From: Sphingomonadales bacterium
GTDB taxonomy: Bacteria > Pseudomonadota > Alphaproteobacteria > Sphingomonadales > Kordiimonadaceae
Assembly (NCBI GenBank): GCA_011088215.1
Contig: JAALKD010000003.1
Coordinates: 29,763-93,762, forward strand
Length of the DNA stretch: 64,000 nucleotides
Direction of reading: 5' to 3'
This document shows positions 1 to 64,000 of this stretch, piece by piece; position 1 is the first letter of the stretch; each line of letters starts with the position of its first letter. Both the position numbers and the translations under genes were made by a program. The notes beneath the pieces are model-generated. The model saw only the letters and a program-made list of their open reading frames with translations. It was not told the origin of the DNA and searched no databases.

Positions 1-2467
1 CTGTGGTCCAGCGGAGGAAGAAGGTTCGTGGATTATAATCCACCAACGTGCCACCGAAGCTGAAACCATCGGTTCCTGTGAAATATTCAGTGTTCAGCAG
101 GTTCTCGATGTTGAGCGAAAGACCATTGTTTTCCCAGCGCTGATTTAATCGAAGATTGACCAGGCTGAATGATGGAACCTGCGTTGGGAATGTATCAGCC
201 GCTGCCTGAACAATACCCACTGCACCGCGTGACCGGTGGACCCATTCCACTCTTGCTGTTGTCTCGCCGCCAGCAACCTCAAAATCATACTGAAGGTTGG
301 CGGACACTGTCCATTTAGGCGCTTGGCCAATACGTTGACCTGCCAAATCCTGGTCGGAGCCGCGGAGTGAAGTAACAAACTCCACATACTCTGCATCCAG
401 ATACCCCAGTGCTGCACCAAACTGTAGTTGCGGCGTCAGCAAAGCCTGGGTTGATAGTTCAAAGCCTTTGGAGCGTGCCTTTTCCGCATTCACCGTGCGA
501 TCAACAGGCGTGATCAAACAGCCGGTTCCGACGAATTCGTCAATTGGAACAAGAACACCGTCAACATTACAAAACGACTGGCGTACCTCAACCTGCAGGT
601 CTGTCCAATTCATCAGGAACACCGCACCTTGCAAACGCAAGCGTCGATCCATCAGATATCCGTTAGCACCAACTTCGTAATTCCAGAGCTTTTCCTTGTT
701 GAAGAGACTTACGTTATCAAGGCCTGAATCCGGATTGGCTCTTGCGCCAGCGGGCTTGTAGCCCTTCGACACAGATGCATAGACGGAGAAATCATCAGAT
801 GGATTCCAGTTCAACGCAATCCGCGGAGAGAAATCAGTTGAACTGTTCTCGCCGAAAGTTCCGAGGTCCTGGGTCGCCCGTCCGCCAGAAAGGAAGGTGT
901 TGCCGTCTCCGTCCACCTGTGTATTGAGCACTAGCAGCTGCTCGGGTGAAAGGGTACAGCCTTCGCCTAGCGGATCGCCGGCAGCACGGCGCGGACAAGC
1001 CGCAAATACGTTGCTCCAGCTGTTGCTATCATCATCCTCGGAATAGCGCCCCCCGAGGATCAAGCTCAAACTATCGTCGATATGCCATTCAAGGTTACCG
1101 AAAACTGCCCAACCATCACGTTCGACATCTATATTGTTTTCGTTTGCCTTATCTCCGCGCAGCCAAGGGCCTAAGAAATCCTTGATTATGATCGCATTTT
1201 CAGCGTGGAAATCTTCTTTGTAACCAATAACGCCGACGGTCCAATCAATAGCGCCAGCGCCAACCGAACTCAGACGAAGCTCCTGGCTATAGGATTCGGT
1301 ATCGAAATAGCCACTACGATCAACACTGTCCAAACCGGATTTATCCAGATCGATGTACTGGTCCTGGGTCGATTCTGAATAGCCTGTTACAGAAACGAGC
1401 GAGAGTGTATCTGAGAAATCATGCTCGATACGACCCACATAAATACCAGCTTCGTTGTTCGTGAATGCAGGTGTGTTTTGATAGATGAAGTCTCTGTTAT
1501 CCGTCACGCTGGCTGGCGCACCGGGAATATCGCCACTTGTGATCCGGTCGGTTACTTCACCGTCAATGTCATAACAACCAACATTGCCAAGCACATTCGG
1601 ATCAAACGGATTGAAACCGAAACTCGGGTTGATACATGTGGCCAGCTTGGAAATATAATCCTGCTGATCAACGATATAGTTAACAGATAGGTCAATCGTG
1701 GTCGCATCAGAAGGTGTCCAACGCACTTGTCCTCTCACGGCAACAAAATCAGCTCCGGTATCACCGCCCGTTGGGTGGGCATTTTCGAGTTGGCCATCTG
1801 TTGTTGTCGATTGCACTGTAAAGCGGGTAGACAAATTCTCGGTAACTGGAACGTTTGCAACGCCGCTCAATTCAAATGAACTAAAAGAACCCCAGCCTGC
1901 ATCGATACGCGCATACAGCTCGTCACCCGGCTTTTTAGAGCGAATGTTGATCGCGCCGCCTTCTGAGTTTCGTCCAAAGAAAGTACCTTGCGGCCCCCTT
2001 AGAACTTCAACCGATTCCACATCGTAGACAGGAGGGTTCGCCTGCCCACTGGCAAGTGTTCCGACGCTGAATTCATCGAAATAAGTCGCAAAAGCGCTGC
2101 TGGTGCTTACTTTTTCACCGCCTTTAACGTCAGAAATGCCGCGAATGGCAATTACAATTTCTCGCGCGCCGTTACGGCCGGATTGTTGAAAGGTAACGTT
2201 AGGCGTTTGCAGCAAATAGGCTTTTGCGTCTTTAATGTTATGCTTTTCCAGCTGATCCGCACTAAACACGGACGCGCTTACAGGCACATCCAAAATAGTT
2301 TGTTCGCGCCTTTGCGCGTTTACAATAATCTCTTCCAGTTCAAATTCATTATCATCAGCGCTATCTTGCGCCGATGCTGCACCAGACAGCGCCACTGAAG
2401 CACCGAGAATTGTACTGCACAACAATCCCGCGCGTCGTCCTGTTAATGTCTCACTCTGAAACCGCAT
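1..2467 (-). CDS. TonB-dependent outer-membrane receptor (3' end truncated by the window edge)
   Basis: Not in the ORF track because the stop is outside the window. ATG at 2467 follows GGGGAAGAAG. Translation begins MRFQSETLTGRRAGLLCSTILGASVALSGAASA-QDSADDNEFELEEIIVNAQRREQTILDVPVS (signal peptide, TonB box, plug start). The last codons in the window read NPRTFFLRWTT, a typical receptor C-terminal strand. Confidence 0.93.
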   Translation of the reverse strand, partial: MRFQSETLTGRRAGLLCSTILGASVALSGAASAQDSADDNEFELEEIIVNAQRREQTILDVPVSASVFSADQLEKHNIKDAKAYLLQTPNVTFQQSGRNGAREIVIAIRGISDVKGGEKVSTSSAFATYFDEFSVGTLASGQANPPVYDVESVEVLRGPQGTFFGRNSEGGAINIRSKKPGDELYARIDAGWGSFSSFELSGVANVPVTENLSTRFTVQSTTTDGQLENAHPTGGDTGADFVAVRGQVRWTPSDATTIDLSVNYIVDQQDYISKLATCINPSFGFNPFDPNVLGNVGCYDIDGEVTDRITSGDIPGAPASVTDNRDFIYQNTPAFTNNEAGIYVGRIEHDFSDTLSLVSVTGYSESTQDQYIDLDKSGLDSVDRSGYFDTESYSQELRLSSVGAGAIDWTVGVIGYKEDFHAENAIIIKDFLGPWLRGDKANENNIDVERDGWAVFGNLEWHIDDSLSLILGGRYSEDDDSNSWSNVFAACPRRAAGDPLGEGCTLSPEQLLVLNTQVDGDGNTFLSGGRATQDLGTFGENSSTDFSPRIALNWNPSDDFSVYASVSKGYKPAGARANPDSGLDNVSLFNKEKLWNYEVGANGYLMDRRLRLQGAVFLMNWTDLQVEVRQSFCNVDGVLVPIDEFVGTGCLITPVDRTVNAEKARSKGFELSTQALLTPQLQFGAALGYLDAEYVEFVTSLRGSDQDLAGQRIGQAPKWTVSANLQYDFEVAGGETTARVEWVHRSRGAVGIVQAAADTFPTQVPSFSLVNLRLNQRWENNGLSLNIENLLNTEYFTGTDGFSFGGTLVDYNPRTFFLRWTT

Positions 2468-2928
2468 ATTCTTCTTCCCCGTTATATTGGAACGCGCTGC
2501 TTTCGGCATGTGCCGTCAGTCCACCACGACGCCGACAGAACATCATGCCCATGCGCGCGACCTGTTTTGATCAATGCGGTCCGAACGGGAAGGGGGCGCC
2601 CTTCTACTGTTACGCAGAAATAATTAATATCCCACTTCGAACTAGCTCTGAGAGTAAGAGGCGACAATGGCCAGAAACAAATGAGTATAATTTACAAGCC
2701 ATTACTGTTTCTCATGACCAAATTCACACCTGAAAAATATGATCAAAATGATTGATTTCTTGACCTGTTTCGAAGAAAAAAACTAAGAAAAATAACGTCT
2801 ACCTAATTGAAATATTTGACTATTTTATGTGCCTGTGAGCGAAAAAGGAAGGCGACAAAAACCCCACCCAGTCCCCAGATGGTTAGTTGCATTCAATTGA
2901 TACGAAGGTTATAATTTTAAGTATAAAG

Positions 2929-4419
2929 TTAGTGTGCAATGTTGACTAAAACAGATCGCATTTCACAATATTGTAGCAATCCTTCAAGCCCAGCTTCCCG
3001 ACCCCAGCCGGATTGCTTAAATCCACCAAAAGGCATGGCCATGTCTGGCAACCCGTGACAATTCACCCAACTGATTCCAGCCCGAATTTGTCGGATGATT
3101 TGGTGAGCCTTTCCAACATTGCTTGTCCATACACTCGCGGCCAGGCCGTAGTCGCTTGCGTTGGCGCGAGAGATTACATCTTCCAGATCGTCAAAGGCTT
3201 GTACAACGAGAACGGGGCCAAAAACTTCTTCTGTGGCGATGAGCATTTTGTCGTCCACATCAACCAAAACAGTTGGTCTCATAAAGAAACCGTCTCGTTT
3301 TATTCTGGTTCCCCCAGCTGCAACGCAAGCGCCTGATTTTTCCGCCTCTTGGATGAAGCCAAGCACAGATTGCAGGTGAGTTTCCGAAATAAGCGGGCCC
3401 ATTTCGTTTGCTTCGTCGAAGCCCTCACCCACTTGAATGTTATTGGTATGTTGCACTAACTTCTGGACAAATTCGTCATATATTGGCCGCTCCACATACA
3501 GGCGAGAGCCCGCAACACAAACCTGTCCAGCGCCGGAAAAAATGCCCGCCGCTACGCCTTCGACAGTCTTGTCCATATCGCAGTCGGCCAAGACAATTGC
3601 CGGGGATTTGCCGCCCAATTCGAGTGTCAGTTTTTTCAAATTCCCTTTCGCGGCTTCAAGTAACTGTTTGCCCGTCGCAGTAGAGCCAGTGAAAGAAATC
3701 TTATCCACCAGCGGGCTTTCTGATATCGCCGCGCCGACGACACTACCACTGCCGGGAACAATATTCACAACACCCGCAGGCACGCCTGCCAGCATCAATA
3801 ATTCGCCAAGATAGAGTGTAGACAAACAAGTTTGTTCTGCAGGCTTAACGACGCAGCTGCAGCCAGCCGCAAGTGCAGGCGCCAACTTCCAGGCCGCCAT
3901 CACCAACGGACCATTCCATGGTAGAATCATCCCAACAACGCCGACAGGCTCATATTCTGTATAACAATGAAAAGGAGCGTTTCCTGCGCTGGAAATTCTG
4001 CTTGTTTTGCCTTCCAGTTTGGTTGTCCATCCCGCATAATAACGAAAACTCTCTGCTGCCATGGGAACTTCGCCGTTTTTAGCGGCGTCAAACAATTTCC
4101 CACCGTCGAGCACCTCAAGTTCCGCAAGGACATCGGCGTGTTCTTCGATGAGGTCCGCGACCTTCCACAGTATTTTAGCTTTTTCTGCTGGCGTTTTATC
4201 TTGCCACGACCGTTCATCGAATGAACGGCGGGCGGCCTCGATAGCTGCAGTTGCATCATCTCGCGAAGCGCCGCAAACTGTCGCGATATTGTTGCCGGTA
4301 GCTGGATCTATGCAGGGAATAGCCTGACTTACCGGTGTTGAACGCCATTCACCGCAAATCAAAAACGGCCTTGTTTCGGAGGTAAATTTGCGAGTAGCTG
4401 TGCTGTGAACATGTGTCAT
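2929..4419 (-). CDS. NAD(P)-dependent aldehyde dehydrogenase, phenylacetaldehyde-dehydrogenase-like
   Basis: Motifs PWNGP, KPAEQT, SFTGSTATGK, catalytic Glu in LELGGKSP, catalytic Cys in AGQVCVAGSR, EEVFGPV, PFGGFKQSGWGRE. Confidence 0.9.
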   Translation of the reverse strand: MTHVHSTATRKFTSETRPFLICGEWRSTPVSQAIPCIDPATGNNIATVCGASRDDATAAIEAARRSFDERSWQDKTPAEKAKILWKVADLIEEHADVLAELEVLDGGKLFDAAKNGEVPMAAESFRYYAGWTTKLEGKTSRISSAGNAPFHCYTEYEPVGVVGMILPWNGPLVMAAWKLAPALAAGCSCVVKPAEQTCLSTLYLGELLMLAGVPAGVVNIVPGSGSVVGAAISESPLVDKISFTGSTATGKQLLEAAKGNLKKLTLELGGKSPAIVLADCDMDKTVEGVAAGIFSGAGQVCVAGSRLYVERPIYDEFVQKLVQHTNNIQVGEGFDEANEMGPLISETHLQSVLGFIQEAEKSGACVAAGGTRIKRDGFFMRPTVLVDVDDKMLIATEEVFGPVLVVQAFDDLEDVISRANASDYGLAASVWTSNVGKAHQIIRQIRAGISWVNCHGLPDMAMPFGGFKQSGWGREAGLEGLLQYCEMRSVLVNIAH

Positions 4420-4422
4420 TAT

Positions 4423-5511
4423 TTATGTCCGCATATAGCTGGTTATCGATCTAATGAATGCTTCGTTTTCTTCTGCGAGCCCAACAGAAACACGAAGACA
4501 TCGTTCTGGGCCCCCTGAATTAACTGGCCGCGGAATGATCCCGTCCGCGATCAAATGCGTCCATGCGCCTTCCGGAGAATGATGGCTTTCAGGGAATCGC
4601 ATCAGAATAAAATTGGTTACGCTTGGATACACATGCAGCCCGAGACCCGACAAGGCGGTCATCATTTTATCCCGCCAGCTATTATTATAGTCGCGTATTT
4701 TGTCGGCATATTCTCGGTCCGCTATTGCGGCAGCAGCAGCAGCCATTGCAGCAGCGTTTGCATTAAAGGGCGTGCGCAACCGCTGCATTAGCTCGATGAT
4801 ATAGGCGGGGCCATACGACCAACCGATGCGTAGCCCCGCCAAGCCATAGAGCTTTGAAAAAGTTCGAGTTACGATGACATTGCTTGCATCTTTTGCCAGA
4901 CCGAGACCGCAGTCATAATCTGATGCAGTTACATATTCAGCGTAGGCACCATCTACTAACAATAACACATGCTTCGGCAGTGCTGCATGCAGCCGGTGAA
5001 GTTCACTTTTACTCATGTAGGTTCCCGGCGGATTGTTCGGTGTGGAAATAGCGACCAGTTTCGTTTTTTCCGTCACCTCCGCCAGGATATTATCCACACT
5101 CATCATGCAGTCTGGCTCTTTTGCCGTGCGAACAACGGCGCCTTGAGCAAATGCATGCAGTTTGCAAATTCCAAAGCAATATTCACTGATTATTGCTTCG
5201 TCTCCAGCACCCAAAAAGGTGCGGATCATAATCTGCATTAATTCTTCCGAACCGTTACCACAAATGATCCGTGCTGGATCAAGACCGTATACGTCAGCAA
5301 TTGCGCCGCGAAGCTCGGACTGACCGCCGTCAGGGTATCTGAAAAGGTTTGTCGCCTTATGAGAATATGCTTCGATGGCCTTGGGGCTTGGCCCCAACGG
5401 CGATTCATTGGAAGAAAGCTTTATAGGGTTTTCAATACCATCAATTGAACTTTGGCCCTGAACATAAGGAGCCAGCTCTTCAATCTCCGGACGTGCTTTT
5501 ACCAACAACAT
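4423..5511 (-). CDS. hisC: HisC-family PLP aminotransferase (histidinol-phosphate or aromatic amino acid)
   Basis: IKLSSNESP, ICGNGSEE, PNNPPG, DGAYAEY and PLP-lysine motif TRTFSKLYGLAGLRIG. The stop lies 3 bp before the ALDH start. Context suggests a catabolic paralog. Confidence 0.85.
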   Translation of the reverse strand: MLLVKARPEIEELAPYVQGQSSIDGIENPIKLSSNESPLGPSPKAIEAYSHKATNLFRYPDGGQSELRGAIADVYGLDPARIICGNGSEELMQIMIRTFLGAGDEAIISEYCFGICKLHAFAQGAVVRTAKEPDCMMSVDNILAEVTEKTKLVAISTPNNPPGTYMSKSELHRLHAALPKHVLLLVDGAYAEYVTASDYDCGLGLAKDASNVIVTRTFSKLYGLAGLRIGWSYGPAYIIELMQRLRTPFNANAAAMAAAAAAIADREYADKIRDYNNSWRDKMMTALSGLGLHVYPSVTNFILMRFPESHHSPEGAWTHLIADGIIPRPVNSGGPERCLRVSVGLAEENEAFIRSITSYMRT

Positions 5512-5799
5512 AATATTCCCCGACGGATTAACTCTACAGCATCACTAAAGAAGCTATTCGCTTCCGCGGCCAATGCGCTCTTATTACGCCTTAGGGTGAG
5601 GCCTGACGCACACAATACAAATGATTGTTATTAATCTGCTTATTAATAAATTTTACCCATTCGCAGATATCTGCAGAGAAATAAAAAAAGCTAATGACTA
5701 ATTATAAAGCGTCATTTGCTGCGAGCTGTTCCCTCTCGGTAAAAAATGGAAACGCTATGCCCCTTGGTGTCGGCGCTTTCTTTTTGAGTTGGAGTTTTT

Positions 5800-7431
5800 A
5801 TGGCCCGATTATCTGGTGCTGACGCGATATTGCAATCTCTTATCGCCAATGACGTAGACACAATTTTTGGACTGCCTGGCGGGCAGCTCGATCATTTCTT
5901 TGACGCGATGTATAAGTCATCCGACAAAGTAAAATTGATCGGCACGCGCCACGAGCAGGGCGCAGCCTACATGGCTTTCGGCTACGCACGATCAACAGGC
6001 AAAGTTGGAACATACACAGTTGTTCCTGGCCCGGGCGTATTGAATTCGACTGCCGCATTGTGCAGTGCATATGCCACCGATGCGCCGGTTCTATGTGTCA
6101 CGGGGCAAATTCCATCTGGTTCCATTGGCAAAGGTTACGGCGAACTGCACGAGTTGCCCGACCAATTGGCCACGATGAAAAGTCTTACCAAATACGCAGA
6201 ACGTATCGACAGCCCCGACGGCGCGCCAGCTATAATCGACAAGGCATTTGCAGCGCTAAAGTCTGGTAGGCCTCGCCCGGTCTCCCTTGAAATGCCTATG
6301 GATATTATGGCGAATGAGGCCGATGTCGATATCCTGCCCAAATATCAGACCCCAGCAACTGAAGTAGATCCAGATGCCATTGCGAATGCTGCAAAGCATA
6401 TAGCTGCCGCAAAGAGTCCACTGATAATAGTGGGCGGAGGTGCAATCGGCGCGGCCGCAGAAGTTGTTGAGTTGGCTGAAATGTTGCAGGCCCCAGTGTC
6501 TTCTTTCCGAAGTGGTCGCGGTATTGTTAGCGACGAACATTATTTGGGCGTCAACTTGCCCGCAGGATATAAATTATGGGGCGAAGCCGATCTGGTGATC
6601 GGTGTTGGCACGCGGTTACAACTCCAACAGCAATATTGGGGCGTTGACGACAGCATGAAAATTGTCCGCATTGACATTGACCCCGAAGAAATTGACCGAA
6701 TCAATCCCGCCACCGTCGGTATTGTGTCTGATGCTAAGCTAGCGCTAAACGCATTGATAACGAAGTTACAAACATCCCTCGATAGCCGGGCCAGTCGGCA
6801 AGAAGAATTGACTGCTTTGAAAGCGGAAATTCGCTTGCAAACCGAAACTGTTCAGCCGCAGATGTCCTATCTGGATGTTATCCGCGAGGAATTGCCAAGA
6901 GACGGTATTTTCTGTGATGAGATTACCCAGGTTGGCTATACGTCCTGGTATGGTTTCCCAGTATACAAACCTCGACAGCTAATAACATGCGGCTACCAGG
7001 GAACGCTTGGGTATGGTTATGCCACCGCACTTGGTGTGAAAGTAGCGCACCCTGACAAGGCAGTTGTCTCAATTACTGGCGATGGAGGCTTTTTGTTTAC
7101 GGCAACAGAACTTGCAACAGCTGTTCAGTATGGCATTGGATTGGTGACAATCATTTTCAACAACAATAAGTTCCTGAACGTGCAACGGCAGCAAAACGAA
7201 TGGTTTGGCGGAAGAAAAATTGCCTCCGATCTGCATAATCCGGACTTTGTAAAATTTGCTGAAAGTTTCGGCGCAGCCGCTTACCGCACCAATTCGCCTG
7301 AGGGACTACGAGGCCTAATCAGAAAAGGATTGGCGAACACAAGTGGTCCCACAATCATCGAAGTGTCTATAGACAAGGATATGGCTTCACCTTGGAAGCA
7401 TATTATTACGCCGCCCAATCGCGGAGTATAG
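5800..7431 (+). CDS. Thiamine-diphosphate-dependent enzyme (acetolactate-synthase-like / 2-oxoacid decarboxylase family)
   Basis: IFGLPGGQ, RHEQGAAYMA, and TPP motif GDGGFLFT...IFNNN. No ilvH/ilvC nearby. Confidence 0.88.
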   Translation: MARLSGADAILQSLIANDVDTIFGLPGGQLDHFFDAMYKSSDKVKLIGTRHEQGAAYMAFGYARSTGKVGTYTVVPGPGVLNSTAALCSAYATDAPVLCVTGQIPSGSIGKGYGELHELPDQLATMKSLTKYAERIDSPDGAPAIIDKAFAALKSGRPRPVSLEMPMDIMANEADVDILPKYQTPATEVDPDAIANAAKHIAAAKSPLIIVGGGAIGAAAEVVELAEMLQAPVSSFRSGRGIVSDEHYLGVNLPAGYKLWGEADLVIGVGTRLQLQQQYWGVDDSMKIVRIDIDPEEIDRINPATVGIVSDAKLALNALITKLQTSLDSRASRQEELTALKAEIRLQTETVQPQMSYLDVIREELPRDGIFCDEITQVGYTSWYGFPVYKPRQLITCGYQGTLGYGYATALGVKVAHPDKAVVSITGDGGFLFTATELATAVQYGIGLVTIIFNNNKFLNVQRQQNEWFGGRKIASDLHNPDFVKFAESFGAAAYRTNSPEGLRGLIRKGLANTSGPTIIEVSIDKDMASPWKHIITPPNRGV

Positions 7432-7496
7432 AAATCGGTAGCCAGCAAATGACTTAGGTTTAGCTTTGGCGCGCGACATTATAGCGCTAGGGCCAT

Positions 7497-8405
7497 TCAA
7501 GTAAGATTCATCGTATCGCAAAAGTCATTCGCTTCCGAAATGAGCCATTTTTTGAACACGCGAATTTTGTGTTGATCAGATGTGTTTTTAGCCGAAACCA
7601 TATAATAGGAAAACCGGCATGGCAGGCTTTCTTCAAACGGACGGACCAAATCGCCGCGTGCGATAGCATCTGCCACTAACACGTCCCGCCCAAGCGCCAC
7701 GCCTTCCCCGTTTAAGGCAGCTTGCAATACCAATTGAGAATTGCTGAAAGTAGGCCCTTTGGAAGAATCTACGTCTTCGAGGCCAACATGGCTGAGCCAA
7801 TCTGACCAACCAACGTTCATCACATCATGCAAAAGCGAATGTTTGGCGATATCACCTGGTTTCCTTAGAGGTTTTTCCGCAAGTAATTCTGGGCTGCAAA
7901 CCGGGAACAATGTTTCCTTAAGCAGCACATCCGCTTGCATATGCTGCCAGCGGCCCTCGCCGTAGCGGATATCCAAGTCAACGTCTCCGTCCAGCAGAAG
8001 ATCGCTTTCCTGCCGACTGGTTACCAGGTGCACATTCAGGTCCGGATATCGGTCGCGGAATTTTTTCAATCTCGGCAACAGCCAGATGGATGCAAAGGAA
8101 CTAAGAGCAGAAACGCTCAGTGTTTTAACATTGTCCTGGTCCATCAACTTGGCAGTGGCACCGCCCATAAGGTCGAAGGCCTCGGTAAGCGGGCCCAGAT
8201 ATTCTTGTCCTTCTTCAGTTAGCTTCAGGCCTCTGTTCAGGCGCTGAAACAGCATAACACCCAACCACTCCTCCAGGGCTTTAATCTGATGGCTAACAGC
8301 CGCTTGCGTTACATGCAGCTCATCTGCCGCCTTGGTAAAGCTTAGGTGTCGCCCAGCGGCTTCAAAGACCCTCATCGCATTTATTGGCGGCAATCTGCGT
8401 CCCAT
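7497..8405 (-). CDS. gcvA: LysR-family regulator, GcvA-like
   Basis: RRLPPINAMRVFEAAGRHLSFTKAADELHVTQAAVSHQIKALEE helix-turn-helix and WLLPRL. Start trimmed to ATG 8405. The symbol reflects similarity only. Confidence 0.88.
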   Translation of the reverse strand: MGRRLPPINAMRVFEAAGRHLSFTKAADELHVTQAAVSHQIKALEEWLGVMLFQRLNRGLKLTEEGQEYLGPLTEAFDLMGGATAKLMDQDNVKTLSVSALSSFASIWLLPRLKKFRDRYPDLNVHLVTSRQESDLLLDGDVDLDIRYGEGRWQHMQADVLLKETLFPVCSPELLAEKPLRKPGDIAKHSLLHDVMNVGWSDWLSHVGLEDVDSSKGPTFSNSQLVLQAALNGEGVALGRDVLVADAIARGDLVRPFEESLPCRFSYYMVSAKNTSDQHKIRVFKKWLISEANDFCDTMNLT

Positions 8406-8543
8406 AAAACTCTTCCCAAAGTGCGTCAATAACAGCCATGAATAATACTAACAGGCTGATGACGAACGTTCGTTTGAACGACCTTCCTACAAAACATACG
8501 CTTTCTGCCAGCAATATCAACGTAGTTTCAGGAAGTTAGCCGG

Positions 8544-9752
8544 ATGAAAATTACTAAAGCCCAGGTTATTGTCACTTGTCCCGGTCGAAATTTCGTCACT
8601 TTGAAAATCCATACTAACGAAGGTCTCTACGGAATTGGTGATGCAACTCTGAACGGCAGGGAAAAGGCCGTTGTTTCCTATTTGGAAGACTATGTTGCCC
8701 CTTGTCTTATCGGTAAGGACCCTGAGCGCATTGAGGACATATGGCAGTATCTGTACCGCGGATGTTATTGGCGGCGTGGCCCTGTGACAATGAGCGCAAT
8801 CGCCGCAGTAGATACTGCTTTATGGGACATAAAAGCAAAAGCCGCAGATATGCCTCTGTACCAACTACTCGGTGGAGCAAGCCGGGACAGCGTGATGGTG
8901 TACGGCCATGCAAACGGTACAAATATCGAAGAAACTATCGAGGAAGTCGGAAAATATACTGACCTGGGCTACAAAGCCATTCGCGCCCAAACCGGTATTC
9001 CCGGTATTCCGTCCACGTACGGCGTGTCAAAAGATAAGATGTTTTATGAACCCGCAGACGCCGAATTTCCTTCCGAAAATGTTTGGTCTACCGAGAAATA
9101 TCTGGATCATACACCCAAGCTTTTTGAAAAAATTCGTGGCACCTACGGTTTTGACCATCATCTTCTGCATGATGTGCATCATCGCTTAACTCCAATCGAG
9201 GCAGGCCGGCTTGGCAAATCACTGGAACCCTATCGCCTTTTCTGGATGGAAGACTGTGTGGCGGCAGACAATGTGGAAAGCCTTAAACTAGTCAGGCAGC
9301 ACACAGTGACACCTCTTGCCATTGGCGAGATTTTCAACAGCGTGTGGGATTGCAAGGATATGATCACCAACCAGTTGATCGATTATATCCGCACAACGGT
9401 CGTTCATGCTGGCGGCATTACTCACCTGAAGCAAATCGCCTCATTGGCCAGCCTATATCATGTCCGTACTGGCTGTCACGGCGCAACAGACCTGTCGCCC
9501 GTATGTATGGGTGCGTCGCTGAATTTTAACCTGTGGGTACCAAATTTTGGAATTCAGGAATATATGCGTCACACGCCAGAAACCGATGAAGTCTTTCCGC
9601 ACGCATATAGTTTCAACAAGGGCGCGTTGCACCCGGGGAATACGCCCGGCCACGGAGTTGACATTGACGAAAAGCTAGCAGCGAAATATCCTTACAAACG
9701 GGCGTATCTTCCGGTAAACCGGCTTGAAGACGGCACTATGTGCAATTGGTAA
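8544..9752 (+). CDS. manD: D-mannonate dehydratase (RspA/ManD, enolase superfamily)
   Basis: [73 protein letters not shown]. Confidence 0.95.
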
Positions 9753-9760
9753 TCAACGCG

Positions 9761-10792
9761 TTATCGGTTAACCCGGCCCACGCTGTGGCCGCGCATCAGC
9801 TCTTCCACCTCAAATACGGTTGCCCGATTTACATCCCCGGGAATTGTGTGTTTCAAGCACGCAGCAGCGGTGGCAAAATTAATGACTCTCTGGCCTTTGG
9901 CTTGTGTCATCAGGCCGTATATTACACCTGCGGCAAAAGCATCACCACCGCCTATACGGTCGACGATATGGGGCATTTCATACGTTGGACTAATAAAATA
10001 ACCGTCCCGACTTCTTAAACCCGCCGCAAGATTGTTATGGTCTGCCGATACATGCTGCCTGAAAGTGCTAGTCATCACTGAAAGATTGGGAAAAGCATCG
10101 AACATTTGCTCTGTCAGGGCAAAAAAGCCACCGGTAGAATCAAGAGCGGCCTTCTGATTACTAACGCCCAGATATTCTGTACAGTCCCGTTCACTGGCAA
10201 ACAATATGTCCACTTGTCCAACAATTTCCGGAAATATTTCTGATGCTGGCTGTTGATTTTTTTCCCAAAGCTTCTTCCGAAAATTAAAATCAAAAGAAAC
10301 GGGAATGTTGCGTTTCTTTGCTTCTGAAATTGCTGCGAGCGAAAGCTTGGTTAAACGGGCATTCAGCGACGGCGTAATTCCGGATAAATGGAACCAGTTG
10401 CAATTTTCAAAAATCAATGCCCACTCGATATCTTCCAAACGTAGTCGTGAAAAAGCCGAGTCCTCGCGGTCATAGAGAATATTCGTGGGCCGCTGGGCAG
10501 CGCCAGTTTCCATGAAATACAAACCAAACCGACCGCCGCTGATCAACACCTGATCAACGCCTACTCCTTTAGCACGAACCTCCGTAAGACACGCCGCGCC
10601 CAGTTCATTGTCCGGCACGGCACTTACAAAGCTTGTGTCCATGCCAAACTGCGCCAGCGATGCCAATACATTATACTCTGAACCACCAAACCGCACCTCC
10701 ATCAAGGGCGACTGCAGCATCCGTTCGTGACCCTGCGATTTGATGCGCAGCAATATTTCACCAAATCCAACTATTTTAGGAGTTTCATTCAT
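9761..10792 (-). CDS. kdgK: 2-keto-3-deoxygluconate kinase (PfkB family)
   Basis: FGEILLRI, FGGSEYNV, YDREDSAF, WFHLSGITP, DFNFRKKLW, IVDRIGGGDAFAAG. SD GGAGG precedes ATG 10792. Confidence 0.9.
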   Translation of the reverse strand: MNETPKIVGFGEILLRIKSQGHERMLQSPLMEVRFGGSEYNVLASLAQFGMDTSFVSAVPDNELGAACLTEVRAKGVGVDQVLISGGRFGLYFMETGAAQRPTNILYDREDSAFSRLRLEDIEWALIFENCNWFHLSGITPSLNARLTKLSLAAISEAKKRNIPVSFDFNFRKKLWEKNQQPASEIFPEIVGQVDILFASERDCTEYLGVSNQKAALDSTGGFFALTEQMFDAFPNLSVMTSTFRQHVSADHNNLAAGLRSRDGYFISPTYEMPHIVDRIGGGDAFAAGVIYGLMTQAKGQRVINFATAAACLKHTIPGDVNRATVFEVEELMRGHSVGRVNR

Positions 10793-10820
10793 ATTGCCTC
10801 CCAACCTGGACAAGTCGCGG

Positions 10821-11102
10821 TTATTTCCAGGGGTTATTTAGGTCTTTGCCTGCGGACAAGCCGGAAGATGCCTCATCACCATCTGCATCTTTGAAATAGT
10901 GCCAGGGAAGCAGTATCATGAACCCTAAAGCTGAGAGGCTTTTCAGCAAGGCACCGAGGGTTCCAAAAATATCACTTGGCCGCACATATACTTTAGTCGG
11001 CAACCCTTCGCCGCCTTCATTGGTAATGACAAGCCTATTGCCCTCACGGTACATGCGCCGGACGGTTAAATTCATATTGGCGAGTTTGCTGACTACCTTC
11101 AT
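10821..11102 (-). CDS. Small hypothetical protein with one C-terminal hydrophobic segment
   Basis: 93 aa, SD AGAGGA, 2 bp from the nitrilase stop and 28 bp from the kdgK start. Confidence 0.75.
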   Translation of the reverse strand: MKVVSKLANMNLTVRRMYREGNRLVITNEGGEGLPTKVYVRPSDIFGTLGALLKSLSALGFMILLPWHYFKDADGDEASSGLSAGKDLNNPWK

Positions 11103-11104
11103 GT

Positions 11105-12274
11105 TTAGTCCTCTCTCAGAAGGCCAATTTTCTGCGCGGCACGAATGCGCTCTTCGTGAAGGTTAGCCATGTCCTCAACTGTTTTCCCCGCAGGCGGCGT
11201 AAACTGACCGCGCCCATAAACATCAAGAAACACTTCCTTGAGCGGCTTCATCTTATCGGCCAGGTTTCGAGGCGGTTTGCCCGATGGGAACTGATTTGGC
11301 GGGTAAATCGGGTTCTCGTATATCTGTCTGAAGCCCTCGGTGCGCAAGTCGACCCAGGTATTGTGGTTACAGCGTGATCTATGCTCGCGCAGTGCCTCGA
11401 TATCGATCGGGCAACTGATCACCTGTTCTTCGGGATAGTCTGCGCGTCTAAGCACAAGACCGGTATAATCAATAATAAAAGAATGTCCCGGGCAAAAAGC
11501 ACGCGGATAGAATTTATGGTCTACGGTGCCCCAGTTTGATCCGAGCAAATAGCACATATTATCGTGCGCTCGCGTTCGCCGGGTAAAGGTCCAGAAATCC
11601 CAGGGTTCATTTACACCTTCAACCTCCTGAATAGCACCCGGGTGGCAAATGACTTCAGCGCCGTTATAGCCAAGCGCCCTTGATACTTCGGGCGTGCAGC
11701 CATCATGGCAGGTCATGGTACCAAGCTTGCCAATTTCGGTATCCACCACCGGAAACAGGTCTTTGATGTCTCCGCCAAAAGTGGCTGAATATTCTTCAAG
11801 CATATCGTGGGGGCTGGTGCCAAGACCAAGCGAAGCGTTGATATGCCATTTATGATATTTGAGGATAACCTCGCCGGATGGGCCGATGATGAACGCCGAG
11901 TTGAACCAACGATCAGGAAATTCCGGCAACCGCTCAATGATGCCGCCGCCTGAGATATAAATATTATACTCTTTTGCCTTCTCGCACAGGCGGCCAATTT
12001 CAGGGCCGTCGAAGGTTACAGCTTTTTTCATAAAGCCATCGAGGCCGTCTTCGCCTTTGCCCGGCGTGGTTACACCCTGCATAAAATATTCAGGCAGAAC
12101 CACCAATCGGGCTGGCAGTTCCCAGTGATACCCGACGCTGAAATCAATCATGTTACATACGCGGTCCAGGTTCTTTTGAACCGCTGATTGATCATCCGAT
12201 ATTGTCACCGCCGGCTGGATCACAAGCGCGGTGTATTTTTCGATCTTTCTTGATGGTTGGGACTCGGTGTTCAT
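11105..12274 (-). CDS. Nitrilase-superfamily carbon-nitrogen hydrolase (amidase-like)
   Basis: Glu-Lys-Cys triad motifs LPEYFMQG, KYHKWH and MTCHDG; also FNSAFIIGPSG and GHSFIIDYTG. Confidence 0.88.
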   Translation of the reverse strand: MNTESQPSRKIEKYTALVIQPAVTISDDQSAVQKNLDRVCNMIDFSVGYHWELPARLVVLPEYFMQGVTTPGKGEDGLDGFMKKAVTFDGPEIGRLCEKAKEYNIYISGGGIIERLPEFPDRWFNSAFIIGPSGEVILKYHKWHINASLGLGTSPHDMLEEYSATFGGDIKDLFPVVDTEIGKLGTMTCHDGCTPEVSRALGYNGAEVICHPGAIQEVEGVNEPWDFWTFTRRTRAHDNMCYLLGSNWGTVDHKFYPRAFCPGHSFIIDYTGLVLRRADYPEEQVISCPIDIEALREHRSRCNHNTWVDLRTEGFRQIYENPIYPPNQFPSGKPPRNLADKMKPLKEVFLDVYGRGQFTPPAGKTVEDMANLHEERIRAAQKIGLLRED

Positions 12275-12289
12275 AATCAAACCCTTGGT

Positions 12290-13861
12290 CTAAAAATCAT
12301 TTTTCTGCATGCCAAAATCTTCAAGCATAATATTGGCTGTAATGGTGCCCATCGCCGAAATGGCACCACCCGGGTGGCAGTGGGGGCCGGTCATATAGAG
12401 ACTTTTTATCGGTGAGCGATAATGGGCATATCCGGGGAAGGGGCGAAAATATCCCAACTGTGCCTGAATACGTTCGCCGCCGGTTGTAACACCGTCAACA
12501 AAACTGGGGTTAGCCGCTTCAAGGCTTTCACGCGTTTCAATGTAACGACCCAGTATATTCTCTTCCGTAATGTTCGGCGCATACTGCTGTAACTTTGGCA
12601 GCAGAATGTCGTCCACATAGTCTTCGCGGATATCATCCCAGGTTTGGCCGTCCTGCAACCAGTTTGAAACAAAGGTGTCAAAAATCAGGGTATGTTGTCC
12701 TTCGGGCGCGCGCGACGGGTCCACTACGGTCCAACAGGCGCTCCAAAGAAATGGATCGGTAGGCGGAATCCCCTGTGCGATTTCAGCATATTGCTTGAAT
12801 AACTGTGGTTCGGAATCCACAATTCGATGAAACGGGCAACTGCTCATCAATTCGCCGTTGGCAAAACGCGGCGCTTCTTTCAGCGCATAATGCACACGGC
12901 AGATAGTAATCTTACCGAAAGAAAAGCGCTCCACCTGCTGCTTGAATTCTGGCTCAAGGTGTTCCTCGCCAACAAACTTCAGGAAAGTCTGTTTAGGCTC
13001 AAGAGCGGAGACAACACCCAGACGCGCCCGAATATCTTCACCGGATTCCGTGGTCAGGCCAACACAGGCACCGCCCTCAATCAGGAACTTGTTTACTGCC
13101 GTACCGGTTAAGACCGAACCGCCGGAGGCGTTTATATAACGCATCATTGCATTTGGCAGTTCCTGACTGCCACCCTCAGGAATAGATTGGCCAAAAACAT
13201 GGATCGCAGGAATCATAATATAGAAAGACTGTCCCGCACCTTCTTGCTCCGGCAATATCTGCGGTGCCATGGCCCAGTTAAGCATTACGCCGCGTACAAA
13301 TGGATCTTCGAAATTATTGTCGACCCATGTCTTTGCGCTTAGGGAAAACTCCTGCATTCGGCGCAGCCCTTCATGACTATTTTCCATCGCTTGCGCCATG
13401 TAACTTGGCGGCACCGGCGGGGCGAAAAAAGCTTTCAGGAAGCCGTCTTTGATGGCTTCAAATTCGTCATGAACTGCGCGGTAACGCTCAGCGTCTTTTC
13501 GGCTGTATGCGGCAATGCTTTCCACAGTTTTATCGATGCTTCTGTAGATGACAATACCGGGCCCGCCGGTCTGGTCGGGGTGGCCAGTAATCTGATCATC
13601 AGACCAGATATATTTAAGGCCGTGTTTTTCAAGCTCCGGCCTGATTTCCTTAAAGTCTGGATTGCAGTGGATCCATACATGCGACGATCCAAACATGTCA
13701 TGCTTGAAACCAGGTACAGTAACTTCTCGGGTAACAGCACCACCACCAACCCAATCGTTGCGTTCAACTACACATACACTCAGGCCTTTTTTAGCGAGAA
13801 GGCTGGCACAAGCCAAACCGTTAACACCACCACCGGCGATTACGACGTCAAACTCTTTCAT
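12290..13861 (-). CDS. Phytoene-desaturase-like (CrtI/CrtO/PYROXD2-type) FAD oxidoreductase
   Basis: FDVVIAGGGVNGL...VVERNDWVGGGA Rossmann motif, PEGGSQEL, RPFPGYAHYRSPIKSLYMTG..HPGGAIS. Start trimmed to ATG 13861 (SD GAGG). Confidence 0.85.
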   Translation of the reverse strand: MKEFDVVIAGGGVNGLACASLLAKKGLSVCVVERNDWVGGGAVTREVTVPGFKHDMFGSSHVWIHCNPDFKEIRPELEKHGLKYIWSDDQITGHPDQTGGPGIVIYRSIDKTVESIAAYSRKDAERYRAVHDEFEAIKDGFLKAFFAPPVPPSYMAQAMENSHEGLRRMQEFSLSAKTWVDNNFEDPFVRGVMLNWAMAPQILPEQEGAGQSFYIMIPAIHVFGQSIPEGGSQELPNAMMRYINASGGSVLTGTAVNKFLIEGGACVGLTTESGEDIRARLGVVSALEPKQTFLKFVGEEHLEPEFKQQVERFSFGKITICRVHYALKEAPRFANGELMSSCPFHRIVDSEPQLFKQYAEIAQGIPPTDPFLWSACWTVVDPSRAPEGQHTLIFDTFVSNWLQDGQTWDDIREDYVDDILLPKLQQYAPNITEENILGRYIETRESLEAANPSFVDGVTTGGERIQAQLGYFRPFPGYAHYRSPIKSLYMTGPHCHPGGAISAMGTITANIMLEDFGMQKNDF

Positions 13862-13996
13862 CCCGACCTCATACAAGGGTTCACATTCTATTGTGGATAT
13901 CGCGGCCATGCTTAATCAGGCAAATGACTGAATCTCATCAGCTATTAGAAATTCTGATCAGGAGGACCAGGGCAATCAGCCTTCATTCTTTTTGGC

Positions 13997-14785
13997 TCAT
14001 TTTTCTGCGCCGGATACTCGCCGAATGAATTGCTGACGGCCTGATTGCTCACTCAATCCAAGCTGGAGAAAAACGGACCGGGCCTGATCGCCGATTGGGT
14101 TCCGAAGAAGGTGAGCTGGCTGCTCAATCAATTGGATAATTTCTTCGGCTGTTTCTTTGGCTGACGGTAAAGGTGGTTTTTGGTGAGCGCTTTTGTCCGT
14201 TGTTGGGTGTGCATTAGCATCGGCATCGGTCTGTTGGCCGGTAAGGCCAGACTGGAATGCCCCTGGCTCGGCCAGTTGCACGCCAATATTCCATGGGACC
14301 AGCTCAAAAAACAAACTCTCGGCTATCGCTTCTAAGGCATGTTTGCTGGCTGCATATATGCCGTCACCGGGCAAAGAAACTAAACCTGAGAGCGAAGAGA
14401 TCATAATAACGCGTCCCGCTTTTTGCTGCTGAAATAGAGGCAAAAATGCCCGTGTTACAGCAAGCGCACCAAAGAAATTTACATCAAAGGTCCGCCTGAC
14501 ATCGGCGTCTTCCACACTATCTGCTGGCCCACCGGAATATATGCCCGCGTTATTGACAAGCGCGGTGAGGCCGTATCCAGCCTGCTCAACCTTATGCACC
14601 GCCTTAATGATGTGGGTAGGGTTAGTGACATCCAGCTTCAATGGAATAATGTTACTATCACCCTTGAAATCCGCGGCGACTTCCCGCATGCCAGCAAAAA
14701 CTTTGTATCCTGCGTTGCCAAAACCTTGAGAGAGGGCTGTGCCCAACCCTCTGCTTGCGCCAGTAATTAAAACTGTCTTGGTCAT
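13997..14785 (-). CDS. Short-chain dehydrogenase/reductase (SDR)
   Basis: TGASRGLG, LVNNAG, MISS, YAASK. Confidence 0.9.
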   Translation of the reverse strand: MTKTVLITGASRGLGTALSQGFGNAGYKVFAGMREVAADFKGDSNIIPLKLDVTNPTHIIKAVHKVEQAGYGLTALVNNAGIYSGGPADSVEDADVRRTFDVNFFGALAVTRAFLPLFQQQKAGRVIMISSLSGLVSLPGDGIYAASKHALEAIAESLFFELVPWNIGVQLAEPGAFQSGLTGQQTDADANAHPTTDKSAHQKPPLPSAKETAEEIIQLIEQPAHLLRNPIGDQARSVFLQLGLSEQSGRQQFIRRVSGAEK

Positions 14786-15009
14786 ATCAACTCCACCCAT
14801 ACCTTAAGACAAGGCATCATACTCGGTGGCCGCCGGATTTTCAGATGAACATGCCTCACTATACTTAACCAAGACTTATGCTGTTTGCCCGAACGCCATA
14901 AGCCGCGCTGATGACCCCCACAAAAAACCTCACTTGTCAGTACATTGAATGTCGCTAGCATAGCGCTGCATCAAACCGGCCAATGCGCCAGGACAGAGGA
15001 AGCATATCT

Positions 15010-16143
15010 ATGCCGCTTATCACGGATGAAAATATTTTCGCACTGGTAGCTGTTATTTTCGCCTTGTCTTTCCTTGGTTTTTGGGCCGACAAGCATTCAA
15101 TAGCTAGCAAAATACCGGGTGTCGTCTGGGTGTTGGTTGCGGGTATTATTCTTTCAAATACCGGGGTTATCCCGCTATCTGCGCCGTCCTACGATTTCGT
15201 CGGCGGCTATATAATGCCACTGGGCATACCGTTATTGTTATACCGCGCCAATATCCGGCAGGTTTTTCAGGAAAGCGGGATGGTGTTACCCATATTCCTG
15301 TTGGCTGCCTCCACCACCGCGGTGGGCGCCGTTGTCGGGTTTTACCTGTTTGACCTGGGTGAAATCGGGGCGAAAGTTGCGGGCGTGTACGGCGGTGCCT
15401 ACATCGGCGGCATGGTAAATTTTGTTGCGATTGCGGAAGTTGCTGAACTTAACCCCACACAGTTCAGCACGCTCCTGAGCCCTAGCGCTCCGGTAAGCAT
15501 TATCGCGCTAATGACGCTGATCACCATCCCGTCAATTGGTATGATCAGCCGCCACTTCACCCTAAGGGACCACGGCCAATCCAGCCTCAATGATGAAACC
15601 CAAGTGGAAGAAGATACTCGGCCCCAATTTCGCCTGCGCCAAACCACCGCTGCGCTCGGGTTGAGCGCCGCCATATGTGCGGTCGGCAGCTATATTGGCG
15701 CAGAGCTTGGTATTCCAAATTACAGTCTCTTCTTTATCACTCTGATTACTGTCATTCTCGCCAATGTAATGCCAAGTCAACTGTCCCGGTTAACCGGGGA
15801 TTTTGAACTTGGCATGGTCTGCATGTATTTGTTTTTTGCGGTTATTGGCGCCGGGACCAATGCAACCGCTTTTGCCGACAATGCCCTTACCTATTTTGGA
15901 TTTGGCCTTTTCATCGTCAGCTTCCACATTGCCCTGACGCTGTTGTTGGCGCGAATTTTCAAATTTGATCTGGCAGAAACAATTGTCGCCTCAGGTGCCG
16001 CCCTGGTGGGCGCAGCGGCAACCGCTGGGGTGGCGTCTTCGAAAGGGTGGAAAAACCTGATCACCCCCGCAATCACCACCGGCATGTTGGGGTATGTGGT
16101 CGCCAACTTTGTCGGCGTAGCTATCCTCAACTTCCTAAGCTGA
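15010..16143 (+). CDS. DUF819-like multi-pass membrane protein (putative transporter)
   Basis: About 10-11 hydrophobic helices; PLGIPLLLYRAN, GAYIGGMVNF, YLFFAVIGA. SD GAGGA before ATG 15010. Confidence 0.75.
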   Translation: MPLITDENIFALVAVIFALSFLGFWADKHSIASKIPGVVWVLVAGIILSNTGVIPLSAPSYDFVGGYIMPLGIPLLLYRANIRQVFQESGMVLPIFLLAASTTAVGAVVGFYLFDLGEIGAKVAGVYGGAYIGGMVNFVAIAEVAELNPTQFSTLLSPSAPVSIIALMTLITIPSIGMISRHFTLRDHGQSSLNDETQVEEDTRPQFRLRQTTAALGLSAAICAVGSYIGAELGIPNYSLFFITLITVILANVMPSQLSRLTGDFELGMVCMYLFFAVIGAGTNATAFADNALTYFGFGLFIVSFHIALTLLLARIFKFDLAETIVASGAALVGAAATAGVASSKGWKNLITPAITTGMLGYVVANFVGVAILNFLS

Positions 16144-16289
16144 AGTCTTACAAAATCTGCCAACTAAATTCCTGAAACCAGCAAGCCTCTGTGACCGGAG
16201 TCCGTTAAACCCGGGCTGTGCAAGTGGTGCTAATCTGTCGGGCATTCATTGAGCTTTTCCCCGACAATACCGTGATAATTTACACAGTA

Positions 16290-17870
16290 TTATCCCAGGC
16301 CCAGCGAGCCCGGGTTAACTACGCCCTTCTCGTCTACCAAAGCTTTTATACCATCCACGAGTTTGCCAGTCGTGTCAGCGCGTGTAGAGCGGTATGGATA
16401 GGTTCGTCCAATCTGGAAATGTACGCCGTTATATTTCCCGAAAATATCGATCACCTTGTGACGTAACCTACCCACAAATGCTGTTGCACTGGGGTTGGGC
16501 TCGAACTTTTCAGTTTTTGAAAGCACGTGTGCTTCAACTGTACGGCGGTGTATCTCGTTCAATTCCTCGGGCCATAAAAACACCGGCTCAACAAGATATC
16601 CATTGTTAGACAGTGTGGTCAAAAGATAGCCAGTCAAAACCCCGAACCGATCCAGTTCTTGTTTATTCTGTTCGAACAACTCTTCGATATCCGCTATGCA
16701 TTTTGGGCCATCTGACATGGCGACAATACCATGGACCGGAACCCACCTTTCGCCTTTGGGCCCCACGATATTATTAAGTGGTGTGAATGGGTTGGAGCGG
16801 ATGATTTTTGGGATAGAGTTTTCTATTTTCACCCCATTGTGACGGCGCGCAATTTCCTCCAGCGTGGTCATTTTTGCCGCCACCTCAGCTTGGGAATGCC
16901 CTTCGATAACCATGTGGACCGAATAAGCGACCTCCTCCATGTAGCCCCGTCCTGCAATCGCCACTTTGGCGCCCTCCTTAAGGCCTTTCAGGAGATTTTT
17001 CTGCCCCGTGATGACATTCTTGAGTGTCGAAACGTCTGACATCAGGCTCGCGCGTTCCATGCGCACACGTTGCAAGTTTGGATCGAACCCGAATAATTCG
17101 CACGCCAAACCCAGTCTACCGGCCTCCGCCATAAAAGCGGACCAGTCATCAAGCATTTCGAAATTATAGCTTGCCCAATCTTCGGCCTGCGGTGTTTTGA
17201 TAAGTCTGAACGACGCTTCCGCCTTATAGCCAAATGACCCTGCGTCAGAGAGGAACAGGCCAGTGAGATCAGGACCATATTGCCGGAAAAATGGCTTGCC
17301 GCCAACAGCGCCTGCGCTGCCAGTTTTAACTACACTACCATCGGCCAGAACAACCGTAAGGGACGTCACACTGTCGGTTGATGGCCCGTAAGTTCCTGCG
17401 CCAAAAAAGGCATTGTTCTGGGACAGGCCACCGCCAATTGTTGAGCTTATCCCCGAAAGGGGCCCCCAAAAGGGTGTGCGAACTCCAAGTGGTTTGAGTG
17501 CCTCATAAAGCGTTTGCCATGTGCAGCCAGCTTCAACCGTTACATACATATCCTCGGTGTTAACCTCTAGGATCTTATCCATCTTGCTGAGGTCAAGGAT
17601 GGCTGATTTGGACTTGGTTGGGGTGAAGCCACCTGTATAGGACATACCGCCGCCGCGTGGATTGATTGTCAAGCCGGCGTTGGATATCAGTTTAACTGCT
17701 TGCGCCAGTTCGTCAGTGCTTCGAGGTGAAGCCACTACATCTGCTGTCGTGCCTGTGGCCCATATATCTTGGCTAAAAAACGCTATCTCATTTTCATCAA
17801 GGCAAACGTTTTCTGTCCCAAGCAATTGTTGCAATGACTTCAACGCAAGGCCGCTTTCGGTAGTTTGCAT
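16290..17870 (-). CDS. FAD-linked oxidoreductase (VAO/PCMH, GlcD-like family)
   Basis: PRGGGMSYTGG, TVEAGCTW, STIGGGLSQN, GLFLSDAGSFG, VVNPGSLGL. ATG at 17888 is an alternative start. Confidence 0.85.
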   Translation of the reverse strand: MQTTESGLALKSLQQLLGTENVCLDENEIAFFSQDIWATGTTADVVASPRSTDELAQAVKLISNAGLTINPRGGGMSYTGGFTPTKSKSAILDLSKMDKILEVNTEDMYVTVEAGCTWQTLYEALKPLGVRTPFWGPLSGISSTIGGGLSQNNAFFGAGTYGPSTDSVTSLTVVLADGSVVKTGSAGAVGGKPFFRQYGPDLTGLFLSDAGSFGYKAEASFRLIKTPQAEDWASYNFEMLDDWSAFMAEAGRLGLACELFGFDPNLQRVRMERASLMSDVSTLKNVITGQKNLLKGLKEGAKVAIAGRGYMEEVAYSVHMVIEGHSQAEVAAKMTTLEEIARRHNGVKIENSIPKIIRSNPFTPLNNIVGPKGERWVPVHGIVAMSDGPKCIADIEELFEQNKQELDRFGVLTGYLLTTLSNNGYLVEPVFLWPEELNEIHRRTVEAHVLSKTEKFEPNPSATAFVGRLRHKVIDIFGKYNGVHFQIGRTYPYRSTRADTTGKLVDGIKALVDEKGVVNPGSLGLG

Positions 17871-17993
17871 GAAACTCTTCCCACTCATTCCCGTGCACCT
17901 ATTGCGCAGCGTTGGGTCTATTAGATGCCGACCACTGGACAGACGCATTGATGGAGATCAACGGCGCATTTACCTGTTTGGCGGCGCCGTAGT

Positions 17994-19271
17994 CTATTCC
18001 GCAGCCATTGATTTTTGCTGCCTATCGAAGGTCGGTTGCTGGCCAAGGAACAGGAGTATGACAGCGCCAAAAACAAATCCTATACCTGCGATTGTCAAAA
18101 TCAGATCGTACGACCCGGTAGCGATCTGAACTTTGTTATAGACGAAGGGCGATACTCCCGCGCCAACGCCGTATAACGCATAAATGATCGCATATGTGCG
18201 CCCATATGACCGCATACCAAAATAGCGGCTGGTTAAGAACGCCATCATGTCATACTCAACGCCCGCCGCAAGACCAGTGATTGCAAGGGCAAGTGAGTTC
18301 ATAAGCATACTGGACTGCTCCTGCATCAGGAGATAGCAGGCGATCACCGGGACAATCATAAAAACAAATGCCACTCCTGGGGGCCAGAAGCGATCAAGCA
18401 GATACCCCCCGAGCGCGCGGCCAAACAGGACTGAAAGCCCGGTGATGCCTACGCCTGTCAACAACGATGTGGCGGCTTGCGGGGTATAGCCTTTGTCAAG
18501 AAGGATCAAAACACTGTTGGCAAGAATTCCTGAGATCGCCGCACCCAACACAAAGAAGGAGGCCAGAAAAATATAAAACCGGTAGTTTCGAACAATCTCT
18601 GCCATTGTCATCCCATATGTTTCAACAGGCATGGGATCATCAGAGGTCATGATAATTTTTTTCTTATCGACCGATTTGTCGCTGAAAAGGAAAAAGGCAA
18701 TTGGGAAAGCGAAAACTATGGGAAGCGCACCAACACCAATATAGGCCGCTTTCCAACCCCAACCGTCAATAAGCCATTGAACATATGTTGGTGCGAAAAA
18801 GCCGTAAATTCCGGTGCCTGTCAACGCCACTCCAAGCGCGATGCCCCTCGTCTTGTCAAAGCTATTATTAATTGCTTTGGTCCAGGTAATGGGAAGCGTT
18901 CCAACGCTGAGCGTCGCCATCAATGTGAAGATAAGATAGAAAGCCCAAAGACTGCCATCCATGAATATGAATGTCATCATGGTCAGCCCAAGAATAATGG
19001 TAGACGGCAGAACAACCTTGCGAGGCCCATAGCGGTCGGTAAAGTATCCGGCAACCGGCGCACCAATAAAAACACCAATTGTCATACAGAAAAAACCAAA
19101 AGTTACTTCCGCCCGATCCCAGCCAAACTCTTTGATTAATTCGGGTGCCAGAACGCCTAACGAATAATACGGCAAGGGGCTAAGGCAAAAGGCGATCCCG
19201 ACAAGCGAGGATACAACAATTGGCCAACCCTTTGCCCATTCTGTCAGGCCGTTTTCCATTTGATGGCTCAT
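17994..19271 (-). CDS. MFS transporter
   Basis: 12 hydrophobic segments; motif A GYFTDRYGPRKV and second-half GYLLDRFW. Confidence 0.9.
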   Translation of the reverse strand: MSHQMENGLTEWAKGWPIVVSSLVGIAFCLSPLPYYSLGVLAPELIKEFGWDRAEVTFGFFCMTIGVFIGAPVAGYFTDRYGPRKVVLPSTIILGLTMMTFIFMDGSLWAFYLIFTLMATLSVGTLPITWTKAINNSFDKTRGIALGVALTGTGIYGFFAPTYVQWLIDGWGWKAAYIGVGALPIVFAFPIAFFLFSDKSVDKKKIIMTSDDPMPVETYGMTMAEIVRNYRFYIFLASFFVLGAAISGILANSVLILLDKGYTPQAATSLLTGVGITGLSVLFGRALGGYLLDRFWPPGVAFVFMIVPVIACYLLMQEQSSMLMNSLALAITGLAAGVEYDMMAFLTSRYFGMRSYGRTYAIIYALYGVGAGVSPFVYNKVQIATGSYDLILTIAGIGFVFGAVILLFLGQQPTFDRQQKSMAAE

Positions 19272-19314
19272 GCGTAATCCCTGCCCAATAACTTGTTATG
19301 TAACATCGTCAGTA

Positions 19315-19338
19315 GTATTATTCATATAACATTAATAC
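19315..19338. promoter_or_regulatory. 24-bp interrupted palindrome, candidate operator
   Basis: GTATTATTCATATAACATTAATAC; its reverse complement matches 22965-22988 at 22 of 24 positions. It lies between the divergent MFS and yciI genes. Confidence 0.7.
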
Positions 19339-19545
19339 ATTTAAATGCAATTGCGAGGTAAAACTCATGAAATATCCATGCTTGCACAATCAGTTGGCAA
19401 ACTTTCACACCCTTCTGATAGTGGCGGCTTGAATGTGAGCTACCGGGAATAATTGATGTGACGTTGATCCAAGTCAGATAACCAACCTGACATATTGCTA
19501 TAATGAAAGCGAGAATTACCCCTTGAGGTCTATAGGAGATATTTT

Positions 19546-19917
19546 GTGCCAGATACTGCCCCTCGTGTCGCTAAACTGGCTTCACAGACTTTTCTCGTAA
19601 TTTGCAAGGACGGTCCAAAAACGGAACCCCTCAGACGCAAACACCTGGAGGGTCATCTGATCTACATTGAGCACAATAATGATCGATACAGAGTCGCTGG
19701 CCCTATGCGAAATGAACAAGACGGCGCAATTGTTGGAAGCTTCTTTTTGGTCAGAGGCAAAGATGAGAAAGACGCAAGAGACTTCCTATCTGGCGACCCC
19801 TATTTCTCATCCAAAATGTACAACAGTGTTGAATTTTTTAACATCGTTCCTGCATGCGGGTCGTGGATGAAGGGTGTTATATGGGACCGCGAAGAAGCAG
19901 TCCGTCAGCACGGTTAG
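19546..19917 (+). CDS. YciI-family protein (dimeric alpha/beta barrel)
   Basis: LRRKHLEGHLIYI, VAGPM, GSFFLV, ARDFLSGDPYF. GTG start after SD AGGAG. Confidence 0.85.
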   Translation: MPDTAPRVAKLASQTFLVICKDGPKTEPLRRKHLEGHLIYIEHNNDRYRVAGPMRNEQDGAIVGSFFLVRGKDEKDARDFLSGDPYFSSKMYNSVEFFNIVPACGSWMKGVIWDREEAVRQHG

Positions 19918-19927
19918 GAGCTCAGTT

Positions 19928-20386
19928 ATGAATGATGCCGCTGAATTCCGCAAAGCCATGCCAAGCATGTTGAGGCACGAGGGCATTTGGGAAGGTGTGT
20001 ATACTCACGTCGATGAGAAAGCCACTATCATCGACCAGCACAGAGCCCGTGTTGTTTGCGAATTTCCAACCGATGGGCCTTTCGTCTATATCCAGCACAA
20101 CCATTTCATATGGGGCGATGGCCGAGAACATAAGGTTCAGTTGCCCGGGGTATTCCGAGATGGACGGCTTTGGTGGGACACCGAAACCTTTCACGGCTCC
20201 GCGTGGGAAACATCAGATGGCCTGGTCCTTCTCAATCTGGATCGGAAAGACGAGCCAGGAGCCAGTTTTTTTGAGATGATTGCTTTGGGCGATACCGGAA
20301 AACACCGGGCACGGACATGGCATTGGTTCAAAGACGGTAAGCTTTTTAAGCGAACGTTATGTGATGAGACATTGATTGGACGTTAG
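19928..20386 (+). CDS. DUF3598-like all-beta (lipocalin/FABP-like barrel) protein
   Basis: Beta-strand pattern with WEGVYTH near the N-terminus and RARTWHWFKDG...RTLCDE. SD AGGAG before ATG 19928. Family recalled from memory. Confidence 0.65.
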   Translation: MNDAAEFRKAMPSMLRHEGIWEGVYTHVDEKATIIDQHRARVVCEFPTDGPFVYIQHNHFIWGDGREHKVQLPGVFRDGRLWWDTETFHGSAWETSDGLVLLNLDRKDEPGASFFEMIALGDTGKHRARTWHWFKDGKLFKRTLCDETLIGR

Positions 20387-20420
20387 TCTGACAAGTTCGT
20401 AATCAATATTAACTCCAAGT

Positions 20421-20457
20421 AAAAAGCCTGAGAGTTATGCTCTCAGGCTTAGTTTTT
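20421..20457. terminator. Bidirectional intrinsic terminator
   Basis: 11-bp stem AAGCCTGAGAG/CTCTCAGGCTT, 5-nt loop, A-run and T-run flanks, between convergent genes. Confidence 0.85.
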
Positions 20458-20477
20458 ATGCATTCCAGTGAGATGCC

Positions 20478-22658
20478 CTAGAAAGTTACGCCGAGGTCAA
20501 CCCCCCACGTCAATGGAGGCATCGCGTAAATATTGTTGGAACCGGTCGCGGCACGGAAGTACTCGCGGTCGGTCAGGTTTTTGCCCCACAAAGTTATACG
20601 CCAAGCACCACCATCGGGTTCGTAGCTCGCACGTGCATTAAGCGTCAAACCAGGCTCAGAAAGTGACGCGGGCGTGTTGGCAACAAGTGCAAACGAATCG
20701 TCTTCATATGCTGCGTCACCGCCAAAGGTGACTGTGCCACCAGCCATTTCAAAGTCGGACAGGAAACCTACTGTTATTTTAAAGGGTGGAGCCCCTTTCA
20801 ATTCCAGGTCCAGGGCACAATCAACACTTGGGGTGCCACCCGAACAAGCGGCCCCGTTGTTAGTGAGGGTTGCTGCCTGAAGATCTGTCAGCGAGTCATA
20901 TTTAGCATCCAGCCAGCTTGCATTAGCAAAGAACTGCAAGTTTTCCGTCGCATAGATTGTTGTCTCGACTTCTATTCCCTGAATGTCGGCTGAGCCAGCA
21001 TTAGACCGCGTGAAGCCTAAACCAGGAACGCTTGCGCTGATTTGTAAGTTGTCATAGCTGTTATAAAAATATGTCGCATTGAATCTTAAACGCTTGTCTT
21101 CCGAGTCTGACCGGAAACCAACCTCAAATGTTTCAACCTTTTCTTCTTCAACTGGCAAGAAACATGCTGCCGCACCAAAACAATCCGGTGAGAAGCCTGG
21201 GCTTTTGAAGCCGGTCGCGAACGAGCCGTATACCAAGAAATTATCGTTTACCTGATAATCAAGTTTTGTGGTGTAGGTGACGTTATTAGTATCCAAAGAT
21301 TCGTTTCTTGTGCCGCCTGGACCAGTACCTGTGAAATCTCTTGTTTCATTGGTATAACGCAGACCACCTGTGAATGTGAGGTCTTCGGTCACGTCATATG
21401 TACCTTGGCCGAAAACGGCGAACGATTCGGTATCTACACCAACAGTGAATGGGAAGAAAAATGTTGAATCAAGCGCAACATCTTCCTTGTAGTAAAACAT
21501 CCCGGAAACAAAGTTGAACGGGCCGTCAAAATCCGAAGAGAGCGTCACCTCCTGGCTGAACTGATCCTGATCTGTTTCCTGAAAAAACGGGAAGCTTATA
21601 TGTGTTGAAAGATCGTCATTGAGCGTTCGATAACCGGAAATAAGCGCAATATCGAAATCACCGACTCGACCGTCGATGCGCATGGACGCACCGAAAGCCT
21701 CAATCTCGCTTTCATGAGCTGCAAAACAACCAATTGTCCGAAAAATCAATGGCGTAGCTGACGAACATGTCTCGCCCGGATTGGGTTCCACGGTGAAAAT
21801 GCTACCGTCCGTATCGGTTACAACGCTCGGGTCATCACTTTCCGCAATGATGCTGCTTGGAACAGGATCAGAATTATCATTGGTGAAATCAACCGAGAAC
21901 AATGCTGACCAGTCTTCGTTGAAGGTGTGCTTCAACGCTCCCCGGAATGCAAATACCTCTTTGGCACCAGCTTCGCGTGATTCGCCTGATAAGTCACCAT
22001 TTGGATTCAGCTGATGGAAACCATCTCGCTCGCTATACAAACCTGAAACCCGGATCGCTGTTGCATCACCCAGCTCGACATTGGCTATGCCTTTAAAGTT
22101 CAGGCGCGCATCACTTCCGAAACCCGCTTCAGCAGACACGGTGTTCTCCTGTTGCGGTTGCACACTAACGAGTTTAACGGCACCGCCATTCGAGTTCCGT
22201 CCGTAAAGAGTTCCTTGGGGCCCGCGAAGCACCTCGATACGCTCCACATCAACCACATCAAGAAGCGAACCAACCGTCCGGCCTAAATATATGCCATCAA
22301 CATATATACCTACCGCTGGGTCGATAGCGCCCCGAGATTCGTCCTCACCGATGCCGCGGAAGAATATCCGGGCGGAGTTTGAGGTACCAGTGCCGTTTGA
22401 GATCACCACGTTAGGCACTTGGCGCTGTAAATCCAGAACACCGCGTATTTGTTTGGTTTCGATATCTGTCGCACTGAATGCCGACACGGCAACTGGAACA
22501 GACTGAAGCGATTCAGCGCGGCGCTGAGCAGTTACAATTACTTCTTCAATTTCGAACGCGGCATCAGCGTCACTATCTTGAGCAGAAACGGGTGACATCA
22601 AACCGCCGCCTATGATGAGTGCGCTCGCAGCTGTGGTCCTAGCGAGGATATATTTCAT
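20478..22658 (-). CDS. TonB-dependent receptor
   Basis: Signal peptide, IEEVIVTAQRRAESLQSVPVAVS, RIEVLRGPQGTLYGRN, C-terminal PLTWGVDLGVTF. SD AGGGAG. Confidence 0.95.
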   Translation of the reverse strand: MKYILARTTAASALIIGGGLMSPVSAQDSDADAAFEIEEVIVTAQRRAESLQSVPVAVSAFSATDIETKQIRGVLDLQRQVPNVVISNGTGTSNSARIFFRGIGEDESRGAIDPAVGIYVDGIYLGRTVGSLLDVVDVERIEVLRGPQGTLYGRNSNGGAVKLVSVQPQQENTVSAEAGFGSDARLNFKGIANVELGDATAIRVSGLYSERDGFHQLNPNGDLSGESREAGAKEVFAFRGALKHTFNEDWSALFSVDFTNDNSDPVPSSIIAESDDPSVVTDTDGSIFTVEPNPGETCSSATPLIFRTIGCFAAHESEIEAFGASMRIDGRVGDFDIALISGYRTLNDDLSTHISFPFFQETDQDQFSQEVTLSSDFDGPFNFVSGMFYYKEDVALDSTFFFPFTVGVDTESFAVFGQGTYDVTEDLTFTGGLRYTNETRDFTGTGPGGTRNESLDTNNVTYTTKLDYQVNDNFLVYGSFATGFKSPGFSPDCFGAAACFLPVEEEKVETFEVGFRSDSEDKRLRFNATYFYNSYDNLQISASVPGLGFTRSNAGSADIQGIEVETTIYATENLQFFANASWLDAKYDSLTDLQAATLTNNGAACSGGTPSVDCALDLELKGAPPFKITVGFLSDFEMAGGTVTFGGDAAYEDDSFALVANTPASLSEPGLTLNARASYEPDGGAWRITLWGKNLTDREYFRAATGSNNIYAMPPLTWGVDLGVTF

Positions 22659-22964
22659 TGGTTTTCTCCCTATAATTATCACCTCTCAGCGGGTGAAAAG
22701 TTGTCCTAAACAGGGTTTGCGGTTTTTTCATACCAACCATTCCCCCACGCATTAACGGCTGAGCCACAAGTCATTTCCTCGTTCTCCCGCCAGACAGGAT
22801 GCAACGCCCACTGCGTCGGAGAACACAGAAGGCGCTGCGGGAGAGACAAAGAAAACGCTGAAATTCTCGCAACAGCACGAGGCGAAAAACCAAATGTGCA
22901 GGTTAAGCGTTTAATGCCTCATCTCGCTATCATCATAAATCGCAAGAGCCCGCAACACTAATAA

Positions 22965-22988
22965 GTATTAATGTTATTTCAATAATAC
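22965..22988. promoter_or_regulatory. 24-bp interrupted palindrome, candidate operator
   Basis: GTATTAATGTTATTTCAATAATAC, upstream of the TonB receptor; near-identical to the inverted 19315-19338 site. Confidence 0.7.
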
Positions 22989-23067
22989 ATCTTTATGGTT
23001 TTATAAGTAAATTTATAGGTTTAGAGATTTTTTCAATGGCAACGATAACAAGAAACCGTATTCAAAA

Positions 23068-23976
23068 CTATGTTCCGTATAGTTCTTTGCTATGTTTTTT
23101 CACGAGTGAGAGTAGGTTTTTGGCAGAAAGCTTCATCGGACTGCGTTTACGATAGCAAAAATAGGCTTTTCTCACTTCAATGAAATCATCAACCGGTAAA
23201 AAGGCCAGTTCATCACGGTCAACAAAAACTTGCGACATTTCCGTGCCCAGCACCGCAACTGCATCAGAATGGATTAAGGTGTTAACAGCCAGTGTTGCAG
23301 AAGACATATCAACCAACCGTTCCGGCGGCACAACGCCAGCATCCTGAAAGACTTGTCGAAAACGGGTCCACATGCCGACTTTGCGTGACACGAGCCATAC
23401 GTACTTTGCCAAATCTGCTATCTCAATTTTGGGCATCAATGTAAGTGGATGCCCCGAACGAACCGTAAGCCTGTCAACATCAGCAAATAACTCAATCGCA
23501 TTCAAATCATTGCTCAGCTGCATGGAAAGCGGCGGCGCCACTAACATTAGATCTATCTCGCCGTTCAACAACTTAGGGGACAAAGAGGCAGAGTTGCCAC
23601 TTTCACAATGAAGCGAAATGTCAGGCCAGCGTTCAACAAATTCACTCAGCACCTTTGGTGCCAACCGATTGGCAAACCCGGTTCCAATACCGATAGACAA
23701 GCGCCCTTTTTTGGCTCCGCGCATTGACGCCAAATCACTTTTTGCCAGCGCCATCTCTGCCATGATCAAACGCGCGCGATGCTCAAGCGCTTCTGCAAAC
23801 TCCGTTGGAACCGCGCCAAACCTACCTCTTTCAAAAAGGCGGACCATCAACTCTTTTTCAAGTTTGTTCACGGCGTGAGTTACGGCAGGCTGAGACACGT
23901 TCAGGCTTTCTGCCGCACGCGCAAAGTTACGGTGCTCCATAATTGCCAGAAAATATTGCAGGCGCAGAATATCCAT
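23068..23976 (-). CDS. LysR-family regulator
   Basis: MDILRLQYFLAIMEHRNFARAAESLNVSQPAVTHAVNKLE...LFERG; divergent from an oxidoreductase. Confidence 0.92.
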   Translation of the reverse strand: MDILRLQYFLAIMEHRNFARAAESLNVSQPAVTHAVNKLEKELMVRLFERGRFGAVPTEFAEALEHRARLIMAEMALAKSDLASMRGAKKGRLSIGIGTGFANRLAPKVLSEFVERWPDISLHCESGNSASLSPKLLNGEIDLMLVAPPLSMQLSNDLNAIELFADVDRLTVRSGHPLTLMPKIEIADLAKYVWLVSRKVGMWTRFRQVFQDAGVVPPERLVDMSSATLAVNTLIHSDAVAVLGTEMSQVFVDRDELAFLPVDDFIEVRKAYFCYRKRSPMKLSAKNLLSLVKKHSKELYGT

Positions 23977-24255
23977 CTCATACCTACTTACATAAGGGGT
24001 ACTAATGTATTGATCTCATTTTTTTATTAAATTTGCAATTCCACAGTGACAAAATAAGCCATAATTACACGGCCACTCGACGAAGCCTGCTTGTTATGGT
24101 TGCAGTTGTTATTATGGAAAAACGTTTATTTTTCTGAAGAGGGATTTGACTATTTCACCCCACCATTGATCTCCATCAACGAACTATCTCTATAGTTCGC
24201 TATGTACTGTTAACGGTCACCTATTCTGCCTCGACTTCCACAAAGGGAAGAACCC

Positions 24256-25278
24256 ATGGTTCAAACAGACATGAAACAAATTGTTCTCAAGAACGCTCTT
24301 TCAGCCAAACCAAAAGCCAGTGACTTTACGCCTATTCAATCACAGAAGCCCCAGTGCCCAAAGAGCGGCGTAGTTATTCGCGTCATATACATTTCCGTGG
24401 ACCCGTATGTGGGTTCCAGAATTCGCGGAAAACATATGGGCGAGATCCCCCCAGTGCCAATGGAAGGCAAAATTCCCGGCGCTGCGGTGGGCCAAGTGAT
24501 TGAAACAAACAATCGAGAATTCCATATAGGAGACTACGTATATTCCATGGAGGCTGGTTGGCGGGAATTTGCCGGCCTTAAGGAGGGTACCTTTCACAAA
24601 GTAGATCCGGAGGCGGCACCGTTGTCATCATATGTTGGTGCGCTCGGCATGCCCGGCCTAACAGCCTGGGCGGGTGTTACGCAGTTAACGCAAATACGCA
24701 AAGGCGATGTCTTTTTGGTAGATGCTGCTGCTGGTCCTGTTGCCGGAACAGCGGGACAAATTGCGCGCGCAAAAGGTGCTAGCAAAGTTATTGGAGTCGC
24801 CGGGGGTGAAGAAAAATGCCAGATGGTCGTCGACACATACGGATTTGATGCCTGCCTTAACTATAAGCAGGACGGTTGGCAGGAAGAGCTTAAAGAACAC
24901 GCCCCTGACGGCATCTCGGTATATTTCGAGAATGTTGGTGCGGACATGCTCGCTTTTGCGGTCCAAAATATGCAGCTTTATGGTCGCGCCATCTTATGTG
25001 GTCTCGCCGCCCACTATCATGGAGGGCCACCTGCTACTACGCTGATAGGCCCCATAATCGGCAAGCGCGCGACATTTCACGGGCTGGTTGTTTATGATTT
25101 CTATGACCAGTGGCAAAACTTTCTAAACGAAATGGCGCCTCTGGTTAAATCGGGTCAAATTAATATCTGCGAAGACAGAGTGGACGGTTTGGAGCAGGCG
25201 CCAGTTCTTTTAGAGAAGTTGATGGCGGGGGCAAATGTCGGAAAATGCGTTGTCGTGGTAGCACCAGAGACAGTTTAG
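24256..25278 (+). CDS. NADP-dependent alkenal/ene reductase (MDR, prostaglandin-reductase/CurA-like)
   Basis: YISVDPY, VGALGMPGLTAW, VDAAAGPVAG, YFENVG, GANVGKCVV. Confidence 0.9.
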   Translation: MVQTDMKQIVLKNALSAKPKASDFTPIQSQKPQCPKSGVVIRVIYISVDPYVGSRIRGKHMGEIPPVPMEGKIPGAAVGQVIETNNREFHIGDYVYSMEAGWREFAGLKEGTFHKVDPEAAPLSSYVGALGMPGLTAWAGVTQLTQIRKGDVFLVDAAAGPVAGTAGQIARAKGASKVIGVAGGEEKCQMVVDTYGFDACLNYKQDGWQEELKEHAPDGISVYFENVGADMLAFAVQNMQLYGRAILCGLAAHYHGGPPATTLIGPIIGKRATFHGLVVYDFYDQWQNFLNEMAPLVKSGQINICEDRVDGLEQAPVLLEKLMAGANVGKCVVVVAPETV

Positions 25279-25399
25279 CGGTTGTTTGAGCGGAAATATT
25301 TGCCAAAAAAACGACCAAACCATTGTGGCCCTGTCCGGTTAACAACCCCGGCGAATTCAAAAAACATCGACAGTTTATATTGAGCATCTATGTCCAAAC

Positions 25400-25429
25400 A
25401 AAAAAAAGGGGCACCGTTGGGGTGCCCCT
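25400..25429 (-). terminator. Intrinsic terminator of the TonB receptor
   Basis: 9-bp stem AGGGGCACC/GGTGCCCCT followed by a T-run on the minus strand, 20 bp after the stop. Confidence 0.85.
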
Positions 25430-25449
25430 ATTCCTAGATTTGATGCTGT

Positions 25450-28038
25450 TTAGAAGTTGAAAGAAACTTCAACACCGTACCGGCTAAGCGCACCCGGATG
25501 GTTGAATGACCCGCCAAACTCAGGCGCAGGAATTACCTCTTCCAGAAAGCTTTCGTTGGTAATATTTGAACCAAACGCCGTAAGCGCCCAGCCTTCACCG
25601 CGAATACCGACACGTATATCAACTGTATGGTAGGCATCGCGCTGCGCGTTGGAAAAGTCTGCTATACCCAGACCGCCAGCCCCGGCACCAAACCCAAGCT
25701 CAAACAAAGGTTGGAAAATTGTGGCACGCTGGCCTTCCTGTACAGTATGGAACCATGTTGATCCGATAAACTGGGCGTCGACACGACCAAACAAGGTTAG
25801 CGTCTGCGAAATCGGATAGTCAAAATCAGCTCCCACATTTACCGTATAATCCGGCGTATAGGGCGACTTGTTACCAACAGTATCAGGACGCGAGCTATTT
25901 TCCTGAATTTCGCTTTCCGTGAAATTTGCACCGCCGAAAATCCGGAAATGTTCATCCAGATGAACCGTTGCACCAAGTTCACCGCCGTATAGTTCCACTT
26001 CATCAACATTCGAGACAACCCGAAGCAGCCCGAACGTTCCGACGAAGAATTCGAAGAACTGCATGTCCGTTACTTTGGTATAATATGCAGAACCGGAAAG
26101 CTGTAGGCGACCATCAAACAAGTTCGACTTGAAACCAGCTTCAAAAGCACTCGACGTCTCTTCTTCATAGTCATCAGTGATAACCGGCAAATCAACTCCA
26201 AGGTCGTCAGCAAAATTGATTCCAATACCGCCATTAATGAAGCTGTTGTTGAAGATGTTCACTGTTGCGGCACTACCAGAGTTGTTAAAACCGCCGGCTT
26301 TAAAGCCAACTCCCCAACTGGCAAAAACCGTAAGCTCGTCCGACGCGTCCCATGTGAGTGCCACTTTGGGCTCAAACTCAGAGAAAGTGCGTTCCTGGTC
26401 AGGGATCGTCCCGGTTGAATTGATCAGGCTTGAAAGCGCAGGATTGAGCGGGTCATTGAAAACACCGTCAAAATTCAAATCAATAACCGACTGGGTTGCA
26501 CCAAATGGCACAAGGCTCGAAACTTCACGCTTCTCATTATCGTATCGAAGTGCAAGCGATAGTTCGACATCATCGTTTACGTCATATTGGAGCTGGCCAA
26601 ACACGGCAAAAACGGTGCTGTCAAATTGATCGTGGATCAGCGATGCCGTCGCATTTGGCCCACTTGGCTGATATAGGCCGCGAATAGGGTCGGCCCCACC
26701 GTCCCGGTTGAGAGAAACCCCAACCTGACGATCAATATCAAGGAAGTAGGTACCAATCATCCACCGAAGGTCACTGTCATCGTCTGACGCCAACCGCAGT
26801 TCAGCACTGAAGTCTTTCTGGTTGCGCAGCTGTTCCTGGATGCCGTCACACGTACTCGGCGTATATGCGCCAAGGAACGATCCGTTTGGATCAAAGATAA
26901 CACCCGTCGGAGTTTGCCCAATAAATTGCGGTGCCAACAGGGTTTGGCCCGCAGCATTCAGGTCCGCAATTGATTGTTGGCAGGCTGTGTCATTGTTGTA
27001 GAAACCGAAAGCCGCCGACGTACCGTCAGAAATTAAATCATTCTCGATATCGCTGTATAGAACCCAACCAGTTAAGACCATTCCGTCCAGGTCATAATCA
27101 AACTTGGTTGAAAACTCGAACGATTCTTGATCATTGTCCGATGCCACATTCGACTGGAATAAGAAGTCAAAGTCATTCACATCCTGGAATGCCGCTGGTG
27201 TATTGGTCCCTGCGGCAAAAACAGGAAGATTGAAAGTAGAGTTAAATGTGATCGACCCGGCGTCCACTTTGCCGTATCGCATTTTCATATCGACGTTCAG
27301 GTTTTCCGTGCCCTCCCAAACAAGGCGACCATTAATATTGTAGCCTTCGAAACGGTCTACAATTTTGGCGTTATTTTGGAAACTGTTCCGATAGAAACCA
27401 TCGGATTTGCGCCAATCGGCGGCAAGCCGGAAAAACAGCTCATCTTCAACCAAAGGTCCGGAGGCAGACGCCTTAACCAGATAGCTGTTATCCTCCGCAA
27501 AACTTGCGGTCCCGTTAACGGCGACCTCGTTCCCAGGCTTCGTCGTTTTGACGATGATAGCGCCAGCTGCAGCATTGCGACCATAGATCGCCCCTTGCGG
27601 CCCTTTGAAAATTTCGATCTGAGACAGATTAGTATATTCACGGTTAAAGGCTGCTGGGTTCGTATAGAGAACCCCGTCCAGAATATAGGCAAAACTGTTT
27701 TCCGCGTCGCGCGCACCGTTGATACCACGGATGTTAACCTGTGTGTCGCCGACTTCTGCAGCATTCACCATGGTAACACCCGGTGTAAGCGCGATGAAGT
27801 CCTCAGCCCGTTCCACACCCGCATTGCGAATGGTGGAAGCCGAGATCACTGATACAGTGCCCGGCACATCTTTCAGGCTTTCAGACCGTCGTCGTGCAGT
27901 AACGACAATTTCTTCCAGCGAAAACCCTTCATCGTCATCTTGCTGTGCTGTAGTGGGCGCAGAAATAAAGGCCGACGATAAGATGGCGATACTTGATACG
28001 CCCGCAATCGATAGAGCGCTGTGATTCCTTGTGTTCAT
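25450..28038 (-). CDS. TonB-dependent receptor
   Basis: Signal peptide, LEEIVVTARRRSESLKDVPG, IEIFKGPQGAIYGRNAAAGAI, C-terminal RYGVEVSFNF. SD GAGGAGG. Confidence 0.95.
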   Translation of the reverse strand: MNTRNHSALSIAGVSSIAILSSAFISAPTTAQQDDDEGFSLEEIVVTARRRSESLKDVPGTVSVISASTIRNAGVERAEDFIALTPGVTMVNAAEVGDTQVNIRGINGARDAENSFAYILDGVLYTNPAAFNREYTNLSQIEIFKGPQGAIYGRNAAAGAIIVKTTKPGNEVAVNGTASFAEDNSYLVKASASGPLVEDELFFRLAADWRKSDGFYRNSFQNNAKIVDRFEGYNINGRLVWEGTENLNVDMKMRYGKVDAGSITFNSTFNLPVFAAGTNTPAAFQDVNDFDFLFQSNVASDNDQESFEFSTKFDYDLDGMVLTGWVLYSDIENDLISDGTSAAFGFYNNDTACQQSIADLNAAGQTLLAPQFIGQTPTGVIFDPNGSFLGAYTPSTCDGIQEQLRNQKDFSAELRLASDDDSDLRWMIGTYFLDIDRQVGVSLNRDGGADPIRGLYQPSGPNATASLIHDQFDSTVFAVFGQLQYDVNDDVELSLALRYDNEKREVSSLVPFGATQSVIDLNFDGVFNDPLNPALSSLINSTGTIPDQERTFSEFEPKVALTWDASDELTVFASWGVGFKAGGFNNSGSAATVNIFNNSFINGGIGINFADDLGVDLPVITDDYEEETSSAFEAGFKSNLFDGRLQLSGSAYYTKVTDMQFFEFFVGTFGLLRVVSNVDEVELYGGELGATVHLDEHFRIFGGANFTESEIQENSSRPDTVGNKSPYTPDYTVNVGADFDYPISQTLTLFGRVDAQFIGSTWFHTVQEGQRATIFQPLFELGFGAGAGGLGIADFSNAQRDAYHTVDIRVGIRGEGWALTAFGSNITNESFLEEVIPAPEFGGSFNHPGALSRYGVEVSFNF

Positions 28039-28182
28039 AGTCCCCTCCTCATGTTCCCTATTGAGCAATTAATTATGCCCTTCAACTTGCGTTCATTTGT
28101 TACACTCAGGAACTACAAGCCTTGTGAAGTCTATTAATGACTTTATTGTCAGTTAAGGCAGTATATTGCATCTATAGCAATA

Positions 28183-28224
28183 TTGTATACATTTATGATA
28201 ATTATTTTACGACGGAGTATACAA
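28183..28224. promoter_or_regulatory. Two GntR/FadR-type boxes
   Basis: TTGTATACAT at 28183-28192 and GAGTATACAA at 28215-28224; the same motif occurs twice at 30808-30840. Confidence 0.7.
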
Positions 28225-28229
28225 ATCGG

Positions 28230-28883
28230 ATGTCTAAGGCGACAGAAAAAGCATACACCATCATTCGAGAGAACATTCTCAACGGTGGATACCCACCAGG
28301 AACGCACCTGAAAGAAGGTGAGTTAGTGGAAAAATGCGGTGTTAGCAGAACCCCAGTAAGAGACGCCCTGCGTCAATTGGCGACCGACAGATATGTAGTC
28401 ACCCATCGCAATCAAGGTGTATTTGTTAATCAATGGACTGTTGATGACATCAAAGATATCTTTGAATTACGCTCAATTCTGGAATCAATCGTGGTTGAAC
28501 GGGCTGCAATTCACATCTCTAGTGATGACGTTGCCAACCTGAAAGCAATCCACCTGAAAATACAAACTATGCTGGATCAGAACGGCCCTCCGAAGGTTGA
28601 GGTCTTTCTTGTTGAAAACAAAGCGTTTCATCAAATCTTGATCAGCGCGGCAAATAGTAGAACGCTGGCCGACACGTTAGCGCAGATTGTCCAGCCACCT
28701 CTCATTGCCCAAACGGCCCGCCAATACACGCGCCAGGAACTTCAACGCAGCAATGATCATCATCTGGACATTATAAATGCACTTGAAGCAAAGGACGGTG
28801 CGTGGGCAGCATCCGTAATGAAGACACACATCATTTCCGCCCAACGAAAATTTGTGAACACCTATAAAGACGAAGAAACGTAA
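28230..28883 (+). CDS. GntR-family regulator (FadR/FCD subfamily)
   Basis: KAYTIIRENILNG...LKEGELVEKCGVSRTPVRDAL winged helix plus FCD domain (NKAFHQIL, DHHLDII). Start trimmed to ATG 28230. Confidence 0.92.
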   Translation: MSKATEKAYTIIRENILNGGYPPGTHLKEGELVEKCGVSRTPVRDALRQLATDRYVVTHRNQGVFVNQWTVDDIKDIFELRSILESIVVERAAIHISSDDVANLKAIHLKIQTMLDQNGPPKVEVFLVENKAFHQILISAANSRTLADTLAQIVQPPLIAQTARQYTRQELQRSNDHHLDIINALEAKDGAWAASVMKTHIISAQRKFVNTYKDEET

Positions 28884-28888
28884 AGGCT

Positions 28889-29542
28889 TTACGAAGTCCA
28901 GCCGGACCGAGCTCGTGAGACAATATCATCGCTTGTCACGATATCCGCATATTTTGCCCCAAGATCAAAAATATTGGCTTTGTGAACGCCCGCATCGCGG
29001 TCACCGCACGCATCTTCCACCACAAGCGGAATGAAGCCATTTTGAAGCGTGTCAAGCGCGCTTGCACGCACACAACCAGATGTACTAACCCCAGTAATCA
29101 CCACACTGTCACAGCCAAACGCTCTCAGCGTGCTCGCCAATGACGTACCAAAATATGCGCTGGCATATTGCTTTGTAACGACAATTTCGCCGCCTATAGG
29201 CGCAAGGTCTGCAGGCGGTTCTGCGAAGGGGTTGCCTTTGTCAAAACACTTTAGCGCCGCTACCTTCTTGTAAAATAATCCACCATCTGCACCACCGGCA
29301 CCATACTCTACACGAGTATGAATAATCGGTCGGTCGGCAGATCTGAAAGCATCCAGAAGTATTTTAATGTTCCTGTGCTCAGCCTCTATCCCCGCATACA
29401 GGGGCGCAGACGGGTCCAAGTATGCCATACACATATCAATTATCAGCAACGCTGGCGTCTTGCCAAAACCTAATTGGCCACCAAAGCCCGCGGCTTCATA
29501 GTCCTCTTCAAGTGTTGGCTTGGCACCTGTGTCAATCATCAA
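28889..29542 (-). CDS. Isochorismatase-family amidohydrolase (maleamate amidase NicF / N-carbamoylsarcosine amidase-like)
   Basis: Asp-Lys-Cys triad in LIIDM, TKQYASAYFGT and GVSTSGCVRASALD. Confidence 0.88.
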   Translation of the reverse strand: MMIDTGAKPTLEEDYEAAGFGGQLGFGKTPALLIIDMCMAYLDPSAPLYAGIEAEHRNIKILLDAFRSADRPIIHTRVEYGAGGADGGLFYKKVAALKCFDKGNPFAEPPADLAPIGGEIVVTKQYASAYFGTSLASTLRAFGCDSVVITGVSTSGCVRASALDTLQNGFIPLVVEDACGDRDAGVHKANIFDLGAKYADIVTSDDIVSRARSGWTS

Positions 29543-30732
29543 ATAGTTCCAGCGTCTCGCATTTCTTTGAGTTCGGCTTCAGACTTTCCGAGCAGTTCAC
29601 CGTAAACTTCACAGTTATGTTGACCCAGCTCAGTCGGTCCAGCCCAGCGAATTTCCCCCGGTGTCTGTGAAAGTTTGGGAAAAACATTCTGCATGTAAAG
29701 CTTATCATAGGCGGGATGATCAACTTTCACAATCGCATCGCGTGCTTCATATTGAGGGTCGCTTAGCATATCCGGCGCCTTGAATATCTTCCCTGCGGGA
29801 ACACCGTGCTCGTCCATCAACGCCTGCATTTCATCGCTTGTGAACCCTTTGGTCCATTCACTGATCATCGCGTCTAGCTCAACTTGCCGTTCACCCCGTG
29901 CATGGTGGGTCGCATAGTCCGCATCTTCTGCCATTTCTGGCTTCCCCATCGCCGCAGCAAGCCTTTTGAAAACAGTATCCTGATTGGCTGCGATCAATAT
30001 ATCGCCGTCCTTGGTGGGGTATGCGTTTGACGGCGCGACCTTTGGCAAAACAGAGCCCGTGCGCTCACGGACAAAGCCTTGTTCGGTGTATTCCGGAACT
30101 ACCGATTCCATCATCGCCAAAACCGCCTCATAAATCGCAGAGTCGACAACTTGCCCCTCGCCGGTCTGGTCGCGGTGGCGCAAAGCCATCAAAGCACCTA
30201 AACAAGCGTATGTAGCGGCAAGCGAATCGCCAATAGATAGACCAATGCGGCTCGGCGGCGTCGCTGGATCACCTGCCAGATTGCGCATACCACCCATTGC
30301 CTCACCGATCGAGCCGTAGCCTGCCTTTTTTGCATAAGGACCGGTTTGGCCAAACCCGGAAACCCTGATCATAATCAAACGGGGATTTATTTTTTTAAGT
30401 TCTTCATATGAGAGGCCCCATTTTTCCATCGTGCCTGCACGGAAATTTTCCAAGAGGAAGTCGGTTTTCTCAACCATTTCCTTTAAAATATCCTGGCCTT
30501 CTTTTTCCCGCAGATTAAGGGTTACACATTTTTTATTGCGCGAAACAACGGGCCACCAAAGCGGCGCGCTCTGGCCCCATTTTCTCATGGGGTCACCAAT
30601 GCCTGGCGCTTCCACCTTAATCACTTCAACGCCGTGATCTGCCATCAATTGACCGCAAAAGGGACCGGCAATCAATTGGCCCAATTCGATCATCCTAAGG
30701 CCCTTTAAGGCGCCGAAATTAGTGGCACTCAT
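29539..30732 (-). CDS. Class III CoA-transferase (CaiB/BaiF)
   Basis: LIAGPFCG, VIKVE, NKKCVTLNL, ENFRAGTMEKWGL, GFGQTGP, catalytic-Asp motif IGDSLAA. Confidence 0.92.
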   Translation of the reverse strand: MSATNFGALKGLRMIELGQLIAGPFCGQLMADHGVEVIKVEAPGIGDPMRKWGQSAPLWWPVVSRNKKCVTLNLREKEGQDILKEMVEKTDFLLENFRAGTMEKWGLSYEELKKINPRLIMIRVSGFGQTGPYAKKAGYGSIGEAMGGMRNLAGDPATPPSRIGLSIGDSLAATYACLGALMALRHRDQTGEGQVVDSAIYEAVLAMMESVVPEYTEQGFVRERTGSVLPKVAPSNAYPTKDGDILIAANQDTVFKRLAAAMGKPEMAEDADYATHHARGERQVELDAMISEWTKGFTSDEMQALMDEHGVPAGKIFKAPDMLSDPQYEARDAIVKVDHPAYDKLYMQNVFPKLSQTPGEIRWAGPTELGQHNCEVYGELLGKSEAELKEMRDAGTI

Positions 30733-30807
30733 CACTTGTCATCTCCCAATGATGTATCTCAACGATAATGGTGTTTATATTGGCGTATGATTCTTTTAAC
30801 AGATTTT

Positions 30808-30840
30808 TTGTATACAATCGCTTAACTGAATTGTATACAT
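30808..30840. promoter_or_regulatory. Two GntR/FadR-type boxes in a divergent promoter
   Basis: TTGTATACAA (perfect palindrome, 30808-30817) and TTGTATACAT (30831-30840), between the CoA-transferase and lyase genes. Confidence 0.75.
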
Positions 30841-30867
30841 TTTTCATAATTTCAAGTTAGGCAATAG

Positions 30868-31821
30868 ATGACTGTGACAGGTAATTCACAACGAACAACA
30901 AATATTGAAATTCTGGAAGTTGGTCCGCGGGATGGCCTACAGAATGAAAAGGTAGTGTTCTCAACGGCCAACAAGCTTCACATGATCAAGGGCGCTATTG
31001 ATGCGGGTGTCCGGCGCATGGAAGTGGCTAGTTTTGTTCACCCCCAGCGCGTGCCGCAAATGGCAGATGCAGAGGATGTCATCGCTGGCCTCGCCGACCG
31101 AAAAGACATGACCTATATAGGCCTTGTCCTGAATAAACGAGGCTTGTTGCGCGCCTTTGCCACCCGCGAAGGCAACAAACGCGGTGTTGATGAAGTGGGT
31201 TGCGTCGTTGTGGCAACCGATACATTCGCCGAAAAAAACCAGGGCCAAACATCCCTGGAGTCCGTCGATAGTGCCAAAGATATGATCCGCATGGCAAAGG
31301 TCGAGGGCATGTCTGCACAAGCAGCCATTTCAGCTTCTTTCGGATGTCCGTTTGAAGGGCGTGTTGATCAAGACCATGTTGTTGCCATGGCTGAAAGCAT
31401 TGCAGAAGCGGAGCCGCGAGAAATCGCAATTGCAGATACCGTCGGTGTTGCCTCGCCGTTACGTGTCACTGAATTGATTTCAAAAATTAGGGCGCGCCTG
31501 CCCGATATGCCGTTGCGGGCGCATTTCCATAACACCCGCAACACTGGTCTCGCCAATGCTTGGGCCGCTTATGAAGCGGGTGTTGCAACACTTGATGCTT
31601 CAGTCGGCGGTCTTGGTGGTTGTCCATTTGCGCCGAAAGCCACCGGAAATATTGGCACTGAAGACCTGTTGTATCTTCTCGACGAGTCCGATGTGGAAAC
31701 CGGGGTCGAGCTCGAGCAGGTAATTTCGCTAGCAAACTGGGTCGAAGGTCAACTTGGCCGCACACCGCCAGCCATGGTCAGCCAGGCGGGCGGGTTCCCG
31801 AGTAGCAACAAACAATTTTAA
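30868..31821 (+). CDS. HMG-CoA-lyase-family (DRE-TIM) acyl-CoA lyase
   Basis: EVGPRDGLQNE, ADTVG, HFHNTRNTG, GGLGGCPFAPKATGNIGTEDL. Confidence 0.92.
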   Translation: MTVTGNSQRTTNIEILEVGPRDGLQNEKVVFSTANKLHMIKGAIDAGVRRMEVASFVHPQRVPQMADAEDVIAGLADRKDMTYIGLVLNKRGLLRAFATREGNKRGVDEVGCVVVATDTFAEKNQGQTSLESVDSAKDMIRMAKVEGMSAQAAISASFGCPFEGRVDQDHVVAMAESIAEAEPREIAIADTVGVASPLRVTELISKIRARLPDMPLRAHFHNTRNTGLANAWAAYEAGVATLDASVGGLGGCPFAPKATGNIGTEDLLYLLDESDVETGVELEQVISLANWVEGQLGRTPPAMVSQAGGFPSSNKQF

Positions 31822-31865
31822 AGTAAATCATCGGCCGCGAGCCATCGTTAAGGGAGTGGGGTAAA

Positions 31866-33920
31866 ATGTCATATCGATTAGGCGTGGATGTTGGGGGTAC
31901 TTTTACAGACCTTCTATTGATCGACGAGAAAACTGGCGTAACCTGGCGTGACAAAGTGCCAAGTACACCGCATGACCCGTCAGAAGCTGTCATAAGCGGC
32001 ACCAAGGCAATTTGCGATCAGGCCAGCATCAAGCCTTCAGACATTGAACAGTTTCTGCACGGCACCACGGTTGCCACAAACGCGGTTCTGGAAGGTAAAG
32101 GCGCGAAAACTGGCCTGGTTGTCACAGAAGGTTATCGCCAGATTTTGCAAGTTGCCCGGTCATTGGTTCCCGGCGGATTGGCCGCATGGATTACTTGGCC
32201 GAAGCCAGTTCCGCTGGCTGCCCTTGAGTGTACCGTCGAGATCGACGAACGCCTGGACGCAAACGGCGGCGTCGTGAAACCTGTTAACCGCACGCAAGCA
32301 AAGGCCGCACTGGAAAGCCTGAAGTCTGAAGGCATTGAGGCACTGACTATCTGCACCATCAACAGCTACATCAACGGTGTGCACGAAACGGAAATCGCCG
32401 AAATTGCAAAAGAGGTTTTCCCTGACTTGCCAATTACCCTTAGCCATGAAGTACTGCCTGAAATGCAGGAGTATGAGCGTGCACTAACCTCTGTCGCCAA
32501 CTCGCTCGTGCGCCCGATCATGGCAATGTATGTCTCGAACCTACGGGGTGAGCTGCGCAAGCTGGGCATGGAAGGTCGCATTAACCTGCTGCGCTCGGAC
32601 GGTGGCCTTATGGGCTCGGAAAAATCAGAAGGCCATCCCGTAAACCTGCTGATGTCTGGCCCCGCTGGAGGCGTTACAGGCGCACTCTGGTCCGCCCGCA
32701 ACGCCGGTCTCAAAAACATCCTGACACTTGATGTTGGTGGCACGTCCACTGATGTGGCGCTTATCGAAAACGGTGAACCACGTTTAAGGCGTGAAACCAG
32801 CGTTGGCCATTTGACAGTGCGCGCTTCATCACTAGACGTAAAAACAGTCGGTGCTGGCGGCGGCTCGATCGCTCATGTACCGGAACTTACCGGCGCTCTG
32901 CGTGTTGGGCCGGAATCAGCGGGCGCCGTGCCCGGCCCGGCAGCATACGGTAAAGGCGGCGAGGCACCAACCGTGACCGACGCCCATGTCGTACTCGGTA
33001 ACTTGCCCGCTGCTCTGCTGGGCGGTTCCTTCAAGCTGGATGTCGCAGCGGCAACTGCAGCTGTTCAGACAATCGCTGATGCATTGAGCGTAACCATTCA
33101 GGAAGCCGCACAAGGGATCATCGACATTGCCAACGAAAATATGTTTGGTGCATTGCGGCTTGTATCAGTGCAGCAGGGCTATGACCCCCGCGACTTCGCC
33201 TTGATGGGTTTCGGAGGCGCGGGTTCGCTGCACTCCAACGCTGTTGGCAAGCTGATGGGCTCCTACCCTGTTATCGTGCCAGTTAGCCCGGGTGTGCTGT
33301 GTGCAACGGGTGACGCAACCACCCAGATGCGCTACGAGCATGCGCGCTCTTTCAATCGAACTGTCAAACAAACCGACGACGGCGAAGTGGCCAAATGGCT
33401 CGCCAGCATGCGCGAAACGGTTGTTAAAGAACTGGAAGACGAAGGTGTACCACGTGGCAAGCAAATCATCACGTTTGAAGCGGGCGTTCGCTATTCGGGC
33501 CAAGGCTTTGAAGTCGATCTGCCGATCAACATTGAAGACTTCGAAGCCGGCAGCGGCGTGAAAGCTCTGCAAGCCGCTTTCGACGATGAGCACAAGCGCC
33601 TATTCACTTTCAATCTTGATGTTGTTCACGAGATTGTAAACCTGCGCGCTATCGCGCTAGGCAAAGGTGCTGAAATGCCGGCGATCAAAGTTGCACAAGG
33701 TGACGGTGATCCAGCCCAAGCCAAAGTTAGCGACCATACTATGTGGTGTGGCGGCGCTAAACATGATGCGGTGGTCTATGAGCGGTCCAAGCTTGAAAAA
33801 GGCGATCGAATTCCGGGGCCCTGTATTGTCACCGAAATGGACAGCACAGCCGTCATTCTGCCCGACCATGTGGGCGAAGTGGATACCTATGGTAACATTC
33901 TTATCAACCCGACAGCATAA
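31866..33920 (+). CDS. hyuA: Hydantoinase/oxoprolinase subunit A (ATP-dependent cyclic amide hydrolase)
   Basis: GVDVGGTFTD, HGTTVATNA, EYER, SGPAGGV, DVGGTSTD, GAGGGSIA, GPESAGAVPGP, PTVTDA, FGGAG. Confidence 0.93.
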   Translation: MSYRLGVDVGGTFTDLLLIDEKTGVTWRDKVPSTPHDPSEAVISGTKAICDQASIKPSDIEQFLHGTTVATNAVLEGKGAKTGLVVTEGYRQILQVARSLVPGGLAAWITWPKPVPLAALECTVEIDERLDANGGVVKPVNRTQAKAALESLKSEGIEALTICTINSYINGVHETEIAEIAKEVFPDLPITLSHEVLPEMQEYERALTSVANSLVRPIMAMYVSNLRGELRKLGMEGRINLLRSDGGLMGSEKSEGHPVNLLMSGPAGGVTGALWSARNAGLKNILTLDVGGTSTDVALIENGEPRLRRETSVGHLTVRASSLDVKTVGAGGGSIAHVPELTGALRVGPESAGAVPGPAAYGKGGEAPTVTDAHVVLGNLPAALLGGSFKLDVAAATAAVQTIADALSVTIQEAAQGIIDIANENMFGALRLVSVQQGYDPRDFALMGFGGAGSLHSNAVGKLMGSYPVIVPVSPGVLCATGDATTQMRYEHARSFNRTVKQTDDGEVAKWLASMRETVVKELEDEGVPRGKQIITFEAGVRYSGQGFEVDLPINIEDFEAGSGVKALQAAFDDEHKRLFTFNLDVVHEIVNLRAIALGKGAEMPAIKVAQGDGDPAQAKVSDHTMWCGGAKHDAVVYERSKLEKGDRIPGPCIVTEMDSTAVILPDHVGEVDTYGNILINPTA

Positions 33921-33934
33921 GGGGAGGACGACCA

Positions 33935-35794
33935 ATGCCTGCAACAATCATTGAAACAAACACCACCCCATTTGCCAAAACAGCAGTGGATACAATCACC
34001 CTCGACATCATCGAGAATGCGTTGAGAAACGCCCGGGAAGAAATGGACGCAACCCTGTTCCGCACTGCCATGAGCCCGGGCATCCGCGAACAAGGCGATG
34101 CCTTTCCGCTGATCGCAGACCGTGAAGGCCTGATGGTGGTTGGCCAGTTCGGTAGCTTCATCGACGGATTTCTCAACGGTTACGGCGGCGACATTGAAGA
34201 GGGCGACATGATCTGGCTTGCCGACCCCTACAGTTGTGAAGGCGCTGTGTCGCACAATAATGACTGGCTGATAATCCGCCCAATATTTGTCAAAGGCCGA
34301 CTGGTTAGCTGGGCCTGCATGTTCGGCCATATGACTGACATTGGCGGTAAGGTGCCAGGTAGCATGCCCACAGACGCCACCAGTATTTTCGAGGAAGGCG
34401 TACGCATTCCGCCGATAAAATTGTTTAAGAAAGACGTGCTACAGGAAGACATTCTGACACTGGTTCTGCACCAGGTGCGCATGCCGGAATGGTGCCGCGC
34501 AGATTTACTTGCGATTGTCGCCAGCTGCCGAGTGGCGGAAAAGCGCGTGATTGAAATTTGCGAACGCTTCGGCGATGACTTTTTCGCTTCTGCGACCGAC
34601 GAATTATTGGCGCGTAATAAACGAGCGATGGGTCATTTGATCAATACCGCCGTCAGCGAGGACAGGGTTAGTTTCGAAGATTATATCTGTGATGATGGTC
34701 GCGGGTTCGGGCCTTACAAAATCAAATGTACCATGTGGCGTGAGGGTGAAACGGTTGTCCTTGATTTCGATGGAACAGACCCGCAAGCCATTGGTTCAAT
34801 TAACTTTTACCTGAACGAAAACATGCTAAAAATGTTCTTCGGCATTTATATGGTGATGGTTTTCGACCCGCAGGTTATGTTCAACGATGGCTTCTATGAC
34901 CTTGTGGATGTTCGCATCCCGCAGGGCAGCTTGCTCAAACCAAACTTCCCGGCGGCACTATCATGTCGCACCCATGCTTTGGGCCGGATTTTCGACATCC
35001 TCGGCGGCCTGCTTGGCCAGGGACAGCCTGAATTTCTAAATGCAGCTGGCTTCTCATCCAGCCCGCATCTGATGTTCTCGGGATTTGACAAAGACAGCGG
35101 CGAATGGTTCCAACTGTTCCAGATTGGTTTTGGCGGCATCCCCGGCAGACCCTGGGGTGACGGACCAGACGGCCACAGCCTATGGCCCGGCTTTACCAAT
35201 GTGCCCAACGAGTTTCTGGAGCGCTACTTCCCTATGCGCATTACCGATTATACCTCTATCCCGGATAGTGGCGGTGCAGGCCTTAATCGCGGCGGCAACG
35301 GTATCCTGATGACCTATCAGTTCCTCAACAAAGGCACTGTGTCCATCCATGATGATCGCTGGTTCACTTACCCTTGGGGTGTGAATGGCGGTGAGCCGGG
35401 TGCACGGTCTACAAAGATACTACGACGGGCAGACGGCACCGAGGAAGTGTTGGCCTCTAAATGCGACCGAGTTGATGTGTTTGAAGGTGACGAGCTGGAT
35501 TACATCACCTGGGGAGGCGGCGGATGGGGCAACCCGCTAGAGCGCGACGCTGACCTGGTAGCGCTTGAAGTGAAACAAGGCCTGGTGTCAGAAGGCGGCG
35601 CTTTCAACAACTACGGCGTGAAGATAGCGGCGGACGGCAGCGTTGATATTGCAGCTACGGAAGCCAAACGCGCAGAGCTTGCCAAAACACAGGTAACCGG
35701 TGAAATCTTCAACTACGGCCCCGACTTGGCGGCCATTCGCGCCAACTGCAAAGCGGAAACCGGCCTAGATGCACCGATCCAGCCAAGCTGGTAG
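33935..35794 (+). CDS. hyuB: Hydantoinase/oxoprolinase subunit B
   Basis: EEMDATLFRTAMSPGIREQGD, HNND, GHMTDIGG, EEGVRIPP, DFDGTDPQ, PNEFLE, GGGGWGNP. Confidence 0.93.
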   Translation: MPATIIETNTTPFAKTAVDTITLDIIENALRNAREEMDATLFRTAMSPGIREQGDAFPLIADREGLMVVGQFGSFIDGFLNGYGGDIEEGDMIWLADPYSCEGAVSHNNDWLIIRPIFVKGRLVSWACMFGHMTDIGGKVPGSMPTDATSIFEEGVRIPPIKLFKKDVLQEDILTLVLHQVRMPEWCRADLLAIVASCRVAEKRVIEICERFGDDFFASATDELLARNKRAMGHLINTAVSEDRVSFEDYICDDGRGFGPYKIKCTMWREGETVVLDFDGTDPQAIGSINFYLNENMLKMFFGIYMVMVFDPQVMFNDGFYDLVDVRIPQGSLLKPNFPAALSCRTHALGRIFDILGGLLGQGQPEFLNAAGFSSSPHLMFSGFDKDSGEWFQLFQIGFGGIPGRPWGDGPDGHSLWPGFTNVPNEFLERYFPMRITDYTSIPDSGGAGLNRGGNGILMTYQFLNKGTVSIHDDRWFTYPWGVNGGEPGARSTKILRRADGTEEVLASKCDRVDVFEGDELDYITWGGGGWGNPLERDADLVALEVKQGLVSEGGAFNNYGVKIAADGSVDIAATEAKRAELAKTQVTGEIFNYGPDLAAIRANCKAETGLDAPIQPSW

Positions 35795-35814
35795 TATCAC
35801 CCACACAAATCACT

Positions 35815-35844
35815 AAAAAAGGCTGGCATATGCCAGTCTTTTTT
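35815..35844. terminator. Bidirectional intrinsic terminator
   Basis: AAAAAAGGCTGGCA-TA-TGCCAGTCTTTTTT between convergent hyuB and ABM genes. Confidence 0.8.
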
Positions 35845-36259
35845 ATTGCAAAGACACCGGAAGTGGGTGCGTGTAAGTCATGGTTGGCTCTTCGGTAAGA
35901 AGCGTCAAAATATGGGCCCAGTCACCCGATGCAACTATTCGATCATAATGCTCTCGGTGCAGCGTTATACTCTGCCAGCGTTCAACCAGAATAAATTCCC
36001 GGTCATCTTCAGCCCCGCGGTATACCTGCGCAGTTTGAAAACCCGCCTCGCCCGTCATTGCTTTTTCAACTCCTGCCATAATTTTCTTAAATTCCTGCTG
36101 ATGGTCTGAATGCGTTTTGAAATGGATTACTAAATAGACGCTAGTGTCGTTCGCCCCTTCACTTGCAAATGTCGAATTGGAAAATAGCGATAGAAAACCT
36201 GCCACTAACGCCGCCATCAAAGTTACCTTGCTGGGCCTCTTTTTAGAAAAAACTATCAT
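35843..36259 (-). CDS. Antibiotic-biosynthesis-monooxygenase (ABM)-domain protein with probable signal peptide
   Basis: EAGFQTAQVY...FILVERWQSITLHREH pattern; N-terminus KKRPSKVTLMAALVAGFLSLFSNSTFA. Confidence 0.75.
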   Translation of the reverse strand: MIVFSKKRPSKVTLMAALVAGFLSLFSNSTFASEGANDTSVYLVIHFKTHSDHQQEFKKIMAGVEKAMTGEAGFQTAQVYRGAEDDREFILVERWQSITLHREHYDRIVASGDWAHILTLLTEEPTMTYTHPLPVSLQ

Positions 36260-36363
36260 TTATCTTTCCTTTTTAGGGTATTTTAAGACTGTATTTTCAG
36301 TTAGTTGTTTCGATACTGTGTTCTATTGCTCAACTCAAACATCAATTATGAAATGACCCTTTC

Positions 36364-37245
36364 ATGCAAGAAACGTTCAACTGGCAAGACCTAAAATTAT
36401 TCATAGAGGTGGCTGACGCCAAGGGGTTGGCAGGTGCTGCCGCTGCAACTGGCATAAGTGCGCCAACGCTTGGGCGGCGTATGTTATCTTTGGAACAGAT
36501 AGCAGGGCGCGAGCTGTTTATTCGGCACCGCAACGGGTATGATTTAACAATTGCGGGCAAAGACCTGCTCTCACATGCTCGCGCAATGCAAAAGGCCTAT
36601 GCCGGTGTTAAACGATGGCAGGAAGACGCCGACACAACACCTACGGTAAAAATCTCAGCCGGCGTCTGGACAAGCCAGTTCATTGCCAGCAATAGCAGGC
36701 ACCTTTTGTCGAAAACGATGAACATACGCTTGGCTTTAACGCCAGATAACAACTTTGTCGACATCGCCAAACGCGAGGCTCACTTAGCGATCCGAAACCA
36801 ACGGCCTTCTCAAAACGGGTTGGCGATCAAAAAATTGGGAACTGTTGAATTTGCTGTATACGGCGCCCGCAGCCTCCAAGACACTCACCGACCCAAACCT
36901 GAGTTCGCCGATCTGTTTACCGATTTTCCCTGGGTCGCCTTTAAGCCTCGAAACAGTAGCACAGCCTCCGCAACATGGCTCGGCCGTCGATTGAGGAAAC
37001 CGCCCCGATTGAGCTGCAGCTCGCCAACACCGGTTCTGGAAGCAGCGCGCGGCGGAACCGGGCTTTGTGTTTTGCCCTGCTTTATCGGGGACGCTGAGCC
37101 GTTGCTAGCGAGGTGTAGCCAACCGATCAATGAATTGTCGCATACGCAGTGGCTGGTTAGCCACGATGAGGACCGGCACCTCAAGCATGTTAAAACGATA
37201 GCGAAACGGGTAACAGCCATCTTCAAAAATCAATCGCGGCTTTAA
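36364..37245 (+). CDS. LysR-family regulator
   Basis: NWQDLKLFIEVADAKGLAGAAAATGISAPTLGRRMLSLE...LFIR; divergent from the ABM gene. Confidence 0.9.
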   Translation: MQETFNWQDLKLFIEVADAKGLAGAAAATGISAPTLGRRMLSLEQIAGRELFIRHRNGYDLTIAGKDLLSHARAMQKAYAGVKRWQEDADTTPTVKISAGVWTSQFIASNSRHLLSKTMNIRLALTPDNNFVDIAKREAHLAIRNQRPSQNGLAIKKLGTVEFAVYGARSLQDTHRPKPEFADLFTDFPWVAFKPRNSSTASATWLGRRLRKPPRLSCSSPTPVLEAARGGTGLCVLPCFIGDAEPLLARCSQPINELSHTQWLVSHDEDRHLKHVKTIAKRVTAIFKNQSRL

Positions 37246-37425
37246 GTTATATATCGGTCTGTCAAAGGTCCATGATACGGTCAACATCATCCACGGTTTC
37301 TTCAAGGCTACTGAAATAGGGAGCAACAATGAACAGGCTCATTGATATGGATCATTGTTTCGGTGCAGCTGTCTTGGTCTGCTACAAGCTCGTTAATCGT
37401 CTCATACAATCAGCGGGGAAAAGCC

Positions 37426-38118
37426 GTGGCAACAGAAGAAACCACTATGTTGCAATCAAGCAAAACAGCGCGTGAGTTTTTCGAGGACGTTATTGCTAAT
37501 CCCGCACGCGCCAAATTTGGTTTTGGTGATAAATTGGCGATCGTGAATGTGGATCCGCAGAAGGCCTATACCCGGCCTGATCTGTTCAAAACCGCCTACA
37601 TCACCGACCCCAAGCAGATGGCTTATATCAACCAAATCTCAAAGTTGGCGCGGGCCAAAAACCTGCCGGTCGCATGGACCCATGTGGCCTATATGGACGA
37701 TGCATCAGACGCCGGGGTGTGGGGCACGCGCACCGACACACCAGATAGCCTGCAAAATATCAAATATGGCTCGGTGCGGCACGAATTTGACGACCGGCTT
37801 GAAATCGATGAATCCTGCGACGCTGTTTACACCAAACGCATGCCTTCGGCGTTTTTTGAAACCCCGCTGGCGTCCTTCCTCAAGTGGCATGCAGTAGACA
37901 CTGTTGTTGTCACCGGTGGTTCCACTTCGGGCTGCGTGCGCGCCACGGCCGTTGATGCCCTGTCGCACGGTTACCGCACCATCGTGCCTGAAGAATGCGT
38001 TGCCGATAAGCATGAAAGCTATCATTTCGCCAACCTTACTGACCTGCAGCTCAAATATGCAGACGTGGTCAAGGTTCAGGATGTGATCAATTGGCTAGAT
38101 GCATACAGTGCCAAGTAG
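37426..38118 (+). CDS. Second isochorismatase-family amidohydrolase (NicF-like)
   Basis: IVNVDPQKAY, TKRMPSAFFET, GGSTSGCVRATAVD. GTG 37426 follows GGGG; ATG 37447 is an alternative start. Confidence 0.88.
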   Translation: MATEETTMLQSSKTAREFFEDVIANPARAKFGFGDKLAIVNVDPQKAYTRPDLFKTAYITDPKQMAYINQISKLARAKNLPVAWTHVAYMDDASDAGVWGTRTDTPDSLQNIKYGSVRHEFDDRLEIDESCDAVYTKRMPSAFFETPLASFLKWHAVDTVVVTGGSTSGCVRATAVDALSHGYRTIVPEECVADKHESYHFANLTDLQLKYADVVKVQDVINWLDAYSAK

Positions 38119-38127
38119 GAGGCTGTG

Positions 38128-39060
38128 ATGAAATACGATCCCGGCCTCTATGATTATTGGCCTTATGAGAACCGCCCCAAGATCACTTGGCCAGGCGGCA
38201 AAAAAGTCGCCTTTTGGGTCGCGCCCAATATAGAGTTTTACGAGCTAGATCCACCTGCAAACCCCCAGCGAAAAAGCTGGCCTCGGCCGCACCCTGACAT
38301 TGTGCCCTACAGCTACCGCGACCACGGCAACCGCGTTGGTCATTGGCGTCTTATGGAAATGATGGACGAATTCGGCGTGCGCGGCTCCATCTCGCTTTCG
38401 GTTGCCATGTGCCAACATCACCCTGAAATTATTGAAGCCTGCGCTGCCCGCAACTGGGAGTTTTTCAGTCACGGTATTTATAACACGCGCTATATTTACG
38501 GTATGGATCGCGCTCAGGAAGAAAGCATCCTGCTCGATTCCATCAAAACGGTTGAGGCCACCACCGGCCAGCGCATTCGAGGCTACCTTGCTCCAGCGCT
38601 TACCCACACCGAAGACACCATCGACCTGCTGGCGGAAAACGGGTTTTGGTACAGCTGCGACCTGTTCCAGGATGACCAGCCACAACCCTTAAAAACCAAG
38701 AATGGCAACAAGCTGGTTTCCATGCCCTATTCGCTTGAGGTCAATGACCACTATGCCTTCAACGTCTACGGTCAAAGCGCCCGCCAATATGCTGACCTAT
38801 TGAAACGGCAGTTTGATACCCTGCTGGAGGAAGGCGCAGACAGCGGCACCGTAATGTGCATTCCGCTGCATGCCTATTTGATTGGCCGCGCCCACCGCAT
38901 TGGGCCGTTCCGCGACGTGCTGGACTATATCACCAGCCACAAAGACGATGTGTGGGTCACCACAGCATCAGAGATCGCAGAGTTTTACATGAACAACTGC
39001 TATGACGAGGCACTGGCCAATATCGCTGCGGCGCAAACACCTGCGAGGGAGGCCTCATAA
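38128..39060 (+). CDS. Polysaccharide-deacetylase-fold hydrolase, PuuE (allantoinase)-like
   Basis: VAPNIEFY, YRDHGNRVGHWRL, FSHG, GYLAP, MPYSLEVND, CIPLHAYLIGRAHR. SD AGGAGG. Confidence 0.82.
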   Translation: MKYDPGLYDYWPYENRPKITWPGGKKVAFWVAPNIEFYELDPPANPQRKSWPRPHPDIVPYSYRDHGNRVGHWRLMEMMDEFGVRGSISLSVAMCQHHPEIIEACAARNWEFFSHGIYNTRYIYGMDRAQEESILLDSIKTVEATTGQRIRGYLAPALTHTEDTIDLLAENGFWYSCDLFQDDQPQPLKTKNGNKLVSMPYSLEVNDHYAFNVYGQSARQYADLLKRQFDTLLEEGADSGTVMCIPLHAYLIGRAHRIGPFRDVLDYITSHKDDVWVTTASEIAEFYMNNCYDEALANIAAAQTPAREAS

Positions 39061-39983
39061 TGTCGCTTCCTGAAGATTATCTGAAATACCCCCACCGTAG
39101 CCACGGCATGGACCACACGCTGTATCCTTGGTCAAACCTGATGGACCGCAAGCCTGTCAAATGGCCAGACGACAAATCGGTTGCGTTATGGATTACGGTA
39201 GCATTGGAATATTTCCCACTCACCCCCAACGACGGGCCTTTCCGCGCCCCCGGTCATATGGTTACGCCTTACCCTGATTACCGAACCTTCACCACGCGTG
39301 ATTACGGTAACCGTATCGGCGTGTTCCGTATTATGAAAGTGCTACAAAAACTGGATCTAAAGGCATCTGCACCCATGTCCGTAGAAGCGGCCAAACGGTA
39401 TCCGGCACTGCTGGAGGCAGTTCAAAAATGCGACTGGGAAATCATCGGCCACGGCATGGACATGAACCATATTCATTATGGCGGCATGGACGCGGACGTG
39501 GAAGAAAAACAGATTGTGGATTGTTTGGATGACCTTGAAGCACTGACAGGCAGAAAACCACAGGGCTGGCTTTCTCCCGCACGCTCCGAAAGTGAAAACA
39601 CACTCGCGCTATTGGCAAAACACGGCGTCGAATATGTATGTGATTGGGTCAATGATGACATGCCCTATCCTATGACCACCGAAGGTGGGCCGCTGGCCGC
39701 CATGCCGCACACCATGGAACTGGAAGATAGACAACTGATGGTCACACTGGGTCAAAACGAGGAAACCTACGAAGAACAAATTCTGGCTGCTTTTGACCTG
39801 CTCCGGCAAGAAGCAAAAACAACAGGTGGCCGCATCTTGCACTTGTCATTGACACCCTATGTCATCGGGCAACCCTTCCGCATTCATATCCTCAAGTCTG
39901 TATTATCAAAACTTGTAGAAAGCGGCGACATCTGGAGTGCAACCGGTGGCAAAATTCTGGAAGTCTGGAAACAACAGAGCTAA
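39060..39983 (+). CDS. Second PuuE-like polysaccharide-deacetylase-fold hydrolase
   Basis: VALEYF, RDYGNRIGVFRI, IGHG, GWLSP, LSLTPYVIGQPFR. Its start overlaps the paralog's stop. Confidence 0.82.
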   Translation: MSLPEDYLKYPHRSHGMDHTLYPWSNLMDRKPVKWPDDKSVALWITVALEYFPLTPNDGPFRAPGHMVTPYPDYRTFTTRDYGNRIGVFRIMKVLQKLDLKASAPMSVEAAKRYPALLEAVQKCDWEIIGHGMDMNHIHYGGMDADVEEKQIVDCLDDLEALTGRKPQGWLSPARSESENTLALLAKHGVEYVCDWVNDDMPYPMTTEGGPLAAMPHTMELEDRQLMVTLGQNEETYEEQILAAFDLLRQEAKTTGGRILHLSLTPYVIGQPFRIHILKSVLSKLVESGDIWSATGGKILEVWKQQS

Positions 39984-39986
39984 ACG

Positions 39987-41009
39987 TTAATCCGCCATTT
40001 CATACAGATCAATTTTGCTACCACCGGGTGCAATTGCCTCTGCAATATTCACAGAACCTACACCTGACAGAGGCATGTCTACTGCGATGTCGGAAACTTC
40101 AAAGCCCATTGCGCGCAGTTTAACGACCATTGCCTCCAGGCCTTCAACCGGAAACCGCAGGCGCGCAAGGCCTCGATTTGGCATGGATGTTCGGCCGGAG
40201 AAGTCCCGCCCCGTTGCGCCTTCATAAGCAAGAAGCTCAATGCTGCCTTCATTTCTACCCTGCGGGTGTAAAATTGAAACATCACGGATTACTGAGGTGG
40301 CCATATTGTGGGGGATGCCCAACACATTGGGGCCTGCTTCCCTGGACCCGCTTTTATGTTCAAGGTAGGACGTAAACCCGAGGCCCTCACGCCAGAAACG
40401 GCGCGCTTCTGTAATGTCAGCCACAATCATGGTTGCGTTAAAGGCACGTGAAAATTTCTTCAAATTAGGCCAGCCCTCCAGCGTTGGTTTAACCCGTTCA
40501 ATGACGGCGATACGCACACTGTCGGGGCCTCGCGGCAACCACTCTTTCACCACAAACGGACCAAAGGAAAACTGCACCGGATCACTGAAAGAAGACCATC
40601 CGCGTTTCATCAATGCCATGCGCGCAGTGTCCATATCCGCAATGCGCATGTTAAAATCAAAAATACCACCCGTGTCCCACGCCTGATCATTAGGGCGAAT
40701 AAGCGGCGCTGCGGTGCCGTCGAATTCGATCAGACGCACAAACCCACGCTTGGACCCTGGGTTGGCGAGCAACGTGTATTTCGCTGCCGCCCCCACATCC
40801 CACATTTTGAGCCACTTTCTATCCACGTTCCCGGTTCCGATAACCTGCCACGCACCAACCTCTTCGAACATAGTCTGAAGCTGACCACCGTTGGCTGTAA
40901 CAATAACAATCTCATGATAACCGGCTGTAACGGTTTGTGCATTTGCACCGGCAAACGGCGCGACCAAGAGAACAATCGCCACTAATACAGAGGAAAATTT
41001 TTCGATCAT
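39987..41009 (-). CDS. Two-domain VOC (glyoxalase-like) protein with signal peptide
   Basis: MIEKFSSVLVAIVLLVAPFAGANA signal peptide; GPDSVRIAVIE and PGGSKIDLYE VOC ends; ATGA overlap with the upstream gene. Confidence 0.75.
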   Translation of the reverse strand: MIEKFSSVLVAIVLLVAPFAGANAQTVTAGYHEIVIVTANGGQLQTMFEEVGAWQVIGTGNVDRKWLKMWDVGAAAKYTLLANPGSKRGFVRLIEFDGTAAPLIRPNDQAWDTGGIFDFNMRIADMDTARMALMKRGWSSFSDPVQFSFGPFVVKEWLPRGPDSVRIAVIERVKPTLEGWPNLKKFSRAFNATMIVADITEARRFWREGLGFTSYLEHKSGSREAGPNVLGIPHNMATSVIRDVSILHPQGRNEGSIELLAYEGATGRDFSGRTSMPNRGLARLRFPVEGLEAMVVKLRAMGFEVSDIAVDMPLSGVGSVNIAEAIAPGGSKIDLYEMAD

Positions 41010-41803
41010 GCGTCCAACCATTCTCTTATCCTCCCGGCAACAGTTTTTGCATCTACATCAAACAAATCGCCGCTCAGGTCTGGCCATTCCTGAAGCGTGG
41101 CATTTTGAAACAGTGGTGCCGCTTTACGGCTGCTTGCGGCCAGCATTTCATCCGGTATGGGAATAAGAACCGGATGAGACAACGACGGTAAAACCACGTC
41201 CGGATCAAATTTGAACACGGCAGCAAAGCCCCGGTTCATGCCGTCCGCGCCCGGGCGTAAACTTTCCGCAAACAATGCCAAAAATTGGTCGTCTGACTGC
41301 TTTCCCTGCGCTTTCAGACCCATGTCCCAGCGTTTCAGGATATAGCCCTCTTCGGTAAAGTAAGGCCGCGTTTTAGAAAACATCTCTAGTCGAGCTGCTC
41401 GATCTTCTACTGCCACATAAGGAATGCCCGGCAAAACCAGTTTCCGCACCCGTTCAGGGGCAAGGTGTGCGACCGCAGCGGCGACAAACGAGCCAGTGTG
41501 AAAGCCCATCAAATCTACAGTTTCCAGCTCCAGTGCATCCAGCATCTCAACCATAACTGCCGCGTAGCCTTCCATAGTCGAATCGCTGTCTAACGCGTCC
41601 GAGCCACCGTATCCCGGCGTATCCGGGCAAACCACCAATCGATCCGTTGCCATTTCAGGGGCAAAGCTATTGTAGCAAAGCCCAGAGTATGGGCTCATGT
41701 GAAAACAGACCAACGGAGTCGGGCCACACTGTTTATCGCCAGCAACCCTCAGATGAAGCTGGCCTGTCGAGCAATCGATATATTTTCTGGTCATGCTAGT
41801 CAT
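41006..41803 (-). CDS. Alpha/beta-hydrolase-fold protein with GFHTG elbow
   Basis: PLVCFHMSP, PDTPGYGGSD, MGFHTGS; no Ser, Asp or Cys at the nucleophile position. Confidence 0.82.
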   Translation of the reverse strand: MTSMTRKYIDCSTGQLHLRVAGDKQCGPTPLVCFHMSPYSGLCYNSFAPEMATDRLVVCPDTPGYGGSDALDSDSTMEGYAAVMVEMLDALELETVDLMGFHTGSFVAAAVAHLAPERVRKLVLPGIPYVAVEDRAARLEMFSKTRPYFTEEGYILKRWDMGLKAQGKQSDDQFLALFAESLRPGADGMNRGFAAVFKFDPDVVLPSLSHPVLIPIPDEMLAASSRKAAPLFQNATLQEWPDLSGDLFDVDAKTVAGRIREWLDA

Positions 41804-41815
41804 TCGTCACTCCAG

Positions 41816-42349
41816 TTAATCATCAAGTTTGTAAATCACGATCAGGTGGCCGTCATGATCGAGAAAACCTTGCTGACGGCCTTTTCGGCCATCCCTCGTT
41901 TCAAGACGGTTTACAGAAAAAACTTCTAAACCTTCGTCGCGCGCCTGCGCGATTACATCGTCAAAGTCGACTACATCCAGAACGATCGCTGCGCGGTACG
42001 GCAAAGACGCTGGTCGCATCTCCACGCCTTTAACTTCAGTTAAACCCATGACCCGTGGTTGTGTAGCGGAGCTAAGCGTGGCCGCACGAATTTTCGCGCC
42101 GCTATCAACGCCGAAAACTTCATACCCGTAATCTCCCTCTTCAAGTTCGTTGAGGCTGACAACTTTCAGGCCCAAGATACCCTGATAAACCCGTAAAGCA
42201 CGATCCAGGTCGCTAACCACATAATTGGCGCGCTGAAGCCTTACGCCCGGAGCCGCATTTTCTTCCGTCTCTTTTTGAAAAGGCAAAGCTGTTGCCGGAA
42301 ACAGCACAAAGAAGAGCAATAAAATTATCGAACTGCGCAAAGGTTTCAT
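41816..42349 (-). CDS. VOC-family protein with probable signal peptide
   Basis: RANYVVSDLDRALRVYQGILGL and FLDHDGHLIVIY; N-terminus MKPLRSSIILLLFFVLFPATA. Confidence 0.78.
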   Translation of the reverse strand: MKPLRSSIILLLFFVLFPATALPFQKETEENAAPGVRLQRANYVVSDLDRALRVYQGILGLKVVSLNELEEGDYGYEVFGVDSGAKIRAATLSSATQPRVMGLTEVKGVEMRPASLPYRAAIVLDVVDFDDVIAQARDEGLEVFSVNRLETRDGRKGRQQGFLDHDGHLIVIYKLDD

Positions 42350-42404
42350 CACAGACCGTGCTCGTTGAATAAATGCAAAATTGCAGGAGAGGCACAAGTA
42401 AAAA

Positions 42405-42872
42405 TCATTTGGGATGTTCAAGGATTAAATAAATCACGATTAGATTGCCATCATAATCCAAAAACCCTAGCTCCCTTCCTTTGCGGCCGTCTTTTGTCTC
42501 CAGACTGCCCTCTTTAAAAACGGTAAGCCCGGCTTCTTTGGCTCGGTTCATCACGCCGTCAAAATCTGTGCATTCAAGCACAATTGCTGACCGACTTGGG
42601 AGCGGCACATCATCAAGCTCGACACCCTTCAGTTCAGTGAGTGCCATGACATTTGGTTGCTCAGGCGTGCCCAGTACCGCAAAACGCATTTTCGCGGCGC
42701 GGTCAATCTGAAACACCTCATAGGAATAGCTGTCTTCCGCCGATTCTTTGATGAAAACAACATCAAGGCCCAGCACATCACGGTAGACCGGTATCGCCCG
42801 GTCCAGGTCGCGCACAACATAGTTGGATCGCTGGAATCGTACGGGTGGTTTTTCAGAGATTGATTGGGCCAT
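42405..42872 (-). CDS. VOC-family protein (paralog of 41816-42349, no signal peptide)
   Basis: RSNYVVRDLDRAIPVYRDVLGL and FLDYDGNLIVIY. SD AAGGA before ATG 42872. Confidence 0.82.
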   Translation of the reverse strand: MAQSISEKPPVRFQRSNYVVRDLDRAIPVYRDVLGLDVVFIKESAEDSYSYEVFQIDRAAKMRFAVLGTPEQPNVMALTELKGVELDDVPLPSRSAIVLECTDFDGVMNRAKEAGLTVFKEGSLETKDGRKGRELGFLDYDGNLIVIYLILEHPK

Positions 42873-42884
42873 TGCATTTCCTTT

Positions 42885-42910
42885 TGTTATATAGATATAC
42901 TTATATAACA
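42885..42910. promoter_or_regulatory. Inverted repeat in the divergent VOC promoter
   Basis: TGTTATATA-N8-TATATAACA inside a 66-bp divergent spacer; half-sites resemble the TGWTATA motif. Confidence 0.55.
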
Positions 42911-42938
42911 TTTAGGTACGCCGAGTAAAGAAACCGAT

Positions 42939-43430
42939 ATGGAAAAACCTGACCTACATTTGCTAGACAGTCCGCTTTTGAAGCGAACCACAATCCGGGT
43001 GCGCGATATGGACAAAGCCGTCGCTTTTTATGAGCGTGTGATTGGTATGAAGAAATACTATGATAATGAAGTTTTACTGGATCGCCACTTTTTACCCGGC
43101 GAAAAACCCGGCGACAAAATCCATTTGGTCATCATGCAGGGCAGCGACCCCGTGATCGGTATGGTTGGCTTACTCAAGTGGCTTGAACCCCAGCAAACGC
43201 CGCCACCGGTTTCATACGACTTTGAATTTGGCCAGCCGGTATTTGTTGTGCAAACGCCGGATGCTCAAGCCCTATATGCAAAAGCCAAAGAATCGGGCTG
43301 CAAAATAACTTCTGCACTTACGGAAACTGAATATCCAGCCGCAAATGGCGGCACAGTCAAAGTTCGCTCGGTCGGACTTTTTGACCCCGACGGCCATTTT
43401 TTTGAATGTAACCAACGGTTGGCCTGTTAA
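42939..43430 (+). CDS. VOC-family protein
   Basis: KRTTIRVRDMDKAVAFYERVIGM and FDPDGHFFECNQ. Confidence 0.85.
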   Translation: MEKPDLHLLDSPLLKRTTIRVRDMDKAVAFYERVIGMKKYYDNEVLLDRHFLPGEKPGDKIHLVIMQGSDPVIGMVGLLKWLEPQQTPPPVSYDFEFGQPVFVVQTPDAQALYAKAKESGCKITSALTETEYPAANGGTVKVRSVGLFDPDGHFFECNQRLAC

Positions 43431-43460
43431 CACCAACTATAATTTTTTGAAGGATCCCCA

Positions 43461-43925
43461 ATGACCGCAATGATCAAACGCACCACACTTAAAGTGCGCG
43501 ACATGGAAAAATCAATCGCCTTTTATGAAGGCGTTATTGGTATGTCCAAATATTATGACAATGAAATTACCCTGACTGGCAACTTACTGCCCGGCGGCGG
43601 CAAAGGCGATGTTACTCGCCTTGTCATCATGCAGGGCGAAGATCCTGTTATTGGCATGATAGGGTTGTTGGAATGGCTTAGCCCCAAGCCGGATGCGCCG
43701 GAAATTCCCTATGATTTTGATTTTGGCAACCCAGTGTTTGTTGCAGCAGTGGACGACGCCGAAGAGGCCTACGCCAAAGCACAAGCCCTGAACTGTGTTA
43801 TTCGTGCGCCCCTCAGCGAAGGTGAGTATCCGGGAGCCAACGGTGGTATTGTCAAAGTTCGTTCCGTAGGCGTTTTTGACCCCGACGGTCATTTTTTCGA
43901 ACTGAACCAACGACTGGAAGGCTAG
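43461..43925 (+). CDS. VOC-family protein (tandem paralog of 42939-43430)
   Basis: KRTTLKVRDMEKSIAFYEGVIGM and FDPDGHFFELNQ. Confidence 0.85.
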   Translation: MTAMIKRTTLKVRDMEKSIAFYEGVIGMSKYYDNEITLTGNLLPGGGKGDVTRLVIMQGEDPVIGMIGLLEWLSPKPDAPEIPYDFDFGNPVFVAAVDDAEEAYAKAQALNCVIRAPLSEGEYPGANGGIVKVRSVGVFDPDGHFFELNQRLEG

Positions 43926-43930
43926 GTCGA

Positions 43931-45295
43931 CTAGTCGATAAACTTCGCTAGTTCCGAACGGTAAGCCCTGCCAATAAAACCGGAAAACAACAGAATCGTG
44001 CCGCTATATAAAAGCGGCACCAACGACATGGAGTATCGGATTAGGCTTTCGTCACCGAACAGAAAGTCCGTGAAGAGTGGTACAACGGAAGGTCCTATTA
44101 GCAGCCCTGTCATGCTGATGAACATATAGTATAGAGCAACAGCCTGCCCGCGCAGTTCACTGGGTAAAATCGCCAGCAACGCGGTGATGCCCCCAGCGGT
44201 TACCATGGTAAAGCCGACATTGGCGAACTGCGATATGATAAAGGCAGTCCAGACATCCGGCATAAGCGGGAAGATCACACTTGAAACCACGAGCACGCCC
44301 AGCCCGGCCTGTGTAATGACAAACGGCATGTCATGCCGCCCCTTCTGATTGAAATGATCAATCACCCACCCCCAAAACAGGATGGAAGTTGGCGCCAAAA
44401 TTAGAAGGACCGAACCATTATAATTGCTGAAGGTTGACGCGCTCCAACCCCACGTGCGTTCAAACAACGGAGGCAACCACATGCTGGTATAGGCTATTGC
44501 AGTCATACCAGACACCATTACCGTAATACCCAGCAGGGGCAGTTTATGCCCCCAAATATAGCCAAGTGTTTGCCTAAATGTTGCAGCGCCTTTACCGCCG
44601 GTGGCAGAAAGCTTGGTTTGTTTGCGCGGGGGTTCTTTGACTGTTAAAAACACAAGGCCCAAAAGAATACCGGGAAAGCCAACCGCCAGGAACACAACCT
44701 GCCAGGGTTTGTCTACGCCGATAAATGCGAGATACGACAGGTCTGCCGTTTCGGCATAATCGAGGATGGCACCAACAACGAGATAGGCTATCGCCGAACC
44801 GACCCCCAACGCCATGGAATAGAAGGCGATTGCCTTTGCCCGTCGTTCAGGCGCAAACAGATCAGAGATTAGTGACATCGCGCTGGGGCTGAGAGCAGCC
44901 TCTCCGAAACCAACGGCCATGCGCGCCACAAACAGTTGGGCAAATCCGCGAGCAATTCCTGTTGCCATCGTCGCGACAGACCAGAGAATGGCACCCAGTG
45001 CAACAATGAATTTGCGTGGTTTACGGTCCACCAACCAGCCAAGCGGGATACCCATCGTCGCATAAAAAATGGCAAACGCCGCGCCGCCAAGCAACCCCAT
45101 ATTGGTATCAGACAGTCCCAGGTCTGCTTTCATTGGTTCCAAAACCAACCCAAGCACGATCCGGTCAATATAGGAGAAAATATAAGCGACTGTAAGCAAG
45201 ACAACCACATACCAACCGTAGCTTTCGCTAAGGTGCTCCCCTTTATCCGGACCACTAGGCGACTGTGCTTCGTTTGATTTTGGTGCGTCTGTCAT
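43931..45295 (-). CDS. MFS transporter (spinster-like)
   Basis: YIFSYIDRIVLG, GWLVDRKPRK, ARMAVGFGEAALSP. SD GGGGAG before ATG 45295. Confidence 0.9.
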   Translation of the reverse strand: MTDAPKSNEAQSPSGPDKGEHLSESYGWYVVVLLTVAYIFSYIDRIVLGLVLEPMKADLGLSDTNMGLLGGAAFAIFYATMGIPLGWLVDRKPRKFIVALGAILWSVATMATGIARGFAQLFVARMAVGFGEAALSPSAMSLISDLFAPERRAKAIAFYSMALGVGSAIAYLVVGAILDYAETADLSYLAFIGVDKPWQVVFLAVGFPGILLGLVFLTVKEPPRKQTKLSATGGKGAATFRQTLGYIWGHKLPLLGITVMVSGMTAIAYTSMWLPPLFERTWGWSASTFSNYNGSVLLILAPTSILFWGWVIDHFNQKGRHDMPFVITQAGLGVLVVSSVIFPLMPDVWTAFIISQFANVGFTMVTAGGITALLAILPSELRGQAVALYYMFISMTGLLIGPSVVPLFTDFLFGDESLIRYSMSLVPLLYSGTILLFSGFIGRAYRSELAKFID

Positions 45296-45455
45296 GAGCC
45301 ATTCTCCCCGCTGTGACCAGACGGTCACTTACTCGATTCGTCAATTGTTATATCTTTATCACAACTTTTACCAGTTCATTGACGTGTATCAATGCAGGAA
45401 GCGAGTTCATTTCTGACTATGCTGGCGAGAAAAGCTCGTACGCAGGGAGAGAGCA

Positions 45456-46175
45456 ATGGACACCTATTTTAATTTTCTTGGCATGGAGATCCCGCTGCAC
45501 GATGTGCTCCGGTGGGTGCATATTATTCTAGCCGCCTATTGGCTGGGCGGGGAATGGGGTGTGTTTAACGCATCCAAATTTGTCGCGGACCGCACCCTCA
45601 CGCTGGAGGAGAGACGACGCCACATGAAGACAGCTGTGATGATAGATATTTTGCCGCGTTCAGCCATCATTTGGCTGCTGCCAGTTGGTTTTCACATGTC
45701 TGATAACTTGGGGCTCTCACCGGTAAGCGGCATATGGGTAACGGTTGCCTGGGTTGTAACAGCCGCCTGGTGGTGGTTCCTGATTTGGGGGGCTTTCAAA
45801 AATGCAGGAACCGATACATATGTTCGCCTAACCGAAATTGATAATAAGATCAGATGGGTGCTTATTCCGTCACTGATCTTCGCGGGTGCATATACGATGG
45901 TAACAGGTAATGTCCTGTTTACCGGCGAGGAAGCCGGGCAATATTGGTTCAGCTTTAAGCTAACCTTCTTTGGATTCATCCTGATCATTGGCCTGTATCT
46001 GCGCTATGTAATGACCGACTGGGTTGGCGCCTTCAAGACGTTGGAACAAGACGGACCAAATGACGAGGTCGAGGATCATATTTCCGGCACCCTTAGCCAA
46101 GCCAAAAAGATCGCTTATCTATATTGGATCAGCATCGGCACTATGGCGTTTGTTGGAGTGACGAAGGCTTTCTGA
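45456..46175 (+). CDS. Integral membrane protein of unknown function (about 5-6 TM)
   Basis: 239 aa with hydrophobic helices, WVHIILAAYWLGG in the first helix, SD GGGAGAG and its own terminator. Confidence 0.8.
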   Translation: MDTYFNFLGMEIPLHDVLRWVHIILAAYWLGGEWGVFNASKFVADRTLTLEERRRHMKTAVMIDILPRSAIIWLLPVGFHMSDNLGLSPVSGIWVTVAWVVTAAWWWFLIWGAFKNAGTDTYVRLTEIDNKIRWVLIPSLIFAGAYTMVTGNVLFTGEEAGQYWFSFKLTFFGFILIIGLYLRYVMTDWVGAFKTLEQDGPNDEVEDHISGTLSQAKKIAYLYWISIGTMAFVGVTKAF

Positions 46176-46196
46176 TACTCCCCTTTATGTCAGAAC

Positions 46197-46228
46197 AAAA
46201 AAGGCGGGTATCATGTGCCCGCCTTTTT
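46197..46228 (+). terminator. Intrinsic terminator
   Basis: AAAAAAGGCGGGTA-TCATG-TGCCCGCCTTTTT, 21 bp after the stop. Confidence 0.85.
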
Positions 46229-46245
46229 CCTACCATCACTAAATC

Positions 46246-46329
46246 ACGGGTTTTGATTCTGAAAACACCAGGTTTGATTCTGATTTTAGGCGGTTTGTCT
46301 CCGATTTTGGCCAGTTGGGTTTAGATTTT
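46246..46329. repeat. Four imperfect 21-bp tandem repeats
   Basis: ACGGGTTTTGATTCTGAAAAC / ACCAGGTTTGATTCTGATTTT / AGGCGGTTTGTCTCCGATTTT / GGCCAGTTGGGTTTAGATTTT. Confidence 0.7.
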
Positions 46330-46419
46330 TGTGCCTTAATGTCTCAAATTTGGACGAACGCTGCCCGGACATACCCAAAATTCCAACAAATTGACTGCAT
46401 TCAATCAGAAATAATTGAT

Positions 46420-46439
46420 TATATTGATATATCAATATA
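46420..46439. promoter_or_regulatory. Perfect 20-bp palindrome, candidate GntR/HutC-type operator
   Basis: TATATTGATATATCAATATA, 35 bp upstream of the DUF1838-leuCD operon. Confidence 0.8.
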
Positions 46440-46474
46440 TTATTTAAGAGAACTTAGCAGAGAGGAGACATCAG

Positions 46475-47404
46475 ATGATGATGTGTAAAATAAAATCAGG
46501 GCAATCAGTTCTGAAACGCGCGGCAGCGGCCACAATTGGTACGCTCTTGATTAGCGCGACAGCGGGGGCTGCACCAATTGACCTGAATACGCCGGAAGGC
46601 GCAACCATGGCCAACCGCAAAATTCAATGTTCAACCGAAGATAACAAGCCTGTTCTCTATACATGGGAAGGCGCTGTTTTTTCTCGCCGCATGGGCGAGT
46701 CAGACAAACGCATGTTCAAAACTGTCGGCATGAACATTCGCGCCTGCGTAACCGTGGACGGCGGCAAAAAAGGTGTGGGTTACCGTTTGGTAACTCGCGA
46801 AATCCTATTGTATCTGGACCCAAAAACCGGTGAAGCGCTTGAAACCTGGGACAATCCCTGGACCAACACCACCGTCAATGTATTGCATGTTGCAAACGAC
46901 CCAGTTAATCAGCGCGCCAGCTTCCCCTACGATGATGAAGGCAAACCTCGTGCCCGTTGGTTTGGTCGAAACCAGAACGATACCTGGTTCCTAACCGCTC
47001 CGGTGCCCCTATTTTACCACAATGAGTTGGGCGGCGAATACCAGCCCTATGTTGGCGGTGCATACCACGCGACCGAGCTATTTAACTTTATAGGTGACCT
47101 GGACAGTCTGACCAGTGAAGACACCGACACAGCTGAGACTACAGTTGGTTGGGTGCGCATCTCTGACTGGTTGCCTTGGATGGAAATGCAAGGCCGGGAG
47201 GGTATTATATATATCCACGCCGCAGGTCAAAAAGTTGATTCGTTTGACGACATGCCAGATGTCATGAAACGATATATTGCCGAGAAAGAGCCAGACTATG
47301 TTAGACCTCCTCCCGGCGATGATGATCGCCCCAATGAGACCAGCTGGACCTATTTCAAGAAAAAGCTGAAAGGTGGCAAACTGCCACGCGGCGGCCACAA
47401 CTAA
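46475..47404 (+). CDS. DUF1838-like protein with signal peptide
   Basis: KRAAAATIGTLLISATAGA signal peptide; YLDPKTGE..ETWDNPWT..TVNVLHVANDPVN and WVRISDWLPWMEM. Family recalled from memory. Confidence 0.7.
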   Translation: MMMCKIKSGQSVLKRAAAATIGTLLISATAGAAPIDLNTPEGATMANRKIQCSTEDNKPVLYTWEGAVFSRRMGESDKRMFKTVGMNIRACVTVDGGKKGVGYRLVTREILLYLDPKTGEALETWDNPWTNTTVNVLHVANDPVNQRASFPYDDEGKPRARWFGRNQNDTWFLTAPVPLFYHNELGGEYQPYVGGAYHATELFNFIGDLDSLTSEDTDTAETTVGWVRISDWLPWMEMQGREGIIYIHAAGQKVDSFDDMPDVMKRYIAEKEPDYVRPPPGDDDRPNETSWTYFKKKLKGGKLPRGGHN

Positions 47405-47427
47405 CCGTCTGGAGCTACACCAACACT

Positions 47428-48819
47428 ATGCCAAAAACGCTGTTTGATAAGCTATGGGACGCGCATGTTGTTGGCGATCTCGGCGACGGCAATGCACTCC
47501 TGTATATCGACCGGATATTCTTACATGAACGTACCGGCAGCGTTGCTCTAAAAAGCCTGGAGGAAGGCGGACGCAAAGTCCGCTTTCCAGCCCATGTTTT
47601 CGGTGTTATGGACCATATCGTCGACACCCAAATTGGGCGTACCGACACCACTCAAATGCCTAGCGGAAAGCAGTTTATTTCGGCAATGCGTAGTGGCTGC
47701 AATTGGGCGGGCATCCGGCTATTTGATATCAATGACCCTGATCAGGGCATCGTTCACGTAATTTCACCTGAAAAGGGTATCGTCCTGCCTGGCCTTTCGC
47801 TTGTTTGCCCTGACAGCCACACCTGTTCACAAGGCGCTTTCGGCGCACTGGCATGGGGCATCGGCTCCTCTGAGGCGGAACATGCTCTCGCCACAAACAC
47901 GCTCAGAGCCGCCAAGCCAAAGGCCTTGCGCATAACCATCAACGGTGACACCGACAACAATGTCACCGCAAAGGATATTATCCTGGCCGTGATTGCCAAA
48001 ATCGGCACAAACGGTGCTGCGGGATATGCAATAGAATTCACCGGCAGCGCGGTTGATGCCATGGATATGGAAGCGCGCATGACCCTGTGTAACATGGCCG
48101 TTGAGCTGTCTGCCTTCACCGCCATAATCGCCCCCGACGCGACAACAGTGTCCTATTTGAAAAACAAGGAATACGCGCCTAAAGGTGCTATGTGGGAGCA
48201 AGCAAAGGCTGACTGGAAAACACTTAAAAGCGACCCGTCGGCACTCTTTAGCCAGACAATAGAGATTAATGCGTCAGACATCAAAACCATGGTTTCCTGG
48301 GGCACCAGTCCAGAACAGTCTGTGACTGCCACCTCCCGTGTTCCGACGCCGCAGTCCAAAGACGACGAACAAGCTTTGATCTACATGGACCTTGTACCCG
48401 AAATCCGGCTTTCGGACATTAAGATAGATGCCGCCTTCATCGGATCCTGCACTAACGGACGCCTTTCAGACCTCCGCGCGGCAGCCGCTATTTTAAAAAA
48501 CAACCACATCAAAGAGAATATAACAGCCATCTGTGTGCCAGGCTCCATGGCGGTGAAAATGGCGGCGGAGGCTGAGGGGCTCGATAAAATATTTACAGAA
48601 GCCGGTTTTGAGTGGCGATTGCCCGGCTGCTCCATGTGTTTTTATGCGGGCGGAGAAAGCTTCGGCCCAAATGCTCGCGTGATATCGACGACAAACCGAA
48701 ATTTTGAGAACCGGCAAGGACCCGGTACACGCACCCATATCGCAAGCCCGGCAACGGTGGCCGCGTCGGCGATCAATGGTAAAATCTGCGGGCCAAATGA
48801 ACTAGAGACTGGACGATGA
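47428..48819 (+). CDS. leuC: LeuC-like aconitase-family dehydratase/hydratase, large subunit
   Basis: KTLFDKLWDAH, CPDSHT, [4Fe-4S] Cys motifs GSCTNGR and GCSMC, STTNRNFENRQG. HERTGSVAL replaces the canonical HEVTSPQAF. Confidence 0.92.
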   Translation: MPKTLFDKLWDAHVVGDLGDGNALLYIDRIFLHERTGSVALKSLEEGGRKVRFPAHVFGVMDHIVDTQIGRTDTTQMPSGKQFISAMRSGCNWAGIRLFDINDPDQGIVHVISPEKGIVLPGLSLVCPDSHTCSQGAFGALAWGIGSSEAEHALATNTLRAAKPKALRITINGDTDNNVTAKDIILAVIAKIGTNGAAGYAIEFTGSAVDAMDMEARMTLCNMAVELSAFTAIIAPDATTVSYLKNKEYAPKGAMWEQAKADWKTLKSDPSALFSQTIEINASDIKTMVSWGTSPEQSVTATSRVPTPQSKDDEQALIYMDLVPEIRLSDIKIDAAFIGSCTNGRLSDLRAAAAILKNNHIKENITAICVPGSMAVKMAAEAEGLDKIFTEAGFEWRLPGCSMCFYAGGESFGPNARVISTTNRNFENRQGPGTRTHIASPATVAASAINGKICGPNELETGR

Positions 48820-49421
48820 AATCTGTAAATGTCATCCGAGGCGTTGCCGCCCCCATGTTTGAAGCCAACGTCGATACCGATGTGATCATTCCGTCTCGCG
48901 AAATGAAACAAGTGTCGAAAACCGGCCTGTCAAAGGGGCTGTTTGCCGGTCGCCGTTACATGAACTTCGAGACGCGAGAAATCAACCCGTCGTTTGTCTT
49001 AAATCAACCTGAATTTTCTTCCGCCGTCATTTTGCTGACAGATCAGAATTTCGGCTGCGGCTCCTCTCGCGAACATGCGGTATGGGCGTTGTTGGAGTAT
49101 GGCATCCAAGCCATCATTGCGCCCTCATTTGGCTCAATTTTCTACAAAAATTGCATTAATAATGGGCTTCTGCCGGCGACTATGGACCGAAGTACTGTTA
49201 TGAACCTTGTCAAACAATCAGGCAGTGAGTTTGCAATCAGCCTCAGCAACCAGACAATCACAGTCGCAGGGCAATTCTCGGTGACGTTTGACATAAACGA
49301 GAGCGACAAAAAACTCTTGATGGCGGGCCTTGATCCGATAGACCAAGCGCTGACATATAGTAAAGAGATTGAAGCTTTCGAAACAGCCAGGCAAACCAGC
49401 CACCCTTGGCTTGTGCTTTAA
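48816..49421 (+). CDS. leuD: LeuD-like small subunit
   Basis: NVDTDVIIP, NFGCGSSREHAVWAL, SFGSIFYKNCINNGLLP; ATGA overlap with leuC. Confidence 0.92.
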   Translation: MKSVNVIRGVAAPMFEANVDTDVIIPSREMKQVSKTGLSKGLFAGRRYMNFETREINPSFVLNQPEFSSAVILLTDQNFGCGSSREHAVWALLEYGIQAIIAPSFGSIFYKNCINNGLLPATMDRSTVMNLVKQSGSEFAISLSNQTITVAGQFSVTFDINESDKKLLMAGLDPIDQALTYSKEIEAFETARQTSHPWLVL

Positions 49422-49423
49422 GT

Positions 49424-49759
49424 TCAATAGGACTTGCCACCAACTGCGTCGCCGAGCGCACCTCTGAATAATTGAAATTCAATTTTCTCCCAGATACCCG
49501 CGTTAAAATAGGGGTCAGCTTCCAAAATAGCCCGGGCTTCATCTTGGTCGTCTGTCTTATAAATCAGCAGTGAGCCAATCACCGTCTTTTTGTCGTCCCC
49601 AAAAATGGGCCCGGCGATCAAAACTTTGTCGAGAATGGTTTCAACATACTGCAAATGCCCATCCAAAAATTCTGCCCGTGCCTTAACTGCCGCTTCGCCG
49701 GGCGCATCGCTACATTTGGCCATCACAAATAGTTTGCGGTTTTCATTACTGATCGGCAT
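49424..49759 (-). CDS. YciI-family protein
   Basis: RAEFLDGHLQY, LIAGP, GSLLIY, ARAILEADPYF. Confidence 0.88.
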   Translation of the reverse strand: MPISNENRKLFVMAKCSDAPGEAAVKARAEFLDGHLQYVETILDKVLIAGPIFGDDKKTVIGSLLIYKTDDQDEARAILEADPYFNAGIWEKIEFQLFRGALGDAVGGKSY

Positions 49760-49767
49760 AGGGCCTC

Positions 49768-50712
49768 CTATTCTACGTAGCCGTCCGGGTAACCTTTTGG
49801 CAATCCGGCGTCAGGCACAAATCCATAAAGGGGTTCGCCCGGCAAAGCTGCAGATACAATTTTTCGCACATCAAGTAGCTTCTCAAGATTAACTCCGGTT
49901 TCCAGTCCCATACTATCGAGCATATAAACTAGGTCTTCGGTAACAATGTTTCCGCTGGCGCCAGGCGCAAACGGGCACCCGCCAATGCCGCCCAGCGATG
50001 CATCAAATGTCGTAATACCAACTTCAAGACCCGCAAGGACATTTGCCAGACCTACACCCCGTGTGTTGTGTAGGTGCAGACCGTTAAGTTTATCTTCTCC
50101 GACCACATCTTTAACCGCTTTAACCAGACGTTTTACATGTGTTGGTGTCGCGTAACCAGTGGTGTCTGACAGTCCAACTTCATCGCAGCCGGCTTGCATC
50201 AATTGTTCCGCTAGACTCAATATCTCGGCCTCATCAATCGGGCCTTCAAGGGTGCAGCCAAAAGCAGTCGAAAGTCCACCCTCAAAGAATGGTCGCTCGC
50301 CTTCAGGCTGCGCCGCAATCATACCGGCAATAGCCGTTGCTTCATCGATCATTTGTTTGTGAGTGCGCCGTACGTTCTCCAAACTATGAGTCTCACTAAC
50401 CGATAGTGGGATAGTGATTTTGTCAACGCTTGCTCGCACCGCGTTTTCCGCACCTTTCAGGTTAGGAACCAAAACCGCAACTTTCAAACCCGGTAGCGTT
50501 TTAGCAAAAGCCACCAGCTCTGCGGTATCAGCAAGCTGAGGCAAGAGGCTCGCAGGCACAAATGAGCCTACTTCAATTTCAGGCACGCCCGCTTCAAACT
50601 CTGCTTTGATCCATGCTTTTTTGGCCTCAAGCGGCATAATGCGATCGATACTCTGTAATCCGTCGCGCGGCCCGACTTCACTGACTTCAATCACTGATTT
50701 CTTCCTGTTCAT
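49768..50712 (-). CDS. Second HMG-CoA-lyase-family acyl-CoA lyase
   Basis: EVGPRDGLQS, LSDTTG, HLHNTRGVG, GGIGGCPFAPGASGNIVTEDL. Confidence 0.92.
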   Translation of the reverse strand: MNRKKSVIEVSEVGPRDGLQSIDRIMPLEAKKAWIKAEFEAGVPEIEVGSFVPASLLPQLADTAELVAFAKTLPGLKVAVLVPNLKGAENAVRASVDKITIPLSVSETHSLENVRRTHKQMIDEATAIAGMIAAQPEGERPFFEGGLSTAFGCTLEGPIDEAEILSLAEQLMQAGCDEVGLSDTTGYATPTHVKRLVKAVKDVVGEDKLNGLHLHNTRGVGLANVLAGLEVGITTFDASLGGIGGCPFAPGASGNIVTEDLVYMLDSMGLETGVNLEKLLDVRKIVSAALPGEPLYGFVPDAGLPKGYPDGYVE

Positions 50713-50770
50713 CACAAACACCTGACGCCTTAACATCAAATTCGAGTTGTCAAAATTATTTAATTGATCT

Positions 50771-50784
50771 ATTGTTATACCAAT
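50771..50784. promoter_or_regulatory. ATTG-N-TATA-N-CAAT operator copy
   Basis: ATTGTTATACCAAT between the divergent lyase and CoA-transferase genes. Confidence 0.7.
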
Positions 50785-50875
50785 CAATGTTTTCGGTGCA
50801 AGAGTAGAGTTGAATTGCGTCTAAATTTGCAGCGAACAATCCAATACTGCGCACCATAGTAGGGACCGAATATAA

Positions 50876-52069
50876 ATGGCCGGCAAGCTTCAGCGCCCCT
50901 TAAGTGGGATCAAAGTTATCGAATTTACCCATATGGTAATGGGGCCAACGGTTGGACTGATTTTGGCGGACCTTGGTGCTGACGTGATCAAGATTGAACC
51001 AACTAAAGGTGACAATACCCGCCGACTTATCGGGTCGGGCGCAGGTTATTTTCCAATGTACAACCGCAATAAGCGTAGTATTTGCCTCGATATTAAAACC
51101 GAACGCGGCAAAGAAATTGCCAACAAGCTTATCGAAAAGGCAGACGTGTTCGTCGAAAACTTCCGACCGGGCGCCATGGACAAACTGGGTTTCAGCTATG
51201 ACGCCGTGTTTACCAACAACCCCAAACTGGTTTACTGTTCGGAAAAAGGATTTCTATCCGGCCCTTATGAAGACCGTGCCGCATTAGATGAAGTCGCACA
51301 GATGATGGGCGGTCTGGCTTATATGACTGGTCCGCCCGGCCGCCCGCTGCGCGCGGGTGCCAGCGTAACCGATGTTACTGGCGGCATGTTCGGGGCTATT
51401 GCTATTCTTGCTGCACTGGAAGAACGTCATCGCACAGGCAAAGGCCAATATGTCAAAAGCTCACTTTATGAAACAAGCGCCTTCCTGGTTGGGCAGCATA
51501 TGGCTCAATATGCAGTTACAGGTACGGCCGCTCGCCCCATGGCGGCTCGGATTTCTGCCTGGGCTATCTACGATATTTTTGAGACTTCAGATAATGATCA
51601 GGTCTTCGTGGGGGTAGTAAGTGATACCCAGTGGCGTCTATTTTGCGATGCATTCGATCTGTCAGAATTAGCCGAACACCAAGACTATGCACAAAACGCG
51701 GCACGAGTGGCAAAGCGCGATGAACTTATTCCAAAGATCGCCGGGATTTTCAAAAATTATACAAAAGCAGCATTGATGGAAAAGTTGGAATCGGCCGGAT
51801 TACCTTTCGCCCCAATCAACAGACCCGAAGATTTGTTCGATGACCCGCATTTAAGCGCTGGTGACAGTCTTATTGATGTTTCCTTATCCGATGGCGCCAA
51901 GGCGTCACTGCCTGCACTTCCAATCGAAATGGCTGGGAAACGCCCTGACCTCTATCAGGATCTGCCCGGCATCGGTGAACATACAAACAGCGTATTGGAA
52001 GAGATCGGTTATTCGTCCGAGGAAATTGAAATATTGGCGACTGACTTGGTAACAAAACGCTCAGGCTAG
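50876..52069 (+). CDS. Class III CoA-transferase (CaiB/BaiF)
   Basis: MVMGPTVG, VIKIEP, NRNKRSICLD, ENFRPGAMDKLG, SVTDVTGG. Confidence 0.92.
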   Translation: MAGKLQRPLSGIKVIEFTHMVMGPTVGLILADLGADVIKIEPTKGDNTRRLIGSGAGYFPMYNRNKRSICLDIKTERGKEIANKLIEKADVFVENFRPGAMDKLGFSYDAVFTNNPKLVYCSEKGFLSGPYEDRAALDEVAQMMGGLAYMTGPPGRPLRAGASVTDVTGGMFGAIAILAALEERHRTGKGQYVKSSLYETSAFLVGQHMAQYAVTGTAARPMAARISAWAIYDIFETSDNDQVFVGVVSDTQWRLFCDAFDLSELAEHQDYAQNAARVAKRDELIPKIAGIFKNYTKAALMEKLESAGLPFAPINRPEDLFDDPHLSAGDSLIDVSLSDGAKASLPALPIEMAGKRPDLYQDLPGIGEHTNSVLEEIGYSSEEIEILATDLVTKRSG

Positions 52070-53079
52070 CTTACGTGAACGATTTGCTTGCCTACGTTTT
52101 TACCGTCATAAAGCCGGATCAAAGCTGTTGGCATCATCTCTAGCCCCTCCAGTCGGTCTTCCTGATAGGTCAAATCACCACTAGCAATCCATTCCGCCAT
52201 TGTCGCCTCGGCTTCAGCAAACATCGGCGCATAGTCATAAACGAAAAAGCCCTGCATTTTAGCGCACATATGGCCGATTTCGCCCCAGTTCCGCAATCGG
52301 TAAGGCTCATCGTTCAAATATTCTGATATACGCCCACAACAAATGATCCGAGCATATTTGTTAATATGCAACAGCACTTGGTCAAGGATCGAGCCGCCTA
52401 CATTGTCGAAGAAAATATCGACCCCGTCCGGCGTCACTTGAGAAAGCGCTTCGCCAACGTCCTGATCACGGTAATTGATCGTCGCGTGGCACCCCAGTTT
52501 TTCCTCGAGCAAACGACATTTTTCGTTTGAGCCAGCAATGCCGATGACCCTGCAGCCCATGAGGCGTGCCAATTGCACCGCTGTGCTCCCAACACCGCCA
52601 AGCGCGCCTGAGACAACAACGGTTTCACCTTTCTTGGGTTTGCCAATATCCTTCAACGCGCAGTAGGAAGTAAAGCCAGTCATGCCGAGTACACCCAGGC
52701 CTGTGGCAATCGGCGCGACAGTTTGGCGAATGGCAAACATCAGACTACCCGGCGCGCCGTCCGCTACCGCATAATCCTGCCAGCCAAGCTTTCCTTGCAC
52801 GATTGTGCCAACGGGCCATTCGGTATTGCGGCTTTCGACAATTTCACCAACACCGCGGCCGCGCATCACATCACCGATTGCCAGAGGTTCTTCGATACCC
52901 GCACCATCAATCATGTAATTGCGCATAACCGGGGCAACCGAGAGATAGCGTGTGCGAAGTAGAAATTCGCCCTTCTCAATTGAAGGAATGGCTTTTTCCT
53001 GCAGGCTAAAGTCACTCTCTTTAACTGCGCCCACCGGGCGAGCTGCGAGACACCACTGTCGGTTTACTTTTACGGTCAT
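52066..53079 (-). CDS. Second NADP-dependent alkenal/ene reductase (MDR, prostaglandin-reductase-like)
   Basis: YLSVAP, LGVLGMTGFTSY, VSGALGGVGS, FFDNVGG, GKNVGKQIV. SD AAGGA. Confidence 0.9.
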   Translation of the reverse strand: MTVKVNRQWCLAARPVGAVKESDFSLQEKAIPSIEKGEFLLRTRYLSVAPVMRNYMIDGAGIEEPLAIGDVMRGRGVGEIVESRNTEWPVGTIVQGKLGWQDYAVADGAPGSLMFAIRQTVAPIATGLGVLGMTGFTSYCALKDIGKPKKGETVVVSGALGGVGSTAVQLARLMGCRVIGIAGSNEKCRLLEEKLGCHATINYRDQDVGEALSQVTPDGVDIFFDNVGGSILDQVLLHINKYARIICCGRISEYLNDEPYRLRNWGEIGHMCAKMQGFFVYDYAPMFAEAEATMAEWIASGDLTYQEDRLEGLEMMPTALIRLYDGKNVGKQIVHVS

Positions 53080-53189
53080 ACTTGTTTCCTTCACCGGAGT
53101 AAGCATGAAGAGAGAATACACTCGCTATGATGTAGATCATTTCCGCGCCGCATACCGTATAGCAGGCTCCGAAAAAAGGAGATTAACCT

Positions 53190-54002
53190 TTGAGCATCAC
53201 GCAATCTTTTGTGCAGCTACATCACGGACAAATACACTTCCGCCTCAAGGGCGACGGGCCACCGCTGATCCTTTTGCACCAGTCTCCACGTTCATCATCG
53301 GAATATTTGTCGTTGATTGAAAAATGGTCTGAGCAATTTCAGATCATCGCGCCCGACACGCCCGGCAACGGTCTTTCCGATGCGCTCCCTGGTAAGCCAA
53401 CCATGTTCGATTATGCCGATGCGCTGGTTGAATTTATGGATAAACTGGAGCTAAAAACCGTCTATCTATATGGTTTTCACACTGGTGCCAGTATCGCAAC
53501 CGCCGCCGCGTCCCGGTATCCGCATAGGATAGAATTTGCCATTGGTAATGGGCTTGCACTTCTGGAAGAAGATCAGCGCCGAGATTTTCTAGACAATTAT
53601 ATGCCCAAAATCGATTATCAGGCCGATGGGTCACATTTAAGTTGGCTTTGGAGCAGAATTCAGAAACAAGCCAAGTACTTTCCTTGGTACAGCACAAAAG
53701 ACAAAGACCGCCTGAGCATAGGGGCCTACAGCACCGAAAAATGTCAGGAAATATTGATGGATTTTCTGCTTGCCGGAAACAATTACCGCGCACCCTACAG
53801 GGCAGCCTTTGCTTTTGAGCCAGTAACTGCCGGCATTTTACCAGCCAACAATCTCTGTGTTTGCGCTTCAAAAACAGACCCTCTTTATCCGGGTTTGTTG
53901 AAGCTCCCCAAAAAACAAAAGTTCTTCGAAGCAGAAGACCACATTTCATGCGAAAAACAAGCACTGGATATTCTAAAAGAAAAGGCGGCCCAAGCTTATT
54001 AA
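53190..54002 (+). CDS. Second alpha/beta-hydrolase-fold protein with GFHTG elbow
   Basis: PLILLHQSPRSS, PDTPGNGLSD, YGFHTGAS. TTG start after SD AAGGAG. Confidence 0.82.
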   Translation: MSITQSFVQLHHGQIHFRLKGDGPPLILLHQSPRSSSEYLSLIEKWSEQFQIIAPDTPGNGLSDALPGKPTMFDYADALVEFMDKLELKTVYLYGFHTGASIATAAASRYPHRIEFAIGNGLALLEEDQRRDFLDNYMPKIDYQADGSHLSWLWSRIQKQAKYFPWYSTKDKDRLSIGAYSTEKCQEILMDFLLAGNNYRAPYRAAFAFEPVTAGILPANNLCVCASKTDPLYPGLLKLPKKQKFFEAEDHISCEKQALDILKEKAAQAY

Positions 54003-54010
54003 GCCACTTT

Positions 54011-54313
54011 TCATGAGCTGTTTTTTATCACGCTTATTTTTGTGCAGCTTGCCTGTATCCAACGAAGGTTGATGGCAACCCTGTCGCTATCTGGCTCGGC
54101 CCAGGCATTTGACACGGCGCGGTCCTGAATCCGGATCTCGTGTTCCATCAAAATAGACTTGCTCCATATTGTCAAACTCGCCCTCAAGCTAGGAAACCAT
54201 GGTATTAAAATCGCGCTTCAATACATCGGATTTATCAATCACTTCAGCAGGGTGGCCAATCCAATCAAACATGCGGTTGATAAAATCAACATACGTTTCA
54301 ACATCTTACTCAT
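54011..54313 (-). pseudogene. Remnant of a secreted CpcT/CpeT-like (bilin-lyase-family) gene
   Basis: ATG 54313 after GAGAGGA gives MSKMLKRMLILSTACLIGLAT. A frameshift leads into PAEVIDKSDVLKRDFNTMVS*LEGEFDNMEQVYF (TAG at 54191-54189). A second shift leads into DRAVSNAWAEPDSDRVAINLRWIQASCT, ending at TGA 54013-54011. Family assignment is from recalled N- and C-terminal motifs. Confidence 0.6.
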
Positions 54314-54379
54314 TTTAAAATCCTCTCCCTCTCAACACTCTGGCTAAGCCTGTATATTTACAAGTTAATTAATTGACAT

Positions 54380-54393
54380 ACTATTATATCAAT
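54380..54393 (-). promoter_or_regulatory. Degenerate operator copy upstream of the TonB receptor
   Basis: ATTGATATAATAGT on the minus strand, within the near-palindrome TACTATTATATCAATAGTA (54379-54397). Confidence 0.5.
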
Positions 54394-54513
54394 AGTACAA
54401 GTAATTAGCGCTGAGATCCAAACAATTGCGTAATTTTGATATGTCGTGGTTGCCAAAAAGTATCCAGCCGGGGAGTGAACCTAATTCAACGATCCTTATC
54501 GGAGGGGTATCAA

Positions 54514-56922
54514 ATGATTTACAAAAACAGACTGATGGCAACGGCGGCGATGAGCGTCGTGCTAGCTGTTCCCAGTCTTTCATCGTCTGTTTCAGCTCAA
54601 AATGCTGACGCCGACGACTTCGCAATTGAAGAAATTATTATTACATCGCGCAAGCAAGCCGCGAGCCTGCAGGACACGCCGATTGCGATCACAGCATTCA
54701 ACACTGAACAGATGATTCAGGCGGGCTTCAACAATATTATAGATGTCGCCAAAGCAACACCGGGTTTGTTTATCGAAGGCTATAATGATCGCAATGCGCG
54801 AGTTGCCACATCGCCGCGCTTCCGCGGCATCACCGTTGACAACAGCGACCCACTGCTGCGTACAGCTTCTGTCTTCATCGACGGGATATATGTGTCGGGC
54901 GGCATTCAGGGCCTCGGGGTTCAGGAACTGGAACGAATTGAAATTATTAAGGGCCCGCAATCTGCACTATTTGGGCGGAACACCTTTGCCGGTGCCATCA
55001 ACTATATTACCAAAGATCCAGGGGAAGAATTCAAGGTTGATATTTCAGGTCTTGCCGCCACCCGCGATGAATATCGTGGCTCCATCGGCATCGAAGGCGG
55101 CAGCGAAACTGTTACTGCCAGATTGAATGCAAGCTATGATTTTGTCGGCGGCCATTATGATAATGCCAACGACCTCGATCAGGAATTAGGCGAAGAGAGC
55201 ACATGGTCGATCAGTGGTACTTTGCTGTTTAAGCCAAATGAAAACTGGCGCGTAAAAGTACGCGGTCTTTACTATGAAGATGATGATGGCCCTGGAGCAG
55301 TTGCCCGCGTTGGCGGTTTTGCCGAGCATAACTTTGGCGGCTTCCCAGATGGCAACGGCGGCACGACTGAACGCGCTTTCCAGGGAACGCTCAGGATTCC
55401 GGACGATAGCGAAGTAGGCGCTAATACAACGGCAGCAGATTTTGATGCCGCGCTTGCTGCCCTCGCCAATCTGGGCACTGCAACAGACGTTGGTATCACG
55501 CTGGAAGAACTTGGCGGCTACGGCTTGAAACGGGAAGCTTACCGCGGCAGCTTCGATAGTTCGTACGATTTTGATAATGGCATGTCGTTTGATGTGCTGT
55601 TTGGTTACAACAAAGAAACTTATCTGTTCTTTGGTGATTTCGACAGTACTGGAACCTTCGGTTTCAATACATCCGGCACAAGCGATCTGGAAGATATCAG
55701 CATTGAATCCCGCCTCTCAGGAAAAGCTTTTGACGACAAGCTGACCTGGACAGTCGGAGGTAACTATTTAGACATTGATATCCTAACCGCTGGCGGCTTC
55801 TATGACGGCATTCTGGATTTCTGGTTCTCAGGTGTTATCGGGCCGGCGAATGCAACCGGCGCCAAAACAAAAGGTATCTTTACCACGCTGGACTATCAAA
55901 TTAACGAACAGTTTCAGTTGATCTTTGAGGGTCGTTACCAGGACGACGAAATTACCAACGCTGCTGTAACAAACGGTGTTGCGTCTTTTGACAAGTTCCT
56001 ACCGCGCGTGGTGTTAAACTATACGCCAAACGACGACACTCTGCTGTATGCTAACTACAGTGTCGGCAACCTTCCTGGCGGATTTAATGCTGAAGTCGCA
56101 GAGCTGGATGCAGAGCAATTGCGTCAGCTGGAAATTGACAACCCCGGCATCGACAGTTCGTTTAACGAGGAAAAACTCGAAAACTACGAACTGGGTTGGA
56201 AACAATATTTCAACGATCGGCGCGGCGTATTCAATTTGGCGGCCTTCTACATGAAACGAAGTGACCAGATTTTCTCTGGCTTTGCCTTCATTGATGAAAC
56301 CGACCCCAACGCACCCAATCCGGTTCGCACAGTGGCCTTCACTGGTAACGGTGCAACAACCAATATTTACGGGCTCGAATTAGACACCACCGTTAACCTG
56401 TCTGAAGCGCTAACCTTCCAAGGCTCGCTGTCATACATCGATGCCAAGATCGCAAGCTTCCCGGAAGGTGGTGGGTCTGGTGACTTCGGTGATGTGTTCG
56501 GCGACGATGCTGATGTAACAGGCCAGCGGGCACCGCGCTTCCCGAAATGGGCGTGGTCAGCAAACATGACATACGAAAAGCCGCTAGAAGCCAATTTCAT
56601 GGGTATGGAAGACGGTGTTTGGTTCACACGGGCAGACGTGTTCTATACGGGGTCGTTTTTCGACAGCAACACCAATCTGGCTGAAACGCAAACAGCCTAC
56701 GATGTAAACCTACGGACGGGCGTTCGTAACGGCGATATGTCGGTCGAGATTTATGTGTCAAACTTGTTCGGTGAAGATGCGCCGAGTTCTGCGAACAACA
56801 TCGCAGACACCAGTGCTGATGTGAGATTCGGCAGCGGCTTCTTCGACTTCTCGCAAGAAAGTATCCATGTTGCATTGCGCCGCAAACGCCAGTTTGGCAT
56901 GCGCTTCAACTATACATTCTAA
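54514..56922 (+). CDS. TonB-dependent receptor
   Basis: SD GGAGGGG, signal peptide, IEEIIITSRKQAASLQDTPIAI, RIEIIKGPQSALFGRNTFAGAINY, C-terminal RQFGMRFNYTF. Confidence 0.95.
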   Translation: MIYKNRLMATAAMSVVLAVPSLSSSVSAQNADADDFAIEEIIITSRKQAASLQDTPIAITAFNTEQMIQAGFNNIIDVAKATPGLFIEGYNDRNARVATSPRFRGITVDNSDPLLRTASVFIDGIYVSGGIQGLGVQELERIEIIKGPQSALFGRNTFAGAINYITKDPGEEFKVDISGLAATRDEYRGSIGIEGGSETVTARLNASYDFVGGHYDNANDLDQELGEESTWSISGTLLFKPNENWRVKVRGLYYEDDDGPGAVARVGGFAEHNFGGFPDGNGGTTERAFQGTLRIPDDSEVGANTTAADFDAALAALANLGTATDVGITLEELGGYGLKREAYRGSFDSSYDFDNGMSFDVLFGYNKETYLFFGDFDSTGTFGFNTSGTSDLEDISIESRLSGKAFDDKLTWTVGGNYLDIDILTAGGFYDGILDFWFSGVIGPANATGAKTKGIFTTLDYQINEQFQLIFEGRYQDDEITNAAVTNGVASFDKFLPRVVLNYTPNDDTLLYANYSVGNLPGGFNAEVAELDAEQLRQLEIDNPGIDSSFNEEKLENYELGWKQYFNDRRGVFNLAAFYMKRSDQIFSGFAFIDETDPNAPNPVRTVAFTGNGATTNIYGLELDTTVNLSEALTFQGSLSYIDAKIASFPEGGGSGDFGDVFGDDADVTGQRAPRFPKWAWSANMTYEKPLEANFMGMEDGVWFTRADVFYTGSFFDSNTNLAETQTAYDVNLRTGVRNGDMSVEIYVSNLFGEDAPSSANNIADTSADVRFGSGFFDFSQESIHVALRRKRQFGMRFNYTF

Positions 56923-57035
56923 GACAACGACCCCGGATGCAATCTGCAACCGGGGTTAACTAACCCTATTTTGTTTTGAGTATAGTCTCGGCTTCTAAAA
57001 TATATCTATTTTAGAGCCACCCTTCATGAAACTTC

Positions 57036-57064
57036 AAAGCCAGCTATAGTAGCTGGCTTTTTTT
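57036..57064. terminator. Bidirectional intrinsic terminator
   Basis: AAAGCCAGCTA-TAG-TAGCTGGCTTTTTTT. Two further hairpins lie upstream at 56930-56956 and 56990-57018. Confidence 0.85.
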
Positions 57065-57089
57065 CTCAGGTTCGTATCGACGGCATGCC

Positions 57090-57902
57090 CTAAGTTTCGG
57101 CTTTCCAAAAATTCGACTCTTCACCTTCGATACGCGCCAAACTCATATTCAGCTGATACAGATCAGGACGGTAAAGCACCGTAATAAATTCAACTGGTCG
57201 ATCATTACCGTCAAATACCACACGCATCACTTTCAAAAGTGGACTACCAACATTGACCCCAAGCGCTGGCGCGGTCTTACCGTCCGCCAATGTCGCAGTA
57301 ATAGACTGCCGAGCGCGCGAAATGCGCACACCGGCGCGCTCCAGAAGCGCAAGCAATGGCTGATTTTCCATCTCATCACGCTCAAAAGAATGTCCAATAT
57401 CCGCAGGCACGTATGTTTCAACAAATGAAAAGGGCGTATCATCTTTATGCCGAACCCGAATAGCGCGTTGCACCGAAGCCCCAACTTCAATATCAAGTGC
57501 CTCGGCCGCGCGCGGCGGTGCGCCCACATAATCAAATTCCAAGATTACAACATGAGTTTCCTGGGCAATGGTCAACAGGTTTTCGAGCAACCCATCCATT
57601 GTCTCTGCGCTTTTAGAGGGTACTGGTGTGGAAAAGGTTACCACTGTGCCGCGGCCGCGCTGGCGCGCAACCAAACCATCTGCAGCAAGTTCATCCAGCG
57701 CGCGTTTAGCCGTAATCCGTGACACGCCAAAAACTTTTTCAATCTCATGCTCACTCGGGATCAAAGAACCATCAGTATAGTCGCCAGAAACAATTTTCTC
57801 CCTGAGCAAGACATAAATCTGATGATACAGCGGTGTAGGCAAATCCTCACTGACCCGCTCGGTTGCCGAGAAGGATAACATTGACGACGTTTTTTTGTTC
57901 AT
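57090..57902 (-). CDS. GntR-family regulator (HutC subfamily, UTRA domain)
   Basis: PLYHQIYVLLREKI..G...IPSEHEI...FGVSRITAKRAL..L...G.VARQRGRGTVV plus UTRA-type C-terminus. Confidence 0.92.
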   Translation of the reverse strand: MNKKTSSMLSFSATERVSEDLPTPLYHQIYVLLREKIVSGDYTDGSLIPSEHEIEKVFGVSRITAKRALDELAADGLVARQRGRGTVVTFSTPVPSKSAETMDGLLENLLTIAQETHVVILEFDYVGAPPRAAEALDIEVGASVQRAIRVRHKDDTPFSFVETYVPADIGHSFERDEMENQPLLALLERAGVRISRARQSITATLADGKTAPALGVNVGSPLLKVMRVVFDGNDRPVEFITVLYRPDLYQLNMSLARIEGEESNFWKAET

Positions 57903-58021
57903 AGACCCCACCAAAAATTACTCAAGGACAAGAAGGTTGCCAAAAATTTCGCCTGAGCCCCTCACGCGAATTTAAGTGGCTATTGATGTGCATCAACGCC
58001 CGTCCACTTCAATCTACCTAT

Positions 58022-58035
58022 ATTGATATATCATT
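58022..58035. promoter_or_regulatory. ATTG-N-TATA-N-CAAT operator copy
   Basis: ATTGATATATCATT, sharing 15 consecutive bases (TATATTGATATATCA) with the 46420 palindrome; lies in the promoter divergent from the HutC-type regulator. Confidence 0.75.
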
Positions 58036-58120
58036 TGACCACAGTCCGCAATCACCGATACCGGTCAATTATAGTCTTTTACCAGGGCAGAAATTCAAGC
58101 TCAAACAAGGGAGATCGAGC

Positions 58121-58417
58121 GTGGCTGCATATATGGTTATTTTGGCCGAAATCCAAGACAGACAAGGTTTTATGTCTTATGCAAAAGAGGCTGCCCAGTT
58201 GATTGGAAAGTTTGGCGGCACCTACATTATTCACCGCGCCGAACGTTCCGAATGTCTTGAAGGTGATTGGCCGGATGAGACCAAAGTTGTTATATCTCAT
58301 TGGCCTTCATTTGAAGCCGCAAAAAAATTCTGGCAATCGCCAGAGTATGCCGAAATTAAGAAGTTGCGCCTGGGTAATTCGACCGTACGCGTTCGCCTTG
58401 TCGAGGCAGTTGAATGA
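58121..58417 (+). CDS. DUF1330-family protein (dimeric alpha/beta barrel)
   Basis: AAYMVI..I.D...F..Y......I.KFGG.Y, LEG.W, WPSFEAAKKFWQSPEY. GTG start after AAGGGAG. Confidence 0.85.
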   Translation: MAAYMVILAEIQDRQGFMSYAKEAAQLIGKFGGTYIIHRAERSECLEGDWPDETKVVISHWPSFEAAKKFWQSPEYAEIKKLRLGNSTVRVRLVEAVE

Positions 58418-59850
58418 CCGTGAGCACATCCCTAAAAGTGCGAAACCCCCGCACCGGTGAAAATGACTATGAAATTAGCGCCACCGCAAAAGAAGATGTC
58501 ACTTCGATTTGCACTGACCTGCGCTTGGCGCAAAAACACTGGGAGGCGTCCGGGCTGGAAAACCGGCTGTCTGTTTTGCGAGCATTTGCTACTTCAGTCA
58601 AATGGCACCGTGAAGAGATTTTAGCAGCCTTAACCGCCGATACAGGGCGACGCTACATTTCGTCAATGGAAGTGGACGGCATCGGGTCAACCGTTGAACG
58701 CTGGGCAAAAATCGCCAATGACCACGTGCCAGCCACGGGAACGTCATCGGCATTGCCATTCATAAAATACACTGTTGGATTTAAGGTGTATCCACTGGTC
58801 GGTGTCATTAGTCCATGGAACTTCCCATTAACCCTTTCATTGATTGACGCTCTGCCAGCATTGGTTGCAGGTGCGGCTGTCATTATAAAACCCAGCGAAG
58901 TAACACCGAGATTTGCAGCTCCGCTGCGCCGGGCGATAGCAGATGTACCCGAACTGGCTGCTGTATTGAAAGTGGTTGACGGTGCCGGTGAAACCGGCGC
59001 GGCACTGGTCGACAATGTCGATACAATTTGTTTCACTGGCAGTGTTGCCACAGGCCGCAAGGTGGGCGAACAGGCTGCAAGAAATTTCATCCCAAGTTTT
59101 CTTGAATTGGGCGGCAAGGATCCGGCAATTGTGCTCGCTAGCGCTGATGTCGAACGTGCCGCAACATCCTTGCTGCGCGCATCGACCCTCAACACTGGCC
59201 AAGCCTGCCAATCAATTGAACGAATTTATGTTGCTGAAGAAATATATGAAGAATTTTTGAAGCTACTTTGCCAAAAAGCAAAGGGCGTTTCGATCAATGC
59301 TGAGTCAATCGACCAAGGAATGATCGGCCCGGTTATTTTTGACAAACAAGCAACTATTATAGCTGACCAAATTGCCGACGCCAAAAGCAAAGGAGCCACC
59401 ATCCATACAGGTGGTGTTATCGAAAACCACGGCGGCCTCTGGTGCCGCCCAACCGTTATTTCAGGTCTCACCAGTGAAATGAAAATCATGCTGGAGGAAA
59501 CTTTTGGCCCGCTTCTGCCAGTAATCCCTTTTAAAACTGCAGACGAAGCCATCGCGCTTGCAAACAAGTCTGAGTATGGACTGAGTGCCGCCGTTTTTGC
59601 GGGGTCTGAGGAAGAGGCCTACGTAGTAGCAAACCAACTGGAGGCTGGCGGCATCAGCGTTAATGACGCCTCACTCACCGGACTGATGCACGAGGCTGAA
59701 AAAAACAGCTTCAAGCTAAGCGGCATGGGTGCGTCGCGCATGGGCATAAGTGGCTACACCCGCTTTTTCCGCAAACGGTCGATCATGACCAACACAGCGG
59801 ATGTTTTTGACATCAGTCAGTTTGACGAAGCGAATACCCCTAATGGCTAA
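58414..59850 (+). CDS. NAD(P)-dependent aldehyde dehydrogenase
   Basis: SPWNFP, KPSEVTP, FTGSVATG, LELGGKDP, NTGQACQSIER, EETFGP; ATGA overlap with DUF1330. Confidence 0.92.
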   Translation: MTVSTSLKVRNPRTGENDYEISATAKEDVTSICTDLRLAQKHWEASGLENRLSVLRAFATSVKWHREEILAALTADTGRRYISSMEVDGIGSTVERWAKIANDHVPATGTSSALPFIKYTVGFKVYPLVGVISPWNFPLTLSLIDALPALVAGAAVIIKPSEVTPRFAAPLRRAIADVPELAAVLKVVDGAGETGAALVDNVDTICFTGSVATGRKVGEQAARNFIPSFLELGGKDPAIVLASADVERAATSLLRASTLNTGQACQSIERIYVAEEIYEEFLKLLCQKAKGVSINAESIDQGMIGPVIFDKQATIIADQIADAKSKGATIHTGGVIENHGGLWCRPTVISGLTSEMKIMLEETFGPLLPVIPFKTADEAIALANKSEYGLSAAVFAGSEEEAYVVANQLEAGGISVNDASLTGLMHEAEKNSFKLSGMGASRMGISGYTRFFRKRSIMTNTADVFDISQFDEANTPNG

Positions 59851-59914
59851 ACCGTTGATGTAAGTCATAGCTTACCACCGGTACGTCTCAATAGGTTAAT
59901 CCGAGTATAATAAA

Positions 59915-60646
59915 GTGGACCCCTATATGACGCCCGAACTCATTGCTCTTATTACAGCGGCTGGCTCTATTGCGCTTTTGCACACTCTGATGGGCCCGGA
60001 CCATTATTTGCCATTTGTTGCACTGGGCAAATCGCGTGGCTGGAGCACAGAAAAAATGGCAGCTGTCACTGTTGGGTGTGGGCTGGGCCATTCGGTTGGC
60101 TCAATAGTTCTGGGACTCATAGGAATTTGGGCTGGAACCGCGTTGGACAGCCTTACCGGCATTGAGGGATTGCGCGGTGATCTTGCGGCGTGGGCGCTAT
60201 TGTCATTTGGCATTCTTTATATGGTTTGGGGTATTCGCCGGGCTGTGCGAAATAAACCGCACAGTCATTATCATGTCCACGCGGACGGTACGGGACATAC
60301 CCATAGCCATACCCACAAAACCGAGCATTTGCATGTGCATGAAGCGCCGGCAACCTCGCGCCTGAAGTTTGCACCTTGGACAATTTTCATCATCTTCGTG
60401 CTTGGCCCCTGCGAGCCCCTGATCCCCTTAATGATGTACCCAGCGGCTACCGTTTCGGCATTTGCCATGACGGCAGTGGTTGGCACTTTTGTGGTGGTGA
60501 CAGTGGCCACCATGACGGCGGTTGCGTTGGCGGTTTTCAAAGGGCTGCAATTTGTACCCGCAGCCTCTTTACAAAGATACACGCACGCGATCGCGGGTAG
60601 CACGCTTGCTTTCTGCGGTTTCGCAATCGTCGGCCTTGGACTGTAG
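59915..60646 (+). CDS. Nickel/cobalt transporter-like membrane protein (UreH/RcnA/NicO group) with His-rich loop
   Basis: LHTLMGPDHYLP, GLGHSVG, loop HSHYHVHADGTGHTHSHTHKTEHLHVH, LGPCEPLIP. Confidence 0.75.
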   Translation: MDPYMTPELIALITAAGSIALLHTLMGPDHYLPFVALGKSRGWSTEKMAAVTVGCGLGHSVGSIVLGLIGIWAGTALDSLTGIEGLRGDLAAWALLSFGILYMVWGIRRAVRNKPHSHYHVHADGTGHTHSHTHKTEHLHVHEAPATSRLKFAPWTIFIIFVLGPCEPLIPLMMYPAATVSAFAMTAVVGTFVVVTVATMTAVALAVFKGLQFVPAASLQRYTHAIAGSTLAFCGFAIVGLGL

Positions 60647-60656
60647 GGAGAGTTTA

Positions 60657-61565
60657 GTGACTGACTTTGGATACAAAGCAATCGATAGCGTCGTCAATAT
60701 ATGGACGCCGGAAGCCCTTAGTCATCGCCCGGGTTGGACGGATGAATTTTTTGTCGGAAAAATGAAAGGCAAGCACGACGAAGTTGGCATCAGCCTTGAA
60801 AAAATGATCGACGACATGGATGCTGCTGGCATCGAATATGGCTTTCTGGTTGCAGCGAAAGCCGGGCGCCCCGGTCTACCCGGTTGTTATCACATGCCGC
60901 CCGAAGTTGTAGCCGAAGCTGTCAAAAAATACCCGAAACGTTTTCTAGGGCTTATAGGCATCGACCCGTTTCAGGGTATGGACGGCGTGCGTGCCATGGA
61001 GCATGCGGTCAAAGAACTTGGCTTTATCGGCGCGCATCTCTATCCGCATTGGTACAATCTTGAGCCAAACGCAGCGCAGTATTACCCGTTTTATGCCAAA
61101 TGCATTGAACTGGGTATTCCCATCCAGATGCAGGTTGGTCAATCACTGATTTATTCCAAAGAGTATCGCTGTCGGTCTGTAGGCCGGCCCATATATTTGG
61201 ATGATATCGCCTGCGACTTGCCAGAGCTTAAACTGATCGGCACGCATGTTGGTATTCCGTGGCACGACGAAATGATCGCCATGTCGTGGAAACATGAAAA
61301 TGTTTATATCGCCACCGACGCCCACAGCCCCAAATACTGGCCAGAAAGCGTTTGGAAATATATCAACAGCTACGGCCAGGACAAAGTAATTTTCGGCTCG
61401 GATTTTCCGGTTCTCCGGTTCGGCCGAACTGTATCCGAGATCGACGATTACGGCCTGAAACCTGCTGTTCGCAAAAAATTCATGCGTAATAATGTGGTCA
61501 AACTATACGGCTTAGAGAAACTCGGCATCAAGCCCGCGCCTGATCATCAAGCAGGGGGCAACTGA
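60657..61565 (+). CDS. Amidohydrolase-superfamily (Amidohydro_2) metalloenzyme
   Basis: FLGLIGIDP, GAHLYPHW, LKLIGTHVGIPW, KVIFGSDFP. GTG start after AGGGAG. Confidence 0.85.
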   Translation: MTDFGYKAIDSVVNIWTPEALSHRPGWTDEFFVGKMKGKHDEVGISLEKMIDDMDAAGIEYGFLVAAKAGRPGLPGCYHMPPEVVAEAVKKYPKRFLGLIGIDPFQGMDGVRAMEHAVKELGFIGAHLYPHWYNLEPNAAQYYPFYAKCIELGIPIQMQVGQSLIYSKEYRCRSVGRPIYLDDIACDLPELKLIGTHVGIPWHDEMIAMSWKHENVYIATDAHSPKYWPESVWKYINSYGQDKVIFGSDFPVLRFGRTVSEIDDYGLKPAVRKKFMRNNVVKLYGLEKLGIKPAPDHQAGGN

Positions 61566-61566
61566 T

Positions 61567-62778
61567 ATGCCCGGCCCGTTGGTCGGCATCAAGGTTGTTG
61601 AGTTTACCAGTGTGGTCCTGGGGCCGTGGGCATGCCAGATGCTCGGCGACATGGGCGCAGATGTGGTGAAGGTTGAGCCACCAACAGGCGACACCAATCG
61701 CAATCTGGGCCCTTACCGCGAGACCGGCAATATGTGCGCGCTTTATATGACCTGTAACCGTAACAAGCGGTCGGTCGTGCTGGACCTGAAGTCTGATAAA
61801 GGCCGCGAGGCCGCGTTTAAAATGGTCGCTGATGCCGATGTGATGGTGCATAATTTTCGGCCTACCGCGATGGAAAAACTGGGTCTGGACTACGGCGCCG
61901 TTAAGGCCGTAAATCCCAACATTATTTACTGCGCCACCTATGGTTTCAGCCGCAAAGGTCGCTACGGCAACCGCGGCGCGCTTGATGACGGCATTCAGGC
62001 TGTATCTGGCATCTCCATGTTGATGGCACGTGCACTAGGTGATGATCAGCCGCGTTACCTGCCCACCGTTATTGCCGACAAAACAACTGGCTTGAATGTG
62101 GTGAATGCGGTTTGCGCCGCGCTCTTCTCGCGGGAACGCACCGGCAAAGGCCAGTCCATCGAGGTGCCGATGTTTGAAAGTACGGTTTCGTTTCTCATGG
62201 CAGAGCACCAGTGGGGCCAAACCTTCGAGCCAGCTATTGGCGGTGCCGGTTACGCCCGGTTGCTTGCGGACAACCGAAAGCCCTACAAAACCAAAGATGG
62301 TTACATCTCTATGTTGCCCTATTGGGACAACCACTGGAAAACATTCTGCGGTATCATTAACCGACCCGATATGGTCACCGATCCAAAGTTCGATCGCATG
62401 AAAAACCGGTTGGTCAACATTAATGAAATGCACGCGCAAATCAGCGCTGCGCTTCTGGAACGCACGACCGATGAGTGGGTCGCAGCACTGGAGCCAACCA
62501 ATGTGCCCTTTATGGTCGTCAATTCTTTGGATGATCTGATCAATGACCCACATCTGGTTGAAAGCGGATACTGGCAGATATTTGATCACCCGACCGAAGG
62601 CAAGATCCGCATGGGATCATCGCCTTACAACTTCTCTGAAACCCCGGCTTCCATTCGCCGCCTGCCGCCCCATCTGGGAGAGCACAGCCGCGAAATACTG
62701 TCCGAAGCAGGATACAGCGACCAGGAAATTGACACCATGCTGGCGGACGGAGTTACCCGCACGCAGCAACCCCGATAA
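61567..62778 (+). CDS. Third class III CoA-transferase
   Basis: VVLGPWAC, VVKVEPPTGD, NRNKRSVVLDLK, HNFRP, IADKTTG. Confidence 0.92.
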   Translation: MPGPLVGIKVVEFTSVVLGPWACQMLGDMGADVVKVEPPTGDTNRNLGPYRETGNMCALYMTCNRNKRSVVLDLKSDKGREAAFKMVADADVMVHNFRPTAMEKLGLDYGAVKAVNPNIIYCATYGFSRKGRYGNRGALDDGIQAVSGISMLMARALGDDQPRYLPTVIADKTTGLNVVNAVCAALFSRERTGKGQSIEVPMFESTVSFLMAEHQWGQTFEPAIGGAGYARLLADNRKPYKTKDGYISMLPYWDNHWKTFCGIINRPDMVTDPKFDRMKNRLVNINEMHAQISAALLERTTDEWVAALEPTNVPFMVVNSLDDLINDPHLVESGYWQIFDHPTEGKIRMGSSPYNFSETPASIRRLPPHLGEHSREILSEAGYSDQEIDTMLADGVTRTQQPR

Positions 62779-62797
62779 CCGTTAACTGGAGGAAACC

Positions 62798-63070
62798 ATG
62801 AGCAAACATGTTCAGGATGAAAAACCACCGATGACCGCCGAAGCCAAAGAGTGGTTCGATAAGGAAATCGCATCGCAGGAAGATCGTTACAAAGCGATTG
62901 TCGACGAACAGGACGGCCTGATCCCAGAGCGGGAGAAATGGTACACCGATTTTCTGGAAATTGTTCAAACACGAGGCTTCAGCGTGACGGGCGACACCCG
63001 CCGTCCGATCAGCAAAGAAGAAGTTCCGGAAAAGCCCGACCGCCCCGACGCCATGCGCGTTGTTTGGTAA
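62798..63070 (+). CDS. Small acidic hypothetical protein
   Basis: 90 aa, SD GGAGG, sits between the CoA-transferase and cupin genes in one operon. Confidence 0.78.
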   Translation: MSKHVQDEKPPMTAEAKEWFDKEIASQEDRYKAIVDEQDGLIPEREKWYTDFLEIVQTRGFSVTGDTRRPISKEEVPEKPDRPDAMRVVW

Positions 63071-63096
63071 ATTTGACATAAGAAAAGGAATATAAA

Positions 63097-64000
63097 ATGG
63101 CACGTCCTCATATGGAGCCCTATGTCGAGTTTAATGAAGATTACCGGCTGTTTGATTTTGCCGGGTATAAAGACGCACACTATAAAGTGCTGTCACTCGA
63201 CACTGACACAGGCGCAAGTTCACTCAAAGTCCGCTTCGACGGTGGCTACGCCCGCAAGCCCGGCCTTTGCTATTCAGATATGGAAATTTTTGTCCTTAAC
63301 GGCGAGATGAAAGTTGGCACAGAAACCTGGGTTGAAGGCCACTTTGCATTCATTCCCGCAGGTGTTGCCCTAGGCGCGATAGAAGTTGCCCAAGGCGCAG
63401 AGGCAATAGTTTGGTACAACGACAGCGAACCCACATTTGAAGAAACCGACCGCGACCATCCGTTGGCACTAAAAGAAGGTTTCATCTCGGTAAACAGCTA
63501 TCTTGATCGCCCGTGGGCAAGCGGATCAATCGTATCACCAGCCACTGCAACAGGGTGCATGTTGAAGCTGCTGCGCTTTGACCCAATCACAGAAGCCATG
63601 ACCTTCCTTTACTGCATGACACCAGAGTTTATGCAGGACAACATCAGCTATCATGATTGTTCAGAGGAAAGTTATCATATCTGGGGCACCAGCTGGATGA
63701 TGCAGTTCGGCGAACTGCCTACAGGGGGCTATTTCTGGCGCCCGCCATACATTAACCACGGCTCGTTCCGGTCCAAGCTAGGCTGTATTGCGATTGGTCG
63801 CACCGACAGCAAGCTGCATAATTATTTCCACTTTAATCCCTGGACCAACCCTGATGACAATCAGGCACGCGCGGCATCATTCCTATACCGCCAACGCCCG
63901 CAGCTATTTCAGTGGGTTGCCTCAGGCGGCCACAATCACCCACACGGACCACAGGGACAATTGAAGCCACAAAAACCGCCGCATGACTTTGAAACCCCTG
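63097..64000 (+). CDS. Bicupin (DUF4437/ChrR-like) protein, truncated by the window edge
   Basis: Not in the ORF track. ATG 63097 after AAGGA, open to the end: MARPHMEPYVE...EIFVLNG...FIPAGV...YHDCSEESYHIWG...YFWRPPYINHG, i.e. cupin motifs with metal ligands in the second domain. Confidence 0.75.
   Translation, partial: MARPHMEPYVEFNEDYRLFDFAGYKDAHYKVLSLDTDTGASSLKVRFDGGYARKPGLCYSDMEIFVLNGEMKVGTETWVEGHFAFIPAGVALGAIEVAQGAEAIVWYNDSEPTFEETDRDHPLALKEGFISVNSYLDRPWASGSIVSPATATGCMLKLLRFDPITEAMTFLYCMTPEFMQDNISYHDCSEESYHIWGTSWMMQFGELPTGGYFWRPPYINHGSFRSKLGCIAIGRTDSKLHNYFHFNPWTNPDDNQARAASFLYRQRPQLFQWVASGGHNHPHGPQGQLKPQKPPHDFETP

What the first reader, a model, noticed from the sequence alone, without database searches (positions are those of the whole stretch)
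16290..64000. Candidate undescribed catabolic island for pyrrole/lactam/cyclic-imide compounds, possibly tetrapyrrole (bilin) products
Seen: about 48 kb made almost entirely of uptake, C-N hydrolase, hydratase, CoA-transferase/lyase, small beta-barrel and regulator genes, linked by shared operators. The C-N hydrolases are HyuAB, two PuuE-like enzymes, two NicF-like enzymes and an Amidohydro_2 protein; a CpcT/CpeT-like remnant and a DUF3598 barrel are also present. Known: CpcT/CpeT proteins bind bilins; bilins have lactam end rings and oxidise to dipyrrinones and substituted maleimides; some ABM-fold proteins (IsdG type) cleave heme. Inference: TonB uptake, oxidative or hydrolytic fragmentation, ring opening, deamidation, then acid catabolism. 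Other N-heterocycles (pyridines, lactams, ureides) remain possible substrates.
Basis: partly seen in the sequence, partly recalled or inferred. Interest (0 to 1): 0.9.

Follow-up and report, generated by a model that had tools for sequence, protein, structure and literature searches.

The report
Co-regulated cyclic-amide breakdown gene supercluster
A marine Kordiimonas-like bacterium carries about 40 jointly regulated genes, also found together in distant relatives, that probably import small nitrogen-containing ring compounds, open them, remove ammonia and split the leftover acids; the compound is unknown and a link to pigment (bilin or chlorophyll) breakdown is not shown.

Summary
Window 25.4-64 kb keeps its gene order in three Kordiimonas genomes. 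About 25 of the same gene families lie together, in shuffled order, in a genome of another family (G044).

Two operator families tie the region together:
- TTGTATACAW boxes for the GntR(FCD) module.
- A 16-bp palindrome, TATTGATATATCAATA, with 6 of its 20 genome-wide sites in this window. It sits before the same operons in relatives.

Best reading (confidence 0.42): two ring-opening and deamidation lines feed substituted maleate-type acids. One line is ATP-dependent HyuAB plus an isochorismatase-fold amidase. The other is two PuuE/imidase-like proteins plus a second such amidase. A catabolic LeuCD paralogue then hydrates the acids, and CoA-transferase/HMG-CoA-lyase-like pairs cleave them.

The tetrapyrrole/bilin origin is not supported:
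- The CpcT-like remnant is real but a dead gene, absent from relatives at this site.
- The DUF3598 match is below threshold.
- The receptors are not heme-type.
- The ABM protein shows no similarity to IsdG.
- The Amidohydro_2 protein resembles decarboxylases and hydratases, not C-N hydrolases.

The scan has noted the HyuAB core module before in other genomes, and I found no paper describing it. New here is its regulatory and genomic link to the PuuE-like triad, to LeuCD/DUF1838 and to the ALDH-Amidohydro_2 operon.

The parts
16290..19271 (-). FAD_binding_4 oxidase (16290-17948) and MFS transporter (17994-19271)
   Evidence: Pfam. A FAD-oxidase homologue (41-48%) recurs beside HyuAB and DUF1838-LeuCD clusters elsewhere.
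19315..19338 (.). 24-bp operator copy 1, in the divergent MFS1 / YCII1 promoter region
   Evidence: Matches 22965-22988 at 22 of 24 bases. The 13-bp core GTATTAATGTTAT occurs only twice in the genome. It also matches the 16-mer palindrome with up to 3 mismatches.
19546..20386 (+). YCII-family protein (19546-19917) and a 170-aa protein with a weak DUF3598_N match (19874-20386)
   Evidence: YCII E=1e-7. DUF3598_N E=0.033, below the cut-off. A 46% homologue lies beside the PuuE triad in L196.
20478..22682 (-). TonB-dependent receptor 1
   Evidence: Plug and barrel domains. Scores 101 bits against the heme-receptor cut-off of 317.
22965..22988 (.). 24-bp operator copy 2, upstream of TBDR1
23068..25278 (.). 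LysR regulator (23068-23976, minus strand) and ADH_N_2 NADPH ene-reductase (24256-25278, plus strand)
   Evidence: Pfam. Curcumin-reductase-like, 271 bits against a cut-off of 440.
25450..28883 (.). TonB-dependent receptor 2 (minus strand) and GntR(FCD) regulator (plus strand). This is the left edge of the block that is syntenic in Kordiimonas.
   Evidence: A TBDR2 homologue accompanies HyuAB in 24 of 80 metagenome loci. One TTGTATACAT box lies at 28183.
28889..30735 (-). Isochorismatase-fold amidase Isoch1 and family-III CoA-transferase CoAT1, overlapping by 4 bp
   Evidence: Isoch1 matches N-carbamoylsarcosine amidase at 1e-39, NicF at 2.5e-36 and Ami at 4e-35, and the TSGCV Cys motif aligns.
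30808..30840 (.). Two TTGTATACAW boxes in the divergent CoAT1 / HMGL1 spacer; presumed GntR(FCD) operator
   Evidence: Both boxes are conserved in G001, G003 and G005.
30868..35794 (+). HMG-CoA-lyase-like HMGL1, then HyuA and HyuB (ATP-dependent hydantoinase/oxoprolinase/caprolactamase family)
   Evidence: HyuA orthologues at 63-68% identity are widespread.
35843..37245 (.). Secreted ABM-domain protein (minus strand) and LysR regulator (plus strand)
   Evidence: The ABM protein is 44-48% conserved in two relatives with no match in G001. It shows no similarity to any solved structure.
37342..39983 (+). Isoch2-PuuE1-PuuE2 operon: an amidase and two PuuE/imidase-like proteins
   Evidence: The triad is conserved in 15 of 16 alphaproteobacterial loci.
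39987..43925. Six VOC-fold proteins (39987, 41816, 42405, 42939, 43461, the first with two domains) and alpha/beta hydrolase ABH1 (41006-41803). ABH1 has GFHTG at the position that ABH2's alignment identifies as the nucleophile elbow.
   Evidence: Syntenic in Kordiimonas but not found in the G044 cluster.
43931..46175 (.). MFS transporter 2 (minus strand) and a 239-aa polytopic membrane protein with no family match (plus strand)
   Evidence: Both recur beside DUF1838 in Gammaproteobacteria.
46422..46437 (.). Perfect 16-bp palindrome TATTGATATATCAATA upstream of DUF1838-LeuCD
   Evidence: Conserved as TATTGTTATATCAATA in G001, G003 and G005.
46475..49421 (+). Secreted DUF1838 protein and the catabolic LeuC/LeuD paralogue
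   Evidence: The housekeeping leuCDB operon is on contig C4. The nearest solved structures to LeuC are isopropylmalate/citramalate isomerase and homoaconitase.
49424..54002 (.). YCII2 and HMGL2 (minus strand), CoAT2 (plus), ADH_N_2 ene-reductase (minus), and alpha/beta hydrolase ABH2 (plus; GFHTG at the nucleophile elbow)
   Evidence: A palindrome site lies at 50770.
54011..54313 (-). Pseudogene remnant of a secreted CpcT/CpeT-family protein: N-terminal and C-terminal pieces, frameshifts and an in-frame stop
54379..56922 (+). Palindrome site (54379-54394) and TonB-dependent receptor 3 (54436-56922)
   Evidence: The site is conserved in relatives.
57090..57914 (-). GntR/HutC-type (UTRA) regulator, the candidate binder of the 16-bp palindrome
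   Evidence: A palindrome site lies in its divergent promoter at 58021 here, and at the same place in G001, G003, G005 and G044. That it binds the site is an inference.
57983..64000 (+). DUF1330, aldehyde dehydrogenase, His-rich membrane protein (59915-60646), Amidohydro_2, CoAT3, a conserved 90-aa ORF (62798-63070) and a DUF4437 cupin (runs past the window end; 367 aa in full)
   Evidence: The whole operon lies beside HyuAB in L102 and in G044.

Best explanation
This is a multi-operon, co-regulated catabolic supercluster for one class of small nitrogen-containing ring compounds, most likely cyclic imides or unsaturated lactams with a maleimide/citraconimide-type or glutarimide-type skeleton.

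Proposed route; all steps are inferred from family membership and gene neighbourhood, and none was assayed:
1. TonB-dependent receptors bring the compounds into the periplasm. MFS carriers, and perhaps secreted VOC, ABM and DUF1838 proteins, handle them there.
2. Two parallel lines open the ring. HyuAB spends ATP. The PuuE1/PuuE2 pair acts like the metal-independent imidases of the PuuE family.
3. Isochorismatase-fold amidases (Isoch1, Isoch2), related to maleamate amidase and N-carbamoylsarcosine amidase, release ammonia and leave a substituted cis-butenedioate (maleate-type) acid.
4. The LeuCD paralogue hydrates it to a 2-hydroxy acid of the D-malate, citramalate or dialkylmalate type.
5. 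Family-III CoA-transferases make the CoA ester. HMG-CoA-lyase-like enzymes split it into an acyl-CoA and a 2-oxo acid.

The ALDH-Amidohydro_2-CoAT3-cupin operon and the FAD oxidase, ene-reductases and nitrilase-type amidase probably trim side chains or handle related congeners.

A GntR(FCD) repressor controls the HyuAB module through TTGTATACAW boxes. A HutC-type regulator probably controls the rest through the TATTGATATATCAATA palindrome.

The natural substrate is unknown.
For: - Gene families.
- Synteny of 25.4-64 kb in three Kordiimonas genomes.
- About 25 of the same families within about 45 kb, in shuffled order, in a genome of another family (G044).
- HyuAB lies with HMGL (44), GntR (35), CoAT (34), Isoch (34) and TBDR (24) among 80 metagenome loci. 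LeuCD-like genes are in 8.
- Further recurrent neighbours of HyuAB are a PEP-mutase/ICL-family lyase (8 loci; the family of 2,3-dimethylmalate lyase) and an Asp/Glu/hydantoin racemase-family protein (12 loci; the family of maleate isomerase).
- The Isoch2-PuuE1-PuuE2 triad is kept in 15 of 16 loci, with an aconitase-family subunit beside it in 9 of 16. L183 adds LeuCD, CoAT2 and HMGL2.
- Both amidases are closest to maleamate amidases and N-carbamoylsarcosine amidase.
- The PuuE family contains proven cyclic imidases: BpIH (PMC11424739) and HxnM (PMC9304392).
- The window's LeuCD is a paralogue; the housekeeping leuCDB operon is elsewhere.
- Operators are enriched and conserved before the same operons in relatives and in G044.
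- From my own knowledge: LeuCD-like enzymes hydrate maleate (HbzIJ), citraconate and dimethylmaleate (DmdAB). An HMGL-family R-citramalyl-CoA lyase works with a family-III CoA-transferase in Chloroflexus.
Against: - No enzyme reaches an equivalog cut-off: HyuA 504 against 1000, HyuB 231 against 1000, PuuE-like 125 and 113 against 424.6, and the CoA-transferases below 280 against 700-750.
- By alignment, the third residue (Trp) of the PuuE Glu-His-Trp triad is His in PuuE2. By eye it appears to be Asn in PuuE1.
- Cyclic imides hydrolyse without ATP, so an ATP-dependent HyuAB fits a lactam or hydantoin better.
- Isoch1 is marginally closer to N-carbamoylsarcosine amidase than to NicF.
- Many genes have no place in the scheme: six VOC proteins, the YCII, DUF1330 and DUF1838 proteins, the cupin, and the His-elbow hydrolases.
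- DUF1838 lies next to LeuCD only in Kordiimonadales-type loci (8-9 of 80).
- There are no expression or biochemical data.
Confidence: 0.42

Rival explanations
1. The substrates are tetrapyrrole products: bilins, or the maleimides, hematinic acid and dipyrrinones formed when chlorophyll, heme or bilins oxidise. They are imported by the TonB receptors, fragmented in the periplasm, and then degraded as in the main scheme.
For: - The chemistry fits. Dialkylmaleimides would give dialkylmaleates for LeuCD, and then alkylmalyl-CoA cleavage.
- Mono- and dipyrrolic chlorophyll and heme products such as hematinic acid and methyl ethyl maleimide are documented in nature (PMC7318184, PMC10343206; listed, abstracts only read).
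- CpeT/CpcT-family genes do lie next to DUF1838 and a TBDR in L024 and L035. A decayed copy sits at 54011-54313.
- Three parallel CoA-transferase sets would suit several differently substituted fragments.
- Several proteins carry signal peptides: ABM, the two-domain VOC, VOCa and DUF1838.
Against: - The CpcT-like gene is a pseudogene here and absent at this site in the three syntenic relatives. It adjoins DUF1838 in only 2 of 80 loci.
- The CpeT model finds nothing in the window, and the DUF3598 match is below threshold.
- The receptors score far below heme-receptor cut-offs.
- The ABM protein has no IsdG-like similarity and is poorly conserved.
- The DUF1838 model has no calycin-like or any other match among solved structures.
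- No heme oxygenase or bilin reductase is in the window.
- I found no paper on bacterial maleimide catabolism linked to these genes.
Confidence: 0.08
2. A hydantoin or ureide route. HyuAB opens a 5-substituted hydantoin or a similar ureide ring, as in the creatinine/N-methylhydantoin pathway. The isochorismatase-fold enzymes act as N-carbamoyl amidases. The PuuE-like pair acts on allantoin-like ureides.
For: - Isoch1's best solved match is N-carbamoylsarcosine amidohydrolase at 1e-39.
- HyuAB followed by that amidase is the known creatinine branch (my own knowledge).
- An Asp/Glu/hydantoin racemase-family gene accompanies HyuAB in 12 metagenome loci.
- PuuE itself is an allantoinase.
Against: - No deaminase, oxidase or transaminase for an amino-acid product sits in the conserved core.
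- The constant partners (CoA-transferase, HMGL lyase, LeuCD) need a dicarboxylate, not an amino acid.
- The PuuE-like proteins fail the PuuE cut-off and lack its Trp.
- No ureidoglycolate or allantoate enzymes were found in the window.
Confidence: 0.15
3. A regulon for nitrogen-free or mixed substrates, such as butenolides, lactones, or enone- or quinone-type plant and algal metabolites. The hydrolases would act mainly on esters or lactones, and the nitrogen-releasing steps would be peripheral. Alternatively, it is a mosaic of several unrelated pathways that only share a regulator.
For: - The nearest relatives of the Amidohydro_2 protein are decarboxylases and a hydratase (ACMSD, LigW, gamma-resorcylate decarboxylase, LigJ).
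- ABH2's best solved matches are entries 4G5X/4G8B, deposited as 'alpha/beta hydrolase fold protein'; from my own knowledge these are the AHL lactonase AidH.
- There are two ene-reductases of the curcumin/alkenal reductase type, six VOC proteins, a cupin, and YCII/ABM/DUF1330 barrels typical of small-molecule isomerases and oxygenases.
- The VOC block is missing from the G044 cluster, which shows the cluster is modular.
Against: - At least five C-N hydrolase genes (HyuAB, two PuuE-like, two amidases), plus a nitrilase-family amidase nearby, form the conserved core in all genomes compared.
- One conserved operator covers most operons in two families. That argues for one metabolic theme.
Confidence: 0.2

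Closest known systems
Bacterial cyclic-imide pathway of Blastobacter sp. A17p-4 (imidase, half-amidase, maleate hydratase, D-malic enzyme; Ogawa, Soong and Shimizu; cited from my own knowledge), with PuuE-family imidases BpIH (PMC11424739) and HxnM (PMC9304392)
   Same: The same order of chemistry: ring hydrolysis of an imide, hydrolysis of the half-amide, then hydration of a maleate-type acid. PuuE-fold imidase candidates and a LeuCD-type hydratase are both present.
   Different: The amidases here have the isochorismatase fold. A second, ATP-dependent ring opener (HyuAB) is present. The hydroxy acid is cleaved through a CoA-transferase and an HMGL-like lyase instead of a malic enzyme. The cluster also has TonB uptake and many extra genes.
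Creatinine / N-methylhydantoin branch (ATP-dependent N-methylhydantoin amidohydrolase HyuAB plus N-carbamoylsarcosine amidase)
   Same: HyuAB is paired with an isochorismatase-fold amidase. Isoch1's best solved match is N-carbamoylsarcosine amidase.
   Different: No creatinine deaminase or sarcosine oxidase is present. The constant partners are a CoA-transferase, a lyase and a hydratase, which that pathway does not use.
nic / pic clusters (nicotinate and picolinate catabolism in Pseudomonas, Bordetella and Alcaligenes)
   Same: NicF/Ami-like maleamate amidase homologues. A maleate-type intermediate is inferred.
   Different: No NicAB-type Mo hydroxylase, NicC monooxygenase, NicX dioxygenase or NicE maleate isomerase was found in the window.
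Last steps of nicotinate fermentation in Eubacterium barkeri (dimethylmaleate hydratase DmdAB plus 2,3-dimethylmalate lyase), and maleate hydratase HbzIJ (my own knowledge)
   Same: A LeuCD-like two-subunit hydratase acts on a substituted maleate, followed by C-C cleavage. A PEP-mutase/ICL-family lyase replaces or joins the HMGL lyase in 8 HyuAB loci.
   Different: In this window the cleavage depends on CoA (CoAT plus HMGL). The upstream steps are unrelated.
Chloroflexus aurantiacus succinyl-CoA:D-citramalate CoA-transferase plus R-citramalyl-CoA lyase (HMGL family), and itaconate degradation (Ict/Ich/Ccl) (my own knowledge)
   Same: A family-III CoA-transferase is paired with a lyase that splits a 3-hydroxy-3-carboxy acyl-CoA.
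   Different: The itaconate route uses a MaoC hydratase and an HpcH/CitE-type lyase, and neither is present here. Substrate specificity was not tested.

Membership tests
PuuE allantoinase (TIGR03212) | Score above the curated cut-off of 424.6 bits | tested here: not met
   125 and 113 bits.
PuuE allantoinase / PuuE-type imidase | Metal-independent Glu-His-Trp triad (PMC11424739) | tested here: not met
   In the alignment to 3CL6, PuuE2 has His where PuuE has Trp, and the His-Gly motif is kept. PuuE1 reads SHGIYN, so Asn sits at that position; that was read by eye. Glu in the first motif is present in both (NIE in PuuE1, ALE in PuuE2).
Maleamate amidohydrolase (NicF / Ami) or N-carbamoylsarcosine amidase subgroup of isochorismatase-fold hydrolases | Close similarity and the catalytic Asp-Lys-Cys triad | tested here: inconclusive
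   Isoch1 matches N-carbamoylsarcosine amidase at 1e-39, NicF (3OT4) at 2.5e-36 and Ami (4L07) at 4e-35, and the TSGCVRA Cys motif aligns. Isoch2 matches Ami at 9.5e-29. No NCBIfam equivalog is reached. The data cannot tell an amide substrate from a carbamoyl substrate.
Caprolactamase CapAB / acetophenone carboxylase (equivalogs of the HyuAB family) | Score above the equivalog cut-offs | tested here: not met
   504 against 1000 and 231 against 1000 for CapA and CapB; 271 against 1500 for ApcC. Pfam Hydantoinase_A, Hydantoinase_B and Hydant_A_N domains are all present.
3-isopropylmalate dehydratase LeuCD (biosynthetic) | A leuB neighbour, the only copy in the genome, and the canonical HEVTSPQAF motif | tested here: not met
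   The subfamily models are passed (669 against 531). However, the copy linked to leuB and carrying HEVTSPQAF is on contig C4. The window copy is 45% identical to it and lies among catabolic genes.
HMG-CoA lyase | NF004283 subfamily cut-off of 246 bits | tested here: met
   HMGL1 scores 290.5 and HMGL2 277.7 bits. This is a subfamily model only, so the substrate (HMG-CoA, citramalyl-CoA or alkylmalyl-CoA) was not tested.
CpcT/CpeT bilin lyase family (PF06206) | Match to the Pfam model and an intact reading frame | tested here: not met
   No match in the window. The remnant has a stop, frameshifts and an internal deletion. Intact homologues in L024 and L035 do match, at 7e-32 and 9e-33.
IsdG-type heme-degrading ABM proteins | Detectable similarity to IsdG, IsdI or MhuD | tested here: not met
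   Only the generic ABM domain matches, at 4.5e-10. No solved ABM protein is matched at E up to 1.
TonB-dependent heme/hemoglobin receptors (TIGR01785 / TIGR01786) | Score above cut-offs of 317 and 324 bits | tested here: not met
   101, 106 and 67 bits for the three receptors.
nic cluster (aerobic nicotinate catabolism) | NicAB hydroxylase, NicC, NicX and NicE alongside NicF | tested here: not met
   Only NicF-like amidases are present. None of the other domains appeared in any window ORF of 100 aa or more.

The most novel reading that the evidence does not exclude
The cluster is the first bacterial pathway for mineralising the monopyrrolic oxidation products of chlorophyll, heme and bilins: dialkylmaleimides, hematinic acid and pyrrolinone amides. 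HyuAB and the PuuE-like imidases would open the rings. NicF-like amidases would release ammonia. LeuCD with the CoA-transferase/HMGL-lyase pairs would cleave the dialkylmaleates. The CpcT-like and DUF1838 proteins would be periplasmic pigment-fragment binders.
Probability: 0.08. Interest if true: 0.85.

Novelty: new variant of a known kind. Interest (0 to 1): 0.6.

Why it matters
If the main reading holds, this is an undescribed and widespread route by which aquatic and soil bacteria recover nitrogen and carbon from cyclic imides or lactams. HyuA orthologues at about 65% identity were found in many different metagenome assemblies.

It would assign functions to several large orphan groups:
- the HyuAB subgroup,
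- the paired PuuE-like proteins,
- a catabolic LeuCD clade,
- HMGL/CoA-transferase pairs,
- DUF1838 and DUF1330,
- the His-elbow alpha/beta hydrolases.

This window is useful because it places the separately noted modules under one conserved operator. That gives a defined regulon and two candidate repressors for inducer screening. If the substrates turned out to be pigment breakdown products, it would fill a gap in the turnover of a very abundant class of biomolecules.

Tried and rejected
- **CpeT Pfam search of the whole genome:** no match in the window. The remnant could be placed only through tblastx to neighbours of DUF1838 in other genomes.
- **Literal operator pattern ATTGNNTATANNCAAT:** no match. 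The real motif is a 16-bp palindrome with different spacing.
- **DUF1838 structure:** a good model (pLDDT 84) gave no meaningful match among solved structures (best TM about 0.27). No function could be drawn from it, and it shows no calycin or CpcT-like fold.
- **Literature searches:** DUF1838, maleimide/maleamate/imidase, hydantoinase plus isochorismatase plus CoA-transferase clusters, the Blastobacter half-amidase, and N-methylhydantoinase acting on imides. None returned a paper describing this cluster.
- **Nicotinate/picolinate, itaconate and creatinine pathways:** rejected as full matches because defining enzymes are missing.
- **Horizontally transferred island:** rejected, because composition is uniform and the block is syntenic within the genus.
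- **DUF1838-LeuCD as a general pair:** rejected. It is confined to Kordiimonadales-type loci.

Full report
**Organism and setting.**
The window is G000:C110:29763-93762, from a 4.0-Mb draft genome of 147 contigs. The best matches of its DUF1838 protein are Kordiimonas MAGs at 77-83% identity. I therefore treat the organism as a Kordiimonas-like marine alphaproteobacterium. Composition is even across the window (GC 0.47-0.55; genome 0.512).

**Gene content.**
- *Uptake and regulation:* three TonB-dependent receptors, two MFS carriers, one GntR(FCD), one GntR(UTRA/HutC) and two LysR regulators.
- *Hydrolases:* HyuA/HyuB, two isochorismatase-fold hydrolases, two PuuE-like proteins, an Amidohydro_2 protein and two alpha/beta hydrolases.
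- *Acid catabolism:* LeuC/LeuD, three family-III CoA-transferases, two HMG-CoA-lyase-like proteins, two ADH_N_2 ene-reductases, an aldehyde dehydrogenase and a FAD_binding_4 oxidase.
- *Small-fold proteins:* DUF1838, two YCII proteins, ABM, DUF1330, six VOC proteins and a DUF4437 cupin.
- *Corrections:* the DUF3598 call rests on E=0.033, below the cut-off. The nearest relatives of the Amidohydro_2 protein are an uncharacterised Bordetella protein, then ACMSD, LigW, gamma-resorcylate decarboxylase and LigJ. These are C-C and hydration chemistry, not C-N hydrolysis.
- *New items:* two ORFs without a family match are membrane proteins, and one of them (59915-60646) has a His-rich loop. A 90-aa ORF at 62798-63070 is conserved in relatives.

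**The CpcT-like remnant.**
The Pfam CpeT model finds nothing in the window. The minus strand of 54011-54313 does encode a signal-peptide-like start. After a frameshift it reads '...MVS*LEGEFDNMEQVYFD...', and in another frame '...AVSNAWAEPDSDRVAINLRWIQASC...'.

tblastx links these two pieces to the N- and C-terminal parts of a 342-aa secreted protein in L024, about 800 bp apart there. That protein, and a 310-aa one in L035, are clear CpeT/CpcT-family members (E=7e-32 and 9e-33). Both lie next to DUF1838.

It is dead here. The ABH2-TBDR3 spacer in three syntenic relatives is too short to hold it. Full-length CpcT-like genes adjoin DUF1838 in only 2 of 80 loci.

**Conservation.**
- In three Kordiimonas genomes the order TBDR2 ... 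DUF4437 (window 25.4-64 kb) is kept gene for gene, at 50-96% protein identity.
- The left 9 kb (FAD oxidase to ADH_N_2) is not at that place in those genomes. They instead carry a nitrilase-type amidase, an ADH_N_2 and a FAD-oxidase paralogue downstream of DUF4437.
- Within the genus the trait is patchy. HyuA orthologues at 77% identity or more are in 7 of 24 other genomes, and DUF1838 is in 4 of 24.
- G044, from another family of the same order, holds about 25 of the same gene families within about 45 kb, in a different order. These are the PuuE2-PuuE1-Isoch2 operon, the 239-aa membrane protein, HMGL2, CoAT2, GntR(UTRA), the DUF1330-ALDH-membrane protein-Amidohydro_2-CoAT3 operon, DUF4437, Isoch1, CoAT1, HMGL1-HyuAB, ADH_N_2, a TBDR, DUF1838-LeuCD, a nitrilase-type amidase, a FAD oxidase, a second LeuCD and an ABH2-like hydrolase.
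- Shuffled order with retained content is good evidence of functional coupling. The VOC block, ABH1, MFS2, YCII2 and ABM were not found in the G044 cluster.

**Wider neighbourhoods.**
- *HyuA scan.* A metagenome scan returned 80 loci, mostly at about 65% identity. Within them were HMGL (44), GntR(FCD) (35), CoAT (34), Isoch (34), TBDR2-like (24) and LeuCD-like (8).
 - L112 also carries Isoch2-PuuE1-PuuE2 and HMGL2.
 - L102 carries the whole GntR(UTRA)...DUF4437 operon.
- *Other recurrent neighbours.* Clustering all ORFs of these loci showed further neighbours:
 - an Asp/Glu/hydantoin racemase-family protein (12 loci);
 - a SnoaL-like protein (11);
 - an ALDH (11);
 - a methyltransferase (9), also inserted between CoAT2 and ADH_N_2 in the Kordiimonas relatives;
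 - a PEP-mutase/ICL-family lyase (8);
 - a FAD oxidase (8);
 - the His-elbow alpha/beta hydrolase (5).
- *PuuE1 scan.* A search of 300 alphaproteobacterial genomes found PuuE1 matches at E 1e-70 or better in 25, scattered over many families. In 16 fetched neighbourhoods the Isoch2-PuuE1-PuuE2 triad is kept in 15. An aconitase-family large subunit lies beside it in 9, and a HutC-type regulator in 5.
 - L183 adds LeuCD (59%), CoAT2 (65%) and HMGL2 (75%).
 - L186 adds HyuAB.
 - L196 adds DUF1838, DUF1330, ALDH and a homologue of the 170-aa DUF3598-like protein.
- *DUF1838 scan.* DUF1838 lies next to LeuCD only in Kordiimonadales-type loci (8-9 of 80). Elsewhere it lies with VOC proteins, MFS2, the 239-aa membrane protein, DUF1330 and ADH_N_2.

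**Regulation.**
- *TTGTATACAW boxes.* The motif occurs 7 times in the genome. Three copies are in the window: two in the CoAT1/HMGL1 divergent spacer and one at the TBDR2/GntR junction. The two spacer boxes are conserved in all three relatives.
- *The 24-bp pair.* The sites at 19315-19338 and 22965-22988 match at 22 of 24 bases. Their 13-bp core is unique to these two places in the genome.
- *The 16-bp palindrome.* Footprinting against relatives showed a common palindrome, perfect at 46422 (TATTGATATATCAATA). With up to 3 mismatches it has 20 sites in the genome, and 6 are in this window, against about 0.3 expected. The six are at:
 - 19319 (MFS1/YCII1 promoter);
 - 22969 (upstream of TBDR1);
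 - 46422 (upstream of DUF1838-LeuCD);
 - 50770 (HMGL2/CoAT2);
 - 54379 (upstream of TBDR3);
 - 58021 (GntR(UTRA)/DUF1330).
- *Conservation of the palindrome.* Equivalent sites precede the same operons in G001, G003 and G005. In G044 they sit in the PuuE-operon/membrane-protein, HMGL2/CoAT2, GntR(UTRA)/DUF1330 and ADH_N_2/TBDR spacers.
- *Conclusion.* The 'shared operators' claim holds. The palindrome also ties the non-syntenic left 9 kb to the rest. Assigning the palindrome to the HutC-type regulator is an inference from its position.

**What the enzymes resemble.**
- Isoch1 and Isoch2 are closest to N-carbamoylsarcosine amidase and to the maleamate amidases NicF (3OT4/3UAO) and Ami (4L07/4L08). 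The alignments keep the Cys motif.
- PuuE1 and PuuE2 are closest to PuuE allantoinase (3CL6), and next to 3S6O. 3S6O is 91% identical to the proven glutarimide imidase BpIH (PMC11424739). The fungal cyclic imidase HxnM belongs to the same fold group (PMC9304392). Both window proteins fall far below the PuuE cut-off and lack its Trp.
- HyuAB scores best against caprolactamase, but at half or less of the cut-off.
- The LeuCD here is a paralogue. The leuCDB operon with the canonical HEVTSPQAF motif is on contig C4, and a third copy is on C80. The nearest solved structures are isopropylmalate/citramalate isomerase and homoaconitase.
- Both HMGL proteins pass the HMG-CoA-lyase subfamily model. The CoA-transferases match succinate-glutarate and succinyl-CoA:mesaconate transferases, well below their cut-offs.
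- The receptors are generic.
- The ABM protein matches no solved structure.
- The DUF1838 model is confident (pLDDT 84) but has no match among solved structures.

**Mechanism.**
The constant core across genomes is a ring-opening hydrolase, an isochorismatase-fold amidase, a CoA-transferase and an HMGL lyase. A LeuCD-type hydratase is often present. Sometimes an ICL-family lyase or an Asp/Glu-racemase-family protein appears.

From established enzymology (my own knowledge):
- LeuCD-like enzymes hydrate maleate (HbzIJ), citraconate and dimethylmaleate (DmdAB).
- The ICL family contains 2,3-dimethylmalate lyase.
- The racemase family contains maleate isomerase.
- An HMGL-family R-citramalyl-CoA lyase pairs with a family-III CoA-transferase in Chloroflexus.

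The most economical reading is: cyclic imide or unsaturated lactam, then half-amide, then substituted maleate plus ammonia, then substituted malate, then its CoA ester, then an acyl-CoA plus a 2-oxo acid. Two parallel entry lines feed it, HyuAB/Isoch1 and PuuE1-PuuE2/Isoch2.

This follows the logic of the Blastobacter cyclic-imide pathway with different protein families and a CoA-dependent ending. Every step is inferred. I give it 0.42.

Weak points:
- an imide does not need ATP for hydrolysis;
- the amidases are equally close to a carbamoyl amidase;
- about a dozen genes have no place in the scheme.

**The tetrapyrrole idea.**
It is chemically coherent. Dialkylmaleimides and hematinic acid are documented pigment breakdown products (PMC7318184, PMC10343206; abstracts only). 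They would feed this scheme, and CpcT-family genes do occasionally sit beside DUF1838.

Each specific pillar is weak or failed, as set out above. I keep it at 0.08 as the most novel reading not excluded.

**Relation to earlier notes of this scan.**
The HyuAB-Isoch-CoAT-HMGL-GntR-TBDR module has been reported several times in other genomes. Follow-ups called it an uncharacterised cyclic-amide or N-heterocycle cluster with no matching paper. My searches agree.

What this window adds:
- the module's physical and regulatory link to the PuuE-like triad, LeuCD/DUF1838 and the ALDH-Amidohydro_2 operon;
- conservation of that larger set across two families;
- the shared palindrome.

**Limits.**
Neighbourhood counts come from related and metagenomic sequences that are not independent of each other.

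Noticed in passing
41006-41803 and 53190-54002: Both alpha/beta hydrolases carry G-F-H-T-G at the nucleophile elbow. In the alignment to the best solved match (4G5X; from my own knowledge the AHL lactonase AidH), the His lies opposite the Ser of GWSLGG, the G-x-S-x-G nucleophile motif. A similar G-V-H-T-G protein recurs in 5 HyuAB metagenome loci.
   Followed up: partly
59915-60646: A 243-aa polytopic membrane protein with a His-rich loop (HSHYHVHADGTGHTHSHTHKTEHLHVH) lies between the ALDH and Amidohydro_2 genes. It is conserved there in relatives and in G044. It may be a metal transporter serving the metal-dependent Amidohydro_2 enzyme. It matches no Pfam or NCBIfam family.
   Followed up: partly
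62798-63070: An unannotated 90-aa ORF lies between CoAT3 and DUF4437. It is conserved at 58-92% identity at the same place in G003, G005, G044 and the metagenome locus L102.
   Followed up: partly
46475-47404: The DUF1838 protein is secreted. Its AlphaFold model is confident (pLDDT 84.3, pTM 0.79) and mostly beta-strand, but no solved structure matches it (best TM about 0.27). It may be an undescribed fold.
   Followed up: yes
G000 contig C102:30440-32298: A second DUF1838 paralogue (42%) lies directly after a 306-aa secreted protein. That protein resembles the C-terminal domain of the CpcT-like proteins (28% over 194 aa) but matches no Pfam family.
   Followed up: partly
G000 contig C62:7628-8587: A 78% paralogue of HMGL1 sits at a contig end after the NUDIX gene. 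In Kordiimonas relatives that NUDIX gene directly precedes TBDR2. This suggests a rearrangement or duplication at the cluster's ancestral left border.
   Followed up: no
G000 contig C110:4153-14143 (upstream of the window): Two further HyuA/HyuB pairs (33-35% to the window pair) and another TonB-dependent receptor lie about 16-26 kb before the window start.
   Followed up: no
Relatives G003/G005/G001, between CoAT2 and ADH_N_2 (equivalent to window 52066): The relatives carry an extra SAM-methyltransferase-like gene and a GPH-type MFS gene that the window lacks. The same methyltransferase family recurs beside HyuAB in 9 metagenome loci.
   Followed up: partly
G000 contig C80:18432-21330: A third LeuCD pair (47% and 39% to the window pair) is co-oriented with an alpha/beta hydrolase. 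It is probably another catabolic hydratase.
   Followed up: no

What the first reader, a model, noticed from the sequence alone, without database searches (positions are those of the whole stretch)
25450..35794. Self-contained GntR(FCD) module: receptor, amidase, CoA-transferase, lyase and ATP-dependent lactamase under TTGTATACAW boxes
Seen: four boxes (28183, 28215, 30808, 30831), paired in both divergent promoters. Known: HyuAB-family enzymes open stable cyclic amides (N-methylhydantoin, 5-oxoproline, caprolactam) using ATP. Inference: a dedicated sub-pathway that imports a lactam/imide, opens and deamidates it, then cleaves it as a CoA ester.
Basis: partly seen in the sequence, partly recalled or inferred. 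Interest (0 to 1): 0.6.

Follow-up and report, generated by a model that had tools for sequence, protein, structure and literature searches.

The report
Orphan ring-amide breakdown gene module
This is a real seven-gene unit with its own switch, shared by hundreds of aquatic bacteria, that most likely takes up a small nitrogen-containing ring compound, opens it with ATP, strips off ammonia and splits the remaining branched acid as a CoA ester; no published pathway matches it and the compound is unknown.

Summary
Observation confirmed. The seven genes are as described: TonB receptor, GntR/FCD regulator, cysteine amidase, family III CoA-transferase, HMG-CoA-lyase-type enzyme and HyuA/HyuB.

- **Boxes.** The exact box TTGTATACAW occurs three times in 64 kb (0.22 expected), only in the module's two divergent promoters. 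The fourth box (28215) is degenerate but invariant in six Kordiimonas genomes.
- **Conservation.** In 61 long related loci exactly these seven families recur, in shuffled order. All 57 loci with a GntR gene carry a box; four full-length loci without GntR have none.
- **Ring opener and amidase.** HyuAB groups with N-methylhydantoinase and caprolactamase, not with the carboxylases. The amidase groups with N-carbamoylsarcosine and maleamate amidohydrolases.
- **Lyase.** It cannot be separated from stand-alone HMG-CoA lyases, so HMG-CoA or a close analogue is the likely last intermediate.

New here:
- The regulon is self-contained, but the module is tied to a larger DUF1838/LeuCD/VOC island: 33 of 38 DUF1838-positive genomes carry it.
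- The window holds a second, parallel set of ring hydrolase, amidase, CoA-transferase and lyase.

The scan has met this module on other DNA at least eight times, with the same verdict. The substrate remains unknown.

The parts
25450..28068 (-). TonB-dependent outer-membrane receptor (872-aa ORF; signal-peptide-like N-terminus, likely true start at the ATG 30 nt downstream)
   Evidence: Plug + TonB_dep_Rec_b-barrel domains; below every NCBIfam siderophore/haem/B12 cut-off; orthologue in 50 of 61 related loci
28183..28192 (.). Operator box 1, TTGTATACAT; overlaps the predicted -35 of the receptor promoter and lies 47 nt upstream of the gntR ATG
   Evidence: invariant in six Kordiimonas genomes; a box sits 40-50 nt upstream of gntR in most related loci
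28215..28224 (.). Operator box 2, degenerate (GAGTATACAA, 8 of 10); overlaps the gntR Shine-Dalgarno; 32 bp centre-to-centre from box 1
   Evidence: block GGAGTATACAAA invariant in six genomes. Its conservation could be due to the ribosome-binding site alone.
28230..28883 (+). GntR-family regulator, FCD subfamily (217 aa from ATG 28230; the longer ORF from 28137 is unlikely)
   Evidence: GntR HTH + FCD domains; no NCBIfam equivalog reached; orthologue in 48 of 61 loci; box presence follows this gene
28889..29542 (-). Isochorismatase-family cysteine amidohydrolase; triad D36, K124, C157; conserved GDR motif
   Evidence: Pfam; best solved relatives are N-carbamoylsarcosine amidohydrolase (139.5 bits) and maleamate amidohydrolases NicF/Ami (128, 125 bits); start overlaps the CoA-transferase stop by 4 nt
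29539..30735 (-). Family III (CaiB/BaiF) CoA-transferase
   Evidence: CoA_transf_3 400 bits; best NCBIfam succinate-glutarate CoA-transferase 267 bits, below the 750 cut-off; solved relatives 4ed9 (238 bits) and succinate-hydroxymethylglutarate CoA-transferase (204 bits)
30808..30817 (.). Operator box 3, TTGTATACAA, perfect palindrome; the only copy in the 4.0-Mb genome
   Evidence: conserved between the CoA-transferase and lyase genes in related loci
30831..30840 (.). Operator box 4, TTGTATACAT; lies in the spacer of the predicted lyase-operon promoter (TTAACT-17-CATAAT, 30822-30850); 23 bp centre-to-centre from box 3
30868..31821 (+). HMG-CoA-lyase-type enzyme (317 aa); R21, D22, H219, H221, C252, N261 present
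   Evidence: NF004283 290.5 bits, above the 246 cut-off; best solved relatives are HMG-CoA lyases, 1ydo 223 bits; tree interleaves module and stand-alone copies
31866..33920 (+). HyuA, ATP-binding subunit of an ATP-dependent cyclic-amide hydrolase; motifs DVGGTFTD 8-15, DVGGT 289-293, GAVPGP 353-358
   Evidence: motif definitions from PMC8453981
33935..35794 (+). HyuB, metal-containing hydrolytic subunit; D55, H107, D110, H132; no vicinal Cys-Cys
   Evidence: PMC8453981
35823..35836 (.). Palindromic hairpin between the convergent hyuB and ABM genes; possible two-way terminator
   Evidence: consensus scan only

Best explanation
The module is a catabolic regulon repressed by its own GntR/FCD protein, for a small cyclic imide or ureide (hydantoin-type ring) that probably carries or yields a carboxylate.

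Proposed steps:
1. The compound crosses the outer membrane through the dedicated TonB-dependent receptor. The inner-membrane carrier is not encoded in the module.
2. HyuA phosphorylates the ring amide with ATP, and HyuB hydrolyses it at its metal site.
3. The isochorismatase-family cysteine amidase hydrolyses the resulting terminal amide or carbamoyl group and releases ammonia.
4. The family III CoA-transferase loads the resulting dicarboxylate onto CoA.
5. The HMG-CoA-lyase-type enzyme cleaves the 3-hydroxy-3-alkyl-acyl-CoA into acetyl-CoA and a keto acid. The CoA ester is most likely HMG-CoA or a close analogue. If so, the ring would be a beta-substituted glutarimide or glutaconimide.

Regulation: the GntR dimer binds the TTGTATACAA palindromes that overlap the promoters of all four transcription units, its own included. 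It would be released by the substrate or by an acid intermediate.

Shown here: gene identities, intact catalytic motifs, conserved linkage, conserved operator.
Inferred: order of steps, substrate class, repression, inducer.
For: Linkage:
- Exactly seven families recur in 61 long loci: HyuB 57, HyuA 55, CoAT 51, TBDR 50, GntR 48, lyase 47, amidase 37. No other family occurs in more than 8. Gene order is shuffled between Kordiimonadaceae, Emcibacter, sphingomonads, Caulobacteraceae and a Marinomonas MAG.

Operator:
- Exact boxes lie only in the two promoters.
- All 57 loci with a GntR gene have a box, 48 of them directly upstream of the lyase/hyuA operon. Four full-length loci without GntR have none.

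Enzymes:
- HyuAB is closest to N-methylhydantoinase and caprolactamase, with intact ATP and metal motifs.
- The amidase is closest to N-carbamoylsarcosine and maleamate amidohydrolases, with an intact triad.
- The CoA-transferase is nearest to dicarboxylate enzymes: succinate-glutarate and succinate-HMG.
- The lyase passes the NCBIfam HMG-CoA-lyase cut-off. It has the catalytic residues and interleaves with stand-alone copies in a tree.
- Five complete module-positive Kordiimonas genomes have no other HMG-CoA-lyase-type gene apart from a distant paralogue. One of them has an MCC/IVD leucine cluster without a lyase gene.
- CoA-transferase/lyase pairs exist without HyuAB in four sphingomonad genomes.
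Against: - No activity, inducer or phenotype is known. No paper was found.
- No inner-membrane transporter and no hydratase are conserved in the module.
- A natural beta-hydroxy-beta-methylglutarimide is not known to me.
- Module-negative sphingomonads have MccB but no HMG-CoA-lyase-type gene. The lyase is therefore not needed there for leucine breakdown and may be pathway-specific rather than a plain HMG-CoA lyase.
- An allantoin/hydantoin-racemase-like gene sits in the receptor operon of 8 loci. This points to a ring with a stereocentre, which the symmetric HMG imide lacks.
- Imide opening does not require ATP thermodynamically.
Confidence: 0.6

Rival explanations
1. Five-membered imide route. 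The substrate is a substituted maleimide or succinimide, for example the tetrapyrrole oxidation products methylethylmaleimide or hematinic acid. HyuAB opens it to a maleamate-type half-amide and the NicF-like amidase gives a dialkylmaleate. A hydratase encoded elsewhere (LeuCD-like or enoyl-CoA hydratase) adds water. The CoA-transferase and lyase then split the product into a 2-oxoacid and an acyl-CoA.
For: - The amidase is almost as close to maleamate amidohydrolases as to N-carbamoylsarcosine amidase.
- A LeuCD-like hydratase with DUF1838 sits beside the module in L038 and L091 and 12 kb away in the window.
- DUF1838 genomes are almost a subset of module genomes, 33 of 38.
- An enoyl-CoA hydratase lies in 5 loci.
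Against: - No hydratase is conserved in the module.
- The lyase groups with HMG-CoA lyases, whose substrates have an unsubstituted C2.
- The LeuCD operon has its own neighbouring CoA-transferase/lyase pair and its own HutC-type operator.
- No paper on bacterial maleimide catabolism was found.
Confidence: 0.2
2. Plain creatinine branch. HyuAB is N-methylhydantoin amidohydrolase and the amidase is N-carbamoylsarcosine amidase, giving sarcosine. The CoA-transferase and lyase are unrelated passengers.
For: The best solved relatives of all three proteins are exactly these two enzymes.
Against: - The CoA-transferase and lyase are kept in 51 and 47 of 61 loci, and the same operator sits between them.
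- No creatinine deaminase, creatininase or sarcosine oxidase recurs in any locus.
- Similarity to the solved enzymes is moderate (473 and 222 bits for HyuA and HyuB, 139.5 bits for the amidase), too low for same-function assignment.
Confidence: 0.1
3. Simple lactam route (5-oxoproline, pyrrolidone, valerolactam or caprolactam type). HyuAB yields an amino acid, and the amidase acts on a separate amide group.
For: The best NCBIfam model for HyuA/HyuB is caprolactamase (504 and 231 bits). Sources name homologues 5-oxoprolinase or N-methylhydantoinase.
Against: - Both scores are far below the 1000-bit equivalog cut-off.
- The caprolactamase-specific vicinal disulfide is absent.
- No aminotransferase or deaminase is present in the module to deal with the amino acid product.
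- The genome has a separate fused oxoprolinase-like gene.
Confidence: 0.07
4. HyuAB is an ATP-dependent ketone carboxylase (acetone or acetophenone carboxylase type).
For: Same superfamily; the metal tetrad is shared by carboxylases and hydrolases.
Against: - Carboxylase subunits score 219-261 bits (HyuA) and 66-127 bits (HyuB), against 374-473 and 203-222 for the hydrolases.
- There is no gamma-subunit ORF: the gaps between genes are 44 and 14 nt.
- An amidase is conserved in the module.
Confidence: 0.03

Closest known systems
Creatinine / N-methylhydantoin branch: ATP-dependent N-methylhydantoin amidohydrolase (HyuA/HyuB) followed by N-carbamoylsarcosine amidohydrolase
   Same: The same two enzyme families in the same logical order: ATP-driven opening of a five-membered ring amide, then cysteine-hydrolase removal of the terminal nitrogen. 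Best solved relatives of HyuA, HyuB and the amidase.
   Different: No creatinine deaminase or sarcosine-oxidising enzyme. It adds a dicarboxylate-type CoA-transferase and an HMG-CoA-lyase-type enzyme under the same operator, plus a TonB receptor. Similarity to the solved enzymes is only moderate.
Cyclic-imide catabolism of Blastobacter/Alcaligenes (imidase plus half-amidase) and the NicF step of nicotinate degradation (recalled from knowledge, not retrieved here)
   Same: Ring imide to half-amide to dicarboxylate plus ammonia. NicF belongs to the same family as the module's amidase.
   Different: Known imidases are ATP-independent metal amidohydrolases of another fold. The known routes feed succinate or maleate directly into central metabolism without a CoA-transferase/lyase pair.
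Caprolactamase CapAB of Pseudomonas jessenii and OplBA valerolactam hydrolase of P. putida (PMC8453981, PMC6838509)
   Same: Two-subunit ATP-dependent ring hydrolase with the same ATP motifs and metal tetrad. Best NCBIfam models.
   Different: Scores of 504 and 231 bits against cut-offs of 1000. No vicinal disulfide. Different downstream enzymes.
Succinate-hydroxymethylglutarate CoA-transferase (SUGCT) plus HMG-CoA lyase
   Same: Same two families. The lyase passes the HMG-CoA-lyase subfamily cut-off, and the CoA-transferase is close to SUGCT (204 bits).
   Different: The CoA-transferase is far below the succinate-glutarate equivalog cut-off (267 against 750). Here the pair is coupled to ring opening and deamidation.
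FadR/FCD-type GntR repressors with palindromic t.GT-N-AC.a operators
   Same: GntR HTH plus FCD domain. A palindromic operator with GT...AC arms overlaps the promoters, and the regulator gene lies in the regulon.
   Different: No equivalog model is reached. Effector unknown.

Membership tests
Hydantoinase/oxoprolinase A+B family (ATP-dependent cyclic-amide hydrolases and ketone carboxylases) | Hydant_A_N + Hydantoinase_A (+ Hydant_A_C) in one subunit and Hydantoinase_B in the other | tested here: met
   Pfam 166, 285 and 45.5 bits for HyuA; 479 bits for HyuB
Hydantoinase/oxoprolinase A+B family (ATP-dependent cyclic-amide hydrolases and ketone carboxylases) | ATP motifs DxGGTxxD, DxGGT and GxxPGP in the A subunit; Asp-His-Asp-His metal tetrad in the B subunit (PMC8453981) | tested here: met
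   DVGGTFTD 8-15, DVGGT 289-293, GAVPGP 353-358; H107, D110 and H132 by motif, D55 by position
Caprolactamase CapA/CapB | NCBIfam equivalog score of at least 1000 bits; vicinal Cys-Cys in the substrate pocket | tested here: not met
   504 and 231 bits; no CC in HyuB
Acetone / acetophenone carboxylase | Closest similarity to carboxylase subunits, and a third (gamma) or additional subunit gene | tested here: not met
   Carboxylases score well below the hydrolases; NCBIfam ApcC/ApcA/ApcD 271, 193 and 127 bits against cut-offs of 1250-1500; no extra ORF
N-methylhydantoin amidohydrolase pathway (creatinine branch) | HyuAB together with N-carbamoylsarcosine amidase, and genes that make N-methylhydantoin and consume sarcosine | tested here: inconclusive
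   The first two are present as best relatives. Creatinine deaminase and sarcosine oxidase are not among the recurrent neighbours. The rest of the genome was not searched for them.
Isochorismatase-like cysteine hydrolases | Asp-Lys-Cys catalytic triad in the isochorismatase fold | tested here: met
   D36, K124 and C157 align with conserved columns of N-carbamoylsarcosine amidohydrolase and NicF; Pfam 108 bits
HMG-CoA lyase (NF004283 subfamily) | Score above the curated cut-off; Arg-Asp, His-x-His, Cys and Asn catalytic and metal residues | tested here: met
   290.5 bits against 246; R21, D22, H219, H221, C252 and N261 seen in the alignment to 1ydo. Substrate specificity cannot be tested here.
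Family III CoA-transferases | CoA_transf_3 domain over the full length | tested here: met
   400 bits, residues 10-374. No equivalog is reached: succinate-glutarate 267 of 750. The catalytic Asp was not checked.
GntR family, FCD subfamily | N-terminal GntR winged helix plus C-terminal FCD domain | tested here: met
   61.5 and 79.6 bits
GntR family, FCD subfamily | Binding of the regulator to the palindromic operator, and release by an effector | not testable with these tools
   Only indirect: box position in the promoters, conservation and co-occurrence with the gene
TonB-dependent siderophore / haem / B12 receptors | Score above a curated subfamily or equivalog cut-off | tested here: not met
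   The best is the siderophore subfamily at 130 of 223.5 bits, in the plug region only. It is a TonB-dependent receptor of unknown ligand.

The most novel reading that the evidence does not exclude
The module is the terminal, ammonia-releasing branch of a much larger unrecognised pathway. That pathway takes apart a complex nitrogen heterocycle, for example pigment-derived pyrrole-ring fragments such as maleimides or hematinic acid from bilins, chlorophyll or haem.

- Kordiimonas, Emcibacter and some sphingomonads carry the whole island: receptors, VOC enzymes, enone reductases, DUF1838-LeuCD, and a second set of ring hydrolase, amidase, CoA-transferase and lyase.
- Most sphingomonads keep only the module, to scavenge the free ring fragment from water.
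- HyuAB would then be the first ATP-dependent imidase with a physiological imide substrate.
Probability: 0.13. Interest if true: 0.85.

Novelty: new variant of a known kind. Interest (0 to 1): 0.55.

Why it matters
- **Spread.** About 37% of sampled genomes of this alphaproteobacterial order carry the HyuB orthologue that marks the module, in marine and freshwater lineages. More than 7,500 protein clusters match HyuB at E <= 1e-100 (an unsplit count that may include paralogues). A dedicated receptor and regulator imply a specific dissolved organic nitrogen compound that is common in water and whose turnover is not described.
- **What identification would give.** It would add a pathway to carbon and nitrogen cycling maps. 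It would give a physiological role to a large branch of the HyuAB family, whose members are wanted as mild lactam and imide hydrolases. It would also supply a regulator-operator pair usable as a biosensor.
- **The island.** The link to the DUF1838/LeuCD/VOC island gives a handle on several families of unknown function.

Tried and rejected
- **Literature.** Seven searches found no paper describing the cluster. They covered the four-enzyme combination, caprolactamase/oxoprolinase, N-methylhydantoinase, hematinic acid/maleimide, DUF1838, cyclic imide/half-amidase, and HMG with CoA-transferase.
- **Other regulon members.** I searched the whole genome for the box. The four extra sites are intragenic or beside ORFs with no family. 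No inner-membrane carrier was found this way.
- **Transporter clue.** The TRAP binding protein next to the module in L038 has no close solved relative with a telling ligand.
- **Leucine argument.** I tried to argue that the lyase must be the cell's leucine-pathway HMG-CoA lyase. This holds in Kordiimonas. It is undercut in sphingomonads, where module-negative genomes have MccB but no such lyase.
- **Racemase-like gene.** The Asp/Glu-racemase-type gene seen in 8 loci was tested as a possible maleate isomerase. Its only solved relatives are allantoin/hydantoin racemases, and weakly.
- **Neighbours of lyase pairs without HyuAB.** These gave nothing useful.
- **Names.** Sources give only generic names.
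- **Shared regulation with the island.** Rejected: the island's HutC-type operator is absent from the module.

Full report
**1. Observation**

The region holds seven ORFs with the stated families:
- a TonB-dependent receptor, 25450-28068, minus strand;
- a GntR regulator with an FCD domain, 28230-28883, plus;
- an isochorismatase-family hydrolase, 28889-29542, minus;
- a family III CoA-transferase, 29539-30735, minus, whose stop overlaps the hydrolase start by 4 nt;
- an HMGL-like lyase, 30868-31821, plus;
- HyuA, 31866-33920, plus;
- HyuB, 33935-35794, plus. The gaps before HyuA and HyuB are 44 and 14 nt.

This gives four transcription units that leave two divergent intergenic regions.

The boxes:
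- The exact box TTGTATACAW is at 28183, 30808 (a perfect palindrome) and 30831.
- With no mismatch the window has four strand-hits against 0.22 expected, and none of 100 shuffles reaches that.
- The core TGTATACA occurs nowhere else in 64 kb.
- At one mismatch the count is not above chance.
- The fourth box, at 28215, is GAGTATACAA. It is degenerate, but the block GGAGTATACAAA is invariant in six Kordiimonas genomes and overlaps the gntR ribosome-binding site.
- Box 28183 overlaps a predicted -35 of the receptor promoter. Box 30831 lies in the spacer of a predicted promoter of the lyase operon (consensus matches only).
- Box centres are 32 and 23 bp apart, roughly three and two helical turns.

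**2. Conservation**

Orthologues of HyuB (70-97% identical) occur patchily:
- in 9 of 31 sampled genomes of the genus;
- in 75 of 201 genomes of the order;
- in about 600 or more places in the species-level genome collection: Kordiimonadaceae, Emcibacter, Erythrobacter, Altererythrobacter, Sphingorhabdus, Novosphingobium, Sandarakinorhabdus, a Caulobacteraceae MAG, Robiginitomaculum and a Marinomonas MAG.

I called ORFs in the 61 loci longer than 14 kb and clustered them. Exactly seven families recur: HyuB in 57, HyuA 55, CoA-transferase 51, receptor 50, GntR 48, lyase 47 and amidase 37. The next family is in 8 loci. Gene order differs between lineages. Retention through rearrangement is the strongest computational sign of one function. 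No inner-membrane transporter and no hydratase is conserved.

**3. Operator**

The same palindrome is found in nearly all related loci. It sits 40-50 nt upstream of gntR, and between the CoA-transferase and the lyase or directly upstream of the lyase/hyuA operon.
- All 57 loci with a GntR gene carry a box. In 48 it lies within 350 bp upstream of the lyase operon. In the other nine it lies upstream of a co-directional gntR.
- Four full-length loci that lack GntR (Emcibacter, Robiginitomaculum and one Novosphingobium) have no box. A fifth (L038) has only a one-mismatch site whose core is broken.
- In the window's own 4.0-Mb genome the perfect palindrome is unique. The four further TTGTATACAT sites are intragenic or beside ORFs with no family. 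The regulon is the module.
- The island's HutC-type operator ATTGNTATANCAAT occurs at 46423, 50771 and 58022 only. The two regulons are separate.

**4. The nitrogen end**

- HyuA and HyuB score best against a solved N-methylhydantoinase (473 and 222 bits). Next come caprolactamase (374 and 203), acetophenone carboxylase (261 and 127) and acetone carboxylase (219 and 67).
- NCBIfam's caprolactamase models are the best, but far below cut-off (504 and 231 against 1000).
- The ATP motifs and the metal tetrad defined in PMC8453981 are intact. The caprolactamase-specific vicinal disulfide is absent.
- There is no room for a gamma subunit.
- The amidase has the Asp36-Lys124-Cys157 triad. It is closest to N-carbamoylsarcosine amidohydrolase (139.5 bits) and the maleamate amidohydrolases NicF and Ami (128 and 125 bits).
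- Both of those enzymes remove a terminal -CONH2 from an acid. In the two alignments printed (N-carbamoylsarcosine amidohydrolase 26st and NicF 3ot4), the query and both targets share a GDR motif.
- HyuAB plus this amidase therefore reproduces the logic of the creatinine branch, or of imide to half-amide to diacid.

**5. The carbon end**

- The CoA-transferase is nearest to enzymes that act on dicarboxylates: succinate-glutarate and mesaconate models and the solved succinate-hydroxymethylglutarate transferase.
- The lyase passes the curated HMG-CoA-lyase cut-off (290.5 against 246). It has the catalytic Arg-Asp, His-x-His, Cys and Asn, and is closest to solved HMG-CoA lyases.
- A tree of 40 homologues interleaves module-borne and stand-alone copies: nine label changes, six of them forced by well-supported branches. 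It is not an old specialised paralogue.
- In the genus, module-negative genomes have one stand-alone copy (61-70% identical, one at 78%). Five complete module-positive genomes have only the module copy plus a distant paralogue.
- One of these five (G012) has a leucine cluster without a lyase gene. Its methylcrotonyl-CoA carboxylase beta subunit scores 893 bits to 3u9r. An ORF of alpha-subunit size (684 aa, not searched) lies beside it. Its isovaleryl-CoA dehydrogenase scores 675 bits to 4o5m. This argues for real HMG-CoA lyase activity.
- The argument is weaker in the sphingomonad family. There the lyase type is found in 20 of 20 HyuB-positive and only 5 of 55 HyuB-negative genomes. Five module-negative genomes have MccB but no such lyase.
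- Four of the five exceptions are CoA-transferase/lyase pairs without HyuAB. The pair is therefore a unit of its own for a free diacid.
- I put about even odds on HMG-CoA itself. If that is right and no other enzyme intervenes, the only ring that gives HMG by two hydrolyses is 3-hydroxy-3-methylglutarimide, or its dehydrated 3-methylglutaconimide form with a housekeeping hydratase. I know of no natural source for either.

**6. Link to the island**

In Emcibacter, another Kordiimonadaceae MAG and Robiginitomaculum, the four enzymes lack the receptor and GntR. They are interleaved instead with:
- a TRAP transporter and an MFS carrier;
- VOC proteins;
- DUF1838 and a LeuCD-like hydratase;
- a CN-hydrolase and an FAD oxidase;
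- CurA-like enone reductases;
- PuuE-like and AllB-like ring hydrolases;
- a Crp-type regulator.

These are the families of the window's own right-hand island.

Across 201 genomes of the order, DUF1838 is found in 38, and 33 of those carry the HyuB orthologue. The base rate is 75 of 201, and 42 of 163 among DUF1838-negative genomes. The two are often within 4-45 kb of each other. Relatives are not independent, so this is a pattern, not a statistic.

The window also holds a second, parallel set:
- an amidase paralogue and two PuuE-like hydrolases, 37342-39983;
- DUF1838-LeuCD, 46475-49421;
- a second lyase, 49768-50787, and a second CoA-transferase, 50876-52069, again divergent;
- a second enone reductase.

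The paralogues are 31-36% identical to the module's. The same chemical scheme thus appears twice. This supports the scheme, and it suggests that the module handles one of two related fragments of a larger substrate. Sphingomonads that carry only the module with a receptor would scavenge the free fragment.

**7. Other hints on the substrate**

- Eight loci carry an allantoin/hydantoin-racemase-like gene (70 bits to 3qvk) and two SnoaL-like genes in the receptor operon.
- Five loci carry an enoyl-CoA hydratase.
- The TRAP system and the FCD regulator both usually deal with carboxylates (established knowledge).

Together these favour an acidic or acid-yielding ring, possibly chiral and possibly unsaturated. 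They do not identify it.

**8. Comparison and novelty**

The parts are ordinary families. The combination, with its dedicated receptor and regulator, matches no published pathway that I could find. Sources give only generic names.

The scan has met the same module on other DNA at least eight times, with the same verdict. This instance adds:
- the operator footprint across orders;
- the lyase analysis;
- the tie to the DUF1838 island;
- the duplicated scheme in one window.

I file it as a new variant of known cyclic-amide catabolism. Interest is moderate. Interest would be high if the substrate turns out to be a major aquatic nitrogen compound or a pigment fragment.

Noticed in passing
window 37342-39983, 46475-53121: A second, parallel set of the same scheme lies in the neighbouring island. 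It has an isochorismatase-family paralogue and two PuuE-like (allantoinase-type) hydrolases behind a LysR gene. It also has DUF1838-LeuC-LeuD, a second HMG-CoA-lyase-type gene (278 bits, above cut-off) divergent from a second family III CoA-transferase, and a second CurA-like enone reductase. The paralogues are 31-36% identical to the module's.
   Followed up: partly
own genome, contig C62 7628-8587 (L104): A third HMG-CoA-lyase-type gene, 79% identical to the module's, stands alone behind a Nudix/NrtR-like regulator gene (L104 6809-7477). G115 has a similar copy behind a 222-aa ORF of the same size and position (not family-searched).
   Followed up: partly
window 28163-28179: An inverted repeat ATTG-N9-CAAT directly abuts box 1 and is conserved in six Kordiimonas genomes. 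It does not fit the island's HutC operator spacing. It may be a promoter element or a second binding site.
   Followed up: partly
window 23068-25278: A LysR gene and a divergent CurA-like NADPH enone reductase (271 bits to the curcumin reductase model, below cut-off) flank the receptor. CurA-like genes recur next to the module in Emcibacter-type loci and in G039.
   Followed up: partly
L033, L047, L053, L058, L065, L067, L095, L098: In eight related loci an Asp/Glu/hydantoin-racemase-family gene lies in the receptor operon beside gntR. In seven of them one or two SnoaL-like genes lie there too. The best solved relatives of the racemase-family gene are allantoin racemases, weakly.
   Followed up: partly
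L121-L124 (G126, G133, G180, G185): Sphingomonad genomes without HyuAB keep an orthologous CoA-transferase/lyase pair, in G133 beside a TonB receptor. This looks like a sub-module for the free acid.
   Followed up: partly
own genome, contig C110 4138-5811 and 7973-9625; contig C93 2609-4135: Three further HyuB paralogues (27-31% identical). Two lie just upstream of the window on the same contig. One is in a long open frame of about 1226 aa, the size of a fused oxoprolinase.
   Followed up: no
G030, G038, G059, G066, G087: Five complete sphingomonad genomes have a methylcrotonyl-CoA carboxylase beta orthologue (68-69% identical to the Kordiimonas one). They have no HMG-CoA-lyase-type gene; their strongest HMGL-like hits sit in long open frames of isopropylmalate-synthase size. 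How they finish leucine breakdown is unclear.
   Followed up: no

What the first reader, a model, noticed from the sequence alone, without database searches (positions are those of the whole stretch)
39987..43925. Five VOC genes in 4 kb, as two paralog pairs, with canonical metal ligands partly missing
Seen: 42939/43461 are close tandem paralogs and 41816/42405 are a second pair; a two-domain VOC lies at 39987. The first beta-strand carries Arg (KRTT, QRSN, QRAN) where His or Gln is usual, and the 41816/42405 pair ends in LIVIY without the terminal Glu. Inference: atypical or metal-free VOCs acting as heterodimers, isomerases or ligand-sequestering proteins (as bleomycin-resistance proteins do).
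Basis: partly seen in the sequence, partly recalled or inferred. Interest (0 to 1): 0.55.

Follow-up and report, generated by a model that had tools for sequence, protein, structure and literature searches.

The report
Arg-for-His VOC proteins in catabolic operon
The five clustered glyoxalase-fold (VOC) genes are real, and the four small ones belong to two uncharacterised subfamilies that carry an invariant arginine where the metal-binding histidine should be and that form the core of a catabolic operon shared by many marine proteobacteria, so they probably work without the metal that defines the fold.

Summary
Five VOC genes lie in 3.9 kb of a Kordiimonas genome: V163/V154 (62% identical), V168/V201 (58%) and a two-domain VOC, V344.

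- **Metal ligands.** Against the glyoxalase I ligands H5/E56/H74/E122, V163/V154 ("VOC-A") read R/L/variable/E. V168/V201 ("VOC-B") read R/A/A/V. The same genome has a canonical GloA-like protein and a methylmalonyl-CoA epimerase elsewhere.
- **Conservation.** The Arg is nearly invariant: 92 of 97 representative clusters of the wider VOC-B family, with a companion Glu in 93 of 97. dN is low (0.06-0.12), so these are not decaying genes.
- **New context.** In 80 loci from marine Alpha- and Gammaproteobacteria, VOC-A lies within 3 kb of VOC-B in 64. In 45 the order is VOC-A, CurA-like enone reductase, VOC-B, usually followed by an MFS transporter and an alpha/beta hydrolase with His at its nucleophile elbow. 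CpcT-like, DUF1838, TonB-receptor and amide-hydrolase genes are often nearby.
- **Pairs.** V201 and V344 carry signal peptides, so V168/V201 cannot be a heterodimer. Both duplications look specific to the Kordiimonas lineage.

Best reading (inferred): metal-independent proton-transfer enzymes flanking the enone reductase. Ligand sequestration remains a serious rival. The scan holds no look-alike on other DNA.

The parts
39987..41021 (-). V344: exported two-domain VOC-fold protein. Its first 16 bases overlap the end of the hydrolase gene.
   Evidence: PF00903 is sub-threshold at 17 bits. The A3 profile hits PDB VOC chains and the C-terminal half aligns to VOC-B at 94.9%. ESM-Atlas neighbours are VOC clusters of about 340 aa. 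The N-terminus and its orthologues show a signal peptide with an AxA site. The first-strand ligand position is Asn and the N-domain His is not conserved.
41006..41803 (-). Alpha/beta-hydrolase-fold protein with His at the nucleophile elbow (GFHTG). Co-operonic partner of the VOCs.
   Evidence: PF00561, 44 bits. The motif is read directly and in the Parasphingorhabdus orthologue. It lies within 4 kb of VOC-B in 48 of 80 loci.
41816..42349 (-). V201: exported paralog of VOC-B (signal peptide, QRAN...LIVIY).
   Evidence: PF00903, 38 bits. It is 58% identical to V168. The exported copies form one clade beside the Kordiimonas V168 clade (SH-aLRT 94, quick tree).
42405..42872 (-). V168: cytoplasmic VOC-B (RFQRxN, SYSY, LTE, TKDGRxGRE, LIVIY). 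None of the four canonical ligands is present.
   Evidence: AF2 model pLDDT 94.0. Foldseek finds a VOC fold, best match 1ss4 at TM 0.74-0.78.
42885..42910 (.). Perfect 9-bp inverted repeat TGTTATATA-N8-TATATAACA in the 66-bp divergent V168/V163 promoter region. Probable operator.
   Evidence: Read. It is the only match within 3 mismatches in each 20-kb relative locus, and it lies at the same intergenic position in L011-L015. The half-site TTGTTATA recurs at 45345 and 50772, in other divergent promoters.
42939..43430 (+). V163: cytoplasmic VOC-A, the lineage-specific second copy (KRTT...DPDGHFFECNQ).
   Evidence: PF00903, 45 bits. AF2 model pLDDT 90.9. Ligand map R16/L78/Q99/E156.
43461..43925 (+). 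V154: cytoplasmic VOC-A, the widely conserved type.
   Evidence: PF00903, 39.5 bits. It is 62% identical to V163. It is the only VOC-A in Eilatimonas (L016). R7, E147, N149 and Q150 are conserved in at least 95% of 58 sequences.
43931..45328 (-). MFS transporter, co-conserved with VOC-B.
   Evidence: PF07690, 148 bits. It lies within 3 kb of VOC-B in 67 of 80 loci.
52066..53121 (-). CurA-like NADPH enone reductase. Orthologue of the gene that sits between VOC-A and VOC-B in most other taxa.
   Evidence: It is 43-48% identical to the L085 and L035 genes. NF058644 scores 344 bits, below its cut-off of 440, and PF16884 matches.

Best explanation
**Shown**
- The four small proteins belong to two distantly related, uncharacterised VOC subfamilies: VOC-A (V154 and its recent copy V163) and VOC-B (V168 and its exported copy V201).
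- Both subfamilies have lost the canonical H/E/H/E metal site and carry an invariant Arg on strand beta-1 at the position of the first metal ligand.
- Each keeps one invariant Glu: E156 on beta-8 in VOC-A and E80 on beta-4 in VOC-B.
- The two subfamilies co-occur across genomes and form the core of a conserved operon: VOC-A, CurA-like NADPH enone reductase, VOC-B, MFS transporter, His-elbow alpha/beta hydrolase.
- In Kordiimonas that operon has been rearranged and both VOC types duplicated. One VOC-B copy (V201) and the two-domain V344 are sent to the periplasm.

**Inferred**
- The proteins are metal- and cofactor-independent enzymes.
- The Arg guanidinium takes the Lewis-acid role of the metal by polarising a substrate carbonyl or carboxylate.
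- The Glu acts as the base for a proton transfer (tautomerisation or double-bond isomerisation) that prepares or follows the NADPH-dependent C=C reduction.
- The substrate is an imported, anionic, conjugated-carbonyl compound.
- Downstream amide and imide hydrolases, a LeuCD-like hydratase, a CoA-transferase and a lyase then take the products into central metabolism.
For: - **Ligand mapping.** Arg aligns with H5 and the module-2 Gln of maize glyoxalase I. E156 aligns with the terminal Glu. V146 aligns with the Glu of STM3117.
- **Shared site.** hhalign of A1 against A2 gives 96.8% and aligns R16/R15, E129/E121 and R143/R133.
- **Conservation.** VOC-B has 35 positions conserved in at least 95% of 69 sequences, including R15, R94, R130, R133, E80, E121, D128 and Y148. 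VOC-A keeps R7, E147, N149 and Q150. In the wider family, R15 is present in 92 of 97 clusters and E80 in 93 of 97, and the terminal position is Glu in none of them.
- **Selection.** dN is 0.06-0.12 for V154, V163 and V168, similar to the neighbouring PuuE-like and MFS genes.
- **Canonical enzymes elsewhere.** A GloA-like protein and a methylmalonyl-CoA epimerase with full ligand sets are encoded elsewhere in the genome.
- **Operon.** Of 80 loci, VOC-A is within 3 kb of VOC-B in 64, MFS in 67 and the enone reductase in 51. The order VOC-A, reductase, VOC-B occurs in 45.
- **Genome co-occurrence.** In one evenly drawn sample of 300 Alphaproteobacteria, 5 have VOC-B, 6 have VOC-A and 4 have both.
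- **Export.** About 64 of 98 representative clusters carry a signal-peptide-like N-terminus. That argues against dependence on glutathione, CoA or NADPH.
- **Parallel in the same cluster.** PuuE-type enzymes are themselves a metal-independent offshoot of a metal-dependent fold, and close PuuE relatives act as imidases (PMC11424739).
Against: - No biochemical data exist for either subfamily.
- The residue geometry (Arg-Glu pairing, which side chains face the pocket) is inferred from strand positions. I had no access to model coordinates.
- Foldseek gives only generic VOC neighbours at TM 0.5-0.8, a mix of enzymes and drug-binding proteins.
- Metal-free VOCs of known function are mostly binding proteins.
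- dS is saturated, so omega values are rough.
- In two genomes that have both types (G073, G255) the genes are not adjacent.
- The substrate is unknown, so the coupling to the reductase rests on gene order only.
Confidence: 0.42

Rival explanations
1. Ligand-binding or sequestering proteins, working like bleomycin-, mitomycin- or enediyne-binding VOCs. They would hold a reactive or poorly soluble pathway compound in the periplasm (V201, V344) and the cytoplasm (V168, V163, V154) and hand it on to the enzymes or the transporter.
For: - There is no canonical metal site.
- TnmS1/TnmS3, TioX and UcmS2 binding proteins appear among the fold neighbours.
- PF22677 (Ble-like_N) is precomputed on many VOC-B homologues.
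- The operon encodes no classical periplasmic binding protein, but it does encode other likely carrier-type proteins, CpcT-like and DUF1838.
- The family is mostly exported.
Against: - Conservation of charged residues is very high across classes: 35 positions at 95% or more in VOC-B, and near-invariant Arg and Glu in the wider family. From my own knowledge, drug-binding VOCs vary more than this.
- Two distinct subfamilies are kept side by side, with a reductase between them.
- The window's own proteins did not match PF22677 at E <= 0.01.
Confidence: 0.27
2. They are still metalloenzymes that use a non-canonical ligand set (for example E156, H153 and D59 or D70 in VOC-A; E80, E121 and D128 in VOC-B) and catalyse a lyase, hydrolase or oxygenase step.
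For: - Several invariant acidic and His residues remain.
- From my own knowledge, VOC enzymes tolerate varied ligand sets (H/Q/H/E in methylmalonyl-CoA epimerase, H/H/E in FosA and extradiol dioxygenases).
- The classic gene pairing of a VOC dioxygenase with an alpha/beta hydrolase resembles this operon.
Against: - A cationic Arg sits at the first ligand position in 92 of 97 clusters, which would disfavour a cation there.
- H153 in VOC-A falls in the DPDG-H turn and is Asn at the aligned position of V168.
- The partner hydrolase lacks the Ser nucleophile of meta-cleavage-product hydrolases (GFHTG).
- Scores against every curated metalloenzyme model are 15-25 bits against cut-offs of 115-320.
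Confidence: 0.15
3. VOC-A and VOC-B form an obligate A/B heterodimer, a split version of a two-domain VOC. In Kordiimonas, V163 and V154 would give alternative heterodimers. This is compatible with either an enzymatic or a binding role.
For: - The two types are tightly co-located (64 of 80 loci) and co-occur in genomes (4 of the 5 genomes with VOC-B).
- Both share the aligned Arg, Glu and Arg positions.
- From my own knowledge, small VOCs are normally dimers with their sites at the interface.
Against: - No A-B fusion was found among longer proteins. This is weak evidence: one odd hit only.
- Exported copies of each type occur at separate loci (V201 here; the VOC-A paralog at G000:C32).
- G287 has VOC-B without VOC-A, and G089 and G267 have VOC-A without VOC-B.
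- No multimer prediction was possible with these tools.
Confidence: 0.2

Closest known systems
Glyoxalase I (GloA; TIGR00068; E. coli 1F9Z, maize 6BNN)
   Same: It has the same paired beta-alpha-beta-beta-beta fold. 1F9Z is the best (V163) or third-best (V168) Foldseek match. Maize glyoxalase I is the best sequence match in the PDB. The beta-1/helix motif (V-x-D-l-d-x-a-l-x-F-Y) is shared.
   Different: H5, E56 and H74 are replaced in both subfamilies, and E122 as well in VOC-B. TIGR00068 scores 20-25 bits against a cut-off of 120. The genome has its own GloA-like gene. Many family members are exported, away from glutathione.
Metal-free VOC binding proteins (bleomycin-resistance protein, mitomycin MRD, TnmS1-3, TioX, UcmS2)
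   Same: They share the VOC fold without a metal site. They appear among the fold neighbours. PF22677 is recorded on some VOC-B homologues.
   Different: Those proteins lie in antibiotic producer or resistance contexts. These lie in a conserved catabolic operon with a reductase, a transporter and hydrolases. These also show an invariant Arg-Glu-Tyr constellation.
Methylmalonyl-CoA epimerase (TIGR03081)
   Same: It is a VOC enzyme whose chemistry is pure proton transfer, which is the kind of reaction proposed here.
   Different: It uses a divalent metal bound by H/Q/H/E (my own knowledge). The cluster VOCs score at most 18.9 bits against a cut-off of 115. The genome's real epimerase is at G000:C63 (170 bits).
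B. cereus glyoxalase-family protein APC24694 (PDB 1SS4)
   Same: It is the closest fold match to V168 (TM 0.74-0.78, rmsd 3.1 A) and a good match to V163 (TM 0.70-0.77).
   Different: Sequence identity is only 16-17%. It is a structural-genomics entry with no function in its title, so it gives no functional lead.
Extradiol dioxygenase plus meta-cleavage-product hydrolase gene pairs (BphC/BphD type)
   Same: A VOC gene sits next to an alpha/beta-hydrolase gene in a catabolic operon.
   Different: There is no 2-His-1-carboxylate triad. The hydrolase has His, not Ser, at the nucleophile elbow. Catechol 2,3-dioxygenase and HpaD models score 16-18 bits against cut-offs above 320.

Membership tests
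VOC superfamily (Pfam PF00903 Glyoxalase) | Sequence match above the Pfam gathering score | tested here: met
   V201 38.1, V168 37.8, V163 45.4 and V154 39.5 bits against a cut-off of 20.6. V344 scores only 17.3 bits, below the cut-off, but its family profile hits PDB VOC chains and aligns to VOC-B at 94.9%.
VOC superfamily (Pfam PF00903 Glyoxalase) | Two tandem beta-alpha-beta-beta-beta modules | tested here: met
   The AF2 models (pLDDT 90.9 and 94.0) show a strand-helix-three-strand pattern twice. Foldseek gives probability 1.00 to many VOC structures.
Glyoxalase I (TIGR00068) | Metal ligands H5/E56/H74/E122 (E. coli numbering) and a score above the curated cut-off | tested here: not met
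   The ligand map is R/L/variable/E in VOC-A and R/A/A/V in VOC-B. Scores are 20.6-25.4 bits against a cut-off of 120.
Methylmalonyl-CoA epimerase (TIGR03081) | Score above the cut-off and an H/Q/H/E metal site | tested here: not met
   Only V168 matches, at 18.9 bits against a cut-off of 114.95. The ligand positions are not conserved.
Type I extradiol dioxygenases (TIGR03211, TIGR02295) | A 2-His-1-carboxylate Fe(II) triad | tested here: not met
   Scores are 16-18 bits against cut-offs of about 320. There is no His at the strand positions. V344 has Asn at the C-domain first-strand position, and its N-domain His is not conserved among homologues.
Fosfomycin-resistance VOCs (FosA/FosB/FosX) | Metal site and a score above the cut-off | tested here: not met
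   Scores are 15.7-18.5 bits against cut-offs of 171-280, and only the beta-1/helix segment matches.
Bleomycin-resistance-like binding proteins (PF22677 Ble-like_N) | Match to the family model | tested here: inconclusive
   PF22677 is precomputed on many VOC-B homologues. It is not reported for the window's own proteins at E <= 0.01.
Bleomycin-resistance-like binding proteins (PF22677 Ble-like_N) | Stoichiometric binding of a ligand without turnover | not testable with these tools
   This needs purified protein and candidate ligands.

The most novel reading that the evidence does not exclude
The regulon may be an undescribed pathway by which marine heterotrophs take up and dismantle linear tetrapyrroles (phycobilins, phyllobilins, biliverdin-type pigments) or their pyrrolic and maleimide fragments.

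Its parts would be a TonB receptor, CpcT-like and DUF1838 exported proteins, VOC-A, a CurA-like reductase, VOC-B, an MFS transporter, a His-elbow hydrolase, PuuE-like, isochorismatase-like and nitrilase-type amidases, and a LeuCD-like hydratase with a CoA-transferase and a lyase.

The Arg-for-metal VOCs would be a new class of cofactor-free isomerases acting on the conjugated lactam system, in both periplasm and cytoplasm.
Probability: 0.15. Interest if true: 0.85.

Novelty: new variant of a known kind. Interest (0 to 1): 0.55.

Why it matters
The VOC superfamily is defined by a metal held by paired modules. The known metal-free members are mainly drug-binding resistance proteins.

Here, two deeply conserved subfamilies have a cationic Arg with a partner Glu where metal ligands normally sit. 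About 200 clusters at 50% identity match the VOC-B profile at E <= 1e-10, and roughly two thirds of the full-length ones look exported. Both subfamilies sit at the centre of an operon that recurs across marine Alpha- and Gammaproteobacteria.

If they are catalysts, they would show how a metalloenzyme scaffold can be converted to metal-free acid-base chemistry. PuuE, in the same cluster, is a precedent from a different fold. They also mark an uncharacterised catabolic pathway that could be tested directly in cultivable strains such as Kordiimonas, Eilatimonas milleporae, Temperatibacter marinus and Fretibacter rubidus.

Tried and rejected
Gene neighbourhoods were obtained with the genome search, the fetch from genomes and the search for related loci instead.
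- **PDB by sequence** and **Foldseek** gave only generic VOC neighbours. No characterised close relative appeared. The DypB hits to V168 (E about 0.03) cover a 47-residue stretch and were dismissed as chance.
- **Fusion search** found no A-B or VOC-reductase fusion. Its single hit, P0122 (446 aa with AAA domains), looks like an assembly chimera.
- **Literature searches** on DUF1838, metal-independent VOCs, CpcT in heterotrophs and bilin catabolism found nothing on this operon or these subfamilies.
- **dN/dS**: dS is saturated (above 1.6 or undefined), so only dN was used. For V201 the best tblastn hit was the V168 orthologue, so that row is not an orthologue comparison.
- **Careful ML tree** did not finish in the time allowed. 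The quick tree was used.
- **Pseudogenes or decaying duplicates**: rejected because of intact frames, low dN and conserved synteny.
- **Context of the exported VOC-A paralog** on G000:C32 was uninformative.
- **Model coordinates** cannot be read with these tools, so pocket geometry and dimer mode could not be examined.

Full report

All five ORFs exist at the stated coordinates. From the minus strand to the plus strand the layout is:

| Gene | Coordinates | Strand |
|---|---|---|
| V344 | 39987-41021 | - |
| alpha/beta hydrolase | 41006-41803 | - |
| V201 | 41816-42421 | - |
| V168 | 42405-42911 | - |
| V163 | 42939-43430 | + |
| V154 | 43461-43925 | + |

- The database form of V168 starts at MAQS (P0038, 155 aa), which puts its start at 42872.
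- V201 most plausibly starts at 42349 (MKPLR...), which gives a typical signal peptide.
- PF00903 is passed by the four small proteins (37.8-45.4 bits against a cut-off of 20.6). V344 reaches only 17 bits.
- V344 is nevertheless a VOC. Its family profile A3 hits many PDB VOC chains (best E 6e-5). Its C-terminal half aligns to VOC-B by hhalign at 94.9%. Its ESM-Atlas neighbours are VOC clusters of about 340 aa (score 0.96).
- Pair identities are 62% for V154/V163 and 58% for V168/V201, with about 22% between pairs.
- The genome has 27 PF00903 matches in 4.0 Mb, so five in 3.9 kb is far beyond chance (about 0.03 expected).

**2. Are the metal ligands missing?**

I mapped both families onto glyoxalase I (E. 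coli numbering H5/E56/H74/E122). The mapping used phmmer and hmmsearch alignments to maize glyoxalase I and to STM3117. It also used hhalign against the genome's own canonical GloA-like protein (L098).

| Ligand position | VOC-A (V163 numbering) | VOC-B (V168/P0038 numbering) |
|---|---|---|
| H5 | R16 | R15 |
| E56 | L78 | A77 |
| H74 | Q99 (a variable column) | about A96 |
| E122 | E156 (kept) | V146 |

- VOC-A therefore keeps one of four ligands and VOC-B keeps none.
- The VOC-B assignments at E56 and H74 come from motif register and strand position, not from an alignment, because the hhalign match to GloA covered residues 19-51 only.
- As an internal control, the same genome encodes a GloA-like protein with H/E/H/E (111.9 bits on TIGR00068) and a true methylmalonyl-CoA epimerase (170 bits) on other contigs.
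- Reading the first strand of the 26 open frames printed, Arg at that position occurs only in the four cluster genes and in one more VOC-A paralog, at G000:C32.
- In V344 the C-domain first-strand position is Asn. The terminal acid is Asp here and Glu in its orthologues. The N-domain His is not conserved among homologues.

**3. Is this a local oddity or a family trait?**

It is a family trait.

- In 58 non-redundant VOC-A sequences, R7, E147, N149 and Q150 (V154 numbering) are conserved in at least 95%.
- In 69 VOC-B sequences, 35 positions are conserved in at least 95%. They include four Arg (R15, R94, R130, R133), E80, E121, D128 and Y148.
- A profile search of 1.84 billion representatives found only 199 clusters at E <= 1e-10.
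- Among the 97 full-length clusters, R15 is present in 92 and E80 in 93. Position 148 is Tyr in 74 and Phe in 13. The terminal-Glu position is Glu in none; it is Val, Leu, Ile or Ala in 83 and Asp in 2.
- hhalign relates VOC-A and VOC-B at 96.8% and aligns R16/R15, E129/E121 and R143/R133.
- The AF2 models are confident (pLDDT 90.9 and 94.0) and show the standard two-module VOC topology.
- Foldseek neighbours are generic: 1F9Z, 1SS4, GloA2, FosX, TnmS and others, at TM 0.5-0.8.

**4. Are the genes functional?**

- Synteny is kept in 5 of 31 same-genus genomes and in Eilatimonas.
- dN against orthologues is 0.06-0.12 for V154, V163 and V168. That is similar to the neighbouring PuuE-like and MFS genes. 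dS is saturated.
- V344, the hydrolase and the exported VOC-B copies evolve faster.

**5. What are the paralog pairs?**

- Eilatimonas has one VOC-A and one VOC-B and lacks V344 (L016). G004 lacks V201.
- Most other taxa also carry one VOC of each type.
- The exported VOC-B copies of Kordiimonas form a single long-branched clade beside the Kordiimonas V168 clade (SH-aLRT 94, inside a 98* group; quick tree). This fits a lineage-specific duplication that gained a signal peptide.
- V168 and V201 therefore sit in different compartments and cannot be a heterodimer.
- V163-type sequences are a derived subgroup. The more distant homologues look like V154.
- A third VOC-A paralog, with a signal peptide, lies on another contig (G000:C32).
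- In the wider VOC-B family about 64 of 98 representative clusters have a signal-peptide-like N-terminus.

**6. What is the genomic context?**

The organism is a Kordiimonas, judging from the titles of the closest loci. I examined 80 loci carrying VOC-B. They come from marine Alpha- and Gammaproteobacteria, including Robiginitomaculaceae, Hyphomonadaceae, Sphingomonadales, Halieaceae, Woeseiaceae and Lysobacterales.

| Gene near VOC-B | Loci out of 80 |
|---|---|
| VOC-A within 3 kb | 64 |
| MFS transporter within 3 kb | 67 |
| Enone reductase (ADH_N_2 type) within 3 kb | 51 |
| Alpha/beta hydrolase within 4 kb | 48 |
| Colinear order VOC-A, reductase, VOC-B | 45 |

- The reductase is CurA-like (NF058644, 255-344 bits, below the equivalog cut-off).
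- The hydrolase has GFHTG at the nucleophile elbow, both here and in Parasphingorhabdus.
- Other recurrent neighbours are DUF1330, YCII, CpeT/CpcT-family and DUF1838 proteins, TonB-dependent receptors, nitrilase-type, amidase-type and PuuE-like hydrolases, and CoA-transferase III with an HMGL-like lyase.
- In the window the same set is spread over about 36-58 kb. The reductase orthologue is at 52066-53121, beside a second hydrolase.
- In one evenly drawn sample of 300 Alphaproteobacteria, VOC-B occurs in 5 genomes, VOC-A in 6 and both in 4. Related genomes are not independent, so this is not a formal test.
- A perfect inverted repeat, TGTTATATA-N8-TATATAACA (42885-42910), fills the 66-bp divergent V168/V163 promoter.
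- That repeat is the only such site in each of the five Kordiimonas relatives, at the same position.
- Its half-site recurs in other divergent promoters of the region. This suggests a common regulator, possibly the HutC-type GntR at 57090-57914.

**7. How does it most likely work?**

- **Shown:** the metal ligands are replaced; an Arg and a Glu are invariant; the proteins are conserved like enzymes; many members are exported; the genes are embedded in a catabolic operon around an NADPH enone reductase.
- **Inferred:** the guanidinium replaces the metal as the electrophile that polarises a carbonyl or carboxylate. The conserved Glu serves as base for a proton shift (tautomerisation or double-bond migration) on a conjugated, probably anionic substrate, given the four conserved Arg in VOC-B. 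This step would come before or after the reduction.
- Neighbouring PuuE-type enzymes are a precedent for a metal-free derivative of a metal-dependent fold, and for imide hydrolysis (PMC11424739).
- I put this reading at about 0.4. Ligand sequestration or hand-over is next at about 0.27, and a non-canonical metal site at about 0.15.
- An A/B heterodimer is compatible with any of these and remains untested.

**8. Comparison with known families and novelty**

- These proteins are members of the VOC superfamily. They are not glyoxalase I, methylmalonyl-CoA epimerase, extradiol dioxygenases or Fos enzymes, because the defining ligands and the curated cut-offs are not met.
- They resemble bleomycin-type binding proteins only in lacking the metal.
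- I found no paper on these subfamilies or on this operon.
- The scan's index holds no look-alike on other DNA.
- I class this as a new variant of a known kind.
- The most novel reading still open is a bilin or pyrrole catabolic regulon with cofactor-free VOC isomerases. It rests on context only, mainly the CpcT-family genes in the operon.

Noticed in passing
window 42885-42910: A perfect 9-bp inverted repeat (TGTTATATA-N8-TATATAACA) lies in the divergent V168/V163 promoter. It is conserved at the same place in five Kordiimonas relatives. The half-site TTGTTATA also occurs at 45345 and 50772, in other divergent promoters.
   Followed up: partly
window 41006-41803; L085:11793-12599: The alpha/beta-hydrolase partner has His where the nucleophile (Ser, Asp or Cys) normally sits (GFHTG). 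The motif is kept in a Parasphingorhabdus orthologue that is 37% identical.
   Followed up: partly
G000:C32:20179-20607 (outside the window; L017:8054-8647): A third VOC-A paralog (RRTT...DPDGFILEINE, about 35% identical) carries a signal peptide. It lies next to an exported DUF3108-like protein and a LysR regulator, in a context that gave no functional lead.
   Followed up: partly
L085, L035, L077, L049, L019 and other loci: In other taxa the VOC operon is followed by DUF1330, YCII, CpeT/CpcT-family (PF06206) and DUF1838 genes and preceded by a TonB-dependent receptor. Sphingomonads also carry a second kind of two-domain VOC (300-335 aa), an enoyl-CoA hydratase, a PuuE-like gene and an amidase downstream.
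   Followed up: partly
window 37245-37342 versus L011:2221-4451: The Kordiimonas relatives have about 2.2 kb between the LysR gene and the isochorismatase-like gene, including a sodium:solute symporter (PF00474). The window has only a 96-bp gap there.
   Followed up: no
wider VOC-B family (proteins P0123-P0270): About two thirds of the representative clusters of the Arg/Glu VOC-B-like family have a signal-peptide-like N-terminus. A few are fused to other domains (322-581 aa, e.g. P0149, P0185, P0201, P0218, P0227).
   Followed up: partly
window 35843-36259: An ABM-fold (antibiotic biosynthesis monooxygenase) protein with a signal peptide lies between the HyuAB-like genes and the LysR regulator. 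It is conserved at 43-49% identity in four of the five relatives.
   Followed up: no
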